The notes under the pieces: generated by a model | Databases searched by the model: none | The model's input: the letters and a program-made list of their open reading frames with translations, nothing else | What the model was told of the DNA's origin: nothing | Shown: one piece after another, positions 1 to 64,000 of the stretch | Position numbering within the stretch: the first letter of the stretch is position 1 | Layout: each line of letters opens with the position of its first letter | Program-made: the position numbers and the translations under genes | Source of the DNA: a virus | IMG/VR virus record: IMGVR_UViG_3300050026_000388 | Span: 38,176 to 102,175 of that record | Strand: one strand, 5' to 3' | DNA: 64,000 nt

Positions 1-116
1 CCCGTGGTGTCAAACAAAAGTATATCTGCCGTTTGCTTCAAACGGCGGCAGCAACCCAACGCTCCATGAGCAAAACAGGCATAGCTCCCGGGACCCCATC
101 ACTGGAAGATTTGTAA

Positions 117-2330
117 GTGATAGCGATGAGTAATAGATACACAATAGATAGAAAGTATACTTCGATGACTATCCGTCATTGTCCTAAGTACAACGTCCAT
201 GACCACTATGTTTTTACCTGCCTTAGCTCGTGCGAAGACTTCGAAGGGATTGTTGAAGGCGCGGTAATCTGCAACTACAAGTACCCGCCGACGGAATCCT
301 CTGTTGACGAAAGCCCCAAACCTAGAAAGATTCCAGGTGTTGGCGGTCCATTGGATACGCCGAGTGTGGACGGGAAACCGAGTGGAGAGCGTGCACGGGA
401 CACGGCCGTCGGTCCAGAATTTGCAATCCCTGTTGTAGACATGGGACCGCTTAAACCTAAAAAGCGGAAGGAGAAGAAGAAGAATGGATGCTAAAAATGC
501 ATTGGCGACGATGTACGGCATGGCATTAACGACCTCGAATAATGACTCAACCTTAGATTATCTAGACAAGCTTTTCAAATGCATCCGTGATGCTATTGAG
601 GAGAAAAAGAATGGATGAACTTATCAGCCAAGAACAAGCCGCTAGGAACCAACTAATACAGAACCTGCTTGTGGTTACGGGAATCGTTACCGCCGCGGAG
701 ATGTCGAACGTTGGCAGGAAGGTAGTGATGGATGCGTTGATGCAGTTGATGGCGTACCTAACCGCCCCGACGGATGAAAAGGTAATCGAAAACGTAACCC
801 CCTTATACCCCTTGTATGGTTAAGATTAGGTGAATATGACTGACGAAACCGACGAAGAGCAACGCATTGTCCAGGCGGCTATCGGCGGCTGGCTGCACGC
901 GATGGTCGGGCGGCAGGAAAAACTAGAGGAAGACATTAGAGAACTTGCCGCGCAGGTTGAAATGCTGACTGCCGAGATGACGCGAATATTAACTGCACTG
1001 GGGGTTGATGCAGATTGGTCGAAGACGAACAGCGCCCAATAATCTGCCCGCAGAAGAAAGTGAAATACGGTGCGTGCTTTGACTGTGAGTACTGCGAAAG
1101 AATCGGTTTCTGCGACTACCCTACCCCGGTAGACACACTCATCCGTGAAATCAAGCGCCGGCCCATGAGTACCCCGCTGTGGATGGGTGCGCTGCAGCGA
1201 AACACTACTGAAGTACAACTAGACGGCCGCCGCTGGTGCGACCGAAACGGCAACGAGGTTTTTATAATACAACCGTCACTTCAGGGCGCAAGCAAGAGCA
1301 AGAGGAAAGAAGAAAATGACGTGTGAAATGTGTATCGACTGCGGCAAGGTGTTCGAGCAATGGAATTCTCGGCTGTACGTGTATTACTGCAAAGAATGTA
1401 ACGATAAAAGTATGTATGACGAAGCAGTGAAAAAGTTAGAAGGAAAAAGATGATTAAGAAAGTTTGTAAAAACTGTATTCATTGGGGAAAGAACGAACCG
1501 TACAGAAATGGAAAGCCACGGTTCGGCGGAGAATGTGATAGCGAAAAGTTTGTTTACGACGGTATGGATACCTATTACAATAAAGAGCCAGACGAGGATA
1601 TGTTACAATACGGCGACTTTGAAGGATACTCAGCGGACTTTGATACTGGCCCAGAGTTTGGATGTATTCACTTTGAACCGCACCGCGCGCGCGAGGAAAA
1701 AGATGAGGACGTAAAAGACAACGATGACCACGATGCTGCAATGGAAGCAGCCGGCGAACAATGGAACCCCGAAGACGGATGTTGGGATTAAAATTGCGCG
1801 GAGAAAAAAGATGACTAAAATCGAGAAGAAATCAGAAACTAAGTGCATCGACTGCGAGCATTACCTCCTAAAAAACGAGACGGTAAGCTTAGATTTAATA
1901 TTTGATTCTGTGGTAGCGACAGCTAAATACATCTGCGAGAAGGGTGACAAACCCAATATGATTAACTGGTGCGACCACTACTCGCGCGCCATTATCGAGG
2001 ACGCAATCGTGTGGAAGCGGGGAGATGTTGACGAGGACCCATAATGAACTGCATCGACTGCAAATATATGAGCAAGTCAGCAGGCAGCCAGTTCAGCGCG
2101 GGCATTCATGTGTACTGCCTCAAATTAAAGTGCGTGGTCGAGCGCGACCACGGCTGCCCATCAGGAGAAAAAAGGAGGAATAAAAAATGATATTAGGACA
2201 ACCAGATTGGTTGGTATATGTTATAGGATTTGTAGTATGGAGTGTGGCGCTGTACCTACTAGGATTCATCCACGGGATGCACCATAAGGAGATTGTATAC
2301 ATCCGCGAACGTAACGCGAAGCACGAAAAT
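117..2330 (+). other. Cluster of short, tightly packed hypothetical ORFs, several Cys-rich (CxxC zinc-finger-like), e.g. 117-494, 1015-1326, 1450-1791, 1811-2044
   Basis: Overlapping start/stop junctions, purine-rich RBS, CxxC motifs (CLSSC, CFDCEYC, CKNCIHW, CIDCEHY). Confidence 0.6.
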
Positions 2331-2537
2331 TTAGTAACGAAGGGGTGGTAAAATACATAAGCATGAGTTTCACCATAGTTGCTTCAAAGGCCGCAGCCTG
2401 AGAAACGACGCGCTGAAAACACTTGTAATGTGCATAGCCTTCGTGGTTATCGTAACAGTGATATTTACGTCAACGTGTTGGCCGTGTCTATGACGATGCG
2501 AGACGATATACTTAAGGTTTTTACTAGTGGAGAAGAG

Positions 2538-2948
2538 ATGAAGAAAAAGAAAGACGAAGAGTTAGAATTAAAAAAGCCAGGGCCTGATGAAGACCGAGTA
2601 CAGACATGCGAGCGCGCGATATGTGGTATGCTTGACCGGCTTGATTCCCTTGAAAAAAGCATGGACCACGCGTGGGGGGAAATCGCGAAGGGAGTACACC
2701 TGTGCAACTCCGATACGCGGCTGTATACAGTAGAAGAACGCTTAACGCAGTTAGAGCAGAATTCATTAGATAACTTTCATGACATTCGAGCAGTAAAACA
2801 TAAAGAACCCGAACCGATATTTGAAGAACTTGAAAAACGTGGGCTTGTCAGAAAAAGTAGCCAGACAGGGGACCTCTTGCTAACTGGAAAAGGAAGGCAA
2901 CTTAAAAAACTGTTTGATGATACATATATTGTAGATATACGGGAGTGA
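2538..2948 (+). CDS. Hypothetical coiled-coil protein with C-terminal winged-helix-like segment
   Basis: ATG 2538 after GGAG within ORF 2379-2948; LEKRGLVRKS...LLLTGKGRQL resembles a wHTH wing. Confidence 0.45.
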   Translation: MKKKKDEELELKKPGPDEDRVQTCERAICGMLDRLDSLEKSMDHAWGEIAKGVHLCNSDTRLYTVEERLTQLEQNSLDNFHDIRAVKHKEPEPIFEELEKRGLVRKSSQTGDLLLTGKGRQLKKLFDDTYIVDIRE

Positions 2949-2952
2949 TAAG

Positions 2953-4074
2953 ATGGTTAAGATATACCCACATGGAATGGGGTGGAAACCTCAATTAAAA
3001 GATTTAAGAGACTATAAATTCACAGCGCGACCGGAACAAGTAGAAGCGCTACCCGCTAGCGCGGACATACGCGCGTATGACACACCAATATTAGACCAGG
3101 GAAATTTAGGAAGCTGCACGGCTAACGCGGGCGTAGCAGTATTTATGTACCTACAGAAAAAGCGGCTAGGCACATTTACCCAAGGTTCGCGACTCTTTAT
3201 TTACAAAAAAACCCGCGATATGGAAGGTGTGACAGGCGATGTTGGCGCAACCCTTAGAGACACCGCCAGCGAGATGGTTAAATACGGCGTACCCCCGGAA
3301 TCCGAGTGGCCATATAACGAAGGTCAGTTCGACGTCGAGCCGTCGCCGGCAGTGGCAGCGGACGCTGCTAAAATGGAGTCAACTAACTACTACCTGTGCG
3401 ACGGCTCTAATCCAAGCGCGACAATCACCAACATAAAGGCCGCCGTGGCGACCGCAGGACTTCCGGTGATGTTCGGTTCGACGGTTTACGAATCAATCTT
3501 CAATACTGGCAGCAATGGTATGATAGCCAACCCCGGCGGCCAAGTAGCTGGCGGCCACGCGATGGCCATAATGGGATACGACGACCAGAGGCAATGCTTC
3601 TTGATTAAGAATTCGTGGGGCTTGGGATGGGGTGCACAAGGCTACGGTTGGATGGGCTACACCTACTGGACCTCGGGGCTTGCTTCGGATTGTTGGGTCG
3701 TCGCAGATGAGAGCGAACTGGATGGACCCACCCCAACACCTACTCCAACGCCAACACCTACCCCAACGCCAAACCCTCATGTAGCGCCTGCAGGCTTCTC
3801 GCGTGGCTTTCACGCCGTTAGCCCCACAAGCAAAACGGCCACGCTTGTCGGAAGCATGGTAGGCGCGGATAAAAAACCATTAGCGAACGGGCAAATTAAT
3901 ATCTATCGCGCGGGGCAGCACGCTAAGCCGTGGGTTGGGGTGGCCACACCCGTCAGTGATTCTGCAGGAAACTGGAATGCTACTGTACCGATAGTCACAG
4001 GAGCCAACTACTTCTGGCTTGTTGGAATCGATGGAAAGAATGGATACTGGACGCAGGACGTGGTGTGGATTTAG
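2953..4074 (+). CDS. Papain-like C1A cysteine peptidase with PT linker and C-terminal Ig-like domain
   Basis: DQGNLGSCTA (oxyanion Q, catalytic C), GGHAM (H), IKNSWG (N); N-terminal GWKPQLKDLRD; (PT)n linker; beta-rich C-terminus. Confidence 0.92.
   Translation: MVKIYPHGMGWKPQLKDLRDYKFTARPEQVEALPASADIRAYDTPILDQGNLGSCTANAGVAVFMYLQKKRLGTFTQGSRLFIYKKTRDMEGVTGDVGATLRDTASEMVKYGVPPESEWPYNEGQFDVEPSPAVAADAAKMESTNYYLCDGSNPSATITNIKAAVATAGLPVMFGSTVYESIFNTGSNGMIANPGGQVAGGHAMAIMGYDDQRQCFLIKNSWGLGWGAQGYGWMGYTYWTSGLASDCWVVADESELDGPTPTPTPTPTPTPTPNPHVAPAGFSRGFHAVSPTSKTATLVGSMVGADKKPLANGQINIYRAGQHAKPWVGVATPVSDSAGNWNATVPIVTGANYFWLVGIDGKNGYWTQDVVWI
3727..3774 (+). repeat. Pro-Thr linker repeat
   Basis: Encodes PTPTPTPTPTPTPTP. 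Confidence 0.9.
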
Positions 4075-4079
4075 GTAAG

Positions 4080-4424
4080 ATGACAGAATACGATATGTGC
4101 CAAGAATGTGGCGGCTTATGCTGTGCTCTAGCAGAGAGTATCGAGTTTGGATACGAAGACAGACTCCGCATAGCAAATGAGTTTGGGATGACACCCGGAG
4201 AAGTGACGCAGCAGTTATCAGTCCCGACGTTGTGGAACGGTGAACGGCCTACGCGGAAGATGAAGTTTAGGCCGTGCATCTTTTGGTCGCAGGGACGCTG
4301 TGGGGTTCATAGCGTTAAGCCGAGTGCATGTGCCCAGTATGAACCAAAAGACCATTGCGATAAGCGTTACTTAAAAGCAGCAAAAAACGGTACGATTTTA
4401 ATTGACGTGAGATACAGAGAATGA
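4080..4424 (+). CDS. YkgJ/CxxCxxCC family cysteine-cluster protein
   Basis: CQECGGLCC...PCIFWSQGRCGVHSVKPSACAQY; ATG 4080 chosen as likely start. Confidence 0.85.
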   Translation: MTEYDMCQECGGLCCALAESIEFGYEDRLRIANEFGMTPGEVTQQLSVPTLWNGERPTRKMKFRPCIFWSQGRCGVHSVKPSACAQYEPKDHCDKRYLKAAKNGTILIDVRYRE

Positions 4425-4886
4425 ACTACTACTGCTCGTGGTATGGGAAAGACGTGCAACCTACCGCAGAGACGTGCTTTTGGTTGTTCGGCCCCCGAGC
4501 CGCGTGCGATGCATACGTAGAACTGACGCGCGGCAACGGAGACGGGCCGCGCTGCGCGTATTTGGTGCAGGTATACGGGGTAAAGCCTAGAGAAGAATGA
4601 TAAACTACGACAACGTCATCCGGCTTACCGAGTGCCGCCGCTGCATGCTGCGGGCGGCCAGGAACCACGACCACTGCGAGGACTGTTCAATCACAAGGGA
4701 TGCGCGGATATATATCGCGTTAAGAGAAAACGAGAGGAAAAAGAATGATTGGGAGTAGCGTAAGAGAAGCATTACTTGTCTTGTACGGTATGGCAATGGC
4801 GTCTGCAAGCACAGAAACCGCGCTAGCGCGGGTAGATAATTCCTATGGGACTATCTGCGATTACATTGAGTGGTCGGAGAAAAATA

Positions 4887-5144
4887 ATGGTTGATAAATG
4901 GGACGAAGCGAGCCGTAAAGGGAATGAAATACCAATACGGCCGGTAGACGACGAAAGCGGCCCGAAAATATTAGGGATGCCGGCTAAGACGGTCGTTCGT
5001 TTTATTGGGGGTCCTGATGGCCAACCACAGATAGCGATACCATCCCAACCCGATAGTCGATGGGGTATGGTAGTCCTCACATTGGCGCTAGTATTCGCGT
5101 GGCTGTTCGGGATAATGTCGCAAGCACTGTTCCATATCGTCTGA
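4887..5144 (+). CDS. Small protein with C-terminal transmembrane helix
   Basis: WGMVVLTLALVFAWLFGIM hydrophobic segment; start uncertain (4845 or 4887). Confidence 0.55.
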   Translation: MVDKWDEASRKGNEIPIRPVDDESGPKILGMPAKTVVRFIGGPDGQPQIAIPSQPDSRWGMVVLTLALVFAWLFGIMSQALFHIV

Positions 5145-5413
5145 TGTGGCAGGATTTTTGCATACTCTCATTAAACCTAGTGTTTGGGTTCACATTAATA
5201 CCTCAAGTACGTGAACTATACACAAAGAAGACTTCAATGAGCATCGCATCGTGTAGTATGACTTTCTCCGCTTTAATAATCCTTGGGGTTACGTATGCGA
5301 CTCTTGGACTTTTGCTTGCAGTGTGTGGCAACCTACTCGACTTGGCGGCATGGGGCTCACTGTTGGGGTTATCAATTATACATCGTAATAGGGTGAAAAA
5401 TGCCAATTTGTAA
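5144..5413 (+). CDS. PQ-loop / SemiSWEET-like three-helix membrane protein
   Basis: TGATG-coupled start at 5144; 89 aa, three hydrophobic segments, LIPQV motif after TM1 then KKTSMS. Confidence 0.7.
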   Translation: MWQDFCILSLNLVFGFTLIPQVRELYTKKTSMSIASCSMTFSALIILGVTYATLGLLLAVCGNLLDLAAWGSLLGLSIIHRNRVKNANL

Positions 5414-5855
5414 GGGTAACTGTCATTATCACTATGGTAAAGGTGAAGAGCGAGAAGACTTTAGTATAAACCCAGCTACAGGAGAACTATTTAAAACATG
5501 CGATGTATGTCGCAAATACTATAGTAAGCGGATGCAACAAACAGAGCGCAGAAGAGAAGAGCGGATACGAAGTAAGAATAAAAGCCACCAACTTAGGTAC
5601 ACCATTCTAATTTTCTACTCAGAAGGGCAAGGCCCACACATACCGCGCTGTGCGTGCTGTGGAGAAACAAGTGAAGAGTTTTTAGCTATTGACCACACTA
5701 ATGGCGGCGGTAATAGACATAGGAAAGCAATTAACTTTAGTCCTATATACCAATGGCTTAAAAGCAACAAATATCCGATGGGTTACCGCGTGCTATGCCA
5801 TGACTGTAATATGTCTTTCGCATTTTATGGATACTGCCCCCACGATAAAGAATAA
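5400..5855 (+). CDS. HNH-type (His-Me finger) endonuclease-like protein
   Basis: CACCG...LAIDH...RVLCHDCN...CPH. Confidence 0.75.
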   Translation: MPICKGNCHYHYGKGEEREDFSINPATGELFKTCDVCRKYYSKRMQQTERRREERIRSKNKSHQLRYTILIFYSEGQGPHIPRCACCGETSEEFLAIDHTNGGGNRHRKAINFSPIYQWLKSNKYPMGYRVLCHDCNMSFAFYGYCPHDKE

Positions 5856-5857
5856 AC

Positions 5858-7561
5858 ATGCCACCTAAGAAACCCAAACGCACCCCCGAACAAACCGCCC
5901 GCCTACGGCAGTTTGACGCTATGTTGCGCGCCTTCAAACGAGTCCAAATGAGGGTCGGCGCAGTTACTATCAACAATGCCATCAAAAAGGACAGGGGCAA
6001 CATCAGTTCAATCTTATCACACGGCGACATCAACAGAATAAAACAGGAACTCAACCACTACTTCCGCGCGACATCGCCAGTGATATGGCGCAACGCGCTT
6101 AAACAAGTTTGGTTAGACGCCGGCGCGGCTAGCATTGAGCTACACCACTCATTCTTCACTGGTACAAAAAGTTCAACATATGATGATGAACTTGATATAG
6201 AACAAAAGGATTGGTGGGATTCTGAAGCCGATGAATGGGCACCCCTACCGGAATTTGACTTCTTTACTAACGTTACTAAAGCCGCCGACCCACCCGATAC
6301 ATGGGCGCAGTCGGTTGATGATTACCTTCGCGGAAACGGAGCTGGAAGGGCGGACGGGATTAGTTCAACAACCGGCGACCAAGTGATGAACGCGATAGCA
6401 GACGGCGTGGCTGCCGGCGAACCAACACGAGACGTAGCAGCCCGCGTGGAGTCGCAACTTGACGAGACGTGGCCGGGACGCGCAGACACCATCGCGCGCA
6501 CGGAAACCGCGGCGGCAACGAATCAGGCTTCTTTAGAGGACGCGAAGGCAACTGTTCCAGGAATGAATAAGACGTGGATATGCTCGTTTGTAAACTCAAG
6601 AGAATGGCACCAAGATGCCGACGGCCAGAGTGTGCCGCTTGAAGAGCCGTTCATCGTGATGGAAGAAGAGTTAGACGTCCCAGGCGACCCTAGTGGCGAA
6701 CCGGAAAATGTGATTAATTGTATGTGCTCGGTTGGCTACGAGTCGCCAAGCGGCGAAGAAGTTGGCGAAGGTGAAGAAGCTGCAGCCCCAGAACTCACTG
6801 ATGAGCAAACAGCTCAGCTTGCGGATATGTTCGACCAGTTAGCCGCCGGCGAGGGCGAGCTGACTCCTGAAGAAGGTACAAATATAGCTGATGGCATAAG
6901 TAGTATTATGGGTACATCGGCAGAGGGCGCACCAGAAACATACACAGATTATAAAGACGCATATAATGCGTTTCAACAGTACGCTGATGACACCCTAACA
7001 AAGGATGAGCGGAAACTTGTAACAGATTACACCATACGCGAGTTCCAGCCAATCAACTACTTTTTGCGCTACGGAGGGAAAGCCGGCTGGGGACCAGACT
7101 TAACTGCGGACATTGAAGCTGAAGCTAATAGTATGGTTGGAATAATACAAAACGCCCCACAATTTGAAGGAACAGTTTATAGGGCGGTATGGACCCCATA
7201 CATTAGCGATTTTTATACACAGCTACAAAGTGCGCAAGTCGGTGATGAGCTTTCGTTTGCTGGAATAACTTCAACGTCGGCCGAACCCGATACGATGGGT
7301 AATATTTTAGAGGCCATGAAGCAAAGTGGAGTTACCGGAAACAATCAAATTTATTATACAATAGAAGATGCTAAAGGAGCCGTTATACAACCCTTAAGTG
7401 GAATGCCGCAGGAAAATTTAAATGAGGTAGTACTCAATGACGGTGTGAAAGGAGAGATAACTAACATTAAAGAAGTACAAGACGTAGAAGGGCGCACACA
7501 ATGGCCAAATCACCCAAGTAATTGGAAGGATAAGTTGTATATAACTGTGAAGATGTTGTAG
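5858..7561 (+). CDS. Minor head protein (SPP1 gp7/MuF) fused to C-terminal VIP2-like ADP-ribosyltransferase domain
   Basis: MuF: RADTIARTETAAA, KTWIC, SREWHQDADGQ, PGDP..ENVINCMC. ART: DYT..FQPINYFLR, VYR (R442), STS (S472), NEVVL (E523). Confidence 0.88.
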   Translation: MPPKKPKRTPEQTARLRQFDAMLRAFKRVQMRVGAVTINNAIKKDRGNISSILSHGDINRIKQELNHYFRATSPVIWRNALKQVWLDAGAASIELHHSFFTGTKSSTYDDELDIEQKDWWDSEADEWAPLPEFDFFTNVTKAADPPDTWAQSVDDYLRGNGAGRADGISSTTGDQVMNAIADGVAAGEPTRDVAARVESQLDETWPGRADTIARTETAAATNQASLEDAKATVPGMNKTWICSFVNSREWHQDADGQSVPLEEPFIVMEEELDVPGDPSGEPENVINCMCSVGYESPSGEEVGEGEEAAAPELTDEQTAQLADMFDQLAAGEGELTPEEGTNIADGISSIMGTSAEGAPETYTDYKDAYNAFQQYADDTLTKDERKLVTDYTIREFQPINYFLRYGGKAGWGPDLTADIEAEANSMVGIIQNAPQFEGTVYRAVWTPYISDFYTQLQSAQVGDELSFAGITSTSAEPDTMGNILEAMKQSGVTGNNQIYYTIEDAKGAVIQPLSGMPQENLNEVVLNDGVKGEITNIKEVQDVEGRTQWPNHPSNWKDKLYITVKML

Positions 7562-7575
7562 CAGGAGACGTAATA

Positions 7576-7689
7576 ATGCCAAAAACTAAAAAGTTGACTG
7601 AAAAGGAAAAATTAGAGCTTGCCGCGGCGCAGAGATTTACTGACAGTGAGGGTATAACTTTAGTTCCAAAAAAGAAGGCCAAAAAATGA
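7576..7689 (+). CDS. 37-aa micro-ORF, candidate immunity peptide of the MuF-ART toxin
   Basis: Not in the ORF track; AGGAG RBS upstream; MPKTKKLTEKEKLELAAAQRFTDSEGITLVPKKKAKK; stop overlaps next ATG (ATGA). Confidence 0.6.
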   Translation: MPKTKKLTEKEKLELAAAQRFTDSEGITLVPKKKAKK

Positions 7690-7952
7690 AAGACAACCTA
7701 TGCGAAGCAATGCTGCGCCCCTGCGACGCCATCCGCGGCGGCAGTGAGTGTCAGATGTGCCAGATGACTTACCTAGTAAAAGAGTTGAGAAAGATAAAGG
7801 ACGAATTAAAACTACTGAACACACGGCTCTTTCCAACCCCCTATAAAGAATCGGACTTTAGTAATACCCAAACGGCAAACACTGAATGGAGGGGTACACA
7901 CTGGTATACGCCGAGTGATGGGCAATGGCAGTACCCAAAGAAAGACGAGTAA
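7686..7952 (+). CDS. Hypothetical Cys-containing protein
   Basis: ORF coupled to upstream micro-ORF; C-x6-C, CQMC. Confidence 0.55.
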   Translation: MKDNLCEAMLRPCDAIRGGSECQMCQMTYLVKELRKIKDELKLLNTRLFPTPYKESDFSNTQTANTEWRGTHWYTPSDGQWQYPKKDE

Positions 7953-8001
7953 ACACCTAAGCGCCTAATCGCAACCATATTTACCGTAATCATAATCATC
8001 A

Positions 8002-8790
8002 ATGACACGAAGAAACGAACGTGTAGAATTTAGGGAATGTATTATCTGTGGGTTTTGGGTAGTATCTAACCTAGTAGGATATCGGCGCGGGTTAGTTTAT
8101 TGCCCTAGCTGTCGAGATGTTCTTACGCGGAAGAAGAACGCGTTGATATGGGATAAAAATAGGCCAAAGTATTATGCGGCCATGGCTATAAAAGCAAAGG
8201 AAAAGTGGGCTGCAATTAAAGCTTCAGCAAAACCTAAGCTAATAAAATGTGGTATATGTGGGAAGATTATAATACAAAATTCTGGTAACCATAAGTACTG
8301 TAATGATTGTAAGACCGAATCACGCCGCAGGAACAGTAAAAACTGGCGGACAAAGAACCCAAAACAATATAGAGCTCTTAATCGAAAGCGGAGATTAGAA
8401 GACCCAGAATCTGAAAGAAAACGTAGTAGAGTATACTGCCATCAGAACTTAGATAAGTATAGGATATATGCACATAATCGCCGCGCACGGATAGAAGGCA
8501 ATGGCGGCACACATACAATTCAAGAATTGAACAACTTATTTAAAGAGCAAGATGACCTCTGTTATTACTGCGGCACCAGCATTTTTAGAAATGTTAGGAA
8601 ATCATATCATATAGACCATAAACTCCCGTTATCACGGGGTGGGTCTAATGACATTCACAATATAGTCTTAACGTGTCCAGCGTGTAATTGGAAAAAGAGG
8701 ACACTTACAGATATTGAATTTTTATCTCTATATGAAAAAAATGAAGAGGACACAAACTCTGGAACCAAAGTTGGTTCGACAAATCAATGA
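8002..8790 (+). CDS. Free-standing HNH homing endonuclease with N-terminal Zn ribbons
   Basis: CYYCG...HIDHKLPLSRGGSNDIHNIVLTCPACNWKK. Confidence 0.92.
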   Translation: MTRRNERVEFRECIICGFWVVSNLVGYRRGLVYCPSCRDVLTRKKNALIWDKNRPKYYAAMAIKAKEKWAAIKASAKPKLIKCGICGKIIIQNSGNHKYCNDCKTESRRRNSKNWRTKNPKQYRALNRKRRLEDPESERKRSRVYCHQNLDKYRIYAHNRRARIEGNGGTHTIQELNNLFKEQDDLCYYCGTSIFRNVRKSYHIDHKLPLSRGGSNDIHNIVLTCPACNWKKRTLTDIEFLSLYEKNEEDTNSGTKVGSTNQ

Positions 8791-9253
8791 ATTTTTCACG
8801 GCCACCGAACAGCACGCCTGCGCCATCCGCCTCCGCCAACCCTCTCCGTTCGGTTCCTACCAGCCGTGCGACGTCCTGGTTTTATCATCATTATCACAGT
8901 ACAGATTGGCCATCGAGTGCAAGAGCGTGCTTGAGCCGGCCGCCGATAAACTGTATTTCAGCAGCCACTTCACCACCGATGCCAAAGGCGTACACCAAAT
9001 CACCCGAATAACCGGATTCTGTGGGGAGTCGGGGATGCGGGGAATCCTCGCCGTCGAACTGCGGAATGGTGTGAAAGGCGCGAAGAGTGCGGTGCATTTC
9101 GTTCCATGGCGAGTTGTCTATCGTACGTATAATGACGGCGAGAAAGGTATCCAATATGAAACCGTGCGCGAGTGGCCGCAATTTCGCAGGGTTCGTGGGG
9201 TGTTAAATCTTGACTCCTGCCTGGAAGAGCTACAATATTCCCTAGACGAGTAG
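8741..9253 (+). CDS. PD-(D/E)xK nuclease, Holliday-junction resolvase-like (Hjc/RecU superfamily), methanogen-type
   Basis: QPCDVLV...LAIECKS...LYFSSHF...HQI...GILAVELR; start 8741 or 8732. Confidence 0.75.
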   Translation: MKRTQTLEPKLVRQINEFFTATEQHACAIRLRQPSPFGSYQPCDVLVLSSLSQYRLAIECKSVLEPAADKLYFSSHFTTDAKGVHQITRITGFCGESGMRGILAVELRNGVKGAKSAVHFVPWRVVYRTYNDGEKGIQYETVREWPQFRRVRGVLNLDSCLEELQYSLDE

Positions 9254-9319
9254 CTCTTTAGAGCTTTAGAGTTGAGATTAACCAGTGTCAATTCCCACCT
9301 AGCTGTGCGTATCAAAACG

Positions 9320-9336
9320 TAGGCAACTATAAATAC
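9320..9336 (+). promoter_or_regulatory. Putative archaeal promoter (purine-rich BRE-like segment plus TATAAATA box)
   Basis: TATAAATA at 9328-9335 in an AT-rich intergenic gap, upstream of the AGGAG RBS and ORF 9380. Confidence 0.55.
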
Positions 9337-9379
9337 CATAGTGTGTATGTTACTCTTGTTAAAACATAGTTAACAGGAG

Positions 9380-10174
9380 TTGAACAATATGCAAAAAACC
9401 GTGAGCCGCGCCGAAAGGCTTGGGTCATTATCGGAAACCGAACTAGAGAATCTGTATAATTTACTCAGCTATGGATACTTCGACGAACGGGCGCTTAAAC
9501 TCGACGTTCAGCGCGAGATACAGAGGCGGCATAAGCCGACGTATGCAGAAGCGTGGAAGGCACAAGTTGAAGCTATGGGGAACAAACAATGAAGGCATAC
9601 GTGCAGGCCGCGGCCGCGCTCATAATGTTGACGATAGCGGCTGTGTTCCTCTCGATAGTAGAATTGGTTACGGGGCAAAAGCCGGTAGAAGGAGATGAGC
9701 ATTGTGCTTATAGCTGGATTATATAACCTAAACGAATTGGAACAAATCAAGCGCGCGGTCGAAGAGGTTGACGAGCATGTTTGTTTCGCCACTGAGATAG
9801 CTCCCGGACACTTTAATATCGAAACGATAAGCGGCAGCGGCACGCGCTCGCGCGCGGCTAAGGTAGTTGGCGACACGGTTGAGGTGTTCTAAAATTCTGA
9901 AGTTGGAGATAAAAAAATGAACGCTAAACTTTTTTGTAGAAGCGCCAATAAGGGTTGTGATTTAGGAGATATCTTAGAATATCACGAAGGCGACTGGAAC
10001 TATAAAAGGGCTTTAGTAAGGGTCACCGATTGGGATACGCTTGTAATAGTCGCTAAGAAAACAAGCCATCCTGAACAGATGATAGAATATTACAGTGCTG
10101 GCGGAATACGGATGGTTGTTGAAACCGTTGGTGACGGTCAGTTTAAAAATTGCGGGATTGAAAAAGGAAGATGA
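9380..10174 (+). other. Run of small hypothetical ORFs (9380-9592, 9695-9892, 9917-10174)
   Basis: Each preceded by a GGAG-type RBS; no recognisable domain. Confidence 0.55.
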
Positions 10175-10422
10175 TGCGTGCAAATGACAGAAGAACCAGA
10201 ACCGTATAAATGTGAAATATGTGGTGAGTCTACGAACAATAACACGATGAGCGGACATTGGACGTGTTATAAGTGTCACTCTAAAGCGAAAAAACGCGGT
10301 TGGTGATGGTAAAAAATGAACACAACACCGCAACTAATAGTAATGTTCGCGCCAGCAATGGTGCTACTCACGCTGTATATCGTTGTAATAACGCTCGACG
10401 CAATTGTAGGGAGAATTTCGAT

Positions 10423-10581
10423 ATGGAACAAAACAAACGTAAAGGAATCATGGTCCCTATAGAGGCCCATGAATGGCTATTGAATAAAGTGAGAGAGGTA
10501 CAAGGGACGCAACCCATGAACCGCGTCACGCTTGGTGACGTTGTACTCGACGTGATTCGCGCGGTTGAAGACTATGAATAG
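10423..10581 (+). CDS. Small ribbon-helix-helix-like DNA-binding protein
   Basis: KGIMVPIEAHEWL...VTLGDVVLDVI strand-helix-helix pattern; GGGAG RBS. Confidence 0.5.
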   Translation: MEQNKRKGIMVPIEAHEWLLNKVREVQGTQPMNRVTLGDVVLDVIRAVEDYE

Positions 10582-10591
10582 GTGATTAAAA

Positions 10592-10879
10592 ATGTCAGAA
10601 GAAAAACTACCAGGCATGAAGAGGGTATGGCTGGCTGCGCTTCTCGGAATACTAATTGTCGGCGTCGGACATATGTATCTCGGCGAGTGGGGTAAAGGAA
10701 TTGGGATTCTCATAGTGGCACTGATACTATCAGCCGCAACGGGAGGAATACTCGCGCCTGTGATGTGGATTATCAGTTGCGTGTGGGCATACTCAGACGC
10801 AAAGAAGCTCAACGCGGCGATAATCGCAAAGGCACGACACGATGACGCGCAGACATATAATAGAGAGGTTACCGCATGA
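10592..10879 (+). CDS. TM2-domain-like membrane protein
   Basis: LAALLGILIVGVGHMYLGEWGKGIGIL; GGTGA RBS. Confidence 0.8.
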   Translation: MSEEKLPGMKRVWLAALLGILIVGVGHMYLGEWGKGIGILIVALILSAATGGILAPVMWIISCVWAYSDAKKLNAAIIAKARHDDAQTYNREVTA

Positions 10880-11406
10880 GAAATTTGTATAAAATATCGG
10901 CAATCATTTGCATCGTCTTTGTGCTGGCTGTAGGTGTGACGGGCTGCGTCACATCAAACCCAAGTCAGCAATCAACACCAGTTACGCAAGCAACACCAGT
11001 GCCAACAGCAGTCGCCGCTGCGCCGACCACAACGCCAACCGCAGCAGACACCACAAGTCTAACCAAGTTGACGCCAGACCAGCTAGCTACAATAGACAAC
11101 TCAATGGTGAGCCAAGGATATACAGTAGTCAAGCCGCTAGTATTTGTTGAGACAACAGGGAACGGCTGGTATATGTACCAGGCAACCTACACCAAGGACG
11201 GCCTAAGTTACGGTGCCAATGTGATACAGACAGACAGCAACGCACACGCCATAGCGGAAATGCCACACCAAACAAGCCTTGTAGAACAGATGGGCTTTAC
11301 TGGTAGCATTGGTTCAGATGGCCACTGGATTGGGTCTGATGACAACGGTTCAAGTGCTGCAATAGGGGTATACGGAACGAACGTCATTGTGATGTTCGCA
11401 GAGTAG
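10876..11406 (+). CDS. Secreted lipoprotein with Thr/Pro-rich linker
   Basis: Signal peptide ending in VTGC lipobox, then TPVTQATPVPT linker. Confidence 0.75.
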   Translation: MRNLYKISAIICIVFVLAVGVTGCVTSNPSQQSTPVTQATPVPTAVAAAPTTTPTAADTTSLTKLTPDQLATIDNSMVSQGYTVVKPLVFVETTGNGWYMYQATYTKDGLSYGANVIQTDSNAHAIAEMPHQTSLVEQMGFTGSIGSDGHWIGSDDNGSSAAIGVYGTNVIVMFAE

Positions 11407-11422
11407 GGGGTAAACCCCTTTT
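11405..11422 (+). terminator. Short hairpin plus U tract after lipoprotein gene
   Basis: AGGGG-GTAAA-CCCCT followed by TTT. Confidence 0.45.
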
Positions 11423-11609
11423 CCTCTGCAGTGAGGGTGAAGAAATGTGGTGTACAAAACAAGAGCGAGAAGAAAATAAATACTGTAAAAAGTGTGAATG
11501 CTTTGAGTTTCAAGAACCGGACATAGTAGGTGATACTTATTGTATATGGCTCAGTCCAGCAAAAGGAATTGATTTAATATTTGTTTAGAAGAAAGCGAGG
11601 GGTAGGAAA

Positions 11610-11807
11610 ATGGTAGAAGCAAACGAAGAAAAATATTATCTTACAGTTAAAGACGTTTCCGTGATTCTGCAGGTGAGTACGATGCACGTTTACCGCCTGC
11701 TTCATAGCGGTAAAATTCCTTATACTAAAGTAGTCGGTGAGCGTTCATACCGCATACCGCGAGAGCCGTTCTTCCGCTGGCTTGCGGGGGGGCTCGTACA
11801 GTCATAG
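11610..11807 (+). CDS. Excisionase-like helix-turn-helix (HTH_17) protein
   Basis: YLTVKDVSVILQVSTMHVYRLLHSGKIPYTKV...YRIPRE. Confidence 0.88.
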   Translation: MVEANEEKYYLTVKDVSVILQVSTMHVYRLLHSGKIPYTKVVGERSYRIPREPFFRWLAGGLVQS

Positions 11808-12135
11808 GGATATTGAAGCGAGGAGTCAAGGAGCAACGAAATAATGTACTGCTATATGGAAGAAAAAGGCATACCAGCCATCTCATGTGATGACCTCACC
11901 TGTGGGTGGCGCGCGCTCTGTAGCGCGTTAAACGATTTGAACTTGCGGGTAAGAAAGATAGAGGAAGGCCGCCGCGAGACATGATAAAGAAGCACAAGGC
12001 CACGGAGAACGAAAAGCGCAGGGACAAGGAAGCGAAGGTTTACAAGTATATGATGAATGGGTTTAGCCAGCGTGATGCTGAATTACTCGCGGATGCAGAA
12101 CTCTCGTTAGAAGATGGGGAGAAACTGAAAACGGA

Positions 12136-12459
12136 ATGACAACATCCGGAAGCCTACTCCTATCCACGTTCACGCGGAACGCTAAATGGTCGCAGGTTCA
12201 AAAGAAGTTCCTGAAGCTCAATGGTGAGTGTGCAGTATGCGGCGCGCGGAAGCGGTTAGAAGCACACCATATCCGGCCACACCACGTATTCCCGGAGCTT
12301 GAACTTGATGTTGATAATCTTATAACCTTATGCTCGGCCCACCACCTTTCATTTGGGCATCTGATGAGCTATAAAAGTTATAACGTAAACGTAGTAGAAG
12401 ACGCTAAAATCTGGCGGGCAAAAATAGCGGCCCGACCTAAGTGGAGACAACTCCTTTAA
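12136..12459 (+). CDS. Small HNH nuclease (HK97 gp74-like)
   Basis: CAVCG..LEAHHIRP...NLITLCSAHH. Confidence 0.82.
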   Translation: MTTSGSLLLSTFTRNAKWSQVQKKFLKLNGECAVCGARKRLEAHHIRPHHVFPELELDVDNLITLCSAHHLSFGHLMSYKSYNVNVVEDAKIWRAKIAARPKWRQLL

Positions 12460-12471
12460 AGCTTTAAAATC

Positions 12472-13551
12472 ATGTGGATAATCTTTCTCGCGGAGCTGTG
12501 CTGGGCCATGTTCACGGTCTTTGTGGTAATGGGTATGATTGCTCAGTTATATAAGCCAAAACACACTTATTACAAAGCCAAAAACGTGGAGTGTGTAATA
12601 GTCACAATAGCTTCAGAGGGGGTTAGGAACTGTTTGTTTGAATGCATTGAGCATCACCGAAAGATGTTTAAAAATCTGGCTGTCTTGCTGGATGAAGGAA
12701 GCGCATTACTTCCAGAATTATGGTGGTTGGGGGTTCCATTAATAATCGTTCCAAAACATTATCGTCCAGATTTGGTGGGTAAAGGCCGCGCAATGAATTA
12801 TGCAATCGAGACGCACGTTGGAAACGAGGGTTGGGTGTGCTTTTTGGATGACGACAATCTAGTTTTGTCAGATGATTTTCTTTATGAGATTCCTTGGTAT
12901 GACGCCAAGGGGTACGTCGCTATGAGCCCCACCATCGTGCCTCGCAAGGCCAAGAGCACAATGGCGTTTGTCATGGATTGGATAAGAGTATTCGACGGAA
13001 TTATTCTATACCGGCTCTTTACTGGATTGTGTAAAACCCCACTATTGGGGCTCTATGGTGAACTACTCACCGTAAAATGGAAAACATTAAAAGAAATAGG
13101 CTTTGGAGAACGCTCTACGGTAGAAGATTTCAAGTTCGCATCGCAGATTGTTAGACGTGGATATAAAACATGGCAAAGCGCGAGCAAGGTATCGGTAAAA
13201 TCTGCGAACTCAGTTAAAGACCTCATGCGGCAAAGAGGCCGCTGGTACAAAGGGATAATGATGGATGTTGACTCATGTCCGTTTTTAATGCGGTTTTTCG
13301 TTAGTCTGAGAATGGCGATGTGGACGATTGGGTTGTTTGGTTCGTGGGTTTTTATTTTATTCTGGTATAATGCAAACGCTGTCTGGGCGTTGCCTGCTGG
13401 AGCCGTTTACTTTGGTGTTTACATTTACGGCGCGTATAAAGCCGATGCACTACGATATATTTTTGCAATACCAGTATTTGGCATAATCGAATGTTCTTCT
13501 ATATTTGTAGGATTAAAGAGTAACGGCTTCACGGTCATAGATAAAAGCTAA
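12472..13551 (+). CDS. Membrane-bound GT2 glycosyltransferase (processive type)
   Basis: KGRAMN, FLDDD (DxD), VED, QRGRW (QxxRW); N- and C-terminal TM helices. Confidence 0.9.
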   Translation: MWIIFLAELCWAMFTVFVVMGMIAQLYKPKHTYYKAKNVECVIVTIASEGVRNCLFECIEHHRKMFKNLAVLLDEGSALLPELWWLGVPLIIVPKHYRPDLVGKGRAMNYAIETHVGNEGWVCFLDDDNLVLSDDFLYEIPWYDAKGYVAMSPTIVPRKAKSTMAFVMDWIRVFDGIILYRLFTGLCKTPLLGLYGELLTVKWKTLKEIGFGERSTVEDFKFASQIVRRGYKTWQSASKVSVKSANSVKDLMRQRGRWYKGIMMDVDSCPFLMRFFVSLRMAMWTIGLFGSWVFILFWYNANAVWALPAGAVYFGVYIYGAYKADALRYIFAIPVFGIIECSSIFVGLKSNGFTVIDKS

Positions 13552-13775
13552 GGAGAAACTAATGTGGAAAGAAATAATAGCATATACCATTGCCGCCGCG
13601 ATTGTTTGTTTCTTCGCGTGGCTGGTGTTGGGGTGAAAAATGAAACTGTCTATTGAACTTCCTGACGATGTGTGGGAACAAGTTAAGTCGCGCTGTTGGA
13701 ACCTTGCAGCAATAGATAAAGACTTTAAACCGGCGTATTTGGTAACGCATATCTCTTGGAATGAAGGGGTGAAAA

Positions 13776-13964
13776 ATGACTAGCCGATATAAATGTATCT
13801 ACTGTTCCCAAGAGTTCACCACCGAGGAGGCTGAAGATAAATGTGCGGCGTATTATGGTGTTATTATAACAGGGTTTACTAAGTGTATCTGCAACATATG
13901 TTTCGTGGAACGGTGGAAGAAGGCAGAACCATTAGTGACTATCTATGATTTGGGTGAAAAGTGA
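13776..13964 (+). CDS. Small Zn-finger protein
   Basis: CIYC...CNIC; GGTGA RBS. Confidence 0.55.
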   Translation: MTSRYKCIYCSQEFTTEEAEDKCAAYYGVIITGFTKCICNICFVERWKKAEPLVTIYDLGEK

Positions 13965-14096
13965 GAAAAATGAGATTAGTATTTAACGGCAAATGCGGGC
14001 GGTGCCCGCAGGCGGCATATCTACCGGAAAACTATCCGTATATACGCTGCCAAGTATTGAAAACCGACGAACCACCAAAGGCAAAATGCCGCATAG

Positions 14097-14462
14097 GTGT
14101 TAGGCGCAGTGAAACGCGTGGCCATCAAAAAAGCCTATAAAGAGTGTGAGTCATGCCCAGGTTACTGTTGCGTCACAAGCGTATCGCACCCGTGCGTACG
14201 GCTTACCGAGGACGATATACCGCGAATCGCTAAACATTTAGGAATGAGTGAAGAAGTGTTTAGGCGCGATTATGTACACTATGCGTATCGTGACGAAGCG
14301 CCGTGCATCAAACAGTTCCGCCCTGGGCCGTGCACGTTCTGGCGCAGCGGGCTGTGCGGCATCCAGCCGGTCAAGCCGTCGACCTGCCGCCGCACGCCGC
14401 CCGAGGGGTATGGTAATATAACGTGCAAGATGTGGAATAAGGCGCGGGCAGGAATCGGCTGA
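14097..14462 (+). CDS. YkgJ/CxxCxxCC family protein (second copy)
   Basis: CESCPGYCC...PCTFWRSGLCGIQPVKPSTCR. Confidence 0.85.
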   Translation: MLGAVKRVAIKKAYKECESCPGYCCVTSVSHPCVRLTEDDIPRIAKHLGMSEEVFRRDYVHYAYRDEAPCIKQFRPGPCTFWRSGLCGIQPVKPSTCRRTPPEGYGNITCKMWNKARAGIG

Positions 14463-14533
14463 TTGACACTGGTTAATTGATTACTTTCATTGTGCTTAGG
14501 ATATTGGTTTATAGTGTCAATAGCTATATCAAT

Positions 14534-15418
14534 ATGATGTATAATCTAAAGGTGTGCGCACAGTGTGAGGTCGTATATCAACCACTTAGTGGTCACTCTA
14601 AATATTGTAGTAAGGAATGCCGGCGAGATGCAATAAATGGAATGCACAGGCAACGCTATGCTGACGATGACCAATACCGAAAGAAGATAATTGTGCAAAA
14701 CACGCAGTTACGCATGCAGCGAATGGAAGACCCAGAATACCGAGCAGAAGCCAACGCGCAGCGCAGACAGCGCCGCGCAGATGGTTTAGAATCTTACGAA
14801 AAAGAAAAGGAACGGTTTAGGCAGCGGTATACAGAAGACCTAGAATTCCGCGAGAAAATGCGCAGTCGAGGTAATACTTGGAAAAGAAACAATCCTGAAA
14901 AGGTCAAAGCCAAAAATAAAAAATATAACAGTTTGGAGATATCCCGTATACAAAAAAGAGCTTGGAAACTTAAAAATCCATTTCTTGTTAGGTTGAGTAC
15001 TAAGCGCCGCCGCGCGCGTATCGCTGCTGTTTATCATGCATCTTACACAGAAGGAGAAGTGCTAAAGCAACTTAATGCACAAAACTATCTTGATTTTTAT
15101 ACCGATGAGCCGCTCTTTAATGGGTCAATCAAACCCGATATAACCGAAGACCATATTATTCCAATAGTAAATGGTGGCCCTGATATTTTAGATAACATTG
15201 TATTTGTAAAGATGGAAACTAACTCACACAAACACACTAAGTTGCCAAGTGAGTTTATAGCTGGATTAGTAGACAGCGGTATAATAACACAAGAAGCCGC
15301 AGACCGTAAACTCAACTATCTACGTGAACGGTTATCTATGATTACGGTTCAAACGTGGCTATCTGAGTGGTACGCTCCGAATGAGTTTGAGTTTTTGATA
15401 AAAGAGCACCTAGGTTGA
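14534..15418 (+). CDS. Free-standing HNH endonuclease, divergent
   Basis: CAQC..YCSKEC zinc finger, charged helical region, TEDHIIPIVNGG..NIV..TNSHK; TTTATA at 14508 lies 26 nt before ATG 14534. Confidence 0.82.
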   Translation: MMYNLKVCAQCEVVYQPLSGHSKYCSKECRRDAINGMHRQRYADDDQYRKKIIVQNTQLRMQRMEDPEYRAEANAQRRQRRADGLESYEKEKERFRQRYTEDLEFREKMRSRGNTWKRNNPEKVKAKNKKYNSLEISRIQKRAWKLKNPFLVRLSTKRRRARIAAVYHASYTEGEVLKQLNAQNYLDFYTDEPLFNGSIKPDITEDHIIPIVNGGPDILDNIVFVKMETNSHKHTKLPSEFIAGLVDSGIITQEAADRKLNYLRERLSMITVQTWLSEWYAPNEFEFLIKEHLG

Positions 15419-15483
15419 TGATGGTTACGTTTCTGGTTTTACGAGATTCATTATATTAAACTTTGCAACCCACCTATTAGACG

Positions 15484-16965
15484 GTGTCTGAAGAAGACGC
15501 GCCGACGCCTGAACAGCGAAGCTTTTTTGAAAGATTTAGAGATAGACTTAGCGGGCGCCAACAGAAGGCCGCGGGTTTACCTGGCGTTTTAATCAAACTT
15601 CTCGGAAATAGAGAGACAGCCAGTATCAAGCGGGATTCGGCTGCGTACCTCAAAGCCTTCAACGAACTACCATGGCTCCGTACAACCGTCACCAAAATCG
15701 CAAACTCAATGGCGGCCAACGACTGGGAGATTTTAAAGGTTACCACTGTAACCGATGAAACAGGCGAAACACGCGTCGTTGAAGAAGAGCCAAACGAACT
15801 ATTACCTATCCATAATTTTTTGAACAATCCAAACCCTCAGTTTAGCTTCGCGCAGTTGGTTTGGCTAATTACAATTTACCTAGAGCTAGTGGGCGAAGCC
15901 TTTCTATGGATGGTTCCCATTAATGGTGAGGTTAATGCATACCCAATCCCCCCAGACAAAGTAGTTAGAACACCAACCTTTGAGGACCCGTACTACCACA
16001 TAAGCGGACCGCAGGGCGAATACAGCGCAGGTTTAGACGAAATCGTTGTCTTTATGCACCCCGACCCCGTCGACCCGTATAGCCGCGGTGTGGGACTCGC
16101 GCAATCGTTATCACACGACTTGGACACCGACGACGCCGCATCGCGCTATACCCTATCACACTTCAACAACAGCGCCCGCCCTGAGCTTTTGGTTTTTGGC
16201 GAGGGGCTGAATGCCGAACGCGCAAAACAGATGGAAGACGACTGGAACCAGCAGCATATGGGCTTCTGGAACGCCGGCAAAACTAGGTTCTTATCGCGCA
16301 AAGTAGAGATAAAAGAGATATCCCAGAAGTTTGAAGGCACGGATATTGTCAACCTACGCCAACACCAAAGGGACGTTGTGGCGTCGGTTATGGGCGTCCC
16401 CCCAGAAATCTTAGGGATTTTGCAAGCGTCAAACCGCGCCACGATAGACGCGGCAGACCTTTTCTTTTCACGTTACACCCTTAAACCCCGCCTCGACTTT
16501 TTGCAGGAAGTTTTCAACAAGCAGCTCATGCCACGCTTCGATGACACCGGCACCGTCGTAATGAAGTTTATAAACCCGACGCAGAAGGATAAGGAAACAA
16601 TACTAAAAGCTGCACGGTTTATGCCTTCCGCATTATCAATAAACGACTGGCGCGAGCTCATGGAGTTTGACCCACTTGACGGCGATGAGGGTGACTGTTA
16701 TCTTGTACCACTTAACATGCAGGTTTTGAGTAAGCTGAAAGGTGGCGTCACCGAAGCAGGGCCGCCACAAGCGGTAGGGTCACCAGCTGTGCCTTCAGCG
16801 CCTTCAGCACCGAAACCAACTACACCCGCAGCCCCAGGAGAAACACCCGCACCCACACCTGCCGCTGAGCCGGCAGCCGCAGCATCGGCCGCCTACGGTG
16901 AGCTGGAAACAAAGTTTGGCACCCTCAAAGGCCGCAAGGTAAAGCATTTTAAGGACTTGAAGTAA
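15484..16965 (+). CDS. Portal protein (HK97 family)
   Basis: FLNNPNPQFS, LELVGEAF, HFNNSARP, VMGVPPEILG, INDWRE; position before protease and capsid. Confidence 0.95.
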   Translation: MSEEDAPTPEQRSFFERFRDRLSGRQQKAAGLPGVLIKLLGNRETASIKRDSAAYLKAFNELPWLRTTVTKIANSMAANDWEILKVTTVTDETGETRVVEEEPNELLPIHNFLNNPNPQFSFAQLVWLITIYLELVGEAFLWMVPINGEVNAYPIPPDKVVRTPTFEDPYYHISGPQGEYSAGLDEIVVFMHPDPVDPYSRGVGLAQSLSHDLDTDDAASRYTLSHFNNSARPELLVFGEGLNAERAKQMEDDWNQQHMGFWNAGKTRFLSRKVEIKEISQKFEGTDIVNLRQHQRDVVASVMGVPPEILGILQASNRATIDAADLFFSRYTLKPRLDFLQEVFNKQLMPRFDDTGTVVMKFINPTQKDKETILKAARFMPSALSINDWRELMEFDPLDGDEGDCYLVPLNMQVLSKLKGGVTEAGPPQAVGSPAVPSAPSAPKPTTPAAPGETPAPTPAAEPAAAASAAYGELETKFGTLKGRKVKHFKDLK

Positions 16966-16993
16966 GGGCGTGGAACTTACGAGGAGATGACGC

Positions 16994-17536
16994 GTGCCGT
17001 ATAAAGACCCCGAAAAAGACCGAGAATGTCAACAGAAGTATCGGGAAGAGCATCGAGCGGAAGCCCTAGAATATGCGCGCGAATACCGGACTAAGAACCG
17101 CGATGAGATACTTGCCAAGAAACGTGACTATAATTCTAAACATTACGAAGCAAACCACGAAGAGCTGTTAGAACAGCAGAGGCAGAACTACAGGGCAAAC
17201 AAGGAAAAAGTGCTCAAACGCTGTCAAGAATACCGTAAAAAGAATCCAGAAAAGTGCCGGATATGGAAACATAACCGTCGCGCAAAACTAAAAGAGAACG
17301 GTGGCACTTTTACCTTCAGAGAACTTAATGAGCAATTCGAAAGGCAAGAGGGATTCTGTTACTATTGCGGTGAACTTCTTTACAAATCGTTTGATAGCAG
17401 CGTTCACATAGACCATAAAACTCCAATCTCTCGTGGTGGTTCTAACAACATATCAAATATTGCACTAGCATGCTCAGCTTGTAATCAAAAGAAGTTTACA
17501 AAGACGGCAGAAGAATTCATGGAGATGATTAAATGA
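16994..17536 (+). CDS. Free-standing HNH homing endonuclease
   Basis: MPYKDPEK N-terminus; CYYCG...HIDHKTPISRGGSNNISNIALACSACNQKK. Confidence 0.93.
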   Translation: MPYKDPEKDRECQQKYREEHRAEALEYAREYRTKNRDEILAKKRDYNSKHYEANHEELLEQQRQNYRANKEKVLKRCQEYRKKNPEKCRIWKHNRRAKLKENGGTFTFRELNEQFERQEGFCYYCGELLYKSFDSSVHIDHKTPISRGGSNNISNIALACSACNQKKFTKTAEEFMEMIK

Positions 17537-19590
17537 CGCTTGCAAAAGACATTGCGCATGGCGTTCCGGTATTTAAAACGTTTAGGGTTAAAGACGTTCA
17601 AGATTTGTCAACCGACGGCGCAATGCGTTTACAGTTCACAATTTCGAATGAGGATACTGACCGTGATGGGGATACTATAGATGCAAAGGGTTGGACGCTT
17701 GCCAATTTTAGTAAGAACCCCGTTGCAATGTGGGCACACGATTATACGAAATTGCCTGCCGCACGTGCTCTAAAGACCTGGCAAGTTGGACCAGACCTAA
17801 AAACGCTGGCCGAATTTACACCTGACGAACTATACGATAATAACTACCACGGCATACGTGGGTCAACCATTTATCGCTTTTATAAAGCAGGGTTCCTCAA
17901 CGCAGTAAGCGCGGGGTTTTATCCAGTTGCTTGGGAACCAATGACGGGCAAAGGTGCGATGGGTACGCATTTTACATCACAGGACCTTATAGAGTTTAGT
18001 TTTGTGCCAGTTCCATCAAATCCAGGCGCATTGGTCGCACGTGACGGTTTTAATAATAACGAAATTAAATCAATGAAAAAGGAGATGCGCCGCTGGATAA
18101 AGGAAGCTGACGCGCTCTGTTCCTGCCCCGTCGAAGAGAAAGCATTAGGGGCATCTGAAGATAGCACCGGAGGCGCGCTTGTGCCTTCAGGAAATCAAGA
18201 ACAAGAAGGAGATTCTAAAATGAAAAAAGGAGCGATATCATATAAAGACGCTCATCCTGACGGCACACCAAAAGCGGAACCGGACGAACCATGGTCGGCA
18301 GCAGCCGAACGCGCAAAATGCCAGAAGGCCGCGCACCTGAAGGCAGTTCACGCGGGCTTCACTGGTGGCGACGACTCTGATAAGGGCAACTTTATTTTAC
18401 CTCATCACGGCGGCGAACCACCCCACCCTGTTCACCTCAAGGCGGTTAAAACAATCGCTAAGAAGTTTACATCCAGTAAGAAGGCCGCCGCGAATATGCA
18501 GTACGGGGATGAGTGGGATTTCACGCAGAATGATAATCAAGTTATAATGGACCACGTCGCGCAGCACCTCAACGAGTTTAAGGAGCCGATACCGTGGGAC
18601 GTTTCAACGGATGACAAACCGGGGGCGGCTAAAGATGCTTCCGACGTTGAAGTAAAATCAATCACTGACTCTGACAAATCCTCTTTACAAGCAGGAATCA
18701 ACAAAGAAAACCTGCAAGACCTCTCAGCATATCACCGGCGCATGCACATGTTTGCCGCGCAGGGCAATATGATGACTGGATTCTCACAAGCGGATATGAA
18801 CTGGCTACACGCAGCGATTGAATCGGCAATGTGCAAAGCGCACAAAGCACAAGACCCGCCAACAGATTGCGCGCCAGCGTCACCTCTTGAATGGAAAAAG
18901 TCTGTTAAGGCAGCTAAGCCAAAGCCAGATGAAGACGATGAAGAAGACGGCAAGGAAGAAGACGGCGACGAGGAAGAGAAGTGCAGTCATATCACGGACG
19001 TAACCGGCGCGATTGCCGAGCGTGAAAACAGCAAGAAGTCTGAGAAGGCCGAAGCTGGCGAGGATGACAAAGAGGACGAGGATGAGGAGGAAGAACCAGT
19101 GACCCCAGAAAAGCCTGAAAAACCAACGGAAAAGAAGGCAGCGGAAGACGGCCACGTAACGAAGATAGGCCGCGCACTCAGCAAAGCCAACGAAGCCGCG
19201 CTTAACGAAGCACTCGGCAAGTTCAGCGAAGGATTCGGCCAGCACGACAAAGGACTTCAGTTCCACGAAAAAGTAACTAAAGCGCACGCAAAGGCACTGG
19301 ACGCGCACGAAGAGGCAATGAAGTGCTATCAGGCGGGCGCGGACAAATTGAAATCTGTGCTGAAGGCAATGGGTGACAAACCTGACGAAGGCTCCGAAGC
19401 GGAAGAGGAAAACGAAACCCCCGAAGAGGAAGCTGAAGAGCAGGGTAAGCCTCAACAGAAGGCACCCGTCGCAGAGCCAGTAGAAAAGGCAGAACCAGAA
19501 GATGAAGTCATCGCGGTCGACCCTGATATGCTGGCAGAAGAATTGACAGAATTTTTCAAACAGATTAGAAAGGAATTTGAATTATCGTGA
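17533..19590 (+). CDS. HK97-type prohead protease with long acidic scaffold-like extension
   Basis: DRDGDTI, NPVAMWAHD, LNAVSAGF, LIEFSFVPVPSNPGA in the first ~170 aa; acidic helical C-terminus. Confidence 0.92.
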   Translation: MTLAKDIAHGVPVFKTFRVKDVQDLSTDGAMRLQFTISNEDTDRDGDTIDAKGWTLANFSKNPVAMWAHDYTKLPAARALKTWQVGPDLKTLAEFTPDELYDNNYHGIRGSTIYRFYKAGFLNAVSAGFYPVAWEPMTGKGAMGTHFTSQDLIEFSFVPVPSNPGALVARDGFNNNEIKSMKKEMRRWIKEADALCSCPVEEKALGASEDSTGGALVPSGNQEQEGDSKMKKGAISYKDAHPDGTPKAEPDEPWSAAAERAKCQKAAHLKAVHAGFTGGDDSDKGNFILPHHGGEPPHPVHLKAVKTIAKKFTSSKKAAANMQYGDEWDFTQNDNQVIMDHVAQHLNEFKEPIPWDVSTDDKPGAAKDASDVEVKSITDSDKSSLQAGINKENLQDLSAYHRRMHMFAAQGNMMTGFSQADMNWLHAAIESAMCKAHKAQDPPTDCAPASPLEWKKSVKAAKPKPDEDDEEDGKEEDGDEEEKCSHITDVTGAIAERENSKKSEKAEAGEDDKEDEDEEEEPVTPEKPEKPTEKKAAEDGHVTKIGRALSKANEAALNEALGKFSEGFGQHDKGLQFHEKVTKAHAKALDAHEEAMKCYQAGADKLKSVLKAMGDKPDEGSEAEEENETPEEEAEEQGKPQQKAPVAEPVEKAEPEDEVIAVDPDMLAEELTEFFKQIRKEFELS

Positions 19591-19639
19591 GCGCGCGGTG
19601 TAATTGCGCACTCAATACAAAACTATAGGAGTAAAAAAC

Positions 19640-20860
19640 ATGGACGAAGCAGAAATGTCCCGTAATCAAATAAGGGACATGATTAAAGAAGTGCTTGGCC
19701 CGCAACTAGAGGACATGAAGAAAGCGCAAGCAGCGCGCGACAATCTACAGACGCGCGCCATGCTCAGCGGTCCACAGGGAACCCAGAAAACTGGTGAGCC
19801 TGAACCCGTTGGCAGATTTATTAAAGCGCTTGTATTGTCTCGTGGGGACCCAGACCGCGCGCTTAAGTTTGCAGAGTCAAACTATGGGAAGGATTCAATC
19901 GTTTCCAAAGCTTTGGCAGCAAACATAGACGTGTCCGGCGGATTCCTCATCCCAGAAGTCCTCTCGGCTGAGATTATTGAATTTCTCAGGCCAGCATCCG
20001 TCGTACGTTCGATGGGTGCAAGGGTTTTGCCACTGAATAATCTTCAGATGAGTATCCCCAAGATAACAGGTGGGGCCCGGGCATCGTATGTTGGTGAAAA
20101 CGTTAACATGCGGGCTACGCAAGAGTCATTCGGTCAGATAACGCTCTCAGCGAAAAAGCTGGCGGCATTGGTTCCAATCAGCAACGAACTGTTGCAGGTT
20201 AACAGCGCCTCTGCAGACCAAATCGTTAGAGAAGACCTTGTGAAGGCGCTCGCAATGCGCGAGGACCAAGCATTTATCCGCGATGTCGGCAGTGAAAACA
20301 CGCCGCGCGGATTGAAGTCGTGGATACATCCCGACAACCAGTTCTATCCAAGCGCAATAACTACGGCAGCAACTCTTAAGACGGTTACTAACGACCTCGC
20401 CACGTGTATCTTGAAGCTTCGGAACGCGAACATACCCATGACAAACTGTGGGTGGATATTCGCACCGAGGATTGAGTATACCCTTATGACAATACGCGAC
20501 TCGCTAGGTAACTACGCATTTAGGCCAGAGATGAGCACAGGAAAGCTCATGAACTTCCCATACGCAGTCACGACCCAAATCCCAACGAATTTGACTACAA
20601 CCGGAACTAATGCAGTTACCGGAACAGGTAGTGAAATTTACTTTGTGAACTTCGACGACGCCATTATTGGCGACGCGATGCAGGTCAGAATTGACGTCAG
20701 CAATACCGCAGCTTACTACGATGGAATGAACGTAGTCGCTACGTTCTCCGAAGACCAGACGGTCATTAGGGCAGTCTCTATGCACGATTTCGCTATGAGA
20801 TACGACAGAGCAGCAGCCCTCATGTACGGCGTCGATTGGGGAACTTCGATTATGAGCTAA
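19640..20860 (+). CDS. Major capsid protein, HK97 fold
   Basis: GGFLIPE, YVGEN, LSAKKLAALVPISNELL, EDQTVIRAVSMHDF; AGGAG RBS before ATG 19640. Confidence 0.96.
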   Translation: MDEAEMSRNQIRDMIKEVLGPQLEDMKKAQAARDNLQTRAMLSGPQGTQKTGEPEPVGRFIKALVLSRGDPDRALKFAESNYGKDSIVSKALAANIDVSGGFLIPEVLSAEIIEFLRPASVVRSMGARVLPLNNLQMSIPKITGGARASYVGENVNMRATQESFGQITLSAKKLAALVPISNELLQVNSASADQIVREDLVKALAMREDQAFIRDVGSENTPRGLKSWIHPDNQFYPSAITTAATLKTVTNDLATCILKLRNANIPMTNCGWIFAPRIEYTLMTIRDSLGNYAFRPEMSTGKLMNFPYAVTTQIPTNLTTTGTNAVTGTGSEIYFVNFDDAIIGDAMQVRIDVSNTAAYYDGMNVVATFSEDQTVIRAVSMHDFAMRYDRAAALMYGVDWGTSIMS

Positions 20861-20873
20861 GGAGTGAAAGAAA

Positions 20874-21635
20874 ATGAATAAGTACGATATTTCGAGTAGG
20901 GTTGATGTGCGACACTGTGCTGTAGCAAGTGCAGCAAGTGGTGCATCTATTATCACTCCAACGAATTCACTTACCATTGCGGATGGCATTCTAGTACCAT
21001 GGCCAGTTGACAGAACGGGCTTTCAGTCCTGGATGCTTCACGTGTGTATGCAGGTGGCTCTCGTAGACGCAGGCGCTCACGTGGCAACGGTAACGGCAGT
21101 TAAGATGCAGTCTTACTCCGAAGCAAGCGGCGATGAAAACCTTGCGGCTAACGTCGGAACGTGGGAGGATATGACCTCCGTTACGACTACCGATGTTAAC
21201 TACAAACCCTTGTATATGGCCAAGACTGGTGTTCTTGGAACGCCATGGTTTAACCTAAACCAACAGGCAGCGGAAACGCCTGCATTTACAGGTGCGCCTT
21301 ACGTGGCGGCGGGTGGAAACTTTGTTGACCAGCCGTTTACCTACGATTCGACGGCGCTTGTTGGTGGGGTTGACATCCACGACGGCGAAGTTGCTGCATA
21401 TCCGGTTATACTTGATATGCGCATTTTCGGAAACTTCCGAGACTACAACACGCAGGCGGCATCACCCTACGAGCACGGCACCGTTGGAAAGTGCGTTGCG
21501 CCTTATATCAGCGTTACGTCAACGGCGGCATATACTGTGTACGCAGACCTGCTACTCGGTGGAGCTGACGAACTGCCAGTTATCCAGGGTAACACGATGG
21601 GCGGCACGGCGGCCTACTACTCTCGGGGAACATAA
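20874..21635 (+). CDS. Putative capsid decoration protein
   Basis: Immediately after MCP, beta-rich; positional call only. Confidence 0.5.
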   Translation: MNKYDISSRVDVRHCAVASAASGASIITPTNSLTIADGILVPWPVDRTGFQSWMLHVCMQVALVDAGAHVATVTAVKMQSYSEASGDENLAANVGTWEDMTSVTTTDVNYKPLYMAKTGVLGTPWFNLNQQAAETPAFTGAPYVAAGGNFVDQPFTYDSTALVGGVDIHDGEVAAYPVILDMRIFGNFRDYNTQAASPYEHGTVGKCVAPYISVTSTAAYTVYADLLLGGADELPVIQGNTMGGTAAYYSRGT

Positions 21636-21643
21636 GACCCTAA

Positions 21644-21841
21644 ATGAAAGAAGTTAGGTTTACTCGCAGCAGACCACCATATACTACGGGAGACGTGGCA
21701 CAGTTCGAAGACAAAGTCGCTGACGACTTTGTTACGATGGGGGTGGCAGAATACTACCAGCCCCCTTTAGCCAAAAACTTAGACGCGCCACCCGAGGACA
21801 AAATGGTGAAAAGCAGCGAGGTAAAGAAAAAGGCAATTTGA
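21644..21841 (+). CDS. Small head-associated protein
   Basis: VRF..PYTTGDVAQF..ADDFVTMGVAE pattern typical of small post-capsid genes. Confidence 0.55.
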   Translation: MKEVRFTRSRPPYTTGDVAQFEDKVADDFVTMGVAEYYQPPLAKNLDAPPEDKMVKSSEVKKKAI

Positions 21842-21878
21842 GAGAGTTATTCTCTCATCTTTCTTTTTTACATAAAAA

Positions 21879-22454
21879 ATGACGGTCTGTTCACGCTGCA
21901 AAACAGAATATCTAGCAGATGGCTTTAAGCGGTGTCTCGCGTGTCGAGAAAAACATAGCAAATATATGAAGGATTATCGCAAGAAAAATCCTGAATATTC
22001 TGAATATATGAAAATATATTTGAAAGATTACCGAACGACACACACAGAAAAATGCAAAGAAGCTATAAAAAAGTGGAGAGAAGCAAATCGTGAGTATATG
22101 AGAGAATACATGCGTGCGTATATGCGTTGTTACAAAACCCGCGAACTCGGTACGTTTAAATTAGAAGATATTAAACGTCTAACGCGAGAGCAGCGTAATC
22201 TGTGTTTCTACTGTGGAAACCCAGTAGGTAATGAGCGCGAAGCACACATTGAACACGTTATCCCGTTATCTAACGGGGGCAGCAATGAATTATCAAATAT
22301 AGTCATTGCTTGTGGAACGTGCAACCGCTCTAAATATACAAAAGATGGATTTACCTTTCTTTCATATCTTGTAGAACGAGGGGACATCACACCCGAAGCC
22401 GCCTCTGAAAGATTAAATCTATTAGTTGAGAGACAGACCAAACTTTTTTCATAG
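21879..22454 (+). CDS. Free-standing HNH endonuclease
   Basis: CFYCG...HIEHVIPLSNGGSNELSNIVIACGTCNRSK. Confidence 0.92.
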   Translation: MTVCSRCKTEYLADGFKRCLACREKHSKYMKDYRKKNPEYSEYMKIYLKDYRTTHTEKCKEAIKKWREANREYMREYMRAYMRCYKTRELGTFKLEDIKRLTREQRNLCFYCGNPVGNEREAHIEHVIPLSNGGSNELSNIVIACGTCNRSKYTKDGFTFLSYLVERGDITPEAASERLNLLVERQTKLFS

Positions 22455-22463
22455 GAGGTAATA

Positions 22464-23015
22464 ATGGCTTTTCCAGCAGGAACAGGCATAGACACAGACG
22501 GCGACATGAGTGGTTCGGCGTGGAACGCTGACGGCACGGCGCTGATAGAATGGGGGGCAATACTTGAAAACTTAGGTAATGCGATTGACCCTGTAACGAA
22601 CAGCCTTAACGTAGGCGCAGGGCCGACAACGGTAAGCGGCCTCGTAATGACTAAGACCACCATTCACTATAACGACGCGTCACCTGTTACACTTACAACC
22701 ACCGCCACAAATACGATACTTACAGACGTTATCGTTGTAGCTACTACAGCATGGAACGGTACTACCCCATCAATAGACATCGGCACCATAGCGGACGCGG
22801 ACGGCATACTACCAAACGCGAGTATTACGAAAACCCTTAACGCGGTAAGCGGTGAGGATGTAACTACGCGCGGGGTGGACCTTTACGCTAGTTCACACGC
22901 GAAGCTTAAGTTCTATGCGGCGGCAACGGCGATAAGAGCTACAATAGCAATTACAGATACAAGCGCGGGTGTAGCGGACGTCTATCTAATATGGGCACAT
23001 TATACACCCCCGTAG
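22464..23015 (+). CDS. Putative capsid cement/decoration protein (paralogue 1)
   Basis: TTAWNG..IDIG..DADGILPNASITKTLNAVSGED shared with next gene; AGGAGG RBS. Confidence 0.6.
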   Translation: MAFPAGTGIDTDGDMSGSAWNADGTALIEWGAILENLGNAIDPVTNSLNVGAGPTTVSGLVMTKTTIHYNDASPVTLTTTATNTILTDVIVVATTAWNGTTPSIDIGTIADADGILPNASITKTLNAVSGEDVTTRGVDLYASSHAKLKFYAAATAIRATIAITDTSAGVADVYLIWAHYTPP

Positions 23016-23024
23016 GCGGCAATC

Positions 23025-23789
23025 ATGAAGAACAAAGTATACTTCGATGATGAAAGCGATAGTATAGAGTATCTTAATCCACTATTCAACCACGTTGAGT
23101 CAGGGAACGAATCTGATGGTATGTTTGTTACGTTTCCGAGTGAGACTATTGGTAACTTTTTCTATGGGTACATTGATAAAGTTGCAGGTACAAAAGAAGT
23201 TGGGATAATTCCTGCCTACTCGCTACTCACTGGTTGTATCGCAATTACTACTACAGCTTTTAACGGCAACATTACCATTAATATAGGTGACGCTGGCGAT
23301 ACGGACGGGATACTTCCTGACGCGAGCATAACAAAGACCCTTAACGCGGTCAGCGGAGAGGACCCCGCAACCTATGGGGTATATCTATGGAATGTTGGCG
23401 CTCAGACAAAAACAGCGGGGGACTATTCAGTTACGGCGTGGCCCGCTCTTACGACAGGGGGAGACTGGACGGTTGCTCCGTTGGATTCACAGCCACAGAC
23501 CCAAACTAAAACACCCGCAGCACTAAGTGGGGCAGGAACGCAAACCAAGACTGCAACGAACTGGGCAGTAACAACATATGGTCACGCAAAACAGAAGTTG
23601 TATACTGCAGACACACTTATTAATGCAACGGTCGCGCAAACAACAACGACGGTAGGGATGCTTGTTGTTTATATCCTCTATACACCCCTAGCATCACCAC
23701 AGTTAGGGCTTGTAAAAGAAGTGCAGGAAATTGAAGAAGTTCCACACAAACGCAGCCATCACAAAAAAGGGAGGCGCAGTGAGTTATAG
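23025..23789 (+). CDS. Putative capsid cement/decoration protein (paralogue 2)
   Basis: TTAFNG..INIG..DTDGILPDASITKTLNAVSGED. Confidence 0.6.
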   Translation: MKNKVYFDDESDSIEYLNPLFNHVESGNESDGMFVTFPSETIGNFFYGYIDKVAGTKEVGIIPAYSLLTGCIAITTTAFNGNITINIGDAGDTDGILPDASITKTLNAVSGEDPATYGVYLWNVGAQTKTAGDYSVTAWPALTTGGDWTVAPLDSQPQTQTKTPAALSGAGTQTKTATNWAVTTYGHAKQKLYTADTLINATVAQTTTTVGMLVVYILYTPLASPQLGLVKEVQEIEEVPHKRSHHKKGRRSEL

Positions 23790-24198
23790 AAGATTCAGCT
23801 CAGCGCACCGGCGCACAGAGGCAGAGGGCCTACAGCCAGACGGCAAGCACCACGGCGAACAGCGGCTTTACACGCGCAACCCCACCGACATTGAGCGGAT
23901 GACCGGCATCCCATATCCTAAAGAGGACTGGAAGGACGGCATTCAAGTCGGCCCGCACACGACAGAACCCACCTTACGATTACAGAACTACACCCACGAC
24001 GTGCCAATGGAAAAGCGCACGACGTGCGTGTCTTGTAAACATGCCACTAACCACAAAGAAATAAGTGGCGGGATACACGAGTGCTGGTGCCGGGATGCGT
24101 TCGTTAAGGGCGCGTCTGGATGGAAGCGGGTTCCTACTGAATTGAATGATAATGGCTGCCGCGATTGGCTGCCAGCGCATCACGATTGTATCGGCTAG
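23779..24198 (+). CDS. Cys-rich hypothetical protein (family A, copy 1)
   Basis: GTG start after GGAGG; CVSCKH...C...NDNGC. Confidence 0.6.
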   Translation: MSYRRFSSAHRRTEAEGLQPDGKHHGEQRLYTRNPTDIERMTGIPYPKEDWKDGIQVGPHTTEPTLRLQNYTHDVPMEKRTTCVSCKHATNHKEISGGIHECWCRDAFVKGASGWKRVPTELNDNGCRDWLPAHHDCIG

Positions 24199-24209
24199 AC
24201 GGCTAGAGA

Positions 24210-24557
24210 ATGAAGGTTATCATAATGGATAAAGAAAAAGCTAAAGAGTGCAGATGCAACGGAGAAATCAAATGCAGCACCCATCTTGCTAATAAACTCG
24301 ACGGCGAACCGTTCTGCGCTAACGGCCCCGCAAAGGCCAAAACAATCGTAGAAGGCGGATGCAACTGCCAAGGTTGCCCGATTCATAAGGATTTCGCAGG
24401 CGTACAGTTCTGTATGGGCAACGAGGTAACGGAAGTCCGCAAAAGCACAGAGGAAACGGTTATAGATTTAACACCCGCTGGAACTGTTGCGAACGCGAAC
24501 CCCAAAGTAATTGATTTAACTAACGAGAATTTAAACTATAAACAGGAGAATAGATAA
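24210..24557 (+). CDS. DUF2769-like Cys-rich metal-binding protein
   Basis: CxC..C...FCxxG...GCxCxxCPI...FC spacing recalled from DUF2769. Confidence 0.6.
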   Translation: MKVIIMDKEKAKECRCNGEIKCSTHLANKLDGEPFCANGPAKAKTIVEGGCNCQGCPIHKDFAGVQFCMGNEVTEVRKSTEETVIDLTPAGTVANANPKVIDLTNENLNYKQENR

Positions 24558-25045
24558 TGTCTTCAGGAAGTCACGTATGGTCAAAAGGGCTACAGCTCAT
24601 CACAGATGGTAACACCGCGGGTAGCCCGGCATTTGCAAGTTGGAGAAGCATCGCGGCAGGCACGTACACGGGTTCATGGCGCTGTGCCCTCGGGACGGCA
24701 GTAGGAACGTATACCTCGTCCCAGTTGCTTTCGGCATGTACCGAAATAACAGGAACGAACTATGCGCAATACGGCGCAGGTCCTATGGCAACGAACAGCG
24801 TTGCGATTGACGGCACGCTGGCCACACATGTTGAATATGTCAGTTCAGGCAGCCCACAATGGACAAGCGCATCGTTCACCGCGGATTATGCAATTATAAT
24901 CGCGTCATTGGGGACGACATCAAGTCCAGTGCTGTGCAATTTCGACTTTGCCGGCGATAAAACCGTAACAGCAGGCACGTTCACGTTAACATTCGGAACG
25001 GACAGCGTAACGGCTAACAGCGTTTTCAACCTCGTAATATCGTAG
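24557..25045 (+). CDS. Fibre subunit-like virion protein (family B, copy 1)
   Basis: EITGTNY...WTSASF...SSPVLCNFDFAGDKTVTAGTFTLTF. Confidence 0.7.
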   Translation: MSSGSHVWSKGLQLITDGNTAGSPAFASWRSIAAGTYTGSWRCALGTAVGTYTSSQLLSACTEITGTNYAQYGAGPMATNSVAIDGTLATHVEYVSSGSPQWTSASFTADYAIIIASLGTTSSPVLCNFDFAGDKTVTAGTFTLTFGTDSVTANSVFNLVIS

Positions 25046-25160
25046 GTAGGGGTAGCGATGCCCCATCTATACATTTTTCCTACGTATAGGGATAGTTTAG
25101 CTGGCGGCATCGTAAGTATCACAGGAATAAAATGACGGTAGACGTAGACGGCAGTAGACA

Positions 25161-28100
25161 ATGACTGGTGTTACCACCTACCAGGGGTCATTTACTACAC
25201 CTGCTAGTGGAACAACTACGGTTAGTACCGTCGGTTTCCAACCCAATGCTATTATCTTTTGGGTCAGCGGCGCGTGCGGCACGACTAACGATACGTGGAC
25301 AACGACCGGTATAGAGAGTAGCACTGGATTTGCGGCCTTTGATGGCACAAACTATTATAATGCTACTATCACATACATGGCAAAATACGCCACGTCCGGT
25401 GGCGAAACGTGCGGTCTAAATCAAGACGCCACAAACTGTTTTAATGTATATAGTACCGCAGGGGCGCAATTAGTAGCTGGCCACGTAAGCAGCGTTTCGA
25501 GCAGCGGTTTTGTTATCACGTACGGCGCGGCTGCCGCAAACTATGTAATTCACTACCTCTGCATCGGCGGCGATGTCGATAAGGCGTGTATTACTACCAT
25601 GGCGATGGATACGTCGGCTACGTCGCCGCAGACGTATCAACAGTTCACACTGCCCAACAGCAATTCATGGACTCCTTCGGCGGTAATGTTCCTTACAACT
25701 ACAAGCAGCACTACTGGTTTTGCTTATGGCACCTCATCAGCCTATTATGGCGTCACGGTGTTGGGTGCTATGGATGCTGCAGGAAACCAAAATAGTGTAT
25801 CGGCGTGGACTCACGGTGAGACATCGGCTAGCGCTACAACCACATGGCGCTCTATGTCAAACGCTTATGCACTTTCTTCAAATTTTGGAGCTACCGATTC
25901 GTACGCGATAGACGCGTACTTGTCGTATAACGCGGTGGGCGCGGGTTCTTTTACGATGAACAAGGGGGGTTCTAACTACGCTAGCATATTTGCCGGCGCT
26001 ATCACTTATGCACTATGTTTATACTCTTCAACCGCAAACGAAATCTTATGCGGAACGTGGACAAGCGCGAACAGTACCACTGAAACTGTTACCACCGGCG
26101 TAACTACCGTCCAAGGTGCGTTATTTTTCACAGATAGTGATACCTCCTTTGAAGGCACTACTGACTCACGACTCACCATTGGTGCAACTGATGGTACAAA
26201 CAATGGTTGTATCGCACAAACCGACCTTAACAATAAAACGATGAACACTGGTGCAACTGCTGAGTCTATAATGGAGACAGCGAAGTGCATCTTAATTGCA
26301 AACGCGAATAATACTACAACATCAACCGCGACAGCAACGTTTAGCGGCGCCGGTATAGCTATGGCGTGGTCGGTTGGGGTTGCTGACAAGATTTGTTATA
26401 TTGCGTTTGGGCGGTCAAGTAACGCTACCATAACTTTATCCGGTCTTATTGCGCGAGCAGATGTTGTATCTGGATTATCTATGGGTGCTACTACCCTCAC
26501 CTGCCTACTATCACCACTAAGCGCAACGGCAAACATTGTAACACCGCCCTTTGTCCACGGGCATTCAATGCGCATATTTAACATGGTCAGCTTCAGTGGA
26601 AGTGATTATACGTCCCTCTATGATTCTACTGCCGTACCTTATTGTATAGCAAACGGGTGGGAAATTGAACTATCACTTCCAGGCAGCGATGCGGTTGATT
26701 ACTTCACCGACCCCGCACACACTGCGCGGTATATATCCGTCATGCAGTCCATCATGGACCAAGGAATCCCTGTATGGCTTGAGATTGAAAGCCTTATATT
26801 TTATGGTAACGCTACTATCACAAGTCCCGTATCATATTATGAAACAAATTATGGCGTTGCTCTCGCATCCTTTGAAGCGTTAGGTCCGCTCTTTAAAGGA
26901 TACGCATTCGAAGGCGGCTTTGATTATGCGATAACGTGGCTCAGGGAAAACATCAGCCCCGGGAGAAAGCTTCTCCAACACTGGTTACCTGGGTATTATC
27001 TAGCCTATGGTACCGGGGTAGACCCAGAATGGACGAACACCGCTGACGGGACGCAAGCACCCCATGACGCAGCGTGGCGCGTTTCGATGGTTGATGAGAT
27101 TTCATGGGAATGGTATCAGGCAGATTGGGCGGATTCAACTATCTCATTTAAGGCATGGCTAGACACTGTAGCACCAAATATGCCATTTGGGGTACTCACT
27201 GGATATTTAGTGGGCGGTGGTTATTGGATGAACCCAGATACCCACAGCGTTGCTTCTGGTTATGCCAATCAAGCGAGCCTTTCGGCTGCGCAAATCCAAG
27301 AACTGGTAAGCTATTGGGCGCGTTCTATTGTTACATTGCTAGGCCCGTTTGATAGCATCATTTGTGACCCTGGCGGGGATACCGCCGCAACCGCGTGCGC
27401 ATGGTTGCAGCAACAGCAATTTTTGACCCCAGTAACGCCAGTATATGACGATGACGGGGTGGATATTACTGCGTGTGGCGTTGAATATGTAGGGGACTCA
27501 TTCCCAGTATCAGGCACGACCATCACCAATGTAGGAACCGCTGGAAGCGCATACAACGCAACCGCGGCGGGTGTAAACTGTTATGATGTGGCGCCAAGCG
27601 GTGCTCAAATGTGGACACCCGTATCTAGTACTAATATGCTTGAAATTGTTTCTGGCGCGTACGTGGATAACCTTGATGAACTCACAATGGAGTTTGCAAT
27701 ACGGTATAATGGGTACAATGGGGTTAATGGAAATAGTGCGCTCTGGGCAAAAGCACAGACATATCAGGCGTGGACGATACTGATAGGCGATACGACCCCT
27801 GCCGGAAACACGGTCATCCACGTTACGAGGGGTACGGAGAGCTCAGGCACAGAACATTGGGAAACCACTAACTCGGTTGGAATGGTGGTTGGGAATTATT
27901 ATCTTATACAAATCTCATGGGCGTGCAGCAGCGGCGCATGGGGCAATGCACCAGTTGTACACGTAAACGATGTCAATTATCCTATGACACACGCTGCATC
28001 GGGAACGGGTACCTGGGCGATGGACTATGGGGCAACATCATCTAACAATGCATGCCTTGGGAACACTATCTCTTACGATAAGTACAGCCCAAACAGCCTT

Positions 28101-28235
28101 TTACTCTTCAGGTTACATAGCATCGCCCTTTCTCCTGAACAACTCACGGCGAACTATAACGCGAGCAAGTGGCGCTATGCATTTGGAGCCACCCACACGA
28201 TACTTACCCTTGCAATTACGGAGAACTCAGCATGA
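25161..28235 (+). CDS. Large appendage protein: shared N-domain, putative glycoside-hydrolase-like domain, LamG/ConA-like domain
   Basis: N-domain shared with 34107 and 42783; middle domain shared with 32751; C-terminal ELTMEFAI...FRLHSIALSPEQLTANY LamG-like pattern. Confidence 0.7.
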   Translation: MTGVTTYQGSFTTPASGTTTVSTVGFQPNAIIFWVSGACGTTNDTWTTTGIESSTGFAAFDGTNYYNATITYMAKYATSGGETCGLNQDATNCFNVYSTAGAQLVAGHVSSVSSSGFVITYGAAAANYVIHYLCIGGDVDKACITTMAMDTSATSPQTYQQFTLPNSNSWTPSAVMFLTTTSSTTGFAYGTSSAYYGVTVLGAMDAAGNQNSVSAWTHGETSASATTTWRSMSNAYALSSNFGATDSYAIDAYLSYNAVGAGSFTMNKGGSNYASIFAGAITYALCLYSSTANEILCGTWTSANSTTETVTTGVTTVQGALFFTDSDTSFEGTTDSRLTIGATDGTNNGCIAQTDLNNKTMNTGATAESIMETAKCILIANANNTTTSTATATFSGAGIAMAWSVGVADKICYIAFGRSSNATITLSGLIARADVVSGLSMGATTLTCLLSPLSATANIVTPPFVHGHSMRIFNMVSFSGSDYTSLYDSTAVPYCIANGWEIELSLPGSDAVDYFTDPAHTARYISVMQSIMDQGIPVWLEIESLIFYGNATITSPVSYYETNYGVALASFEALGPLFKGYAFEGGFDYAITWLRENISPGRKLLQHWLPGYYLAYGTGVDPEWTNTADGTQAPHDAAWRVSMVDEISWEWYQADWADSTISFKAWLDTVAPNMPFGVLTGYLVGGGYWMNPDTHSVASGYANQASLSAAQIQELVSYWARSIVTLLGPFDSIICDPGGDTAATACAWLQQQQFLTPVTPVYDDDGVDITACGVEYVGDSFPVSGTTITNVGTAGSAYNATAAGVNCYDVAPSGAQMWTPVSSTNMLEIVSGAYVDNLDELTMEFAIRYNGYNGVNGNSALWAKAQTYQAWTILIGDTTPAGNTVIHVTRGTESSGTEHWETTNSVGMVVGNYYLIQISWACSSGAWGNAPVVHVNDVNYPMTHAASGTGTWAMDYGATSSNNACLGNTISYDKYSPNSLLLFRLHSIALSPEQLTANYNASKWRYAFGATHTILTLAITENSA

Positions 28236-28260
28236 AGTGGGAACTTAGGAGAGAAAGAAG

Positions 28261-28365
28261 ATGGGGAAAGATGAGGAGCGACAAGACGTAGTAATTCACG
28301 CCCCGACAGCACAAGCGGGTGTAAAAGACCCTAAAAGTCGAAGGCAGAAACTGAAAGATAAATAA
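28261..28365 (+). CDS. 34-aa micro-ORF
   Basis: AGGAG RBS; MGKDEERQDVVIHAPTAQAGVKDPKSRRQKLKDK; stop abuts ATG 28366. Confidence 0.55.
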   Translation: MGKDEERQDVVIHAPTAQAGVKDPKSRRQKLKDK

Positions 28366-28824
28366 ATGGCAATAACATCATACTGGTTTGGACTCGCGCA
28401 AGCGCATTCGTGGGGTGGGGTAACTGCTGGAGAAACGCAGTATTTCATAGACTACCTTTCCGATACGGTAAACGTGATGCTCACCACGAACGCCGTCACA
28501 CCGGCGCAAGCCACATGGGAGTTCCAAAGCAGTGCCACTAATGAAGTTGCGGCGAGCGGAACGTATGCGGCCGGCGGCGCGACACTTGCAGCTAAAACCC
28601 TTACCTACAACGCGAGCACGAACGCATTGATGTTTGATGCCAATGATGTTTCATGGAGTGGAACAATAACGGCACGGTATGCGATTATCTATAAAGTGGG
28701 GGGGTCTGCTTCGACATCGCCATTAATGGGCTTCGTTGACTTTGGAGCAGATTATGCGTGCATATTGGGGACGTTTAATATTGTATGGGCCCCCTCTGGA
28801 TTGTTTACGATGACACCATCGTGA
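28366..28824 (+). CDS. Fibre subunit-like virion protein (family B, copy 2)
   Basis: IDYLSDTVNVML...YAAGGATL...TSPLMGFVDFG...GTFNIVWAPSGLF. Confidence 0.75.
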   Translation: MAITSYWFGLAQAHSWGGVTAGETQYFIDYLSDTVNVMLTTNAVTPAQATWEFQSSATNEVAASGTYAAGGATLAAKTLTYNASTNALMFDANDVSWSGTITARYAIIYKVGGSASTSPLMGFVDFGADYACILGTFNIVWAPSGLFTMTPS

Positions 28825-28831
28825 GGACTAA

Positions 28832-29311
28832 ATGACTGTACACGCATATTGGTATGGCCTTGCACTGGCTCACGCATGGGGCGGGGTCAACGCAGGAGAT
28901 ACGCAGTACTTCATAGATTACCTATCTGACCCGATTAAGGTGATGCTCTGTACCGCATCATATACGCCAAGCCAAGATACGCACGCGTTTAAATCAGACG
29001 TAACGGGTGAAGTTACTGGGGCGGGGTACACCGCACGCGGTGCTACGCTTTCAAGCAAGACACTCGGATACACCTCAGCAACAAAAGTCCTCAAGTTTGC
29101 AGACGCGGCAACTCTTGTATGGAGTGGGGCCGTTGCAAGCAGCGGCAGTCCTGCGGCGTATGCGGTTATCTACAAAGACACCGGAACCGATTCGACATCA
29201 CCATTGATGGGCTATGTTGATTTTAGTGGCGCTACCGCATATTCGAATAGCACAGGTACGTTTACAATAACATGGTCGTCAAGTGGAATATTTACGATAA
29301 CATTAGGATAA
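28832..29311 (+). CDS. Fibre subunit-like virion protein (family B, copy 3)
   Basis: Close tandem paralogue of copy 2 (WGGV.AG.TQYFIDYLSD). Confidence 0.75.
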   Translation: MTVHAYWYGLALAHAWGGVNAGDTQYFIDYLSDPIKVMLCTASYTPSQDTHAFKSDVTGEVTGAGYTARGATLSSKTLGYTSATKVLKFADAATLVWSGAVASSGSPAAYAVIYKDTGTDSTSPLMGYVDFSGATAYSNSTGTFTITWSSSGIFTITLG

Positions 29312-29316
29312 AATAG

Positions 29317-30720
29317 ATGACTGCACACAACGGAACCGTAACTTCGCCAGTCGCCCCGTGTCCCGCGGCCGCCCCAGCCCCGACAGCGTCGGTGAATACA
29401 CTCACCCCCCTTAGCGTCGCTGCAAACACGACACAACTCAGCATTCAAATCGTTGATAATATACTTTCGGTAGGGGGGTTCGCTACTGCCGCGATTGGCA
29501 CTGTAAGTATCGCAACAGCATACGGCCCAGTATCTGCGGCTGCTAATACAACTACCGCGAGCGTATATATAACAGCTCCTGCGCAAAACGTATCGGTTGC
29601 TGCATTAAGCGTCGCCACACCTACAATAACACCGGCCGTTCGAATTGATAATACACCCTCACCACCATCATTAGTAACAACTGTCACATTAGGAACTATC
29701 AGCGCAGAAGGCGATTGTACAGCAACATTTAGCGTATTATCCGCCGCTACACAGGCTACTGTTATTAGCATAACTCGTATAGACCAAAACCTATCATTCA
29801 CCACCATAACAAATGTAGCGGCAAGCCCCACACTAGCGGTGAGCGGCGATTACGCACCCACAACTATAGTAATAACCACAACTGCAAATGCCACCACACT
29901 ATCAATAACCACCACATATGCTACTACACTCACCACGTTAAGCGATGCCTCAAACGTCGGCGCATTAACACTGGTTAATTCGTGTTCTGTGGCTCTAGCA
30001 TCAGTATCGGCGAGTGCGAACGCGGGGGCCGTGGTTACACCAATCAGTTATGCGGCCACCCTAAACTCATTAAGTGGGGCCGCTAATGCGTTAACTGTAA
30101 GTATACTGGGAGACTATACCCCCACTTTGTTTACTATCACAGGGGTCGTTCATGCATATCCTTTAGGGGTTGAAACTGATATAGATTCATTAATAATTAC
30201 GACCCCTCTAGCAGGAATGGCTAATGTCGTCGAAACAGACATGGCCTACGATAGTTTAATACGTTTAAGTTCATTATACCAGTTAGTTCAAGCTGTAAAG
30301 TTAACGGTTGCATGTGGATATACCCCAACCCTAAATTCATTGAGTGAAGCGGCGAACATTGGGGTAGTAACTATCTCGCATGGCATGTTGGTAACACTAA
30401 CCACATTAAGCGAGTTGGTTCATACTGGTGTTCTTACTTCGGCAAGTAGCTGGGCCGCAACCTTGACCTCACTGCGCGAAACGGTTAACAGCGTTATTTT
30501 TGCTATAAGCGGCGTAGTTTCCGGTATCGTCTCAAAATCATATCTCCGCGGCGTGGTAACTGAAAACGAAGTAGTGGTTGGATTCACTGATGGCGCAATA
30601 GTAATCAGTGGGCAACATGAGCGGTGTCCAGTTCTATTGTCCAACATCATACCGTTACAGAATATTAAACTTATCGGGATGCGACAACCGAAAAATGAGA
30701 TTGATGTAGTATTATCATAA
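29317..30720 (+). CDS. Thr/Ser/Ala/Val-rich protein of ~21-23-aa degenerate repeats
   Basis: Recurrent GDY/DQN...TL.SLS.AAN units, also found in 34107. Confidence 0.7.
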   Translation: MTAHNGTVTSPVAPCPAAAPAPTASVNTLTPLSVAANTTQLSIQIVDNILSVGGFATAAIGTVSIATAYGPVSAAANTTTASVYITAPAQNVSVAALSVATPTITPAVRIDNTPSPPSLVTTVTLGTISAEGDCTATFSVLSAATQATVISITRIDQNLSFTTITNVAASPTLAVSGDYAPTTIVITTTANATTLSITTTYATTLTTLSDASNVGALTLVNSCSVALASVSASANAGAVVTPISYAATLNSLSGAANALTVSILGDYTPTLFTITGVVHAYPLGVETDIDSLIITTPLAGMANVVETDMAYDSLIRLSSLYQLVQAVKLTVACGYTPTLNSLSEAANIGVVTISHGMLVTLTTLSELVHTGVLTSASSWAATLTSLRETVNSVIFAISGVVSGIVSKSYLRGVVTENEVVVGFTDGAIVISGQHERCPVLLSNIIPLQNIKLIGMRQPKNEIDVVLS

Positions 30721-30737
30721 TAAAAAGGGGAAAATAA

Positions 30738-31229
30738 ATGACCGACTTTCAAATGTATCGTGGGGTTGACAAAGATATTTACATTTCTGTTTATACTAAT
30801 ACTACCCCACCCGTTCCAGCTGCTCTCGACGAAGCAAGTGCGAAGTGGGTTGCCGTGAAAGAACCGATAACGGGCGCTATCGCCGCAACACTCACAAAAG
30901 ACACAGAGACGGGCGGTATTGAGATTACAACCGAGCCCGGCTCGAGTTCACCAGTTAATAATACCCTCCTTATCCATATTCTCGACGCGGATGGGACCTC
31001 GTTAGATATAGGCACATACGCCCATGAGGCACAAATAACTCTCGCTGGTGAGATTGAAGTAGTGTACCCCCCAGTAGGTACTACCGCTTCATTCTCCGTT
31101 GACCTTTCACTCGTTGCGGCTGCCGGCGGCCTGCAGGTAAAAGAACCGCCAACGATATTGAGCACTGCGCCTGCGACGGCTACATCGGGTACTGGTTGGC
31201 ATCGCAAGTATAAGGATGGTAAAAAGTGA
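30738..31229 (+). CDS. BppU-N-like fibre adaptor (family E, copy 1)
   Basis: MTDFQMYRG...GGIEIT...HILDAD..L..GTYAHEAQI. Confidence 0.65.
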   Translation: MTDFQMYRGVDKDIYISVYTNTTPPVPAALDEASAKWVAVKEPITGAIAATLTKDTETGGIEITTEPGSSSPVNNTLLIHILDADGTSLDIGTYAHEAQITLAGEIEVVYPPVGTTASFSVDLSLVAAAGGLQVKEPPTILSTAPATATSGTGWHRKYKDGKK

Positions 31230-31612
31230 GCGACAAACCGTTTCGTATCTTTGGTGAGGATGATGCAAAGGAACTCAAAGACCAAGTGAGCGCGGAGCCC
31301 GAGCTTTGGCGCGTTTACGCTGAGGCGTTGCCATGTAAGGTTAAAATTGAAAATGAGTGCTTCCCCCGCCCGCACGAGGTTTATAACTGCACTTCGTGCA
31401 AACACGGAGGGCCAAATATTAGCGCTGATAAAGAGAGATTTTACAACAGATGTACCAATCCTACGGCGGGAACGTTTGGTATGTGGTGTGAGGGTGGTAA
31501 GTGGAACGATACGGGCTGTCCTTGGTTCTTTAGCAAAATTGAGCGGCCAAGAAAAGGCTACATGCCCGGTATGGAATCCGGACCATACATAGGAGAATTT
31601 TGGAGAAAATGA
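31226..31612 (+). CDS. Cys-rich hypothetical protein (family A, copy 2)
   Basis: CTSCKH...C...NDTGCPW. Confidence 0.6.
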   Translation: MSDKPFRIFGEDDAKELKDQVSAEPELWRVYAEALPCKVKIENECFPRPHEVYNCTSCKHGGPNISADKERFYNRCTNPTAGTFGMWCEGGKWNDTGCPWFFSKIERPRKGYMPGMESGPYIGEFWRK

Positions 31613-31716
31613 CTGAAGTAATAAACAGTTCCGCGGGAGTCCTTCCAGTAACGGTAGCCATCGTGAATGGCGACTCAAAAGAAGAAGGTAAAGAGGTAAA
31701 AGAAAATGACTGCTGA
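31609..31716 (+). CDS. 35-aa micro-ORF
   Basis: ATGA-coupled start; MTEVINSSAGVLPVTVAIVNGDSKEEGKEVKENDC. Confidence 0.5.
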   Translation: MTEVINSSAGVLPVTVAIVNGDSKEEGKEVKENDC

Positions 31717-32206
31717 TACAAGTGCATTATTTGATAAGGCGATGGTCAGTATGGGTTCCGCGCTTACGACATGGACATCCGGCACCGCAGCTACAAAATG
31801 GGTGTTGTTAGGAAGTAGCACCCTTTTAACAAACTGCGGAACAAATAAAACGGGCTGGTCGACGTATGCAGACATCACGACCGACACGCATGAGATTGCA
31901 CACGGGACGTACGCAAGCTATATAACAGGTGGCCAAGTGGCACCGTCACTGACCGCACCAGCACTCGCATCGAGTGTGTGCTACTTTGATATGGGCGATA
32001 TATCGTGGACGAGCGCTACGATGGCAGGTGTAAGAGTTGGGATTATCAAGGGCGATAGTGCAACGATAACGACTGCAACGGGCCCTTTAATAGGCTATTG
32101 GGCGTTTGGTGCTGACCAGTCGGTTACTGCGGGAACGTTCACGGTAGTGTGGGCAAGTTCACCACAAAACGGATGCTTTGCAATAACAATATCTGGCGCA
32201 ACGTAA
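31706..32206 (+). CDS. Fibre subunit-like virion protein (family B, copy 4)
   Basis: HEI...YITGG...FDMGDISWTSAT...PLIGYWAFGADQSVTAGTFTVVW. Confidence 0.75.
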   Translation: MTADTSALFDKAMVSMGSALTTWTSGTAATKWVLLGSSTLLTNCGTNKTGWSTYADITTDTHEIAHGTYASYITGGQVAPSLTAPALASSVCYFDMGDISWTSATMAGVRVGIIKGDSATITTATGPLIGYWAFGADQSVTAGTFTVVWASSPQNGCFAITISGAT

Positions 32207-32212
32207 CTTAAA

Positions 32213-32737
32213 ATGAAAGTATTCCTCCCGTTTACGGAGATTCAACCGGGGACTCTCACGTCTCTCACACCGTATGAGTACGTGCCAATAGCTATGGAAG
32301 ATAACTTCAGTTATCCAAGATATTTCAAAGGAAGGTGGCGCGAAGGTGAATCGTTTATTAATTGCGAACATGACACGATATTCCACAAAGGTGCGATTGA
32401 AGAGCTAATAAGGTGTCCTGAGATATGGTGTGCGTTTGGGGTTAGTTACGCTGACAAATACGCCCAAGGCACCGCTCCAAACCTCTCGCTTGTTAAATTT
32501 ACCAGCGAGTTCATCAAAAAATTCCCTGATTTGTGGGAGCAGATGGAAGACGTTGAATATGTTGCGAAAGCGTGGGGGGTCAAACCTTCAAATTTCGAGA
32601 CGTTTAAACAGAATGTGTGGTCTTCTCCGTGGACCCTGTGCGATGCGTGGGTGTTCATGGCGGCAACAACCGAAGGAATTGTGTGTCACCAACACTATCC
32701 TGACGTTGTTAATGCAAATCCGAGGTATCCGTCTTAA
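32213..32737 (+). CDS. Minimal GT-A-fold glycosyltransferase-like protein
   Basis: FINCEHD (DxD-like), WTLCD, C-terminal HQH; no TM segment. Confidence 0.5.
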   Translation: MKVFLPFTEIQPGTLTSLTPYEYVPIAMEDNFSYPRYFKGRWREGESFINCEHDTIFHKGAIEELIRCPEIWCAFGVSYADKYAQGTAPNLSLVKFTSEFIKKFPDLWEQMEDVEYVAKAWGVKPSNFETFKQNVWSSPWTLCDAWVFMAATTEGIVCHQHYPDVVNANPRYPS

Positions 32738-32750
32738 CGGGGGCTAAAAT

Positions 32751-34004
32751 ATGGCACAAAGAATATTTGGATTAGTTGTTTCACTAGGTGGTTATGACGT
32801 AACACCCGACATAATTACTTTTTGTCAACAGAACGGATGGGAAGTTGAGCTTTCTATCGTAAGCACGTCCGCTTTTATGGATACCGGCGGCGGGGTAACA
32901 AACGCCCAATATATTGCGAGCGAGATTAATGCCCTTTGTAACGCAGGCATCCCTGTGTGGCTAGAGATTGAAAACCTGACGTTTTATGCAGGGGGTTATA
33001 TTGGTCTTCCGGGTTCTGGCAGTTCTATCACAACAGCCGCAGGGATGGAAGTATTCACCCCTGGGTTGAAGATTTATGAAGCGATAACAAATCCACTCTT
33101 CAGGGGTTACTGCTTTGAAGGCAGCTTTGATTTCTGTATTAAATGGCTCAAGTCGCACACGTCAAAGAAGATATGCTGGCACGCTTTACCCGGGTATTAT
33201 CAAGCTTACTCCAACAGCAGCGGGACCCCAATCACAGACCCCCTGTACGGCGCAGACTCATCGCTTTGGGTAGTCAACGGTAAAGCAGTTGGTCAAGAAG
33301 AATGGCGGGTTAATCAGTTTGACGAGATAAGCTGGGAGGTTTACCAGCAGGACGCAATTGGTGCAGGGGTATCATACTGGACGTGGTTGCAGACCAAAAG
33401 ACCGGGGCTGCCGTTCGGCGTCCTTACTGGTTTTTGCCCCATCGACCCATCAAGCACGTCCGACCCAACGTATGCATGCCAGTGGTGGTTAAATTTAGCT
33501 ACGCACAACGCACCAATCGGAACCGCGTGGACAACCGCGCAGCAAGAGAGTATCTTAGCGAGTATTCTACCGACATTAAAGAAAACAACGGGGCCATTTA
33601 GCAACATCATAGCCGATTCGTGCGGCCAGGCGCTCACGTACATCCAACCCGTGTGTAATTACCTAAACAGTTTAAAATTAACAGGAGGTGGTAATACGAC
33701 AACGATAAATCCATCGACAAGCGGCACGATTTCCGTTGCGGTAAGCGCCGCATCGGTAGCGTCAACACTCACTATCAGCGGTCCGACGACCGCAGTCACC
33801 GGAACGGCATTTACCGTTACTGGTAAGCTCACTCGAAACGACACAAGCGCAGGAGTTGCTGGGCAGACAATTTCACTGTTAAGAAACGGCACAGCTTCTA
33901 CGACCGCGACTACAGCCAGTGATGGCACGTATTCTATGTCAATAACAGAAACAGCAGTAGGAACGGACACGTATCAAGTATCGTTCGCGGGGGCCTCAGT
34001 ATAA
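32751..34004 (+). CDS. Putative glycoside-hydrolase-like domain plus C-terminal Ig-like domain
   Basis: GWEVELS, GIPVWLEIE, GYCFEG, EISWE, PFGVLTG shared with 25161; Ig-like FTVTGKLT...TDTYQVSFAG. Confidence 0.6.
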   Translation: MAQRIFGLVVSLGGYDVTPDIITFCQQNGWEVELSIVSTSAFMDTGGGVTNAQYIASEINALCNAGIPVWLEIENLTFYAGGYIGLPGSGSSITTAAGMEVFTPGLKIYEAITNPLFRGYCFEGSFDFCIKWLKSHTSKKICWHALPGYYQAYSNSSGTPITDPLYGADSSLWVVNGKAVGQEEWRVNQFDEISWEVYQQDAIGAGVSYWTWLQTKRPGLPFGVLTGFCPIDPSSTSDPTYACQWWLNLATHNAPIGTAWTTAQQESILASILPTLKKTTGPFSNIIADSCGQALTYIQPVCNYLNSLKLTGGGNTTTINPSTSGTISVAVSAASVASTLTISGPTTAVTGTAFTVTGKLTRNDTSAGVAGQTISLLRNGTASTTATTASDGTYSMSITETAVGTDTYQVSFAGASV

Positions 34005-34106
34005 CGAGGCTCAGTTCATCGAAAAGCGTTACCATAAAGGTAGCAGTTAAAAAGAGATGCCTATTACGACGGGCAATCCAGAAGTTAAGTTCTAAATGAA
34101 TCTAAA

Positions 34107-37100
34107 ATGACCGGCGTTCAAACACAGCAGGGTTCATTTCTTGGTAATGTAACTAGCATAGCTACCACTTTTAAACCCTACGCTATCCTTTTTTGGGCAG
34201 TAGGAAACCCCGGCACAACAAACAATTCGTGGACGAATAGTATTGAAGCCACGTACGGTTTCTATGCCGACGATGCCGCGTCGCACACCTACAACGCCAA
34301 CGTAGGTTCCTCTTCGCTATACGCAACAACCGGCAACGAGGCATGTTACCTTTGGGAAGATTCCACTAACTGTTTTAACCTCTATTCTACAGCGGGCGCG
34401 GAGTTATGCGCAGGTCACGTCAGCGCGACCACAACCACGTCATTTACTATATCGTATGCCACATCCAGCGCAAGTTATACCATTTTTTATCTCGCTATTG
34501 GTGGTGACGTAAGCGCGGCGTGCATCACCCCTATGACGTTCGGTGCTGCGGCATCGCCACAGACCTTCAACCTTCCGAACAGCCTTAGCTGGACACCCTC
34601 GGCGGTACTCTTTGCGTCCGACACCTGGAGCAGTGAAGGCCCATTTAGTGGGTATGTAGGGCTTTTTATGGGTGCGCTGGATGCGAGCGGTCATCAATGG
34701 GCCGCTACGCTGAACAGTGCAAATGAGCCAAGTGCCGCAACGGTCGATGGCCGGATATTCAGCACAAGCTATTGTTTAGCAGGGTGTTCGACCGCCAATG
34801 GGGCAATCAACGCGACGGCCGTCGGCGCGGTCAGTGCAGGTGGTTTCAAACTAACCGAAGCAGGCACAGGCTGGTCGACCGTTTTTAATGGTGGCCTCGC
34901 CTACGCGCTTTGCCTCTACTGCGGTACGGCGAACGAGATAATCGTTGGAAACTGGGCAAAGAACATTACTACCTCGAGTTGCCCAACAAGCTGCACGGAT
35001 TCCGTGACCGTTACGAACATGGGTACGGTACAAGGTGCGTTCTTCTCACACACCAGCGACACCATATCGGAAGGCACCACTATGGGTAGGCTCACCCTCG
35101 GCGCGTCAGACGGAACAAACAATGGCTGCATAGCGGTGACCGACAAAAACGCCGTCGCAAGCGGTTCCGGTGCGACGTGTGCGTCTATTATGGAGACTGG
35201 TAAGTGTCTACTTGTCACCACTAACGATGCTAAGACTACCGAAGCAACCGCGACCGCAACGTTTAGTACGAACGTAATGAGCATCCCGTGGAACCCAAAC
35301 GGAACTAAATCAAATCTCGCATCAAACGCCACGTCAACGAAGTTACCTCTTACTTCCGCATCGGGGTTCACGGCGGGGGGGTCAATATATGTCGCTGGTA
35401 GCACTTACAACGAAACTGCTATAATCACCTCAATCGCTACCAATACGCTCACCGTTCCCACGCTCACGAACTATACACATTACACTACCGCAAACTCAGC
35501 ATATGCGACAGAACCCCCCGCAACGCTGATTGGGTATGTCGCTTTTGGTTCAGCGGCAGTTAATGCAACGGTTACCCTAACGGCAGAACCAGCAGCAACG
35601 GCAGCATTACAAGCTGTGGTTCCTAAAATATCATATACCCCCTCACAAGTAGCCGCGACCGCAGCTCAACAGGCGGCTGCTGGAAACGTTACACTCAACC
35701 AACCAGCTGCATCGCAGGTAGCTGCAACCGCTGCACTACAAGCAGCCGCTGGAAACGTCACACTTAACCAACCCGTCGCATCGCAGGTAGCCGCAACCGC
35801 CGCCGTACAAGCTGCCCAGGTAAATGTCACGCTTGAGCAGCTTATAGTATCACAGGTAGCGGCAACGGCAGCCATTCAAGCAGTCACAATCTCTACCTCA
35901 CAGTCGGTTACAGCTACTCAAGTAGCGGCAACGGCAGCCCTACAAGCGGCCGCAATCTCCACTGCAATATCGGTTACAGCCACTCAAGTAGCCGCAACTG
36001 CCGCTAGCAGCTCAACAACAACAGAAGTAGATTTCAGCGCGACATTAGATTTAATATCAGTTACGGCCAATGACACCGACACCACCACCCAAGTAACGAC
36101 CGAAAGCGACTTTGCTTCTTCACTTTCATCTTTAACCATAAACTCTAATACCGGAACTACGGCCATAGAAGAGGATTATGCCGCAACTATCGGCACTTTA
36201 GCAGCCACGGCCAATTACGGAACGGTAACCGCAGAGGCGGATTACGCCGCAACGCCGAGCGTCTTATCAGGTTCTGCAGGCATTTCTACCGTTGTAGTAG
36301 AAGGCGACTATTCGGGCGCGGCCGATATTATCCTAGCAACTGCGGCATCAATAACCACAAGTATAGAAAGCGACTGCTCCACTACGCTCAACTCGTTATC
36401 TGAAACGGCTACCGCGATTACCACGGGAATAGCCGGCGACTATTCGGTGACGCATGGTTCATTATCATGTGCATCTAACAGCCCCGCGGCGAACGTCGTT
36501 GTATCTACTGAAGAAGTCGATGTATCAATAGACCTCTCATCATTGGTAACCGCTACTAATAGCATTACCACCACCCTAGAAACTGATTATTCAGAAACCT
36601 ATCCTACATTAGTCATAAACCTCAGCGCAGGAACAATAACTGTAGAGGGCGATTACACTACAACAGTATCCTCATTATCAAATGCGAGCGCCATAACTGT
36701 GATAAGCATCACAGAGGTTGACCAAACACTAGCGCTTAGTTCACTATGGGCAACCGCTAACCTTACAATCGTCCTCCTAGAAGTCGACGAGGGCGCTTTA
36801 CTTTCATCATTAATTATAAGCTCAAATGTAGGCGCAGTAGGCATCACTCGGGTTGACCAAAACCTTGGCCTTTTCTCGAACAACACGAGCGCAGCAAGTA
36901 TAGCGGTAAGCATTGAAGGCGATTACGCCGCAACGTTTTCATCATTATCAGAAACCGCAGCCACGACCATTGTGGGTATTACGCAGATAGACCAGAACCT
37001 TACATTCGCGTCACTGAATGAAACTACGAATACTACCAATTCTTTTTACATTAACATTGGCGGCAATATTGACCTGACTGTAACCACGCTGACAGCGAGC

Positions 37101-38288
37101 GCCAATATAACCGGAATAAGTATATCTGCAGACCAGAACCTGCCCGCGCTTACTCCATTAGTAACAACAGCAGACACAGAAGCTGCGTTGCTTGTAGGTG
37201 ATTATTCGGCCGCAATTAGTTCACTATCTGAAATTGCTAATACGGCTGCACTAACCGTGGTAAGCACTTATACGACCACATTATTATCATTATCTCAAAT
37301 TGCCGGAATTGTAGCCGTCACAACTGAGGAAGACGTAACCATACCACTCACCACACTAACGGGGGTGGTGGATGTTGGCACATTAACACTGGGCAATTCA
37401 TATTCAGCTATGCTCGCGTCATTATCTGAAGCCGCTGATACGACTACCACAAGCATTAGGATAGACCAAACCCTCGCGCTCGGGGTGATAGGTAATGCCG
37501 CGAATGTAGTAACCATTTCGGTAGTGGAAGGCTATGCAGTAGTTCTCTCATCAATTGAGGTAGGGGTAAATAATGGCACATTATCAGTTACGCAATGCGA
37601 CCAGAATTTACCAGTGTTAACTTTAAGCGAAACCTCGCATTGTACGACTCTAAATATTGAAAGCGATTGTGTTGAAACACTTGATGTATCGGGGGCGTCC
37701 GTAAGCCCCATAACGTTAGCTATAGAAAGCGACTACACAAAACTCTTTACCAGTTTAAGCGAAGCCATTAATAGCGGAACTTTAGGCGTAACGCGCGCGG
37801 ACCAGAATCTGACTGCTTTTGCCACATTGCTTGCGGCGGTTCATGCCATAACCGCCAGCGTCGTCAGTACAACTTCATATATGTTCAATACACTCACAGA
37901 AAGCGCCAACGTTTCAGCGCCGAGTTACGAGCTGTCTTATTTGATTATCGGGGCCGCCGTGGGCGTATTAATGGGAATAATCGGCTTAGTTGTTGATTGC
38001 GCTACGACACTTGTAGTATTTGAAATAGACGCAAATTCAGGAGTTATGCGCGTCAAAGCGGTAAACTGGTGGGGTTGTAGACAAGAAGAAGGCGTGGTTA
38101 AAGGCGCGTTCGTTATATCTGGCGGCATAATAAGCAAAGAGCTGGAAGAAGAAGGGGTTAAATGCACATTCACCTTCGCGCCGGAAGCCGCAACCGATGA
38201 GCTGGAGGCGGATGAACGGGTGATTAGCGCGCTTGAATGTAAAGGAAACGTGTTGAGTACGCGCACATTTTCGTTGAGGGAGCTATGA
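34107..38288 (+). CDS. 1393-aa appendage protein: shared N-domain plus long array of ~21-23-aa repeats
   Basis: N-domain similar to 25161 (GASDGTNNGCIA, SIMET.KC); QVAATAA and (E)GDY/DQN repeats. Confidence 0.75.
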   Translation: MTGVQTQQGSFLGNVTSIATTFKPYAILFWAVGNPGTTNNSWTNSIEATYGFYADDAASHTYNANVGSSSLYATTGNEACYLWEDSTNCFNLYSTAGAELCAGHVSATTTTSFTISYATSSASYTIFYLAIGGDVSAACITPMTFGAAASPQTFNLPNSLSWTPSAVLFASDTWSSEGPFSGYVGLFMGALDASGHQWAATLNSANEPSAATVDGRIFSTSYCLAGCSTANGAINATAVGAVSAGGFKLTEAGTGWSTVFNGGLAYALCLYCGTANEIIVGNWAKNITTSSCPTSCTDSVTVTNMGTVQGAFFSHTSDTISEGTTMGRLTLGASDGTNNGCIAVTDKNAVASGSGATCASIMETGKCLLVTTNDAKTTEATATATFSTNVMSIPWNPNGTKSNLASNATSTKLPLTSASGFTAGGSIYVAGSTYNETAIITSIATNTLTVPTLTNYTHYTTANSAYATEPPATLIGYVAFGSAAVNATVTLTAEPAATAALQAVVPKISYTPSQVAATAAQQAAAGNVTLNQPAASQVAATAALQAAAGNVTLNQPVASQVAATAAVQAAQVNVTLEQLIVSQVAATAAIQAVTISTSQSVTATQVAATAALQAAAISTAISVTATQVAATAASSSTTTEVDFSATLDLISVTANDTDTTTQVTTESDFASSLSSLTINSNTGTTAIEEDYAATIGTLAATANYGTVTAEADYAATPSVLSGSAGISTVVVEGDYSGAADIILATAASITTSIESDCSTTLNSLSETATAITTGIAGDYSVTHGSLSCASNSPAANVVVSTEEVDVSIDLSSLVTATNSITTTLETDYSETYPTLVINLSAGTITVEGDYTTTVSSLSNASAITVISITEVDQTLALSSLWATANLTIVLLEVDEGALLSSLIISSNVGAVGITRVDQNLGLFSNNTSAASIAVSIEGDYAATFSSLSETAATTIVGITQIDQNLTFASLNETTNTTNSFYINIGGNIDLTVTTLTASANITGISISADQNLPALTPLVTTADTEAALLVGDYSAAISSLSEIANTAALTVVSTYTTTLLSLSQIAGIVAVTTEEDVTIPLTTLTGVVDVGTLTLGNSYSAMLASLSEAADTTTTSIRIDQTLALGVIGNAANVVTISVVEGYAVVLSSIEVGVNNGTLSVTQCDQNLPVLTLSETSHCTTLNIESDCVETLDVSGASVSPITLAIESDYTKLFTSLSEAINSGTLGVTRADQNLTAFATLLAAVHAITASVVSTTSYMFNTLTESANVSAPSYELSYLIIGAAVGVLMGIIGLVVDCATTLVVFEIDANSGVMRVKAVNWWGCRQEEGVVKGAFVISGGIISKELEEEGVKCTFTFAPEAATDELEADERVISALECKGNVLSTRTFSLREL
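35643..36006 (+). repeat. Six well-conserved 22-23-codon repeats (QVAATAA core)
   Basis: SQVAATAA.QA units visible at protein and DNA level. Confidence 0.9.
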
Positions 38289-38443
38289 AAGAGAAAGCAC
38301 TGAAAAGAAGAGACGTAAACCTTACCCTTACACCAGCAAGCGTGGGCGCTGACCATACGAGGGTAGCGGGAGAACCGCAGAGCCTACAGGCGCGCATAGC
38401 ACGTAAGTTCCCAAAGGGATTCCGACAAAAACGGAAGCGATAA
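38285..38443 (+). CDS. 52-aa basic micro-ORF
   Basis: ATGA-coupled to 34107 stop; MKEKALKRRDVNLTLTPASVGA...RQKRKR; fills the gap exactly. Confidence 0.55.
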   Translation: MKEKALKRRDVNLTLTPASVGADHTRVAGEPQSLQARIARKFPKGFRQKRKR

Positions 38444-38444
38444 C

Positions 38445-38798
38445 ATGACTGATTTTAACGATATAGAATTCAGCGCAGGGGAAGACATCAGCGTAAATGT
38501 GCCTATCACTAAAGACGGCACCGCGCTTACCATCACCGATGCGACGGTTACGTGGAAAGCGTATCACACACTCACGGGCGTTGTCATGATAAAAGATAAC
38601 GCAGACATTGGCGGCATCACGATAAACAAGGATGGAGAATCGGTGACGCTTGCCTTCGCGAAAGAAGACACTGAAGATTTGATTCCACTTACCTATTATC
38701 ACGAGGTCCGCATACTTCTAGAAGAGGCCGAGAACGTCTTAGTTCCACAGGGCCGGCTTAAACTTAACAGGAGTATCACGCTGATGGAGGAGCCATGA
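38445..38798 (+). CDS. BppU-N-like fibre adaptor (family E, copy 2)
   Basis: MTDFNDIEFSAGED...GGITI...EDTEDL...YYHEVRI...QGRL. Confidence 0.7.
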   Translation: MTDFNDIEFSAGEDISVNVPITKDGTALTITDATVTWKAYHTLTGVVMIKDNADIGGITINKDGESVTLAFAKEDTEDLIPLTYYHEVRILLEEAENVLVPQGRLKLNRSITLMEEP

Positions 38799-39445
38799 GG
38801 AAAGCGCTAACCGTAATCACACCGCCAGCAGCGTACCCTATCACGCGCGACGAAGCGGCAGAGTGGGTTCACTTGGACCCGTCGAACGTATCAGAAGATG
38901 TGGTGCTCGACATGCTCATCGCTACATCCACAGAGCAGATTGAAAAATACCTTGGCAGGGCGCTTATCACTCAAGTTCTCGAGATGGAGTTTATGCCGCA
39001 TCCACCAGAAATCCTCCCGATGCGGATTTACCTGTGGCGCGCAGCGCCGTTGCAGAGTATTCAGTGGGTTAAATCAATAGAACAAGATGGCACCGAGCAC
39101 ACCCAAGCAACGAATATTTATGATACAGATATATGGGCGATTCCCGGTAGGATTCAGCTTCTTATGGGCTATTGGTGGGATTACTTCGTTTTCGGGAAGT
39201 ATAGAATTAGGTACACGTGCGGCTATGGCGATGATGCCAGCGATGTGCCGGCGGCGATAAAGACGGCGATATTGATGTATGTTTCGCAACTTTATCAGAG
39301 TAGAGAGGAGATGGATTACTCAATCAGTCCGCAAGTTGAGGTGTTATTGCAAGATTATAAGCTCGATACATTCGACTTTACAGATTCTGGTGCTGTCAAG
39401 TGGTCGCCCTTTGGAAGCTCAAGCGTAGGATATGGGTATCGGTGA
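38795..39445 (+). CDS. Head-tail adaptor (HK97 gp6 / phiE125 gp8-like)
   Basis: PPAAYPITRDEA, YLGRALITQ, IRYTCGYG...VPAAIKTAILMYVSQLYQSRE. Confidence 0.92.
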   Translation: MRKALTVITPPAAYPITRDEAAEWVHLDPSNVSEDVVLDMLIATSTEQIEKYLGRALITQVLEMEFMPHPPEILPMRIYLWRAAPLQSIQWVKSIEQDGTEHTQATNIYDTDIWAIPGRIQLLMGYWWDYFVFGKYRIRYTCGYGDDASDVPAAIKTAILMYVSQLYQSREEMDYSISPQVEVLLQDYKLDTFDFTDSGAVKWSPFGSSSVGYGYR

Positions 39446-39450
39446 GTAGT

Positions 39451-40029
39451 GTGCCATATAAAGACCCTGAAAAAGAACGGCAGTACCAAAAAAGGTACCG
39501 AGGAGAGCATGGGGCCACGCGGCGAGAATATGAACGCAAATACCGCCTAGAAAAACCAGAAAAGCGCCGCGCGACTGAACGCAAATCGTATAACAAAAAC
39601 CGCGAACGCAAACTCGCGCAAAATCATAGATGGCACAAAGACAATCTTGAATATCATCAAGAGCTGATGCAGAAGTGGAACGCCGACCACCCAGAAGAAC
39701 GTAAGATATACAGACACAACCGCCGAGCCCGCATAAAAGGCAACGGTGGCATACTTCCACCAAACGCGCTACAAATATTGTTCACGCAGCAAAGCGGACT
39801 TTGCTATCTTTGTAGCGAACCATTCCCTAAGCTAAACGACCCCGCAAGTATAGAACATAAAATCCCTATTTCGCGGGGTGGTAGTAATAATATTTCCAAT
39901 ATTGGATTGGCGCATCTGAGCTGCAACCTAAGAAAGCACACAAAGACGCATATTGAATTTTTAAAACAAATAGAAGAGGACGATTATATGAAAATAACAA
40001 AGGAGATTTCAGAAACATGGTCGACGTAG
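39451..40029 (+). CDS. Free-standing HNH homing endonuclease
   Basis: GTG start giving MPYKDPEK as in 16994; IEHKIPISRGGSNNISNIGLAHLSCNLRK. Confidence 0.92.
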   Translation: MPYKDPEKERQYQKRYRGEHGATRREYERKYRLEKPEKRRATERKSYNKNRERKLAQNHRWHKDNLEYHQELMQKWNADHPEERKIYRHNRRARIKGNGGILPPNALQILFTQQSGLCYLCSEPFPKLNDPASIEHKIPISRGGSNNISNIGLAHLSCNLRKHTKTHIEFLKQIEEDDYMKITKEISETWST

Positions 40030-40460
40030 CGCATATGTACGATAAAGCTGCGCTTCACTTAGCGCAGAATGATTGGGCGTGGAGGGCCGCCACACAGACG
40101 GTTTATATGGCTCTTTATACAGGTAGCTATTCACCTTCACAGGCCGCGGACGAGACGTATTCCGGTATCAGCGGCGAACTTACGAGCGCTAACGGCTACC
40201 AGCAGGGCGGCGTGAAGATGACGCTTAACGACCCTGTAGTCACGGGGGCCGACCCTTCGGCGTATACTAAACTATACAGTAGTGACGTTTCATGGGCGGC
40301 CGCGTCGTTTACCGGCGTTCAGACGATTGTCATCTACAACAACGTAGGTTCAAAGTACTTAATCGGTTTCATAGAATACGGAACCGCTAAATCAGCAGGC
40401 GGCGGCACGTTTACGGTGCAATGCCCCGCAACAGGGTGGTTTGATTTAGCGACGCCGTAG
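40017..40460 (+). CDS. Fibre subunit-like virion protein (family B, copy 5)
   Basis: YMALYTGSYSPSQ..GELTSANGYQQGG...DVSWAAASF...LIGFIEYG...GGTFTV. Confidence 0.75.
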   Translation: MVDVAHMYDKAALHLAQNDWAWRAATQTVYMALYTGSYSPSQAADETYSGISGELTSANGYQQGGVKMTLNDPVVTGADPSAYTKLYSSDVSWAAASFTGVQTIVIYNNVGSKYLIGFIEYGTAKSAGGGTFTVQCPATGWFDLATP

Positions 40461-40488
40461 GCGGTATAAAAACGATAAAACGGCGGAG

Positions 40489-42018
40489 GTGATAAACACG
40501 GCGTTAGTTGGGACTTGGATGACAGTAAGCGCTACTACTACTACCCCATCAGAGGGTGTAGCGATAACTATTACACTGACACTTAGGAGAGCTGACAATA
40601 ACGCCGCGATTTCTGGTAGGGTTCTCAATCTATACAATGGTGCGGGGACGCTTGTAGCACAGTACCCCTCAAATTCAGCAGGACAAATCGCTTGGTCTGT
40701 CACATATCACAGCGCACCATATACCGACGGTTTCACGGGAAGGTTTTATGCTGACTCACTGTTTGGCGGGACTAATAGCTCAACACTTTATATATATGTT
40801 ACCGCAACGACGTGGTGTTGGCTCACTGCTGGTGCGTATTCTCCAACACAAGGCGACACAGTTACTTTTGCCGCAGGGCTTCAAAAAACTGATGGTGGTG
40901 TAGGCGTCCCAGGTCAAACACTTCGGATTTACCAGTTTAATCCTTCAGGTAGTACACTAGTTGCCTCAGGCACAACAAATGGTGCTGGGGTTATTGCGTG
41001 GTCGCATACGTTCCCTGATACCGGCACATTCTATTATTACTCAGCATTCGCCGCAGAAAATCAGTATCAAGCTTGTAAGAGCACCCCTGATGTTACGATT
41101 AATGTCCAACCATCCGTAATACCACCTCCACCCCCAACACAACACACAACTTCACTTTCGCTTACCGCCAGCGATGCAGCACCTCAGTTATTCGGAAACG
41201 TTACATTTACTGCAATACTCACGAGCAGTGGCGCGGGTGTAAATAATGAAACTATTAACTTCTATTATTACGACCCCCAACAGGTACAGCACACGATGGA
41301 TACAACTGCGACATCAGTTAACGGCACCGCTGTATTTACCACACAATTCACTGACCCCCTATTGATGCAATGGTACGCGAGCTTCGGCGGCGACCTTACA
41401 GACCCCGACAACACATATTCGGCATCTACAAGTAGTATGGTGCTGGTAAACGCCGGCGGCCCTGTTATCACTATTAACCCATCTACAACGGTTACCATAA
41501 CCGCAAACGTGGCAACTCTAATAATAAACTACCGCGGTATTACCTCTACCGTAGAATGTGAAGCAAACGTAGCCGTTGTTGCTGCAGATATTATAATTGC
41601 AGGAGTTACAGCAACCGAAATTTTAACTGCAAATAACGCGATTACCGGCGGCGGGGCTAGTGGGTATCCGTCTAACATGAGGATTACCGCTGGCGTGCCT
41701 CGGATAGTTTATGACGTAGTAGTCACCGATTGGTGGTCGGCAGCAGTGGTTACCATAACTGAAAATGTGCCATTTGCTGGGACGATAACTGATATCATAC
41801 TCGTCGGTGTTGAGGCGGACGTTATCATAACTGAGAACGTTCCCGTTGCGCGCGGGGTTCCCTCCATCGTTGCTACTATAATGGAAATATTCGTTGAGGG
41901 GGAGTACGAAACGAGCAAAACATGCAACGGGGCATATAGCGCTGGGGTAGCAAGTGATGGCGACTATATCGTTGCAAAGGCATCATCTAATGCCGATTAT
42001 TCACCAGACGGAGATTAA
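40489..42018 (+). CDS. Tandem Ig-like domain protein with C-terminal repeats
   Basis: Three ~95-aa beta-rich repeats (VTFTA.L...G...T...G) followed by VTITAN/ITENVP units. Confidence 0.65.
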   Translation: MINTALVGTWMTVSATTTTPSEGVAITITLTLRRADNNAAISGRVLNLYNGAGTLVAQYPSNSAGQIAWSVTYHSAPYTDGFTGRFYADSLFGGTNSSTLYIYVTATTWCWLTAGAYSPTQGDTVTFAAGLQKTDGGVGVPGQTLRIYQFNPSGSTLVASGTTNGAGVIAWSHTFPDTGTFYYYSAFAAENQYQACKSTPDVTINVQPSVIPPPPPTQHTTSLSLTASDAAPQLFGNVTFTAILTSSGAGVNNETINFYYYDPQQVQHTMDTTATSVNGTAVFTTQFTDPLLMQWYASFGGDLTDPDNTYSASTSSMVLVNAGGPVITINPSTTVTITANVATLIINYRGITSTVECEANVAVVAADIIIAGVTATEILTANNAITGGGASGYPSNMRITAGVPRIVYDVVVTDWWSAAVVTITENVPFAGTITDIILVGVEADVIITENVPVARGVPSIVATIMEIFVEGEYETSKTCNGAYSAGVASDGDYIVAKASSNADYSPDGD

Positions 42019-42019
42019 G

Positions 42020-42367
42020 ATGGCTATTCGTGAAGATTATACAGTCGACAGGGCATCGAAATTTGATATTGAATTAACCACAACGATAGAAGGCGTACCC
42101 CTTTCGCTTTCTAGCGCGGTAATTACGTTTAAGGCGGCGATAGATTATGACACGCCGCCAATCATAGATATGTCATCAGCCGACCCTGACGCGATTGAGA
42201 TAACCAACAGCGACAACGGCCAGTTTACGGTTCACCTTTCTGAAGATGATACGAATATCACCATCAGCTTCCCGACGAATTATGTGTACGATATACGGGT
42301 CAGCTACGAGAACGAATCTGCGATTGTGCAGTACGGTACATTAACGATACTGCCGCGATTGACGTGA
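42020..42367 (+). CDS. BppU-N-like fibre adaptor (family E, copy 3)
   Basis: GVPLSLSSAVITF...IEIT...FTVHLSEDDT...YDIRVSY...YGTLTI. Confidence 0.7.
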   Translation: MAIREDYTVDRASKFDIELTTTIEGVPLSLSSAVITFKAAIDYDTPPIIDMSSADPDAIEITNSDNGQFTVHLSEDDTNITISFPTNYVYDIRVSYENESAIVQYGTLTILPRLT

Positions 42368-42379
42368 GAACCTGAGAGA

Positions 42380-42769
42380 ATGAACGTAACTACATCAGAT
42401 GCAGCAACCGGCGAACATGCGAGGCTTTTATCCCCCGTGCGGACGGCGGTAAATCAGGGGGGGAAACTCGACATTTACGCTGTAGTCAAGAAAGCAGGAG
42501 TCCCACTTTCTTTAGCTGATGCGGTAATAACGTTTGCGGCTGGTGAGAATTATGGCTGCGCGCCGCTGATAACCAAAACGAGCGCGGGTGGTGGAATTGA
42601 GATAACCGATATTGCCGGGGGTAGATTCACGATACACCTGCTGAAAAATGATACTGATATTAATTTTGATTATCCCACTGAGCTTAATTACGACGTGCGC
42701 GTTTCGTATCCCGATGAGTCTGCGATTGTGCTTTACGGTACTATTAGGATTACACCACGACTGACGTAG
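42380..42769 (+). CDS. BppU-N-like fibre adaptor (family E, copy 4)
   Basis: Close tandem paralogue of copy 3; both end PRLT. Confidence 0.7.
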   Translation: MNVTTSDAATGEHARLLSPVRTAVNQGGKLDIYAVVKKAGVPLSLADAVITFAAGENYGCAPLITKTSAGGGIEITDIAGGRFTIHLLKNDTDINFDYPTELNYDVRVSYPDESAIVLYGTIRITPRLT

Positions 42770-42782
42770 GAGAAAGAAAGAA

Positions 42783-45700
42783 ATGACGTTTTATCAGAAA
42801 GTTGGTAGTTTCACAGCGCCTGCGGGGGCGGGTTCTCAGGCAACCACGGGCCTCGGCTTTACGCCCGTCGCTATAATTTTTTGGTTTGGTGCTGCTTCAC
42901 TCTCAAGTGGTGGATGGGTTGGTGGGAGTAGCGGCTACACCGGAGGCAACCAAAGCGGTATTGGTCTTGTTACGGCATCGGGGAGCGGCGCGGTTGGATA
43001 TATCGAATATAGCAACGGAACCGCGGACATATATACCGCTCATGCAACAACGGCTATTTACTCTTACTCTGTTGCCGGAACCCTATCGGCGTCACTTACT
43101 TCTCTTGATAGTAGTGGCTTTACGCTATATTGGATGAGTACGATTTCCGGCGTTACAATCCACTATCTTGCATTAGGCGGAACCGACATAACCGGCGCGA
43201 TGGTTAAAGAGTGGACTGCCAAAGGTTCAACAGGTTCGCAATCAATCACCGGCGTCGGCTTTAAACCGTCGTTAGTGATTAATATTGGCACATCAGATAC
43301 GGTCGCACCCCCGCACGTGAGCGCGTCAACGAATTTTTGGCCCCCGTTAGACACGGGTGCGATGGATGGTAGTGGCAACCAATGGGCGCAGTCTGACCGT
43401 TTTTACACTAATTGTTGCAGGTATGAACTAACCAATGCGTGCATCGTCGGAATAAATCAAACGACCGGAGTGGACTACCAAGCAGCATATACCTCAATGG
43501 ATTCTGACGGCTTTACTATAAATTGGTCAACATGCAACGGAGCACCGTATTTTTATAGTCTCTGCTTAAGTGGTTGTGCATGTCAGGTCGGAAATTGGGA
43601 TAAATCAACATCGGCAGCAAGTGATACCGTATCCCTTGGTATTACGCCTCAAGCTGTTTTTGTAGTGTCGGCTTGTAATATACCTACCTCTAGCTACATA
43701 AATGATGAAAGGCGCATGTTTGGTGCAAGCGACGGGACAAACAACCGCGTAGTAACAACTACGTATCAAGGAACGTCTGGTGATTTGACGTATCAGTACT
43801 GGGATACCACAAACTCAATATGTATCCCCGGCTCGGTAAACTCGACGGCGACTGCCGGAACGATTGGCAGTTTCGGGTCAAGTCAATTTGTCGCAAGTTA
43901 CAGCACGCACGATAATATAGCGACTGAGATATGCTATGTTGCGTTCGGCTCTTCAGCCGGCGGCTACACTGGAGCGCTTACATCACTACCAGTCACGGCC
44001 GCGGACACGGACAGCGTAACCCAAACAACGGTAGAAATTGATTATCCTGCTTACCTCTCAACGTTACAGGTCGCTGCCAATACACCGTATATTGCGATAC
44101 AGATTAATTGCACCGTTACACCCAACCCAGTTACTGCATCTGCGAATATCGCTTTGATAGGTACCACTATCACAGGAACCACCCAAACTATTACACCCTC
44201 TTCATTAAATGTCACCACAGTATCACCCCCTGTATCATTCCCATATCTAGGATTAACGGGAATCGCTACGTTCACCGCAAATATCGCCGATATAAGCATC
44301 ACCGTGGATGTTGAGCAAACAGCGACCCTTAATGCAGTAGAAAACATTCCCACAGTTGTCAACATTATCCATGTTATAGGAGAATCCATAATCTCGTCCT
44401 GCGGCACTGGCGGCCCGATGTTATGGTCAAACGCCGCATCGTGGGATGGGGGTGTGATGCCTGATGACGAGTACGGCATAAACATCCTCTCTGGGGATGT
44501 GATGTATTTTGACGTTGACCAGTCCGAATTTGCAGTAGGACTTACTTCAGTGTGGATAGATGGAGAACTCCGGTTCCCCACGCAGAGCCCCCTTACTGGA
44601 ACCACGATTACACCACTAAAAGTTAACCCACACATGGTACTAGCTGATGGAGTACAGATACTAGGCGCCGGCGGGTTCTACTGCGGCAACTCAGCAACAG
44701 ACCCGATACGGCCACCGGATGAAGGCAGCTCGAGCCGCGCGACAATCACTAGTATGGGGGGTACCGATTATCTTATAGATATCATCGAAACGGGATTCTT
44801 CGGTTGGTATGACACAACAACGTACTCCTTCTTTGCCGGTGCGTGTGCGGGGTCCGAGACAACAATCCCCCTTACCAGTCAGTTATTACTGCAGGACGGC
44901 GACGAGATTGTAATAGGAAATACCCTGACTCATGGGGTGAGTTCTGACGTAGAAATGGAAAAATATCCTGTGGCCGCATACACCGCACAACCCCCGACCA
45001 TAACACTCCAATATGGACTCTCATACTCTCATGATGTAGGTGACTGCGTCGCGCGCGCTAGCAGACCGATTAAGATAACGGGTGTAAACGCGGGGGTGAT
45101 AGCACCAACCACGCGTTGTATCGGCTTTGAGGGCGTCTGTACTGAAGGAATCATACCATTACCTCAATACCAAGACACCCTTTCGATACGTGGCTGCACC
45201 GTGTTCGATACCCCTCTCATTTACTATACAGCCCCAACCGCAAACGGCATGATAACCGTTGAAAATAGCACGGTTATCGGCACACCAAGCGGGGGCGCCC
45301 TAGTGGGTGAATGTGGTGTTCCTTTGAAGCTCAACAACTGCGTGGTGCTCGGTTGCCCAACCGGAATCGCATCAACTGATGGCATTTCGGCAACGGGCAT
45401 AGTGATGCAGAACACCAATATTGGGATGTATGAAATCACGAACAGCGCACTCAAAAATTGTACAATAAGCGGGAACCATTACGGCACAGCAAACGGCGCG
45501 GGTAATGTGTATATCTCTAGTACATTTGCGCATAATGACGTTGACTTCTACAGCGCCGCTTCTGCAACGCTCTACGATACGACACTTCAGAGCATGATTC
45601 CGACGAGTTACCTCCACGCCGCAGTAGTTCCCGCATGGTCATGCATTAAAGACTATGGTACGGGTGAAGACCAGCGCGTGTGGGGTGCCGGCGGCTACGG

Positions 45701-46106
45701 CGGGATACAGAATACTGTACTATATAATGGTAATAAGACGTGGAAGTTCCAGATAATGCAGGCGGATGAACCGCTGTTTTGGGATACCCCCTTCCTGTCC
45801 TCAGCCGGTAAGCAGGTAACCGTGGCTATCGCGGCAATGAAAGAGTTTCAAGGCGGGGTGGTTATGCTTCAGATTATCGACCCCGCACATGACCCGCTAT
45901 TCGGCTTCGGGGATATGCCGCTTGATGCAGTAACACTCGATGATACGATTTCAATATGGCGCACCCTTTCAGTTTCCTTTATGAGCACGTTTATGCAGCC
46001 GCTAGTCGCGAGGGTGTTGGTGCAGAACTCAACAGGTACCGGAAACGCCTACGCTTACATCACCGCTATGGAAGAGACGCTTAACTGTGGGGGGCTGTAC
46101 CCATGA
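42783..46106 (+). CDS. Large appendage protein: shared N-domain, short repeats, G8-like domain, right-handed beta-helix
   Basis: GFTPVAIIFW and GASDGTNN N-domain; WSNAASWDGGVMP...IDGELRF (G8-like); IRGCTV/VENSTV/LNNCVV/LKNCTI beta-helix repeats. Confidence 0.7.
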   Translation: MTFYQKVGSFTAPAGAGSQATTGLGFTPVAIIFWFGAASLSSGGWVGGSSGYTGGNQSGIGLVTASGSGAVGYIEYSNGTADIYTAHATTAIYSYSVAGTLSASLTSLDSSGFTLYWMSTISGVTIHYLALGGTDITGAMVKEWTAKGSTGSQSITGVGFKPSLVINIGTSDTVAPPHVSASTNFWPPLDTGAMDGSGNQWAQSDRFYTNCCRYELTNACIVGINQTTGVDYQAAYTSMDSDGFTINWSTCNGAPYFYSLCLSGCACQVGNWDKSTSAASDTVSLGITPQAVFVVSACNIPTSSYINDERRMFGASDGTNNRVVTTTYQGTSGDLTYQYWDTTNSICIPGSVNSTATAGTIGSFGSSQFVASYSTHDNIATEICYVAFGSSAGGYTGALTSLPVTAADTDSVTQTTVEIDYPAYLSTLQVAANTPYIAIQINCTVTPNPVTASANIALIGTTITGTTQTITPSSLNVTTVSPPVSFPYLGLTGIATFTANIADISITVDVEQTATLNAVENIPTVVNIIHVIGESIISSCGTGGPMLWSNAASWDGGVMPDDEYGINILSGDVMYFDVDQSEFAVGLTSVWIDGELRFPTQSPLTGTTITPLKVNPHMVLADGVQILGAGGFYCGNSATDPIRPPDEGSSSRATITSMGGTDYLIDIIETGFFGWYDTTTYSFFAGACAGSETTIPLTSQLLLQDGDEIVIGNTLTHGVSSDVEMEKYPVAAYTAQPPTITLQYGLSYSHDVGDCVARASRPIKITGVNAGVIAPTTRCIGFEGVCTEGIIPLPQYQDTLSIRGCTVFDTPLIYYTAPTANGMITVENSTVIGTPSGGALVGECGVPLKLNNCVVLGCPTGIASTDGISATGIVMQNTNIGMYEITNSALKNCTISGNHYGTANGAGNVYISSTFAHNDVDFYSAASATLYDTTLQSMIPTSYLHAAVVPAWSCIKDYGTGEDQRVWGAGGYGGIQNTVLYNGNKTWKFQIMQADEPLFWDTPFLSSAGKQVTVAIAAMKEFQGGVVMLQIIDPAHDPLFGFGDMPLDAVTLDDTISIWRTLSVSFMSTFMQPLVARVLVQNSTGTGNAYAYITAMEETLNCGGLYP

Positions 46107-46540
46107 CGATTAACGAAATCAAGTTTGACCCAACGCCGAAGGTGCAGCGCAGCAAGAGGAATACCCTTTTCCAGATGCGGCGGAAGTTGGTGTTTATGCA
46201 TTATCCTTCTGATGCTGACGTCGATGAACTTGGTGCAAAGCCCTATACCGATATGGAAGATTATTTGACCGGCGCTGACGGGACGGGTGTGTGGGCGGAT
46301 ATTGATACGCCGCATCCGGATGACGTGTTGATGGCTGCACAGCATGGTGAGGTGTTGACGCACTCCATACTCGTGCGGTATGATGAGCGAATCGACCCGC
46401 GCCAAATCATAAAGTACACGAATCGCCAGACGGGCAAATCAGATTACTGGTGGATAAGGACCCTTGTCCGCCCTGATTTTGAATATCATTATCTACGAAT
46501 CGGCGCGGAGCAAATCATCGAGTACGGAGTGGATGAATAA
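46103..46540 (+). CDS. Head-closure (head-tail joining) protein
   Basis: VWADI...THSILVRY...YLRIGAEQ; position before gp10-like gene. Confidence 0.75.
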   Translation: MTINEIKFDPTPKVQRSKRNTLFQMRRKLVFMHYPSDADVDELGAKPYTDMEDYLTGADGTGVWADIDTPHPDDVLMAAQHGEVLTHSILVRYDERIDPRQIIKYTNRQTGKSDYWWIRTLVRPDFEYHYLRIGAEQIIEYGVDE

Positions 46541-48069
46541 TGGTAGCAAGTAGTAGCTCATCAAGCGGCAGCCTCAGCATGCATGTGGAAGACGCCTCAC
46601 TTGCTAAGGTGCTTGGGAGATTCCGAACAATAAGTGAGGAATCTAATGTTAGTTTGGCAGCGGCATTAAACCAAGGAGCCCACATCGTTGAAACTTCGGC
46701 TAAGAGCAAAGTGCGCGTTAAGACGGGTAGGTTGAAGGGCTCAATACATGTAATAAACGCAACGCCAGAACGGCTCGAATCTCAGGTTATAGCAGACACT
46801 AGCTATGCTTGTGTGTTTAATGCGCAAACAACAGTCGTTACGGCTAATGGTCAACGAACCATCGGGCAAATAAAAGAAGGCGACCGCGTCCTTACACAAA
46901 CTGGAGAATATAAACGAATTATAGCCACCAATCGGTTCTTAGCAGAATTAAAGCCAGAGTTAATCACGATAACCACAGCACACAATAAAGGTGGAACTCA
47001 TAAGCTGACTGTAACAACCGACCACAAAATATTAACTCACCGAGATGGGCGCAATCAATGGATACACGCTGGTGATTTAACATTGACTGATTCCTTATAC
47101 ACTAAAATAAAAATTGCACATAATAAAGGAACGGCGCCGATAAAGACGTGCATAAACTGCGGCACAGACTACCACTATCGCCGAGGTTATGATGGTTCTG
47201 GGCAATTTTTCTGTTCGCGAGATTGTCAGTATAAATATTTACGGGGACTCCACGGGACACATTTTGGCAAGAAACATTCCACAGAGACTCGTGCGCAAAT
47301 GAGTGATATAAAGATTAAACAGAATCGCGAACATCCAGAAAAGCACATAAATTGCGTGCGCACTCGACGCGGTTTTAACACAAACATCGAATGCGAGGTA
47401 GAAGAATGGATTAAGAAATCAGGCAAAAGATACCAAAAACAACATAGGATTGGTGGTTGTTATGTTGATTTCTATTTACCTGACGACCGCGCGGTAATCG
47501 AAGCCGATGGTGCATTTTGGCACCAAGACCAAGAAAAAGATATTTCCCGTGATGAAGAGATAAAAAGGGCTGCACCAGACACCACCATATTACACATCCA
47601 TTTTTATAACAAAAGATACAGCCAAAATTTGATTCCAAACCCCCTAAAAGAGGTGTATTACGTCGCGTGCAACCCTGGGATGTCTAGTTTTGTTGACCCC
47701 ACCGTGTTTAAATTAACGCCGATTCTCAAACTAGAACCTTGGACGTACAAAGATAAACGCAAATCTAAGAGAGGTGCCAAGCATTCGCTCTACGACTTAA
47801 CTATCGAAGATGTTCATAGCTTCTATGCAAATGGTATTCTAGTTTCTAATTCTTATGTAGAAAAAGGAACCCAACCACACGTCATCGTTCCCGTAAGCGG
47901 CCAAGTTTTACACTTCACCGTCCAGTCGGGAGACGAGGTTTTCGCACAGAGCGTGCAGTCTCCAGGCAGCCAAGCGTATCCCTTCATGGAGCCCGCACTT
48001 ACGGAACACACGGAAGATATTAAAGCAAGCATACTGCTCGCGCTGCAGATGGAGATGATGAAACTTTGA
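46540..48069 (+). CDS. HK97 gp10-like tail-completion protein interrupted by an intein
   Basis: VKTGRLKGSI...DTSYA|intein|SYVEKGT...AYPFMEPAL; splicing restores YAxYVExGT. Confidence 0.9.
   Translation: MVASSSSSSGSLSMHVEDASLAKVLGRFRTISEESNVSLAAALNQGAHIVETSAKSKVRVKTGRLKGSIHVINATPERLESQVIADTSYACVFNAQTTVVTANGQRTIGQIKEGDRVLTQTGEYKRIIATNRFLAELKPELITITTAHNKGGTHKLTVTTDHKILTHRDGRNQWIHAGDLTLTDSLYTKIKIAHNKGTAPIKTCINCGTDYHYRRGYDGSGQFFCSRDCQYKYLRGLHGTHFGKKHSTETRAQMSDIKIKQNREHPEKHINCVRTRRGFNTNIECEVEEWIKKSGKRYQKQHRIGGCYVDFYLPDDRAVIEADGAFWHQDQEKDISRDEEIKRAAPDTTILHIHFYNKRYSQNLIPNPLKEVYYVACNPGMSSFVDPTVFKLTPILKLEPWTYKDKRKSKRGAKHSLYDLTIEDVHSFYANGILVSNSYVEKGTQPHVIVPVSGQVLHFTVQSGDEVFAQSVQSPGSQAYPFMEPALTEHTEDIKASILLALQMEMMKL
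46810..47850 (+). mobile_element. Intein (347 aa) with Zn finger, NUMOD3-like motif and Vsr/DUF559-type endonuclease
   Basis: Block A CVFNAQTTV, block B TTDHKIL, blocks F/G LYDLTIEDVHSFYANGILVSN followed by Ser; VDFYL...IEADGAFWH. Confidence 0.9.
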
Positions 48070-48545
48070 TAATTAGACAGTCGGCCTCCTACGAATTACG
48101 TAAACTGTTCTATGACGTGCTCGTTGCCGACGATACGCTGACATCTCGTGTTTACTATGATGAACAAGGTAACGTGACTGCGGCGAAGGTGTATGATACG
48201 GTCCCTCCAAAGGTGAAAAAGCCGTATGTAACCGTAGGCAAAGCGGCCATAAAAATAGACCGCGATACGCAGTCAAAAGACATGTTTGCGGATATATACA
48301 TGGTCGAGATTGACTGCTTCACCCATTACGGCGGCAAGGCCGACGTTTCGCAGTTAATGAACGATGCGATGTACGCGCTCTCGGCTGCGGCGGTAAACCA
48401 GACATTACAGTTCGATGATGGGAGTGCCTTTAGATTAGGCATCTTTGAGATAGACGTGCGCGGAGAGGATGTTTCTGTATGGGGGCCAAAAGAAGCAGAG
48501 CACAGCGTATTAACGTGCAACGTCCGCGTCGTGCAGGTAAAATAA
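48066..48545 (+). CDS. Tail terminator (DUF3168/gp17-like)
   Basis: VYDTVP...PYVTVG...IDCFT. Confidence 0.8.
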   Translation: MIIRQSASYELRKLFYDVLVADDTLTSRVYYDEQGNVTAAKVYDTVPPKVKKPYVTVGKAAIKIDRDTQSKDMFADIYMVEIDCFTHYGGKADVSQLMNDAMYALSAAAVNQTLQFDDGSAFRLGIFEIDVRGEDVSVWGPKEAEHSVLTCNVRVVQVK

Positions 48546-48579
48546 AATTGACCAGTGTTAATAGAGAAGGAGTTTAAAA

Positions 48580-49071
48580 ATGGACGAATTTAAAGGGCTA
48601 GGTAAACCCACCGAATGGGCAGACCGCGCCATCACGCCAAAAGCAGAGGAAAAACCTTTGCCGAAGGTTGATGTTGTGGAACCCGTGGTGGAGACACCGA
48701 AACCAGAAAAGGCACCAGCTAGTGATATGCACTCGCTGGCAAGCCTGATGAAGAAGAAATTGATGGATGAGGGCATCTCCGTTGACCCCGCAAAGCCACC
48801 TTATGTGGGCTTGGAAGCGGATTTTGGAGATTGCAGCATACGTTTCAGTGAGACGCAACAGGCAGAAGTTAAAGTTCGATGTTACGTGGAGAAAGGATAT
48901 GACAGTGTAGGTCGGCTGCGTGAATTTAGGCCGGCGGTAGAAAAAATACTACAAGGAAAATGTACTCTAAACGAATACAATCTTGAAACGCGCTACACGA
49001 AAGACTACACCCACAGCGGTGCAGGAAAGCGGGCTTCGACGCTCTTTTTTGGCGTCGCAATCCGCAAATAA
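48580..49071 (+). CDS. Possible divergent second tail-terminator-like protein
   Basis: PPYVGL...VKVRCYV echoes the upstream gene; AAGGAG RBS. Confidence 0.45.
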   Translation: MDEFKGLGKPTEWADRAITPKAEEKPLPKVDVVEPVVETPKPEKAPASDMHSLASLMKKKLMDEGISVDPAKPPYVGLEADFGDCSIRFSETQQAEVKVRCYVEKGYDSVGRLREFRPAVEKILQGKCTLNEYNLETRYTKDYTHSGAGKRASTLFFGVAIRK

Positions 49072-49100
49072 AGATTAATTAAACAGGAGATTAGAAAAAA

Positions 49101-49637
49101 ATGGCAGCATATTCACCAGTAGCAGTAGGCACTGGCTTTCTTAATGGCCGGTTTACGCGATTCTATATCGACGTAAGCGGAAGTAACACCGGCGACCCAT
49201 CGTGGCAACTCGTCGGGGGCGAATTGACCGGCAAATGGACGATTGACCCGCAGCTTGAGGACTACACCACAAAAGACGCTAACGCAATTATCTACTACCC
49301 AACTAGGTACAAGTGGAATGGTTCGTTTGATACCAACTACCTGGACGATGACGTCGGGCAGCGGATGGTTCGACTCGTTGCACTCACTGTTGGACAAGCA
49401 ACCAATTCGACTGATGGTGCGCTAACGGCACCGGGGCCGATATGCCGGATTGCATGGGCAATTTCACAGGATATCTCAGGTAGCACACCACAAGTACACA
49501 ACCTGAACTATATGTCGGGCCTCGCAGCGTTCAAGATAGACTTCGACATGACCGATGCGAAGATGGGGAAAATGACCATCACGCTTACCGGAAGCGGCGC
49601 TATAAGCATTGCTGTTGACCCGCGTACAAACGTATAG
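49101..49637 (+). CDS. Major tail tube protein
   Basis: LNGRFTRFYI...EDYTTKD...WNGSFD...MTITLTGSGAI; position. Confidence 0.85.
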   Translation: MAAYSPVAVGTGFLNGRFTRFYIDVSGSNTGDPSWQLVGGELTGKWTIDPQLEDYTTKDANAIIYYPTRYKWNGSFDTNYLDDDVGQRMVRLVALTVGQATNSTDGALTAPGPICRIAWAISQDISGSTPQVHNLNYMSGLAAFKIDFDMTDAKMGKMTITLTGSGAISIAVDPRTNV

Positions 49638-49653
49638 GTAGGGGTGACCAGAA

Positions 49654-50070
49654 ATGTCATCCACATACAATGACCTAACAGCGGATATACAAGTAATAAA
49701 CACAACGTACGCCGCCGCGGGTGCAACAGGATTACACAACCCAGACCTTGTAACGGGTGTGAGTTGCGGCACGTCTGCCAAAGGCGACAGTTTCACCAAT
49801 ACCGGACGAGAGTTCGTGTATATCACGAATGGAACTGGCACAGACCTACAAGTCACCATCAACGACCAAAGTGTTTGCACGCACGGCTTCGACCACGATG
49901 TTGTATCCATTATCCCCACCGGCGGCCATTCAGTAATGCTTGGCCCATTCCCGGTGAAATGGTTTACGACAACGTGCCTCATCGACTACGATGTAACAAA
50001 GAGTGGGACCTCACCGAAAATCTTTATTTTCCAGCTACCGACGGTATCGCCGGGGCCAGGGCAGGGTTGA
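49654..50070 (+). CDS. Tail-associated beta protein (paralogue 1)
   Basis: KGDSFTNTGREFVYITN...DQSVCTHGFDHDV...GPFPVKWF. Confidence 0.65.
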   Translation: MSSTYNDLTADIQVINTTYAAAGATGLHNPDLVTGVSCGTSAKGDSFTNTGREFVYITNGTGTDLQVTINDQSVCTHGFDHDVVSIIPTGGHSVMLGPFPVKWFTTTCLIDYDVTKSGTSPKIFIFQLPTVSPGPGQG

Positions 50071-50086
50071 GCGGAGGTGAAAAGAA

Positions 50087-50569
50087 ATGACATCATATGA
50101 TGCACAACACACGTACACCATTGGAGTTACACCATACTACTTCGTTGACGTTACCAAAGGCGTGCAAGACATAACAACAACGTACAGTGCCGATTTGACG
50201 GCTGTTGGTACTATCCCAACATTCGACACTATCAACACCGGCACCGAAGCTGGACCTACACCCGCCGCTGGAAATAAAGGCGACAGTTTTCAGAATAGCG
50301 GACGTGAGTTCGTATATATCAAGAACGCAGATGCAGTAAATCCACTCACGGTCAGATTCATTGACCAAAGCTTCTGTGACCATGACTTCGAACACGACGT
50401 TATAGCCACTGTGCCTACTAGTAACGGAAAGTTCTTCGGCCCGTTCCCTGTGAATTGGTTCACGGGGGTATGTTTGATTTGCTATGGCACACCGCCAACG
50501 CAAAGCACGGTAACGACCGCGACCATAGGCGTTTTCCTCCCCGAAAGTGGAGCTGGAGCTAAAGCGTAA
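50087..50569 (+). CDS. Tail-associated beta protein (paralogue 2)
   Basis: KGDSFQNSGREFVYIKN...DQSFCDHDFEHDV...GPFPVNWF; GGAGGTGA RBS. Confidence 0.65.
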   Translation: MTSYDAQHTYTIGVTPYYFVDVTKGVQDITTTYSADLTAVGTIPTFDTINTGTEAGPTPAAGNKGDSFQNSGREFVYIKNADAVNPLTVRFIDQSFCDHDFEHDVIATVPTSNGKFFGPFPVNWFTGVCLICYGTPPTQSTVTTATIGVFLPESGAGAKA

Positions 50570-50587
50570 ATCGTAAAATGAAAAAAT

Positions 50588-50617
50588 GGGCGCTAATTTG
50601 GCGCCCCCTACTTTATT
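50588..50617 (+). terminator. GC-rich hairpin after tail tube operon
   Basis: GGGCGCT-AATTT-GGCGCCC then CTACTTTATT. Confidence 0.45.
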
Positions 50618-50639
50618 ATAAAGGTGAAAAAAGATTAAA

Positions 50640-51134
50640 ATGGCTAAAGTAAAAAGTGTTAGACATGGTTATGTAGAAGTAGACATCGACAAGGAACGCA
50701 AGTTCCTAGATATGCCAAAGAACGAACCGATTTATCTCAAGTATAACTATAACGCCATAGGCGACGCCGACAGAGAAATGAAACAGTTCGGCTCGTCGAC
50801 GTTGTTAATCTTCACGAACCCGCGTTCAATTGGAACAGATGATGTTCGCATACTGCTTGGTGCAGGGTTGCGCCATCAGTTTCCGGGCATCACCACGCAG
50901 GTTGCTGGCGAGATTATGGACGGCGAGAAGTTCCCGTCAGTGCTAATAAAGATTATGGAAGCACTGTCATACGGAATGGAAGGCTGGTTCGAAGGCGACG
51001 CCGCGCAGGATGTTAAGGACATGCGCTTACGCGCAGTAGCGGTAGATGGGACAGAAGAGGCTGAAGAAGCCGGAGCAGAAGGTAAAGAAGAAGGGGCAAA
51101 GGCCGCAGGCACGGTCAAAGCGGCAAAAAAGTAG
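50640..51134 (+). CDS. Tail assembly chaperone (lambda gpG-like)
   Basis: LKYNYNAI...VRILLGAGL; ends in slippery A AAA AAG TAG. Confidence 0.85.
   Translation: MAKVKSVRHGYVEVDIDKERKFLDMPKNEPIYLKYNYNAIGDADREMKQFGSSTLLIFTNPRSIGTDDVRILLGAGLRHQFPGITTQVAGEIMDGEKFPSVLIKIMEALSYGMEGWFEGDAAQDVKDMRLRAVAVDGTEEAEEAGAEGKEEGAKAAGTVKAAKK
51125..51131 (+). promoter_or_regulatory. Programmed -1 ribosomal frameshift site A_AAA_AAG
   Basis: In-frame heptamer directly before the stop; -1 frame open to 51649. Confidence 0.85.
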
Positions 51135-51649
51135 CGTTCAACTTCAAGAACCTGCTTGAAATTGCGTGCGGGCCGTTGCAGCTCACACCTGAGCAGTTCT
51201 GGGAGTTGACCCCCTACGAGTTCATGCTACTCTACGAGGGATACCAGGCGCGCAAGAAAGACCAAGAATATCTTGTCGCATGGCAAACCGCGTTACTCTT
51301 GAACGCTTGGCGCGGGGACGAAAAAGCCCACATCATTGAAGTTGCCGACCTGCTGCCGTGGGTGGCAAAGGCACAGAAGAAGATTCTGCATGAGAAAGCT
51401 CGCGGAGCGCCAATAAAACAGGCAGAATCGATAAAACCCGCAGAAAAACCGAAACCCGCAGAAAGCGCCGTGGATAAAGCCGTGAAGAAATATGCACTGT
51501 TGAAAGGCATAAACCTTGACGAACTTACACCTGAAGAACTCGCAGATTTAACGGCGGACGCGATAAACAACGAGGCAGGCGGGATATTCGGAAAAGCACC
51601 GACGGGGTGGCGCTTCCCGACAGAGCCGACGACAGAGGTAGTAAAATAA
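51128..51649 (+). CDS. Tail assembly chaperone frameshift extension (gpGT-like)
   Basis: LQLTPEQFWELTPYEF motif; no good own start, reached by -1 shift. Confidence 0.85.
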   Translation, partial: KVAFNFKNLLEIACGPLQLTPEQFWELTPYEFMLLYEGYQARKKDQEYLVAWQTALLLNAWRGDEKAHIIEVADLLPWVAKAQKKILHEKARGAPIKQAESIKPAEKPKPAESAVDKAVKKYALLKGINLDELTPEELADLTADAINNEAGGIFGKAPTGWRFPTEPTTEVVK

Positions 51650-51822
51650 TGGTCGCACATCACGCAACCGTAAAGGCGGCGCACCACGCGCAAGCCGCTA
51701 AAGTGAAAAAAGCACCGGCAACGCACCACGCTATGAAGGCAGCCGTCCACCACGCAACGGCTGCTAAGAATAAAACAGTCGCTAAACCTGCTATAAAGGT
51801 AACGGCGAAAACTAAGAAGTAG
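51649..51822 (+). CDS. 57-aa His/Lys/Ala-rich basic protein
   Basis: TAATG-coupled start, GAGG RBS; four HHA units, no acidic residues. Confidence 0.65.
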   Translation: MVAHHATVKAAHHAQAAKVKKAPATHHAMKAAVHHATAAKNKTVAKPAIKVTAKTKK

Positions 51823-51833
51823 GTAAAGAAAGA

Positions 51834-54800
51834 ATGGTAGGCTCATTGGCAGATTTGATGGTGACTATATCCGGGAATGCGTCCGGCCTTAAAGCCGCCC
51901 TCGGCGAAGCGGAAACGAGCACGGCATCGTTCGGCTCCAAGCTAGGTAGCGCGGCTAGTCTGGGTGCCGCCGGGTTCGGCGCCGCAGCCGTAGCTGTCGG
52001 CGCTTTCGCCATGAAGTCTGCCGCTGATGTTGGTGGTGCCTACAAAGATATAGAAAAACAGACCGGCCAAACGGGGGCCTCCCTTGATGCGCTTAAAGGT
52101 AACTTTAGGGATGTATTCTCAAACGTTCCTGAAGACGCGGGTACTGTTTCTACTGCGTTGAGTGATGTTTACGACAAGAGTAAAACCCTCAACGGCGGGG
52201 TGGTGCTAACCGGTCAAGGACTAGATACGTTAACCACAAAGTTCCTTAACTGGTCGCGTATCAGTGGGGTCTCAGTTTCATCCTTAGTTGATACAACAAC
52301 CGCATGGGCGGGCGCGTGGCACATGAGCGCTTCGCAAGTCAGCGACTCAATGGATACAGTAGAAAAAGCATCACAGGCGACGCACGAGGATGTTGGTACG
52401 CTTACCTTGGACATACAAAAAATGGCCCCTGCTGCTACACAGCTAGGATTATCATTCAATGAAACTACCGCCGATGTTGCTGGCTTTGAAGAAGCAGGAT
52501 TGAAATCCACTAGCATCACATCCGCGATGAACAAGACGTTTGCCGACGCCACTAAGGCTGGTAAAGATGCTCATACTGAATGGGAACAGGATATCAATAC
52601 ATTAACAAAATACACAACTGCAGTCCAAAGCGGCAATAAAGCCCAAGCGGAGGCTATAACAAAAACTAGCGATTGGAAGCAGGTTACTACCGACTTCTCG
52701 GCTAGGACGCTCACCCAGTTGGTTACCGCCGTCGGCGAAGGCAAGATGGGTGTTGCCGACTTGAACAAAATGCTGGAAAACAGCAGCGGTGACATCAACA
52801 AGACGGCCGGCGACACTAAAACTTTCTCACAAAATCTTGCAGAGTTTAAGAATAAATTAGAAGTCGCATTTGCACCGTTAGGCACAGTAATATTCACTCT
52901 TCTCAATAACTTACTATCCGCGATAACCCCCCTTATTCCTATCATCACTGCGTTGGTTAGCGCATTCGCCGCGGTGCCTGCACCAATACAGCTAGTCGTC
53001 ATGGCGGGCGCAGCGCTTCTCGGCGGCGTGGGCGCACTCCAACTTATACTCGGCAAGTTCAACATGAGCATAAGAAGCTTACCAGGTGATATTAATCAAT
53101 TAATCCCAGTAATCAAAAACCTTGCCTCAACAATGATGAGTGTGCCGTCGAAGATTATGAGTTTAGGTGGTGGTGCCGGCCAGGGTGCTGCAGAGACGGA
53201 AGCCGAAGCCGTCGCGTGGCAAGGGGTAACTGCATCGGAAGCCGAAGCAACCCTGGGTGCGGCGGAGTATGCCGCGGCTCAGGCAGGGGTAGGGGTGGAA
53301 ACCGAGGCCGAGATGGTAGCTTGGCAAGGGATTACTGCATCCGAAATCGAAGCTGCCGGTGGTGCTGAAGCATTTGCTGCGGCTCAGGCATCAGCTGCTG
53401 CAGCCATAGGAGCAACAGACGTAGCAGCGGGCGTTGAAGACACAGAAATTGCTGCTGGGACACTAGGCGAAACGCTAATGGCGGCCGCTGCGTGGGCTGC
53501 ATCAATCCCTATAATGATTGTGGAATCTCCTTTACTAATAATAGTCGCTGCTGTTGCGGCAATCGTCGCCGGTTTTGTTCTTCTCTATGCAACATCAAGT
53601 ACATTTAGGGATATGGTTGGGGGGATTCTTAACGCCATCCAGCAAGTAGTCGGGTGGGTTGAAAAACTCGTTGGCGCGCTGATGTCCGGTAACTTCTCGC
53701 AGGCAGGCGACTTACTCAAGCAGGGGTTCCAAGGCGCGATTGATGCTATATCACATTTCGACTTTGGTGCGTGGGCCGGCAAGATGGTCACAAGCGTCCA
53801 AGAATCTGTAGGGACTATATCGGGTTTAATCGGCGGCGCTTTTGATAAGCTTAAGAATATTGATTGGGGTGGTATGTTCGCGGGCATGCTTGATTCACTT
53901 GATAATGCCCTCACTGGCTTCCTGACCACGCTTGAAAATTCTGACTGGTCTGGGATGGTCACTAATCTTATTAATGCCATTGGCGGTGCGTTTGATTCGT
54001 TATTTGGTGGGGGTGATACTAGCGGAGCAGGCGGAACCGTATCTAAGGGTATGAGTACTGGACTATCGGCTGGAGTAACAAAGGCCGGACCGGACATAAT
54101 TGGCAAACTAGGTGATGTACTCAAGAAACTACTAGAAATCGCCCCTGAAATATTCTATAAAATCGGAACGGCGCTACTTGAAGCTCTCGGAAAAGTAGAC
54201 TGGGGAACGGTCTTTAATGAGGTAGGCAGAGTTCTCGTCAAAGCGCTGAAGGCAGCATTGGGAGAAGTAGCAACCGCCGCGCTTGAAGCGATAGGTGGTG
54301 CGCTCGGTGGCGCCGGCGGCGCTATTGGTGGCGCGTTTAGTGGTATTGGTGCGGCTATTAGCAGTGCGATAGGTGGCGCGTTGAGCAGCGCGGGTGGCGC
54401 TCTTGGCGGCATCGGTGACTCAATCAAGAACTCAATCGTAGGCGCGCTCAGCGGCATCGGCGGCATATTAAGCAGCGCATTCGCTGGGGCGGGTAGCGCC
54501 CTCGGAAACATCGGCAACACATTAAAGAACGCCGTAAGCGGCTTCGGTCAATGGCTCTACGACGCGGCGATTAATAACTTCCAATTTGCCACTAAATTCT
54601 ATCAGAGCCTATACAACACCGCACGGACGTATATGGGTGGTATAGGAAAATGGTTGTATGATGCGATTATGACCCTCTACCAGTTCGACGTGAAGTTCTT
54701 TACTCAGTTGATGAACCAGGCCAAGAACTTCATGGGCGGCGTCGGTAAATGGTTCTATGATGCCGCCATAAGCGCGTTCCAGTTTGATGTTAAATTGTTC

Positions 54801-57800
54801 CAAGCGGTTATAGATGCCTTTGCAACGTTTGGCGATAAGTTATGGGATTTGGTAAAGGATTTAGGCGGCAAACTAAAAGCCGATGTGTGGGATAAACTTG
54901 CAGCGTTTGGCACTTGGTTGATTCAACAAGCCGCCTCAATCGGCCAGAAAATACATGATTGGATATGGGGGCCATTAGCAGCATTTGGCGGCTGGATTAT
55001 TGACCAATTATCATCAATCGGTCAAAAGATACACGATTGGATATGGGGGCCGCTGGCAGCGTTTGGCGGCTGGATTATACAACAGGCAGCAGATATAGGC
55101 ACTAAAATTTGGGCGTGGATTCAGAGTGCCGTTGGCACCTTCGGCTCGTGGCTCGAGGGGCTAGTCAGCGGAATCGGAACTAAGATTTATGGGTATATTA
55201 CGGGTGCAGTAGGTGGGTTCGGCACGTGGCTTGGTGGCCTCGTAACAGGGATAGGCTCAACAATATACTCTAGTATTACTGGTGCGGTTGGCGGCTTTGG
55301 CACATTTTTAATTAACCAACTCACAGGCATTGGACAATCGCTTCTTAATGATATAACGAATGTGGACTGGGGTTCGTTAGGTAGCACCGTCGCTAACGCG
55401 CTGAAGAACGCCTTAACCAACACCTCCATTTCAGTAGATACGCATATCCCTGGTGTTGGGGTTGTATCAATCACCCTAGCGGCTGGCGGTATCGCTGATA
55501 GTGGCACATTAGCACTCATCGGTGAAGCCGGCCCCGAAGCAGTTATCCCGCAGAGCATGTGGGGTGGGGTGGACCCTAAGATACTCGCGTCCTTACCACA
55601 TTACGGTAGCGGCGCAGTTGTCGGTTCTTCTAGCGCTGGAAACATCTACGGCGCGGATAACACCGTCGACTCATTTGGATTAACCCCTGCGATGCGGGAA
55701 ATCGCAAACCTCAACGCTAAGGAGGTCGATAGCACCGGTCAGCTTGTCACCAATAGCGCTCAGACGGACACCCTATTAACTACATTTACTAGTGGGCAGA
55801 CGGTTAGTGCGGTGATGGCCGCGGCAAATACTAGCGCAACCCAGATTGCCGCTGCCGCGACGAGTACTACTGCTGCGGTTACTACCAGCACAGCCACCAA
55901 CACTACCGATTTAACAGCTCTCCAAGCCGCCACCACTACCGATTTAACATCCATCCAAACCGCTATAACCACGGGGGTAGCGTCTATTACTACTGCCTTG
56001 ACAAGCGCATTAGACCAAATAAAGAGTAGTATTGCCAGCGGACTAGCGAGTATCCAGAGCGGTATCAATAGTGGGCTAGCGAGCGTACAAAACGCTATTG
56101 CAAGCATTAAAAGTAGTGGCGGTACTACTGGTGGTACATCAACTGGCACGAGTTATACAGGTGGTACAACCAGCAGCGGCGACACCAGCGGCGGCGGCAC
56201 AAGCAGCGGTGACACTAGCGGCGGCACAAGCAGCGGCACCTGCTCAACGTGCGGCCTAAGCAGCGGCAGCAGCGGCACAAGCAGTGGCACAAGCAGTGGC
56301 ACAAGCAGTGGCAGTAGCGGTAGCATCGGCAGTAGCGGTAGCAGCGGCAGCAGCGGCACAAGCAGCGGCAGCGGCATCGTACTATATGTCGGGTCACAAT
56401 GTCCGCACTGTGCATCATTAGAATCATCGTTATCCGCAGCCGGTATTCCATTCACAACAGTGGTCGACCCTTCAAGTTTGCCAAGCGGGGGCTCAACTGT
56501 TCCTGAAGCGGTAGTAAATGGGCAGGTTATCCCATATGCTGGTGACGATGCTTCAATGGTTGCTGCCGTAAAATCTGCATATACCAGTACTGGCGGCGCG
56601 AATGCGGGTAAAAGCACCAGCGGCGCAACCAGCGGCGCAACCAGCAGCGGCACAAGCAGCGGCAGCAGCGGCAGCGGCAGTAGCGGTGGAAATATCAGCA
56701 TCCCAGTAAGCCCAATAAGTGATGAGTCCTTAAGTGCAAGTTGGGGTGTAACTGATGAAAGTTTACCCACTAGCGCTTCTAGCATATTAGACCAGATGCA
56801 GAAGACATACGGTATAGTATGTTCTACCTGTGGGGTTGCAGCAGATACCACCACACAACAGACAAAAGAAAATACAGAGCTACAACAGTGGTATAAGTTA
56901 CTAAACTCTGGCACCCTGACCGGTCAGCAAAACCAAGTAGCTATCGCACGCATTACGCAACTCCAGTCGATGACCAACGTGCAGGCGCTACAGCAAACTA
57001 ACCTACTAAACACCCAAAACGGCACACAAACGATGAACATCGCCGCTATGAACACGACGGCTGCTAAACTAAACAATCAAATCGGCATAGCGGAGATGGA
57101 GTATGAGGCGCACGGGAACATCAACGACAAATTCACCGTGAGTAATGCCGCGCAGGTGATGGGTAATGGTATTTTATCAGAGATGAACCTTCACGTTAAT
57201 GCGCAGGGCGACCTCGTCAATCAACAAGGAGATATTATCGCCAAAGCCGATGAGCAGTTAAGTGTGAATGAGGTCGCCATACGGGCGCAACAAGCGAATA
57301 TTGCAGATGTTCAGAAACAAGTAGATGCTAACCAACAAGCGGCGATACAGCAGCAAGCGGCGTTTAATACGGCACAGCAGCAAGCGCAAGCATCAGGCGC
57401 GGGTGGTTTTTGGTCCGGTGGTGGCTATACCGACACAGGCACAGGAACCCCTGAAAGCTTAGGAAATGTTGCCGCAGAATCAACTGATGTAGGTGGTAGC
57501 CCCGCAGATAAAACAACTGGTTCATTTGGGTCCGGGTATATCGACACAACAGGGGTGTGGCGGCCGGCAGGAAGTGAGGACCTGTATCCAGCCGCCGCGG
57601 GTGGTGGTATTGTCACTTCTGCCACCACCCTCCTCACCGGAGAAGCAGGCGCAGAAGCAATAATTCCACTCCAAAGCAGTATCGGCACCGACTTCTTCAG
57701 TAATCTATTTTCATCATTAGGGATTACCAATATCCCAGGCGATGTTAATAATACAATGAATACCCTGTTTAGCCAATTATCAAGCGCATTCGGCACAATC

Positions 57801-58745
57801 GCTGGCGGTGTGCAAACTGTTTCTAACCTTTCAGAAGGAACTGATAACTTCGCTAAGAGTTCAGGCAAGCTCAATGAAGGGGTCAACAACCTAACAAACA
57901 GCGTAAGCCAAAACTCAACACAAACGCAAAACGTCGCAACGAGTGCTTCAAACTTCAACAATCAAGTCGTTAACCTGACGTCGCAAGTAAGCGATTTAAG
58001 CAACGTAATAAGCACCATCACGACCACTATAAACGGGGTAACCACAACTAAAACGACTACGGGCGGCGGCGGTGCGACAGCGACAAAGACGGCTGCGACA
58101 AAGACGGCAGCGGCTACACCAACAACAGGAGCAGCAACTAACGCGAGCGCCGTAGTATGGGGCGACAACACATCTACCGTAATAAATGAGGGGGTAAATT
58201 CCGTTGCAACAACAACAGCAAAGACGGCAACCACCGTATCAGACGCATTAGCCCAAGTTGCGGCTTTGAAAGCGACGCTGGCAACGAAACTCGCAGCAGC
58301 ATTGTCAGCAGGAAATGCTGCAGTCTCGGCGGCAACCGCAAAAGTAGCCAACCTCCTTAGCAGCTCTGCTGCCGTTCAATGGACTAGCGGGCAACCATAT
58401 CCTGTTGTTAACGGAGAAACCGTGTACCCCACCGGTGGTGGAACCCCAATGCAGGTAACACAGCACCCAGGAGTACACGTGCTGGGTCAAACTGGCGGCG
58501 TACTCACGCGTGCAACGCGCCTGATGGCCGGCGAGGCTGGCGCTGAGGCGTTGATACCGCTTACCGGTTCAATTGGGGTTAACTTCTTTAAGGATTTGTT
58601 TAAGTCCGCAGGGGTAACGCCGGATTCGAGCGGGGAGAAACATATCCATTACCATATTGACGCTGTGCATGTCGTTGACAATGATGAAGTGAAAAGACAA
58701 ATTTTCAACGCAATGCATGAGCTAGAATTATACAATCACATGTGA
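51834..58745 (+). CDS. Tape measure protein (2303 aa) with embedded glutaredoxin-like domain
   Basis: N-terminal LADLMVTISGNAS, aromatic 11/22-aa repeats, three GEAG.EA.IP motifs, CPHC domain. Confidence 0.93.
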   Translation: MVGSLADLMVTISGNASGLKAALGEAETSTASFGSKLGSAASLGAAGFGAAAVAVGAFAMKSAADVGGAYKDIEKQTGQTGASLDALKGNFRDVFSNVPEDAGTVSTALSDVYDKSKTLNGGVVLTGQGLDTLTTKFLNWSRISGVSVSSLVDTTTAWAGAWHMSASQVSDSMDTVEKASQATHEDVGTLTLDIQKMAPAATQLGLSFNETTADVAGFEEAGLKSTSITSAMNKTFADATKAGKDAHTEWEQDINTLTKYTTAVQSGNKAQAEAITKTSDWKQVTTDFSARTLTQLVTAVGEGKMGVADLNKMLENSSGDINKTAGDTKTFSQNLAEFKNKLEVAFAPLGTVIFTLLNNLLSAITPLIPIITALVSAFAAVPAPIQLVVMAGAALLGGVGALQLILGKFNMSIRSLPGDINQLIPVIKNLASTMMSVPSKIMSLGGGAGQGAAETEAEAVAWQGVTASEAEATLGAAEYAAAQAGVGVETEAEMVAWQGITASEIEAAGGAEAFAAAQASAAAAIGATDVAAGVEDTEIAAGTLGETLMAAAAWAASIPIMIVESPLLIIVAAVAAIVAGFVLLYATSSTFRDMVGGILNAIQQVVGWVEKLVGALMSGNFSQAGDLLKQGFQGAIDAISHFDFGAWAGKMVTSVQESVGTISGLIGGAFDKLKNIDWGGMFAGMLDSLDNALTGFLTTLENSDWSGMVTNLINAIGGAFDSLFGGGDTSGAGGTVSKGMSTGLSAGVTKAGPDIIGKLGDVLKKLLEIAPEIFYKIGTALLEALGKVDWGTVFNEVGRVLVKALKAALGEVATAALEAIGGALGGAGGAIGGAFSGIGAAISSAIGGALSSAGGALGGIGDSIKNSIVGALSGIGGILSSAFAGAGSALGNIGNTLKNAVSGFGQWLYDAAINNFQFATKFYQSLYNTARTYMGGIGKWLYDAIMTLYQFDVKFFTQLMNQAKNFMGGVGKWFYDAAISAFQFDVKLFQAVIDAFATFGDKLWDLVKDLGGKLKADVWDKLAAFGTWLIQQAASIGQKIHDWIWGPLAAFGGWIIDQLSSIGQKIHDWIWGPLAAFGGWIIQQAADIGTKIWAWIQSAVGTFGSWLEGLVSGIGTKIYGYITGAVGGFGTWLGGLVTGIGSTIYSSITGAVGGFGTFLINQLTGIGQSLLNDITNVDWGSLGSTVANALKNALTNTSISVDTHIPGVGVVSITLAAGGIADSGTLALIGEAGPEAVIPQSMWGGVDPKILASLPHYGSGAVVGSSSAGNIYGADNTVDSFGLTPAMREIANLNAKEVDSTGQLVTNSAQTDTLLTTFTSGQTVSAVMAAANTSATQIAAAATSTTAAVTTSTATNTTDLTALQAATTTDLTSIQTAITTGVASITTALTSALDQIKSSIASGLASIQSGINSGLASVQNAIASIKSSGGTTGGTSTGTSYTGGTTSSGDTSGGGTSSGDTSGGTSSGTCSTCGLSSGSSGTSSGTSSGTSSGSSGSIGSSGSSGSSGTSSGSGIVLYVGSQCPHCASLESSLSAAGIPFTTVVDPSSLPSGGSTVPEAVVNGQVIPYAGDDASMVAAVKSAYTSTGGANAGKSTSGATSGATSSGTSSGSSGSGSSGGNISIPVSPISDESLSASWGVTDESLPTSASSILDQMQKTYGIVCSTCGVAADTTTQQTKENTELQQWYKLLNSGTLTGQQNQVAIARITQLQSMTNVQALQQTNLLNTQNGTQTMNIAAMNTTAAKLNNQIGIAEMEYEAHGNINDKFTVSNAAQVMGNGILSEMNLHVNAQGDLVNQQGDIIAKADEQLSVNEVAIRAQQANIADVQKQVDANQQAAIQQQAAFNTAQQQAQASGAGGFWSGGGYTDTGTGTPESLGNVAAESTDVGGSPADKTTGSFGSGYIDTTGVWRPAGSEDLYPAAAGGGIVTSATTLLTGEAGAEAIIPLQSSIGTDFFSNLFSSLGITNIPGDVNNTMNTLFSQLSSAFGTIAGGVQTVSNLSEGTDNFAKSSGKLNEGVNNLTNSVSQNSTQTQNVATSASNFNNQVVNLTSQVSDLSNVISTITTTINGVTTTKTTTGGGGATATKTAATKTAAATPTTGAATNASAVVWGDNTSTVINEGVNSVATTTAKTATTVSDALAQVAALKATLATKLAAALSAGNAAVSAATAKVANLLSSSAAVQWTSGQPYPVVNGETVYPTGGGTPMQVTQHPGVHVLGQTGGVLTRATRLMAGEAGAEALIPLTGSIGVNFFKDLFKSAGVTPDSSGEKHIHYHIDAVHVVDNDEVKRQIFNAMHELELYNHM
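54880..55330 (+). repeat. 22-aa tape-measure repeats
   Basis: IGQKIHDWIWGPLAAFGGWII occurs twice exactly, with degenerate neighbours. Confidence 0.85.
56113..56375 (+). repeat. Gly/Ser/Thr low-complexity linker (AGCAGCGGC-type repeats); second tract at about 56590-56690
   Basis: SSGTSSG repeats flanking the glutaredoxin-like domain. Confidence 0.9.
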
Positions 58746-59431
58746 AATCTTGGACAATGTTTATGATAAATAACGACACATTACCTACTATGAAACTAAG
58801 TGAAATTACTACGCCAAACTTAGCAGAGCGATTTTGGTCTAAAGTTGATAAGGGTGGGGATTGTTGGTTGTGGACGGCCTGCATCAATAACAAAGGATAT
58901 GGGGACTTTAGAGTCCGTAGGCAGACGCTAGCTGCGCCACGCGTCGCGTACCTATTAGAATATGGTGAGATTCCTGATAAGCTTCATGTATGCCATCACT
59001 GTGATAATCGATGCTGTGTGAATCCTAAACACTTGTTTGTAGGAACTAATAACGATAATATCCAAGATTCTGTGAGAAAAGGCCGGCGGAAGGGCCTTCC
59101 GAGAAAGCAGTACCCACATGGTGGGGAACTAAGCCCAGTCTCAAAGCTAACGTGGAATCAAGTTGGTGAGATTCGCTCGCGCTATAGATTAGGAGAAAGC
59201 GCAATTAGATTAGCCAAAGATTACCAATATGACTTATCTGGACTTTATCGTATATTGCGTGGCGAAACTTGGAAAGACCCCAGTTACATACCGATTAAAG
59301 TCAAGTGGCTCACTGAAGAAGAAAAAGAAGACATCCGCTTGCGCAAGAAGTGTGGAGAATCTGCAAAATCTATTGCAAAATTATACAGCCGAAGCATAAA
59401 TCGAGTTTGGCAGGTAGTGAGGGGAAAATGA
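58742..59431 (+). CDS. HNH_3-type homing endonuclease with C-terminal HTH
   Basis: RFWSKVDK..CWLW...VCHHCDNRCCVNPKHLFVGT..DN; start uncertain. Confidence 0.92.
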   Translation: MKSWTMFMINNDTLPTMKLSEITTPNLAERFWSKVDKGGDCWLWTACINNKGYGDFRVRRQTLAAPRVAYLLEYGEIPDKLHVCHHCDNRCCVNPKHLFVGTNNDNIQDSVRKGRRKGLPRKQYPHGGELSPVSKLTWNQVGEIRSRYRLGESAIRLAKDYQYDLSGLYRILRGETWKDPSYIPIKVKWLTEEEKEDIRLRKKCGESAKSIAKLYSRSINRVWQVVRGK

Positions 59432-60372
59432 CGCAAATATGGGTGTTGGTTGGCGGAGATTCGCAAAGCTATAACCTTGTTACGCAAGGGGTAGCTGGCA
59501 AGTTCAATCTACTTTTGAGTACAAAAGGACATTACGGCGGCACAGTCAAATTCATTTCTGACCAAGTGCCGTACTTGATTGGTGAAGAGTTGCGCGACCA
59601 ATTGTTCCCACCTAATGAGCTCATCCTGCCGATTGCCATTATGGGTACCTCCCCGGCTGACGTGCTACGCAGCGTCCACGCACTGCGCCGGTCGCTTGAC
59701 CCGCGCTATGATGTGCAGATTAAGGTAACAAACGACTTAGGAGAAGTCCGCATAATTACGTGCCGCTACGAAAGCGGTTTTGAAAACGCGGTCGATGATG
59801 AACACCGCGGACCGCTGCTGCAAAAGATTCCGCTCAAGTTTATGGCGTTCGACCCATTGTGGTACGACGATGAAGACCTTAGCTTCGACGTTGGTATGGA
59901 ACTGCCAACACAGGAGTTTTTTAGTTCTGAAGGCGTGTCATGGTTTTCTGTCCCCGGAGGAATGACGGCCGGCTGGCGCATTGAAACCTTAGGCTTGATG
60001 GATGCGGGAGAATCCGTGACCCTCTACAATCCTGGCGACGTTGACGCGTATCCTGTCTGGACTGTAACCGGCCCCGGGGGTGGACTACAGCTACGGAACC
60101 TCACTACAGGGGATAGTTTCCGGCTTAATTATACACTCGACGCCGGCGAGGTTGTAACGATTGATACCAACCGCGGCAGCCGCACAATAATGTCAGATAA
60201 CGGAACTAACTTACGGCCATGGCTTGATGCCGTAGAACGTTCATTATGGACGCTGCAACCTGGCAACAATGAAATCGTCGTCGATATAAACCTACAACAG
60301 TTTGAATCGTTGTTTACTCTTGGGGCGACCGAAATCGCTATGGCGGCAACGCCCGCGTATTGGGGAATATAA
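59428..60372 (+). CDS. Distal tail protein (Dit-like)
   Basis: FMAFDPLWY...NPGDVDAYPVWTVTGPG...LQPGNNEI; follows TMP. Confidence 0.88.
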   Translation: MTQIWVLVGGDSQSYNLVTQGVAGKFNLLLSTKGHYGGTVKFISDQVPYLIGEELRDQLFPPNELILPIAIMGTSPADVLRSVHALRRSLDPRYDVQIKVTNDLGEVRIITCRYESGFENAVDDEHRGPLLQKIPLKFMAFDPLWYDDEDLSFDVGMELPTQEFFSSEGVSWFSVPGGMTAGWRIETLGLMDAGESVTLYNPGDVDAYPVWTVTGPGGGLQLRNLTTGDSFRLNYTLDAGEVVTIDTNRGSRTIMSDNGTNLRPWLDAVERSLWTLQPGNNEIVVDINLQQFESLFTLGATEIAMAATPAYWGI

Positions 60373-60373
60373 G

Positions 60374-61663
60374 TTGACAATCGCCTACGAATCAGTTGAC
60401 TCAGAGATTATATTACGTGACGGTAACTTGGAGGACTTGGGGGAAATCTCGAAGTTCATTTCACTCGAAGCTACTATAACGCTAAACGACGTTGGTTCGT
60501 GGCTCATTACAATGCGCCCCGATGATTTCCGCAGCCTTGAACAACTAGACATGCTCTGTGGAATAAACGTGTACCGCGATAAAGAGTTGATATTTGACGG
60601 CCCCATAACCGATATAAAAAACACGTATGTTTCCGGCGAACCGCTTATTTCACTCATAGGAGCCACGGATAACCAATATCTGAAGGATGCCGTATGCTAC
60701 CCAGTAGTACCCGGGCCGATAACCATCGGCGGCGGCGTGTATTTTTCGGATATCGCGGATGTAAACCAAACGCTGACGGTAGACTCAGCATTTCAGGGAT
60801 ACGACACGCGCAGCGGCCCCGCGCAGATTGTTATGCAGCAACTCGTGGATTATAATATAGGGCCGCACGCCTGTAAATATACCGTCGCGGTGCCGGAGGG
60901 GACCTATAATATCAACCGCAGCTTGTCTAACCTCGTTATCGGCCCTGGCGGCGGTATAGGTCTACCGATAACATCAAACGCGAGAGGGGACAACCTTCTC
61001 ACACAACTACAGAGCATCGCAGCAGCGGGGTGTGTAAACTTCCAGATAACCCTTCACGGCGGCCCGTATTCTGATTTTGACGGGACGTGGCTTGAATTTG
61101 ATACCTTTATCGGCCGTGACCTCACGCAAACCGTGGAACTGAGTGTCGAATCTGGCACGTTAAAAGAGTATGAGTATATCGTGAGCAGACCAAAGGGCAA
61201 TTTGATAATAGCCGCGGGGCCGAACGTACAGGCAAACCAACAGTTCTGGTTCGGCGCGGACCCAGATTCAATCGCGCAGTATGGAATGGTTGAAGAGTGG
61301 GCTAGCGGCGCTAGCGCGAACTCTCAGGACACCGTAGATGAGATTAATACTGAGATGGGGGCAAGCGTTAACACGTCGCTACTCAATGATGCGTATACTA
61401 CTTCAGTAACATTAACACTGCAGGAAACAGACCAACTCAGGTTCAAGCGAGATTTTGATTTAGGTGATAAGGTACGGGTGTGGGTTGATGATATTCCTGT
61501 CGATGAGACTGTAAGACAACTTTACTATGTGCTGTCCTCAAGTGGGACAGCGAGTGGTGGGTCGCTAGTAACAACGTTCAAACCACGGCAGACCTCTAAG
61601 GCGGTTCAACAAATACGACAGAACACAGAAGCGATTAATCGGCTTATGTTGCAGAAGGGATAA
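60374..61663 (+). CDS. Siphovirus minor tail/hub protein (ReqiPepy6 gp37-like)
   Basis: LNDVGSW...IFDGPI...FKRDFDLGDKVRV; TTG start assumed. Confidence 0.8.
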   Translation: MTIAYESVDSEIILRDGNLEDLGEISKFISLEATITLNDVGSWLITMRPDDFRSLEQLDMLCGINVYRDKELIFDGPITDIKNTYVSGEPLISLIGATDNQYLKDAVCYPVVPGPITIGGGVYFSDIADVNQTLTVDSAFQGYDTRSGPAQIVMQQLVDYNIGPHACKYTVAVPEGTYNINRSLSNLVIGPGGGIGLPITSNARGDNLLTQLQSIAAAGCVNFQITLHGGPYSDFDGTWLEFDTFIGRDLTQTVELSVESGTLKEYEYIVSRPKGNLIIAAGPNVQANQQFWFGADPDSIAQYGMVEEWASGASANSQDTVDEINTEMGASVNTSLLNDAYTTSVTLTLQETDQLRFKRDFDLGDKVRVWVDDIPVDETVRQLYYVLSSSGTASGGSLVTTFKPRQTSKAVQQIRQNTEAINRLMLQKG

Positions 61664-61667
61664 AAAA

Positions 61668-63341
61668 ATGATATTCGGCGCGCATGGTGGAATCATTGGC
61701 GATTTAAGTTGGGCAAAAGCGAACGGAATAAGTGAAGTCGGGTACGTATGTCAAGATGGGGGGCTTCACTCAGATATAGCATCATCGATTCGCGGGGCCG
61801 GTATGTCCCCGGTACTTAATACATTTAATGATAATCACGGTCCAGACGAAGACGGAAGCGGTTATGCTGGATTATTTAGCGCGTGCCGTGGCGTGTGGGA
61901 TATGGAAGCCGGCGAGGGGTGTAGCGCATCCGTGACCGGATATTGCTCGAACTATTTAACTTATGAGAATTACGGCGGCATTGTCGGCAGCAGCCAGGGA
62001 GATATGTACGCAGGTCCGTGGAGTCACGCAACGGGCGGCTATGGGCATCAGGATATACTCGAGACGTATGATAATTCTAATAATGTGGTCCTTGACGGCC
62101 AGCTTGTTAACTGCCTCCACTCTGCCGCTTCACACGGTTCAGCAATGTTGGGGTTGCTCATCGGGATATTCCCTGCGCTACTCCCTAACTATGATGCGAA
62201 CCAAGTTATAAACTTTATAAGTGGGTGCGGGGTTAATATAAGTAAAATTGTATTTTGGGGGGGCTATAACCAAGATGCTATTGGTATTATGCAGGGCTCC
62301 GGACTTTTTAGCGCGTTAAAATCGCACTATGGCGCGTCAAGCGGCGGCGGTGGCGGCGGAGCTGTGGCGGTAACCCCAACCACTATCTTTATACAATTCC
62401 ACACGAACCCCACCTGGTGGTGGCAAGGGAAAATAAACGCGGTTGCTGCAATATACGCCCATGCGTGGAAGGGTACTACCGCACATTCACTTAGCAGCAG
62501 CGAATTTCTTCAGGTACAAATTTCATGGGACCAAAAAAACTGGAGCGCGGTGAAATCACTCCATCCTGATGGCATCGGGTGTTGTGTGTTTACTGTATCA
62601 TTCGCAGGAAATCAACCGCATATGTACTTCCGTGTAGTTCAACGGGATACGGGTTATACCAGCAATACTATAGAGGGTTGCTGGGGGAAATGCACCGGAA
62701 CAAGTTCAAGCGGAGTAACAACGTCAACAACTGCATCACAAGCGACTTCCGCGTTTGGGACCTTCACGGCTGTAACCGGCTTAACCGGCGGCGGTACTAT
62801 GGCTGGAACGTGGACAACCGGACCGCATCTGTGGTTAGGAATTGCGGACCCTGGAACGGATTTAAAGACCTGCACGCAGACCGTAGGCGACATAGTACAC
62901 GTCTATGGGTTATCAGGAAAAATAGACAATAAAAGCGCGTGGGTCGCAGGAGCGTGGAGTAACGCGCTCGTTATATTGTATGAAAATGATGGAGGAACGT
63001 CGCCATCAACGTTGATAGGTGAAGTGAACCCCCCAGCCAAGACGGGACACTTTGATATATCGTTTAGCCGCCCCACCGTTGGCATGAAGCAGTACTATGC
63101 AAAAACAGGCACCAATACTTTTTCCCCGGGGATTACTGTAAACTGGGTTGCGGCGACGACCAGTGAGGGAACTGGTGACCAATCAACAGGTACGGACCAA
63201 ACAGACCAAACAGACCAAACAGTTACCCCTCCTGCGGCGATTCAATTTGATTTGCAACCAGTGGTTCCGGTGCCGCAACCGGTGACTACGGGAATCACAG
63301 TAGGGCTTCGGGATAAAACGCATAAGGGGCCAGGAAAATAG
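61668..63341 (+). CDS. Tail-tip protein: alpha/beta N-domain (possible hydrolase) plus Ig-like domains
   Basis: Position after hub; Gly and Thr/Ser linkers separate three domains. Confidence 0.5.
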   Translation: MIFGAHGGIIGDLSWAKANGISEVGYVCQDGGLHSDIASSIRGAGMSPVLNTFNDNHGPDEDGSGYAGLFSACRGVWDMEAGEGCSASVTGYCSNYLTYENYGGIVGSSQGDMYAGPWSHATGGYGHQDILETYDNSNNVVLDGQLVNCLHSAASHGSAMLGLLIGIFPALLPNYDANQVINFISGCGVNISKIVFWGGYNQDAIGIMQGSGLFSALKSHYGASSGGGGGGAVAVTPTTIFIQFHTNPTWWWQGKINAVAAIYAHAWKGTTAHSLSSSEFLQVQISWDQKNWSAVKSLHPDGIGCCVFTVSFAGNQPHMYFRVVQRDTGYTSNTIEGCWGKCTGTSSSGVTTSTTASQATSAFGTFTAVTGLTGGGTMAGTWTTGPHLWLGIADPGTDLKTCTQTVGDIVHVYGLSGKIDNKSAWVAGAWSNALVILYENDGGTSPSTLIGEVNPPAKTGHFDISFSRPTVGMKQYYAKTGTNTFSPGITVNWVAATTSEGTGDQSTGTDQTDQTDQTVTPPAAIQFDLQPVVPVPQPVTTGITVGLRDKTHKGPGK

Positions 63342-63378
63342 ATGCCACACGATAAACGCGACAAAACAGAAGAAGAAT

Positions 63379-64000
63379 ATTTCAAAGTTATAGGAGCTTA
63401 TAAATGATAAAAACTAGAGGATGGAGTCGGTTGCCTTATGAGTGAGGTCTACTTCCCCTTCAATTCGGGCAACGGGGCAATTGTGACTGAGCAACAATGG
63501 CAACAAATGGCGAGCTGTTGGGCAAAAACCGGCGTTAGGACTAGTGTAGATAGAACGCAAGAACTAAAGGTCAACGCCGACCCCGAAGGCGGCAGAGTTG
63601 TGATGGTGGACCCTGGTGTATGTTATATATTGGGGGAATATTACGCAACGGATGAACCTATTGAACTCTCTATTGATGAACCACCCACGACCTCTGGGCA
63701 GGTGCGCATTGATGCAATAGTGGCGAGATGTAAATGGGGCGCAAATGCGAAAATTGACCTAGAGGTAGTTGACGGGGTGCCTGGAACGCCGTGCGCCGCA
63801 GTAGAGATGTGGGACGCGAGCATGTATGGAACCGCTGGATACCCGCCGCCCGTATCCTCTGAACCAGGGGTTCAATACGACCTAGTACTAGCATTTCAAA
63901 GTTATAGGAGCTTATAAATGATAAAAACTAGAGGATGGAGTCGGTTGCCTTATGAGTGAGGTCTACTTCCCCTTCAATTCGGGCAACGGGGCAATTGTGA
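63379..64000 (+). repeat. Exact direct repeat: 63379-63486 equals 63893-64000 (offset 514 bp, runs off the window)
   Basis: Identical ATTTCAAAGTTATAGGAGC...GGGGCAATTGTGA at both positions. Confidence 0.95.
63438..63917 (+). CDS. Minor tail/baseplate protein, probably truncated at a duplication junction
   Basis: YFPF...EQQW...VDPG...RIDAIVAR...YDLVLA; the last codons derive from the repeated upstream sequence. Confidence 0.7.
   Translation: MSEVYFPFNSGNGAIVTEQQWQQMASCWAKTGVRTSVDRTQELKVNADPEGGRVVMVDPGVCYILGEYYATDEPIELSIDEPPTTSGQVRIDAIVARCKWGANAKIDLEVVDGVPGTPCAAVEMWDASMYGTAGYPPPVSSEPGVQYDLVLAFQSYRSL

Follow-up and report, generated by a model that had tools for sequence, protein, structure and literature searches.

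In phages Bas63, GP4, and Sf14, gp80-type proteins form dimers that surround a rope "like beads on a string" (PMC12609058). In "Fiber I", the chain-like fiber of the Ralstonia podophage GP4, the gp80 dimers sit on a rope that has a gene of its own, and the fiber docks to the fiber-tail adaptor gp77 (PDB 8JOU); its genes run in the order bead gp80, gp79, gp78, Ig-like gp77 (8jou_D), and fibers. The Pseudomonas podophage A1002 builds its chain-like fiber from gp40/gp41 dimers on the nozzle-rope gp39, with 11 dimers of the two bead proteins joined by augmented β-sheets to ~268 rope residues over ~300 Å, or about 24 residues and 27 Å of rope per dimer (PMC13730344). In the collar-whisker complex of the Escherichia myophages Bas63 and Sf14, an Ig-like collar ring carries the whisker dimers on its N-terminal rope (PMC12609058; PDB 9MT4, 9C39). 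The tail wing of mycobacteriophage Bxb1 comprises the gp30 base, gp31 arm, and gp33 brush (PDB 9D93), gp31 being the structural part that joins the other two (PMC12646305).

In this study, we analyzed a 64,000-nucleotide stretch (the window) of a 102-kb tailed virus, where 22 kb of the head-neck module most likely encode several beads-on-a-string virion fibers, in which small bead proteins would be arrayed along repeat "rope" proteins and Ig-like collar proteins would serve as the docking sites. About five bead/rope cassettes are most likely present within this one genome, and the locus is set apart by its different bead family, by this number of cassettes, and by the great length and regularity of its ropes. 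The original prediction described four recurring part types, which are largely real: the bead (B) and adaptor (E) families were both confirmed, the repeats (D) hold in two proteins, and the glycan-acting tips are leads only. Its claims for the flanks were borne out for the capsid protein (PF05065, E 1e-46; Pfam) and the gp6-like head-tail adaptor (38795..39445; PF05135, 26.9 bits, above the cut-off), and less firmly for the head-closure/completion protein that forms the downstream boundary (46103..46540; weak PF05521 match, E 0.057), whose ortholog in the relative L018 (capsid 68% identical) is 66% identical and unchanged in position. In both the window and L018, the fiber genes occupy the interval from the capsid genes to the head-closure gene and lie on both sides of the adaptor gene; from this gene position we guess that the fibers attach to the neck, at the level of the adaptor or head-completion protein. 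All features given here with start and end coordinates lie on the + strand, and genes are named by their start.

The five predicted bead paralogs all proved to be open reading frames at the expected starts, linked into one family by BLASTP: B1 (24557..25045, 162 aa), B2 (28366..28824, 152 aa), B3 (28832..29311, 159 aa), B4 (31706..32206, 166 aa), and B5 (40017..40460, 147 aa). B2 and B3 are 53% identical, and the other links have E values of 1e-9 to 4e-3, including those of B1, which stands in family alignment A1, to B4, B5, and B2. Three of the five match phrog_644 (B3, E 4e-33; B2, E 2e-24; B5, E 4e-15), and B4 and B5 have L018 orthologs with 61% and 66% identity, respectively, the latter directly after the adaptor gene. 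The family profile matches Bxb1 gp31, the "tail wing arm" (PDB 9d93, E 1.8e-9). When the AlphaFold2 (AF2) model of B3 (pLDDT 88) was aligned by VIA to 48,161 chains, eight gave a Z of at least 5, all of them phage or archaeal-virus virion parts: a KP1 baseplate chain (Z 12.2), Bxb1 gp31 (Z 9.9, rmsd 2.0, 101/105 residues), GP4 gp80 (8jou_a, present as 10 chains in its structure; 127/136 residues at a Z of 8.5, which is near the level that the tool describes as frequent among models without a match), an HFTV1 tail chain (Z 6.7), a 108-aa Sf14 neck chain (Z 6.4), phiKZ gp139, a 7-7-1 tail fiber chain, and a phi812 baseplate chain. Foldseek returned no PDB match for the model, and hhalign did not connect the B family to gp80 by sequence. 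Judged from profile and model together, B is a stand-alone ~150-aa β-sandwich protein of the Bxb1 gp31 family, and its modeled fold resembles the beads of solved chain-like fibers (GP4 gp80 and the Sf14 neck chain). Some B homologs carry a CBM_5_12 domain inserted in a loop, and B surfaces are therefore likely to be exposed and able to bind sugars.

Repeat arrays had been predicted in four proteins, and the 22-residue period is strong in two. D1 (29317..30720) is a stand-alone candidate rope with ~14 or more 22-aa units and a ~70-aa C-terminal end, showing a period of 22/44 at residues ~100 to 350 (windowed autocorrelation up to 1.27; the 99th percentile of shuffles is 0.34). D2 (34107..38288), recognized by repeat period, repeat hidden Markov model (HMM), and BLASTP, fuses an N-domain to a long candidate rope with a 22-residue period at ~463 to 1150 (up to 3.1); its array opens with 6 units of a 22- to 23-aa Ala/Gln type, continues with ~27 DY/DQNL units of 22 aa, and is followed by a hydrophobic segment and a ~100-aa C-terminal end. 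The arrays thus hold about 14 units in D1 and about 33 in D2; the HMM detected 14 and 27, respectively, and no significant units beyond these two proteins in a six-frame search. D1 is 30% identical to the repeat region of D2 (BLASTP), each unit in both shows the amphipathic β-strand pattern V-x-I-x-x-D-Y-x-L-x-L, and no homologs of the D proteins were detected. Periodicity in the other two proteins, 40489 and 42783, is marginal (0.46 to 0.61), the sole further support for repeats in the latter being a BLAST link between 34107:643-703 and 42783:395-455 (E 3e-5).

The four predicted BppU-N-like proteins were all recovered: E2 (38445..38798), E3 (42020..42367, E 4e-7), and E4 (42380..42769, E 6e-6; 50% identical to E3) match phrog_1084, and E1 (30738..31229), which has a C-terminal tail, aligns to the others and shares their GGIEIT motif. 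The AF2 model of E2 (pLDDT 85) has an Ig-like fold near the BppU N-domain; its top Foldseek matches are the Bas63 connector (collar) chains 9mt4_G/H, and VIA aligned it with BppU-N (Z 9.8/8.9), T5 tail-tip chain 7qg9_R (Z 9.1), and Sf14 neck chain 9c39_I (Z 8.6). This fold is generic, with many antibody domains at similar Foldseek scores; as modeled, the E proteins are Ig-like with a BppU-N/collar fold. Three of the four E genes lie directly 3' of a repeat protein gene, as predicted for all of them, the exception being E4, which follows another E. The predicted B-D-E order does occur three times, the second instance being interrupted by genes 32213 and 32751 between B and D.

Among the remaining genes, large fiber protein 1 (25161..28235) combines a ~400-aa N-domain shared with D2 (48% identical) and 42783 (26%; BLASTP), ~2 rope-like units, a TIM-barrel-like, hydrolase-like domain (469-740), and a C-terminal domain; it has no Pfam or PDB match. 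Its hydrolase-like domain is 36% identical (BLASTP) to the N-terminal part of 32751 (32751..34004), a stand-alone version with a C-terminal Ig-like domain, a weak Big_3_5 match, and Atlas leads to DUF4015/GH18/GH5. Large fiber protein 3 (42783..46106) has the N-domain, a few rope-like units (~395 to 520), and a β-helix-like C-terminal part with a weak G8 match (E 0.012), and its L018 ortholog lies directly after B; the glycan-acting function proposed for such tips stays at the level of leads, given Atlas scores below 0.9 and this G8 value. Protein 40489 (40489..42018) reads in translation as three tandem ~100-aa β-rich modules, Ig-like by eye, and a Thr/Val-rich C-terminal part, with no Pfam or PHROG match. 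A Cys-rich 128-aa protein (31226..31612) is a conserved cassette partner, its 74% identical L018 copy lying between B and the N-domain/rope gene, and a 174-aa protein (32213..32737) has no Pfam or PHROG match. The HNH endonuclease (39400..40029), a paralog of 21879 that is absent from this site in L018, is probably a mobile insertion outside the fiber system, as judged from these comparisons.

The association of B with repeats extends to unrelated phages. At 9 of 11 loci of cultured phages, the gene immediately 3' of the B homolog is periodic (22/23/24/48, scores 0.7 to 2.6; controls mostly below 0.4), MiniFlayer being unclear and TPA4 negative. In prophages, 12 of 36 genes downstream of B score above 0.7 (33%), every one at lags 22/44/46, compared with 6% of 282 controls, whose lags are scattered (Mann-Whitney p 7e-6); periodicity at the sequence level is thus limited to about a third of the prophage loci. 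In these sequences, then, B genes are followed by proteins with 22- to 24- (or 44- to 48-) residue repeats. L018 has the order B, N-domain/rope protein, and E, then the adaptor, then B and a further N-domain/rope protein, the first of these rope proteins having about 40 units of ~22 aa. Synteny elsewhere held for B beside repeat genes; the E family was found near B in the present virus lineage and, outside it, at just one other locus.

On the A1002 model, each 22-residue unit would dock one B dimer by β-sheet augmentation, and the rope would set fiber length, at roughly 40 nm for D1 and 90 nm for D2, with much shorter fibers for 25161, 40489, and 42783. Different B paralogs would serve different ropes, B2 and B3 possibly sharing D1 as gp40 and gp41 share theirs; rope C-termini would tie into rings of E, and tips or a second anchor may come from the enzymatic or lectin-like domains together with the 400-aa N-domain that three of the proteins share. 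The original proposal, in which beads line a repeat ruler that an Ig-like adaptor anchors, matches the solved architecture of GP4, A1002, Bas63, and Sf14, but the linkage of E to B is largely bound to one lineage. With GP4, the locus shares a bead similar in fold and in size (~140 aa), a rope encoded apart from bead and Ig-like adaptor, and the order of bead, intervening gene(s), and adaptor. In contrast, the podovirus GP4 attaches its fiber to the tail and has one bead, one rope, and 5 dimers, compared with five beads, several ropes, and about 14 and 33 predicted docking units here; its bead falls in a different PHROG from B, and its gp77 (phrog_4137) belongs to a separate Ig-like family from E. 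The likeness to A1002 lies in two bead paralogs side by side next to a rope (B2 and B3 before D1), a rope length per dimer that nearly equals the 22-residue unit, and a rope fused to a large structural domain (D2); the E profile also weakly matches a 197-aa "Structural protein" (26dk_M, E 8.5e-4), possibly the A1002 collar gp33 by length alone. The A1002 rope, however, is part of the nozzle, with no regular sequence repeat described, and its fiber wraps the tail tube. The Bas63/Sf14 complex is neck-located, and the rope-then-Ig order inside the single Bas63 collar protein parallels the D-then-E gene order, although that polypeptide holds only two dimers, and here the genes are separate, the ropes 7 to 16 times longer, and the E paralogs four. 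Cyanophage A-1(L) (gp82-gp81-gp80), which had been cited as the precedent, likewise has a beaded, ~100-nm neck-anchored accessory fiber, with many copies of a small subunit and a different terminal bead (PMC10966104). Its mechanism differs, since the gp81 beads are trimers linked head to tail by N-terminal hairpins, with neither rope nor ruler, and a pentadecameric neck protein is the anchor (PMC10966104).

That the locus encodes several such chain-like fibers is a reading to which we give somewhat better than even chances. The bead-on-rope idea is supported indirectly, by the fold and homology of B, by the enrichment of repeats after B, by the ~24 rope residues per dimer in A1002, and by the collar-like fold of E. 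Rather unlikely, in our estimate, is that the 22- to 24-residue repeats fold alone, as a single-chain β-solenoid or a trimeric β-structured shaft, with B as a short linker of which one or a few dimers join the fiber end to its base, as in the Bxb1 "arm", and do not cover its full length with beads. Coils of ~22 residues are typical of parallel β-helices, and gene adjacency is equally expected of an adaptor and its fiber; the actinophage fiber proteins after B end in globular domains, as ordinary fibers do. Moreover, Bxb1 gp31, the sole solved sequence homolog of B, is a shorter protein (106 aa, with no counterpart of B residues 1 to ~40) that forms, in 6 copies, a short tail-tip arm next to a D-Ala-D-Ala carboxypeptidase rather than a long chain, with no long repeat protein adjacent. 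Yet many repeat units in other phages have two prolines and two glycines in every 24 residues, as in Pickett gp27, which would be unusual in a solenoid core, Dylan gp61 consists solely of five 23-aa units, and both the unit length and the B fold agree with rope-type fibers. Small genes beside fiber genes are often chaperones, and most B records have no annotated function, but it is very improbable that B is a nonstructural assembly chaperone for the downstream fiber proteins, absent from virions: its homolog Bxb1 gp31 forms part of the virion structure, its structural relatives are virion components, it is encoded upstream of the fiber gene whereas most fiber chaperones lie downstream, and the CBM insertions point to a surface that is exposed and engaged in binding.

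A different question is where bead-on-rope fibers would sit. Placement somewhere on the tail, be it tube, tip, or baseplate, or on the capsid instead of the neck is possible, if doubtful: the GP4, VP1, and A1002 chains attach to the tail and that of Bxb1 to its tip, tails carry rings of BppU-N-like and p132-like Ig domains, and gene position is by itself weak evidence of location. Against it stand the position of the genes around the adaptor in both the window and L018, the B homologs just downstream of capsid genes in phiCbK and MiniFlayer, the resemblance of E to neck proteins of Bas63, Sf14, R4C, and P74-26, and the tape-measure region, which we take to lie further downstream. Wherever they attach, beads-on-a-string fibers are a type known by cryo-EM from only a few phages, and in the present genome this type would be multiplied.

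The ~22-kb locus at 24557-46106 is best read as encoding a set of rope-type chain-like fibres, an interpretation in which we place moderate confidence. The architecture itself is already known. The gp80-type proteins are dimers threaded on an extended "rope," which in Bas63 and Sf14 extends N-terminally from an Ig-like collar protein of the neck and holds two dimers "like beads on a string," and in GP4 is a separate protein with five dimers on the Ig-like adaptor gp77 (PMC12609058). In phage A1002, the rope lies within the nozzle-rope protein and carries 11 dimers, made of two neighboring bead paralogues and held by beta-sheet augmentation along ~268 rope residues and ~300 A (PMC13730344), that is, ~24 residues and ~27 A per dimer, which is close to the 22-residue repeat unit of the window. 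The original prediction had taken cyanophage A-1(L) as its analogue, where gp81 trimers connect head to tail without a ruler protein and the anchor is a pentadecameric neck protein (PMC10966104). This is a different, rope-less mechanism, and the proper comparison is with GP4, A1002, and Bas63; the long repeat proteins of the window likewise indicate the rope type and not the A-1(L) type. What the locus adds to the known systems is (i) a second sequence family of beads, related to Bxb1 gp31; (ii) very long, regular candidate ropes; (iii) their fusion to a common 400-aa domain and enzyme-like tips; and (iv) five beads and four collars in one genome.

The candidate beads (B; genes 24557, 28366, 28832, 31706, and 40017, named by their start in the window) form a real five-member family, as had been proposed, with 53% identity between 28366 and 28832, the remaining pairs linked at E values of 1e-9 to 4e-3, and three of the five members matching phrog_644. 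Their homologues are stand-alone proteins of ~140 to 160 aa in many phages and prophages, including Caulobacter phiCbK-like, Gordonia, Rhodococcus, Tsukamurella, and Mycobacterium phages and the satellite MiniFlayer, and they occur in 38 loci of Actinomycetota, Chloroflexota, Pseudomonadota, and other genomes, plus one small Methanobacteriota MAG contig. The homologue search found no B fused to a longer protein, which would have given a Rosetta-stone link to the rope. Four homologues of ~205 to 215 aa (P0043, P0045, P0049, and P0100) carry a CBM_5_12-like module inserted in a mid-fold loop (PF02839 on P0045 and P0049), which argues for an exposed, sugar-binding B surface. The family also matches the "tail wing arm" of Bxb1, gp31 (family profile E value, 1.8e-9; local HMM E value, 1e-16), a virion part that joins gp30 and gp33 (PMC12646305). 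B and GP4 gp80 have no detectable sequence homology (hhalign probability, 0.1%; gp80 belongs to phrog_240 and B to phrog_644), and a short motif common to both, YAV...TG...LL, is recognizable by eye only.

The kinship with known beads appears at the level of fold. A Foldseek search of the PDB with the AF2 model of 28832 (pLDDT 88) gave no match; in an exhaustive structural alignment (VIA) against 48,161 chains, all eight chains with a Z score of at least 5 were virus virion parts, namely, a KP1 baseplate chain (Z 12.2), Bxb1 gp31 (Z 9.9, rmsd 2.0, 101 of 105 residues), GP4 8jou_a (Z 8.5), which is gp80 and is present as ten chains, an HFTV1 tail chain (Z 6.7), a 108-aa Sf14 neck chain (Z 6.4), phiKZ gp139, a 7-7-1 tail-fibre chain, and a phi812 baseplate chain. 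By homology and fold, B is a virion-type bead or arm protein, and its matches to gp80 and to the Sf14 chain are those of a small bead protein (~110 to 170 aa) with the Fiber-I/whisker fold.

Repeat arrays had been predicted in four proteins of the locus (D); they are clear in 34107 and 29317, but periodicity is marginal in 40489 and 42783, the latter being joined to the 34107 array at residues 395 to 455 by one BLAST link. The array of 34107 comprises six Ala/Gln-rich units of 22 to 23 residues (residues 505 to 636), also visible as tandem repeats in the DNA, and then ~27 units 22 residues long, with frequent alternation of a DY and a DQNL type; the array of 29317 runs to at least 14 units, and this protein has no sequence match in the PDB and no homologues that we could find. 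The consensus of the unit, D-[Y/Q]-x-[L/A]-T-[L/F]-S-S-L-S-E-T-A-N-x-x-T-[V/L]-x-[I/V]-E-G, has hydrophobic residues alternating across the unit border, a pattern that points to amphipathic beta-strands. Between the array and the last ~100 residues of 34107 lies a 20-residue strongly hydrophobic, Gly-rich, transmembrane-like segment (residues ~1277 to 1296; window 37935-37995).

Bead and candidate rope genes are adjacent: B directly precedes 29317, 25161, and 40489, and the same pairing is found in L018, a locus from a close relative, and in other phages. We scored every annotated protein in 11 cultured-phage loci for windowed periodicity and found that in nine of them the gene right after the B homologue scores 0.7 to 2.6, at a lag of 22, 23, 24, or 48, with nearly all other genes below 0.4; the exceptions are TPA4 (negative) and MiniFlayer (ambiguous). 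Among 36 prophage loci, an independent set, 12 downstream genes exceeded 0.7, every one at a lag of 22, 44, or 46 (9 of 33 when copies of one element are left out), a score reached by 6% of 282 control ORFs, whose lags were scattered (Mann-Whitney p 7e-6). Judged by sequence, the pairing of B with a protein of 22- to 24-residue repeats is conserved far beyond the window virus, without being universal. The actinophage partners begin with 10 to 12 units and end in a globular domain. Dylan gp61 (L003:7357-7758), a 133-aa "minor tail subunit" encoded directly downstream of gp60, a B homologue, and of a D-Ala-D-Ala carboxypeptidase, is composed solely of five 23-residue units (autocorrelation, 1.34); it would represent the rope in its minimal form and be well suited to experiments.

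In phiCbK (gp075-gp076, L002:6950-14357), the B homologue is encoded among the head genes and directly precedes a Gly-rich "lectin-like" protein of ~2,800 aa whose repeated modules resemble, by eye, the "brush" gp33 of Bxb1; phiCbK is known for its head filament (PMC12796354). In GP4, gp80 is directly followed by gp79 (L004:27948-28925, minus strand), a 325-aa Gly/Ala-rich protein of phrog_19041 with loose quasi-repeats of ~20 to 22 residues, weak periodicity, and no PDB entry matching its sequence. As a guess, gp79 may be the GP4 rope, for which the papers cited here name no gene product.

The four E proteins (30738, 38445, 42020, and 42380) belong to a family with 1,736 representatives in a library of 1.84 billion proteins; three of them match phrog_1084, and 30738 aligns with these. 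The AF2 model of 38445 is an Ig-like sandwich (pLDDT 85), for which Foldseek ranks the Bas63 connector chains 9mt4_G/H at the top, with generic antibody domains close behind. VIA finds the BppU N-domain (Z 9.8 to 4v96_AA residues 11 to 129 and Z 8.9 to 3uh8_A), the T5 tail-tip chain 7qg9_R (Z 9.1), and the Sf14 neck chain 9c39_I (Z 8.6) and also ranks an 80alpha baseplate chain and R4C and P74-26 neck chains. The label "BppU-N-like" initially given to E is thus correct at the fold level, but the Pfam model BppU_N (PF10651) matches no E protein at E values up to 1. The E profile also has a weak match (E value, 8.5e-4) to the 197-aa "Structural protein" 26dk_M, of the same length as the A1002 collar gp33. 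E has the collar-type Ig fold that an adaptor for a rope would have, with Bas63 and Sf14 chains among its matches, but the fold is a generic one. In the window, E genes come after D genes as the Ig domain comes after the rope inside the Bas63 collar protein, suggesting that D and E are that protein in split form. The expectation that B, D, and E travel together in other genomes was borne out for B and the repeat protein but not for E, which, except in locus L044, was not found near B outside this lineage. In a distant virus (L005:8001-9505; IMGVR_UViG_3300000317_000001), a B homologue follows the terminase gene and precedes a 250-aa protein with an N-part that is DNRLRE-like by eye and a few Val/Ser-rich units, and then a 96-aa protein that by eye is GP4-gp77-like; this would be the same order of bead, partner, and small Ig-like protein with a different adaptor family.

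Three large proteins of the locus have a ~400-aa N-domain in common, which has no match in Pfam, the PDB, or DUF7483, no profile relation to B, and returned nothing as a query for related loci; it resembles three ~130-aa modules by eye, and internal repeats are without statistical support. As for the glycan-acting tips of the original prediction, 25161 and 32751 do share a hydrolase-like domain, but action on glycans is a lead only. How the locus may have been built is indicated by L018, whose capsid is 68% identical to that of the window virus and whose locus is simpler, running from a 31706-like B through a Cys-rich protein, a protein of 1,385 aa in which ~40 units of ~22 residues accompany the N-domain, a 38445-like E, the adaptor, a 40017-like B, and an 837-aa protein with the N-domain and ~7 units to the head-closure gene. 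This order defines the cassette as a B and an N-domain/rope protein, to which an E may be added. By comparison, the window locus seems to have grown from two cassettes to about five and to have gained an HNH endonuclease behind the adaptor. The HNH gene (39400-40029, + strand) is probably a mobile insertion, since L018 has none at the same place; a paralogue (21879-22454, + strand; 34% identity) also lies inside the structural module. The module further contains three small Cys-rich proteins (31226-31612; 23731-24557), of which 31226, 74% identical in L018 and there flanked by the bead gene and the N-domain/rope gene, may serve in assembly as a Zn-binding factor or form part of the structure.

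The window covers bases 38,176 to 102,175 of a 102,175-bp record with an estimated completeness of 93%, and every gene of the region is on the + strand. The flanks named at the outset are correct, with an HK97-type capsid gene at 19604 (PF05065, E value 1e-46), a gp6-like head-tail adaptor at 38795 (26.9 bits, above the Pfam cut-off), and a weakly matched head-completion candidate at 46103. The closest capsid relatives in the phage collection are bacteriophages (35 to 41% identity), and the relatives of B are nearly all in bacterial genomes; the capsid protein as a query for related loci among genome contigs returned nothing, and no tRNA genes were found within the window. After the capsid gene, two adjacent paralogous genes (22464-23789; 60% identity over 58 residues; common motif GILP.ASITKTLNAVSGED), duplicated in L018 too, may encode capsid decoration or head-fibre proteins. 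Residues 21 to 89 and 439 to 508 of gene 46540-48069 match contiguous stretches in L018:14474-14857 and L019:4541-4960, in agreement with an intein-like insertion in the window copy.

If the locus does encode rope-type fibres, each repeat unit would bind one B dimer, fibre lengths would be ~40 nm and ~90 nm, every B paralogue would be specific to its own rope, and the rope C terminus would anchor in E rings. The fibres may sit at the neck, which the gene position and the Bas63/Sf14 precedent favor, or on the tail, where attachment is the rule in GP4, A1002, and Bxb1. The main rival explanation takes the repeats as an autonomous shaft and B as a short linker only, as in Bxb1, to whose gp31 the B sequences are related; we consider this shaft-and-linker arrangement unlikely. 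Partnership with a D-Ala-D-Ala carboxypeptidase wing base and a Gly-rich brush occurs in Bxb1 and Dylan; the window locus has no genes for either. That B acts as a chaperone is very improbable for a family whose structural matches are virion parts. Inspection of Shine-Dalgarno sequences gave no sign of a difference in expression between B and D.

Taking the rope-type reading to its full extent, we tentatively propose, as a possibility about which we have more doubt than about the fibre type itself, that one virion carries up to five different beads-on-a-rope fibres, each with its own bead paralogue and enzymatic or lectin tip. The repeat number of the rope would set their length, at anywhere from ~2 to 33 docking units, or a few nm to ~90 nm. 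Several Ig-like collar rings would hold them at the neck of the virus, which would be long-tailed and possibly archaeal. If true, this would be, as far as the papers cited here go, the first multi-fibre set of its kind, and no siphovirus-like or archaeal virus would have been shown to bear such fibres before; it would also mark phrog_644 as a second family of beads, its partner ropes having been annotated until now as "minor tail proteins." Should the rope model hold, the chain-like fibre would extend from a few podo- and myophages to the widespread phrog_644 (Bxb1 gp31) family, and "hypothetical" or "minor tail protein" genes in Gordonia, Mycobacterium, Rhodococcus, and Caulobacter phiCbK-like phages and in many prophages would gain a testable function. 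The natural series of ropes, from 2 to ~33 regular units, would be suited to testing repeat number against fibre length. The passage from an L018-like two-cassette locus to about five cassettes, with hydrolase and beta-helix tips swapped, would then offer a compact example of modular evolution in host-recognition appendages.

Follow-up and report, generated by a model that had tools for sequence, protein, structure and literature searches.

Organization of the Tail Gene Locus

The window (the whole stretch of DNA analysed, 64,000 nucleotides from positions 38,176 to 102,175 of IMG/VR record IMGVR_UViG_3300050026_000388) originates from an uncultured peat siphovirus with a genome of ~99 kb. The gene considered here encodes a 2303 aa protein (Table 1) which matches the PHROG tape measure protein (TMP) families phrog_1272 (E 4e-24) and phrog_58 (E 3e-23), and which finds the annotated TMPs of Roseburia and Arthrobacter phages by tblastn. 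Tail assembly chaperone genes (Phage_TAC_6) are located upstream and Dit/Tal genes (SPP1_Dit, Sipho_Gp37) downstream; the protein has hydrophobic segments around residues 345-405 and 550-590. Family homology, gene position, hydrophobic segments, and the GE.G.E..IP motif all agree with TMP membership; judged by the PHROG and tblastn matches together with the chaperone and Dit/Tal neighbors, the protein is a siphovirus TMP. Its closest relative (L003) is a 1095 aa protein with no Cys residues, which ends shortly past the motif corresponding to GE.G.E..IP motif 1 (Table 1) and does not contain any of a ~915-residue expansion; the glutaredoxin domain described below is situated within this expansion.

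Table 1. Positions of the TMP gene and of the features within it, numbered from the first letter of the window.
Feature	Position	Strand	Description
TMP gene	51834..58745	+	Single open frame, 2303 aa (ORF list)
GE.G.E..IP motif 1	55521..55550	+	Residue 1230; motif scan, comparison with L003
Gly/Ser/Thr linker 1	56112..56375	+	~Residues 1427-1514, includes first CSTCG; translation, pLDDT <50
CSTCG motif 1	56241..56255	+	Cys1470, Cys1473
Glutaredoxin-fold domain (predicted)	56376..56588	+	Residues 1515-1585, ~73 aa; PF00462, AF2, structural matches
CPHC active-site motif	56400..56411	+	Cys1523, Cys1526; N-terminus of helix 1
TVP loop	56496..56504	+	Residues 1555-1557, putative cis-Pro1557; directly before strand 3
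GDD	56541..56549	+	After strand 4; aligned with GG.DD of CPYC glutaredoxin
Gly/Ser/Thr linker 2	56589..56690	+	Residues 1586-1619; translation, DNA repeats, pLDDT evidence
CSTCG motif 2	56820..56834	+	Cys1663, Cys1666
Gln/Asn-rich segment	56841..57398	+	Probably helical, part of lineage-specific expansion; translation
GE.G.E..IP motif 2	57639..57668	+	Residue 1936; motif scan
GE.G.E..IP motif 3	58530..58559	+	Residue 2233; conserved TMP C-terminus follows

Predicted Structure of the Glutaredoxin Domain

The original prediction placed a glutaredoxin-like thioredoxin-fold domain, with a CxxC motif and a TVP loop, between long Gly/Ser linkers of a genuine TMP; this is borne out by the PF00462 profile, an AlphaFold2 (AF2) model, and structural matches, and the positions given for it are correct. 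The codon TGC at 56241 encodes Cys1470, ATC at 56376 encodes Ile1515, and TGT at 56820 encodes Cys1663; TGT CCG CAC TGT at 56400-56411 reads CPHC, and ACT GTT CCT at 56496-56504 reads TVP. For an isolated 100 aa, PF00462 gives 24.3 bits, above its cut-off of 22.9; the genome scan gives 25.3 bits and the entire 2303 aa protein only 14.6 bits. The match spans chiefly profile positions 1-29. In a full-length HMMER alignment to the CPYC glutaredoxin 7ncv, CPHC, TVP, and GDD fall on the family motifs, with TVP placed against SVP.

The AF2 model of the domain has a β-α-β-β-β-α arrangement with a pLDDT of 75; the underlying alignment is shallow, with 7 rows (effectively 2 distinct sequences). Strands are predicted at positions 5-8, 30-33, 48-51, and 54-57 and helices at 16-25 and 62-75, and the same elements recur in a 215 aa construct; CPHC occupies model positions 13-16, helix 1 beginning at position 16. 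The model thus follows the β1-α1-β2-(α2)-β3-β4-α3 order of the thioredoxin fold with helix 2 shrunk to a loop, and the thioredoxin fold that the original prediction called for is indeed predicted. VIA Z scores are 8.9 to mycoredoxin-1 (Mrx1, 2lqo), 8.2 to cGrx1 (7c10), and 7.8 to Grx3 (3grx), and range from 8.9 to 7.1 when NrdH is included, values of ~8-9 being not far over background for small folds; Foldseek E-values are only ~1e-2. Mrx1 superposes with an rmsd of 2.1 Å across 74 of 79 residues, every top structural match is a thioredoxin-fold redoxin, and by Atlas features the ten best family-bearing matches all belong to the thioredoxin/glutaredoxin clan (10/10).

The class I dithiol glutaredoxins and mycoredoxin-1 (2LQO, 7C10, 3GRX) share with the domain the β1-α1-β2-β3-β4-α3 fold and the positions of CPxC, TVP, and GDD; across Mrx1, cGrx1, and E. 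coli Grx3, Z is 8.9-7.8 with an rmsd of 2.0-2.6 Å over 67-74 residues. These glutaredoxins are free proteins of 8-10 kDa, whereas the TMP domain is embedded in a 2303 aa virion protein, has PH rather than PY as its active-site dipeptide, and displays a 10-residue loop in place of helix 2. Among the glutathione-binding determinants, TVP and GDD are present, but the first Cys is preceded by Gly-Ser-Gln, without the usual basic residue. The periplasmic disulfide oxidase DsbA has the CPHC tetrapeptide alone in common with the domain; DsbA is ~190 aa with a ~65 aa helical insertion, while the TMP domain has 73 aa and lacks any insertion.

NrdH redoxins are characterized by a CVQC-type active site and a WSGFRP(D/E) motif. 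The TMP domain displays CPHC, has no WSGFRP-like motif, and has no NrdH model match; its NCBIfam matches are all glutaredoxin-like and each lies far under its cut-off, including those for YruB, mycoredoxin, Grx3, and GlrX-dom, the best being the YruB family at 23.2 vs 88.6 bits. Lacking the NrdH motifs and falling short of every named NCBIfam subfamily cut-off, the domain is, on its sequence, glutaredoxin-like rather than NrdH-like. That a real glutaredoxin fold lies inside a real TMP is held with high confidence.

Linkers, Paired Cysteine Motifs, and Integrity of the Fusion

The domain is tethered on either side by Gly/Ser/Thr sequence of ~40 and ~35 residues, and the linker DNA consists of true low-complexity repeats (periodicity 12-18 nt in linker 1). 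An ORF on the minus strand at 56153-56914 is taken to be incidental to the repetitive DNA. Low-complexity linkers are a known assembly hazard and might have joined unrelated DNA; short unrelated contigs do stack on the linker positions, at 56322-56375 and 56642-56678. However, a single contig from sample X2 runs intact over 56033-56730 with zero differences, spanning the first CSTCG, linker 1, the domain, and linker 2; a contig of sample X3 (55848-56477), pieces from sample X4 (56084-56407 and 56423-56609), and a source-like X1 contig covering all 1401 bases are in agreement. As the contigs from three other peat samples, on which this junction check was made at the level of assembled sequence, cover both linker junctions without difference, the fusion is not considered chimeric; the suspicion of misassembly voiced in the original prediction is answered by these independent assemblies, and a chimera is now very improbable. 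At least four peat samples contain this sequence in identical form.

The TMP contains six Cys residues in total, all of them within three CxxC motifs (CSTCG, CPHC, CSTCG) from residues 1470-1666. The chance of such an arrangement is ~1e-8 analytically, and it did not arise in any of 2,000,000 simulations. The two CSTCG copies are the same pentapeptide written with different codons at all five positions, and therefore are not a recent DNA repeat. A DNA duplication or mobile insertion bounded by the two motifs was rejected, since the codons differ at 5/5 positions and inverted repeats were not found; the sole flanking repeat around the bounded segment is 22 nt at 77%. An intein was also rejected from the sequence alone, as the segment does not start with Cys or Ser and has no His-Asn before its end.

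CxxCG is a classic metal-knuckle motif, as seen in rubredoxins and zinc ribbons, which counts against an enzymatic reading of the region. The two CSTCG knuckles may together coordinate a single Zn or Fe with their four Cys, either inside one TMP chain or across copies, and so close the base of the loop that bears the domain; the domain itself would then be a folded spacer, plug, or docking surface rather than an enzyme. This arrangement fits the identity of the flanking motifs, each a CxxC followed by Gly and together holding the only other Cys in 2303 aa, and it is in keeping with the presence in related TMPs of CxxC-rich modules in which no thioredoxin fold is recognizable. Thioredoxin-fold proteins without redox chemistry also have precedent in phages; host thioredoxin is the processivity factor of T7 DNA polymerase and has a role in f1 assembly. 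Known rubredoxins and zinc ribbons share the two CxxC-Gly motifs and potentially the four Cys ligands; however, the TMP knuckles are 190 residues apart, well beyond known ribbons, with a domain between them and no fold predicted around them. In the 215 aa AF2 construct only the glutaredoxin part is folded; both CSTCG motifs have a pLDDT <50 and make no contact. The motifs of a putative Cys4 metal site are present, at an atypical spacing of 190 aa. A passive spacer would also not need intact CPHC, TVP, and GDD. The metal-binding alternative is considered unlikely.

The modules of the related TMPs include one six-Cys knot. As homologues of the present region the CxxC modules of P0008/L004, P0009, and L009/L010 were rejected, homology not being established: pairwise BLAST gives a suggestive 28 bits, but hhalign gives only 12% probability, and Atlas features are without thioredoxin signal.

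Relatives and Possible Origin of the Domain

The nearest sequence relatives of the domain are free-standing phage redoxins of 75-77 aa with 43-48% identity over ~55 residues, which conserve CPxC, IPF, and (S/T)VP. These small NrdH/YruB-like redoxins (the P0006 cluster and L002) differ from the TMP domain in that they stand alone, display CPCC, and are without GDD; P0006, at 75 aa, has a weak NrdH model match where the TMP domain has none. The L002 copy (5989-6222) adjoins a split NrdD-like gene, a nucleotide-metabolism context unlike that of the TMP domain.

No second TMP with the domain was found by tblastn of the 213 aa region and the 73 aa domain against 50,697 phage records, where the weak matches led only to free glutaredoxins or ribonucleotide reductase (RNR) subunits. 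A phmmer search of 1.84 billion representatives returned one true match, the free P0006, and three repeat-protein artefacts; a word search over proteins of 1266-4031 aa and 40-128 aa, pattern scans of IMG/VR, JGI metagenomes, and GTDB genomes, and a scan for the portion of the expansion that follows the linkers likewise gave no other TMP carrying the domain. Among the structural matches, an unnamed 1162 aa BFVD entry (A0A1W5PTL2) at rank 50 is a lead. The glutaredoxin-bearing TMP stands alone in all databases searched, by single-sequence or close-relative methods for which absence is not proof. There is one sequence only, with no variant or orthologue found to bear the domain, and the intact motifs could simply reflect recent capture.

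The domain may have no role: a small phage redoxin gene could have been captured in frame during low-complexity, repeat-driven growth of the C-terminal half of the TMP and carried along neutrally. Such a history is consistent with the closest TMP relative being without the whole ~915 aa expansion, with the singleton status, and with a third-position GC content (GC3) of 0.34 in the domain vs 0.49 in the TMP, a codon-level signal which hints at foreign origin; the genome is also rich in mobile elements (an intein, HNH and LAGLIDADG endonucleases, and a DDE transposase). Three CxxC motifs in an otherwise Cys-free protein, with CSTCG kept in the protein but not in the codons, speak instead for selection, and the sequence is unchanged across the peat samples; a passenger with no function is regarded as improbable.

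Possible Function in the Virion

From established TMP biology, copies of the protein would fill the tail-tube lumen and exit through the tail tip before the DNA. The domain would therefore travel inside the virion and leave it at infection, and on its long tethers each globular copy could line up behind the next within the narrow lumen. The domain is proposed to be a working thiol-disulfide oxidoreductase, with a CPHC dipeptide of the DsbA type that would put it toward the oxidizing end of the family. As substrates, the CSTCG pairs tethered on both sides would be the most likely, with disulfides made or resolved within or between TMP copies; a redox latch may in this manner be set in the particle and released upon contact with host thiols. 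Action on host envelope or cytoplasmic proteins following ejection would be less likely. That the domain is redox-active is judged slightly more probable than not, and that it acts on the CSTCG pairs is a tentative and rather doubtful extension. Taken as a whole, a virion-packed and ejected thiol-disulfide oxidoreductase, probably working with the flanking CSTCG pairs, is the best reading, at roughly even probability; the virus particle probably carries, we infer, its own disulfide-handling enzyme.

The original prediction regarded typical TMP cargo as cell-wall hydrolases. Peptidoglycan hydrolase motifs do occur in the TMPs of mycobacteriophage TM4 and of T5 (pb2), and these share with the present protein a catalytic passenger in the tail ruler that is tail-packed and delivered at infection (here a prediction). 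Such cargo is not limited to hydrolases, however, as gp96 of Thermus phage P23-45 is a TMP-fused virion RNA polymerase (PMC10770324) of the same general plan; in all three the domains are a polymerase or cell-wall hydrolases, not a redoxin. The P23-45 protein is counted in favor of the best reading as a precedent for a non-hydrolase TMP-fused enzyme used after ejection, as is a second redoxin of the phage (below); counted against it are the lack of an evident electron donor or acceptor inside the virion and the reduction of helix 2 to a loop. TMP passenger domains as such are already known, and a redoxin passenger, here as a predicted domain, is a new variant; a thiol-disulfide oxidoreductase in a TMP was not found in either literature or sequence searches.

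The same position and ejection logic may also serve an enzyme that acts on the host. The glutaredoxin cargo would enter the envelope or cytoplasm with the TMP, as exemplified by the P23-45 polymerase (PMC10770324), and reduce or oxidize a host protein; candidates include an envelope or receptor protein held by disulfides, a defence or stress regulator that senses redox state, and RNR, with the CSTCG motifs incidental or regulatory. Soluble redoxins are the closest relatives of the domain, one such copy adjoining an RNR gene, and flexible tethers fit a domain that unfolds and refolds or acts at a distance. This reading leaves unexplained the two identical CSTCG motifs that bracket the domain as the sole other Cys, and it has no nameable target; no RNR was found among the ORFs scanned, a weak point since the RNR families were not searched directly. 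A DsbA-type CPHC would also be odd for a cytoplasmic reductant, given the effects of the CxxC dipeptide; action on a host target is judged quite unlikely.

Possible Disulfide Chemistry of the Phage Particle

In addition to the TMP domain, the phage encodes a membrane-anchored thioredoxin-like protein with a CPFC motif (TraF/TrbB-like), a second phage-encoded redoxin that probably faces outward. This protein was rejected as donor of the TMP domain, since just 14 residues align (E 0.023). The TMP glutaredoxin, with the CSTCG motifs as its substrates or relay, and the membrane-anchored thioredoxin may form a two-part extracytoplasmic disulfide system, which would set the virion disulfides late in infection and provide a redox-gated latch in the tail lumen, opened by host thiols to release TMP and DNA. 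This is a speculative proposal of low probability; if true, it would be the first case of a phage that encodes a catalyst for the disulfide chemistry of its virion.

A viral pathway of comparable purpose is the cytoplasmic E10R-A2.5L-G4L disulfide pathway of poxviruses, in which thioredoxin-fold proteins serve virion cysteines and G4L is glutaredoxin-like. It differs in belonging to a eukaryotic virus and in using separate soluble proteins with an Erv-type oxidase; a search of the present genome for an Erv/ALR oxidase found no homologue. PMC13576161 refers to thiol oxidoreductases of poxviruses and of mimivirus, and according to the literature no phage disulfide machinery has been described so far (PMC13576161). 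Structural work on phages currently includes the disulfide networks of their particles (the siphovirus Milano has disulfide-linked tail rings, and Jabs has ~1,700 disulfides), and a redoxin carried by a virion protein, which shares its chain with two candidate substrate motifs, would be a concrete object for the phage-disulfide question. If redox-active, the domain would add redox chemistry to the hydrolase and polymerase activities carried by TMPs; the scope is one uncultured peat phage, with no orthologue found carrying the domain. The virion was originally described as Cys-rich, which is moderately true: the large appendage proteins contain 1.6-2.2% Cys, whereas the chaperones contain none and the Cys residues of the TMP are confined to the stretch with the three CxxC motifs.

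The glutaredoxin domain and its host protein

The tape measure protein (TMP) is a 2303 aa protein that matches five PHROG tape-measure families (E 4e-24 to 1e-12), and its N-terminal third shares 23-30% identity with annotated TMPs of Roseburia, Arthrobacter and Streptococcus phages; on this homology the product is judged to be a genuine tape measure protein. Only six of the 2303 residues are Cys, located at 1470/1473 and 1663/1666 (two CSTCG motifs) and at 1523/1526 (the CPHC motif of a central domain, residues 1515-1585); the probability of three CxxC pairs from six randomly placed Cys is ~1e-8, and none of 2,000,000 simulations produced them. The CSTCG codons (TGC TCA ACG TGC GGC vs TGT TCT ACC TGT GGG) differ at every position, therefore a recent DNA duplication is ruled out; the identity of the two motifs is preserved at the protein level. 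Gly/Ser/Thr runs coded by imperfect 12-18-nt repeats separate both motifs from the central domain, and translation confirmed every coordinate of the original prediction as exact.

The central domain had been proposed to adopt a glutaredoxin fold, on which HMM searches and structure prediction now agree. Pfam Glutaredoxin scores 24.3 bits on the isolated segment (cut-off 22.9) and 25.3 bits in the genome scan, but only 14.6 bits, below the cut-off, when the whole TMP is scanned. The HMMER alignment with a CPYC glutaredoxin runs end to end, placing CPHC on CPYC, GGSTVP on GGRSVP and AGDD on GGDD; NCBIfam matches are all glutaredoxin-like (YruB family, Uxx-star, mycoredoxin, GlrX-dom and Grx3), far under their strict cut-offs. 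The protein Atlas places the domain among thioredoxin/glutaredoxin clusters (0.92-0.93), with 10/10 of the best matches that have a family falling in one clan. AlphaFold2, using a 7-row alignment, models the domain with a mean pLDDT of 75 and pTM of 0.64; the predicted elements (strand 5-8, helix 16-25, strand 30-33, strands 48-51 and 54-57, helix 62-75) follow the order of glutaredoxin with helix 2 reduced to a loop, CPHC lies at the start of helix 1, and TVP immediately precedes strand 3. Foldseek searches of the PDB and BFVD return thioredoxin-fold proteins only (probability ~1, E ~1e-2). Through VIA-align the model superposes on mycoredoxin-1 with Z 8.9 and rmsd 2.1 Å over 74/79 residues, followed by cGrx1 (8.2), E. 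coli Grx3 (7.8), BC3987 (7.7) and M. tuberculosis NrdH (7.1). Each of these lines is modest; because they agree and the motifs occupy canonical positions, the predicted glutaredoxin-type fold is considered secure, with high confidence. The domain is of the glutaredoxin type, not the NrdH type, and is a member of no named subfamily.

The embedding of the domain between low-complexity linkers, also part of the original prediction, is supported by contigs of separate peat samples, several peat metagenomes containing DNA identical to the stretch around it. Logan contigs of four runs, as assembled contigs only, were aligned on 55800-57200; the likely source sample contains a single 9.7-kb contig across this entire region, and a 698-nt contig from a second sample (X2; 56033-56730) spans the first CSTCG motif, linker 1, the domain and linker 2 with zero differences. 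Sample X3 adds a contig over 55848-56477, and X4 pieces at 56084-56407, 56423-56609 and 56643-56809; short unrelated contigs also stack on two patches of repeat DNA (56322-56375 and 56642-56678), where they are mismatched and continue into unrelated sequence. A chimera at the linkers is rejected at the assembled-contig level, and chimeric assembly as the explanation of the fusion is considered next to negligible.

The fold, the embedding and the assembly hold. Enzyme passengers are already a known theme among TMPs, to which a redoxin passenger is an addition; full-text literature searches found no description of a TMP that contains a domain of thioredoxin or glutaredoxin fold, and where papers name both, they refer to separate genes. 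The TMP glutaredoxin, known from one sequence of an uncultured phage, is unexpected and open to experiment, and it is relevant to a question that the literature itself states as open.

Origin of the domain

Among 1.84 billion representative proteins the sole true match is P0006, a free-standing protein of 75 aa with 48% identity over 55 residues; a viral contig (L002) has a near-identical gene, of 77 aa, directly upstream of a split anaerobic ribonucleotide reductase gene, called NrdD-like from its C-terminal motifs, read directly. These matches trace the TMP domain to the stock of small redoxins that belong to phage nucleotide metabolism. The GC3 of the domain is 0.34 (71 codons) vs 0.49 for the TMP gene, the linkers reaching 0.68-0.72; this contrast gives a weak hint of a foreign, lower-GC origin for the segment 56376-56588.

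The protein collection yielded six longer relatives of the TMP, and IMG/VR ten loci. The closest, L003 (79% identity over the first 430 residues), is 1095 aa long with zero Cys; it stops soon after its one GE.G.E..IP motif, and its C-terminus corresponds to the final 95 residues of the TMP studied here, which thus has a lineage-specific expansion of ~915 residues (roughly 1295-2210). That the domain is a hitchhiker, tolerated in a low-complexity region that grows fast, is a very unlikely reading; no domain-carrying orthologue was found in the databases searched, in which the domain is a singleton.

Just ahead of the first GE.G.E..IP motif, relatives P0008/L004, P0009 and L009/L010 carry a conserved CxxC module of the form strand-CxxC-helix (LYL...C..C.Q.IA.HP), followed in two of these lineages (P0009 and L009/L010) by a six-cysteine cluster. 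No homology between these modules and the glutaredoxin domain was shown by hhalign (12% probability) or the Atlas (no Trx signal).

Features of the tail module, the TMP expansion and related loci
Feature	Location	Remarks
Tail-completion gene (HK97 gp10-like) with intein-like insert	46540-48069	Intein_splicing, Hint_2, DUF559/Vsr-type nuclease and NUMOD3 matches
Tail terminator gene	48066	
Several small genes		between tail terminator and chaperone-like genes
Two neighbouring paralogous small genes (phrog_38030)	49654-50070, 50087-50569	between probable tail tube gene and chaperone genes
Two tail assembly chaperone-like genes	50640, 51176	
TMP gene	51834-58745	+ strand
Free-standing HNH_3 endonuclease gene	58742-59431	C-terminal HTH; overlaps TMP stop codon, between TMP and Dit genes
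Dit gene	59350	
Tal, Gp37-like	60302	
Expansion: Thr/Ser/Ala-rich helical repeats		
Expansion: linker-glutaredoxin-linker unit		
Expansion: Gln/Asn-rich segment		
Expansion: two further GE.G.E..IP copies	TMP residues 1936, 2233	
CxxC modules of TMP relatives	P0008 1215-1260; P0009 1120-1225; L009:13061-13420; L004:6409-6666	
77-aa redoxin gene and NrdD-like gene	L002:5989-8089	NrdD-like gene as two ORFs, 6371-6928 and 6962-8089

Proposed function

TMPs fill the lumen of the tail tube and exit at the tip before the DNA does. Given this biology and the precedent of P23-45 gp96, a TMP with a non-hydrolase enzyme active after ejection (PMC10770324), the glutaredoxin domain is expected to be packed in the virion and expelled at infection; with their length and flexibility, the tethers would allow several TMP copies to line up their globular domains in tandem within the narrow lumen. 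A role as cargo directed at some protein of the host is considered unlikely.

The domain is proposed to be redox-active, a reading held to be slightly better than even. CPHC contains the dipeptide of DsbA, which makes the potential of other thioredoxin folds more oxidising; an oxidising CPHC would suit a domain acting outside the cytoplasm. Identical CSTCG motifs bracket the CxxC domain in an otherwise Cys-free protein, each in reach of a flexible tether, and the simplest reading would be an enzyme on tethers with a substrate at either side; it may make, shuffle or resolve CSTCG disulfides, within one chain or between TMP copies, resulting in a covalent latch that would respond to the redox state encountered at infection. 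Action on the CSTCG pairs is proposed tentatively. CxxCG is also the classic knuckle of rubredoxins and zinc ribbons; together the two motifs could coordinate a single metal and close the loop at its base like a clamp, the glutaredoxin domain then being non-catalytic. This is considered rather doubtful, and a longer AlphaFold2 model (215 aa), in which both motifs have pLDDT <50, says nothing for or against such a clamp.

Genome context and a second redoxin

The source contig from IMG/VR is 102,175 nt (window, bases 38176-102175) with a CheckV completeness of 93%, and nearly all large open frames in the window (>=100 aa) are on the + strand. The contig ends overlap by ~3.3 kb at 99.9% identity (window 60628-63896 vs G000:C1:1-3269, the contig start), therefore the genome, listed as linear in IMG/VR, is probably complete at ~99 kb and circularly permuted or terminally redundant; an exact second copy of the 557-aa protein encoded at window 61668-63341 is found at the contig start. 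Within the tail module, each phrog_38030 paralogue has a C.H.F.HD motif and three Cys, which may constitute a metal site.

A second thioredoxin-fold gene lies outside the window (L015:1285-1779, equal to G000:C1:6016-6510), ~2.6 kb beyond the last of the tail genes on the circularised contig. Its 164 aa product has a positively charged N-terminus and one membrane span followed by a CPFC domain, and scores 31.3 bits with Pfam TraF and 25.6 bits with Thioredoxin, NCBIfam adding weak TrbB-like matches; the phage thus encodes a second redoxin, probably outward-facing, which did not give rise to the TMP domain. Its neighbours are small membrane and coiled-coil proteins, and may make up a lysis or envelope cassette.

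The phage genome is unusually rich in mobile elements, including, besides other endonucleases, an IS240-type DDE transposase gene (L016:18776-19957) and a 661 aa ORF with a LAGLIDADG homing-endonuclease domain (L017:14035-16017), both outside the window; the latter is directly upstream of a Terminase_6C ORF, with which it may form an intein-split terminase.
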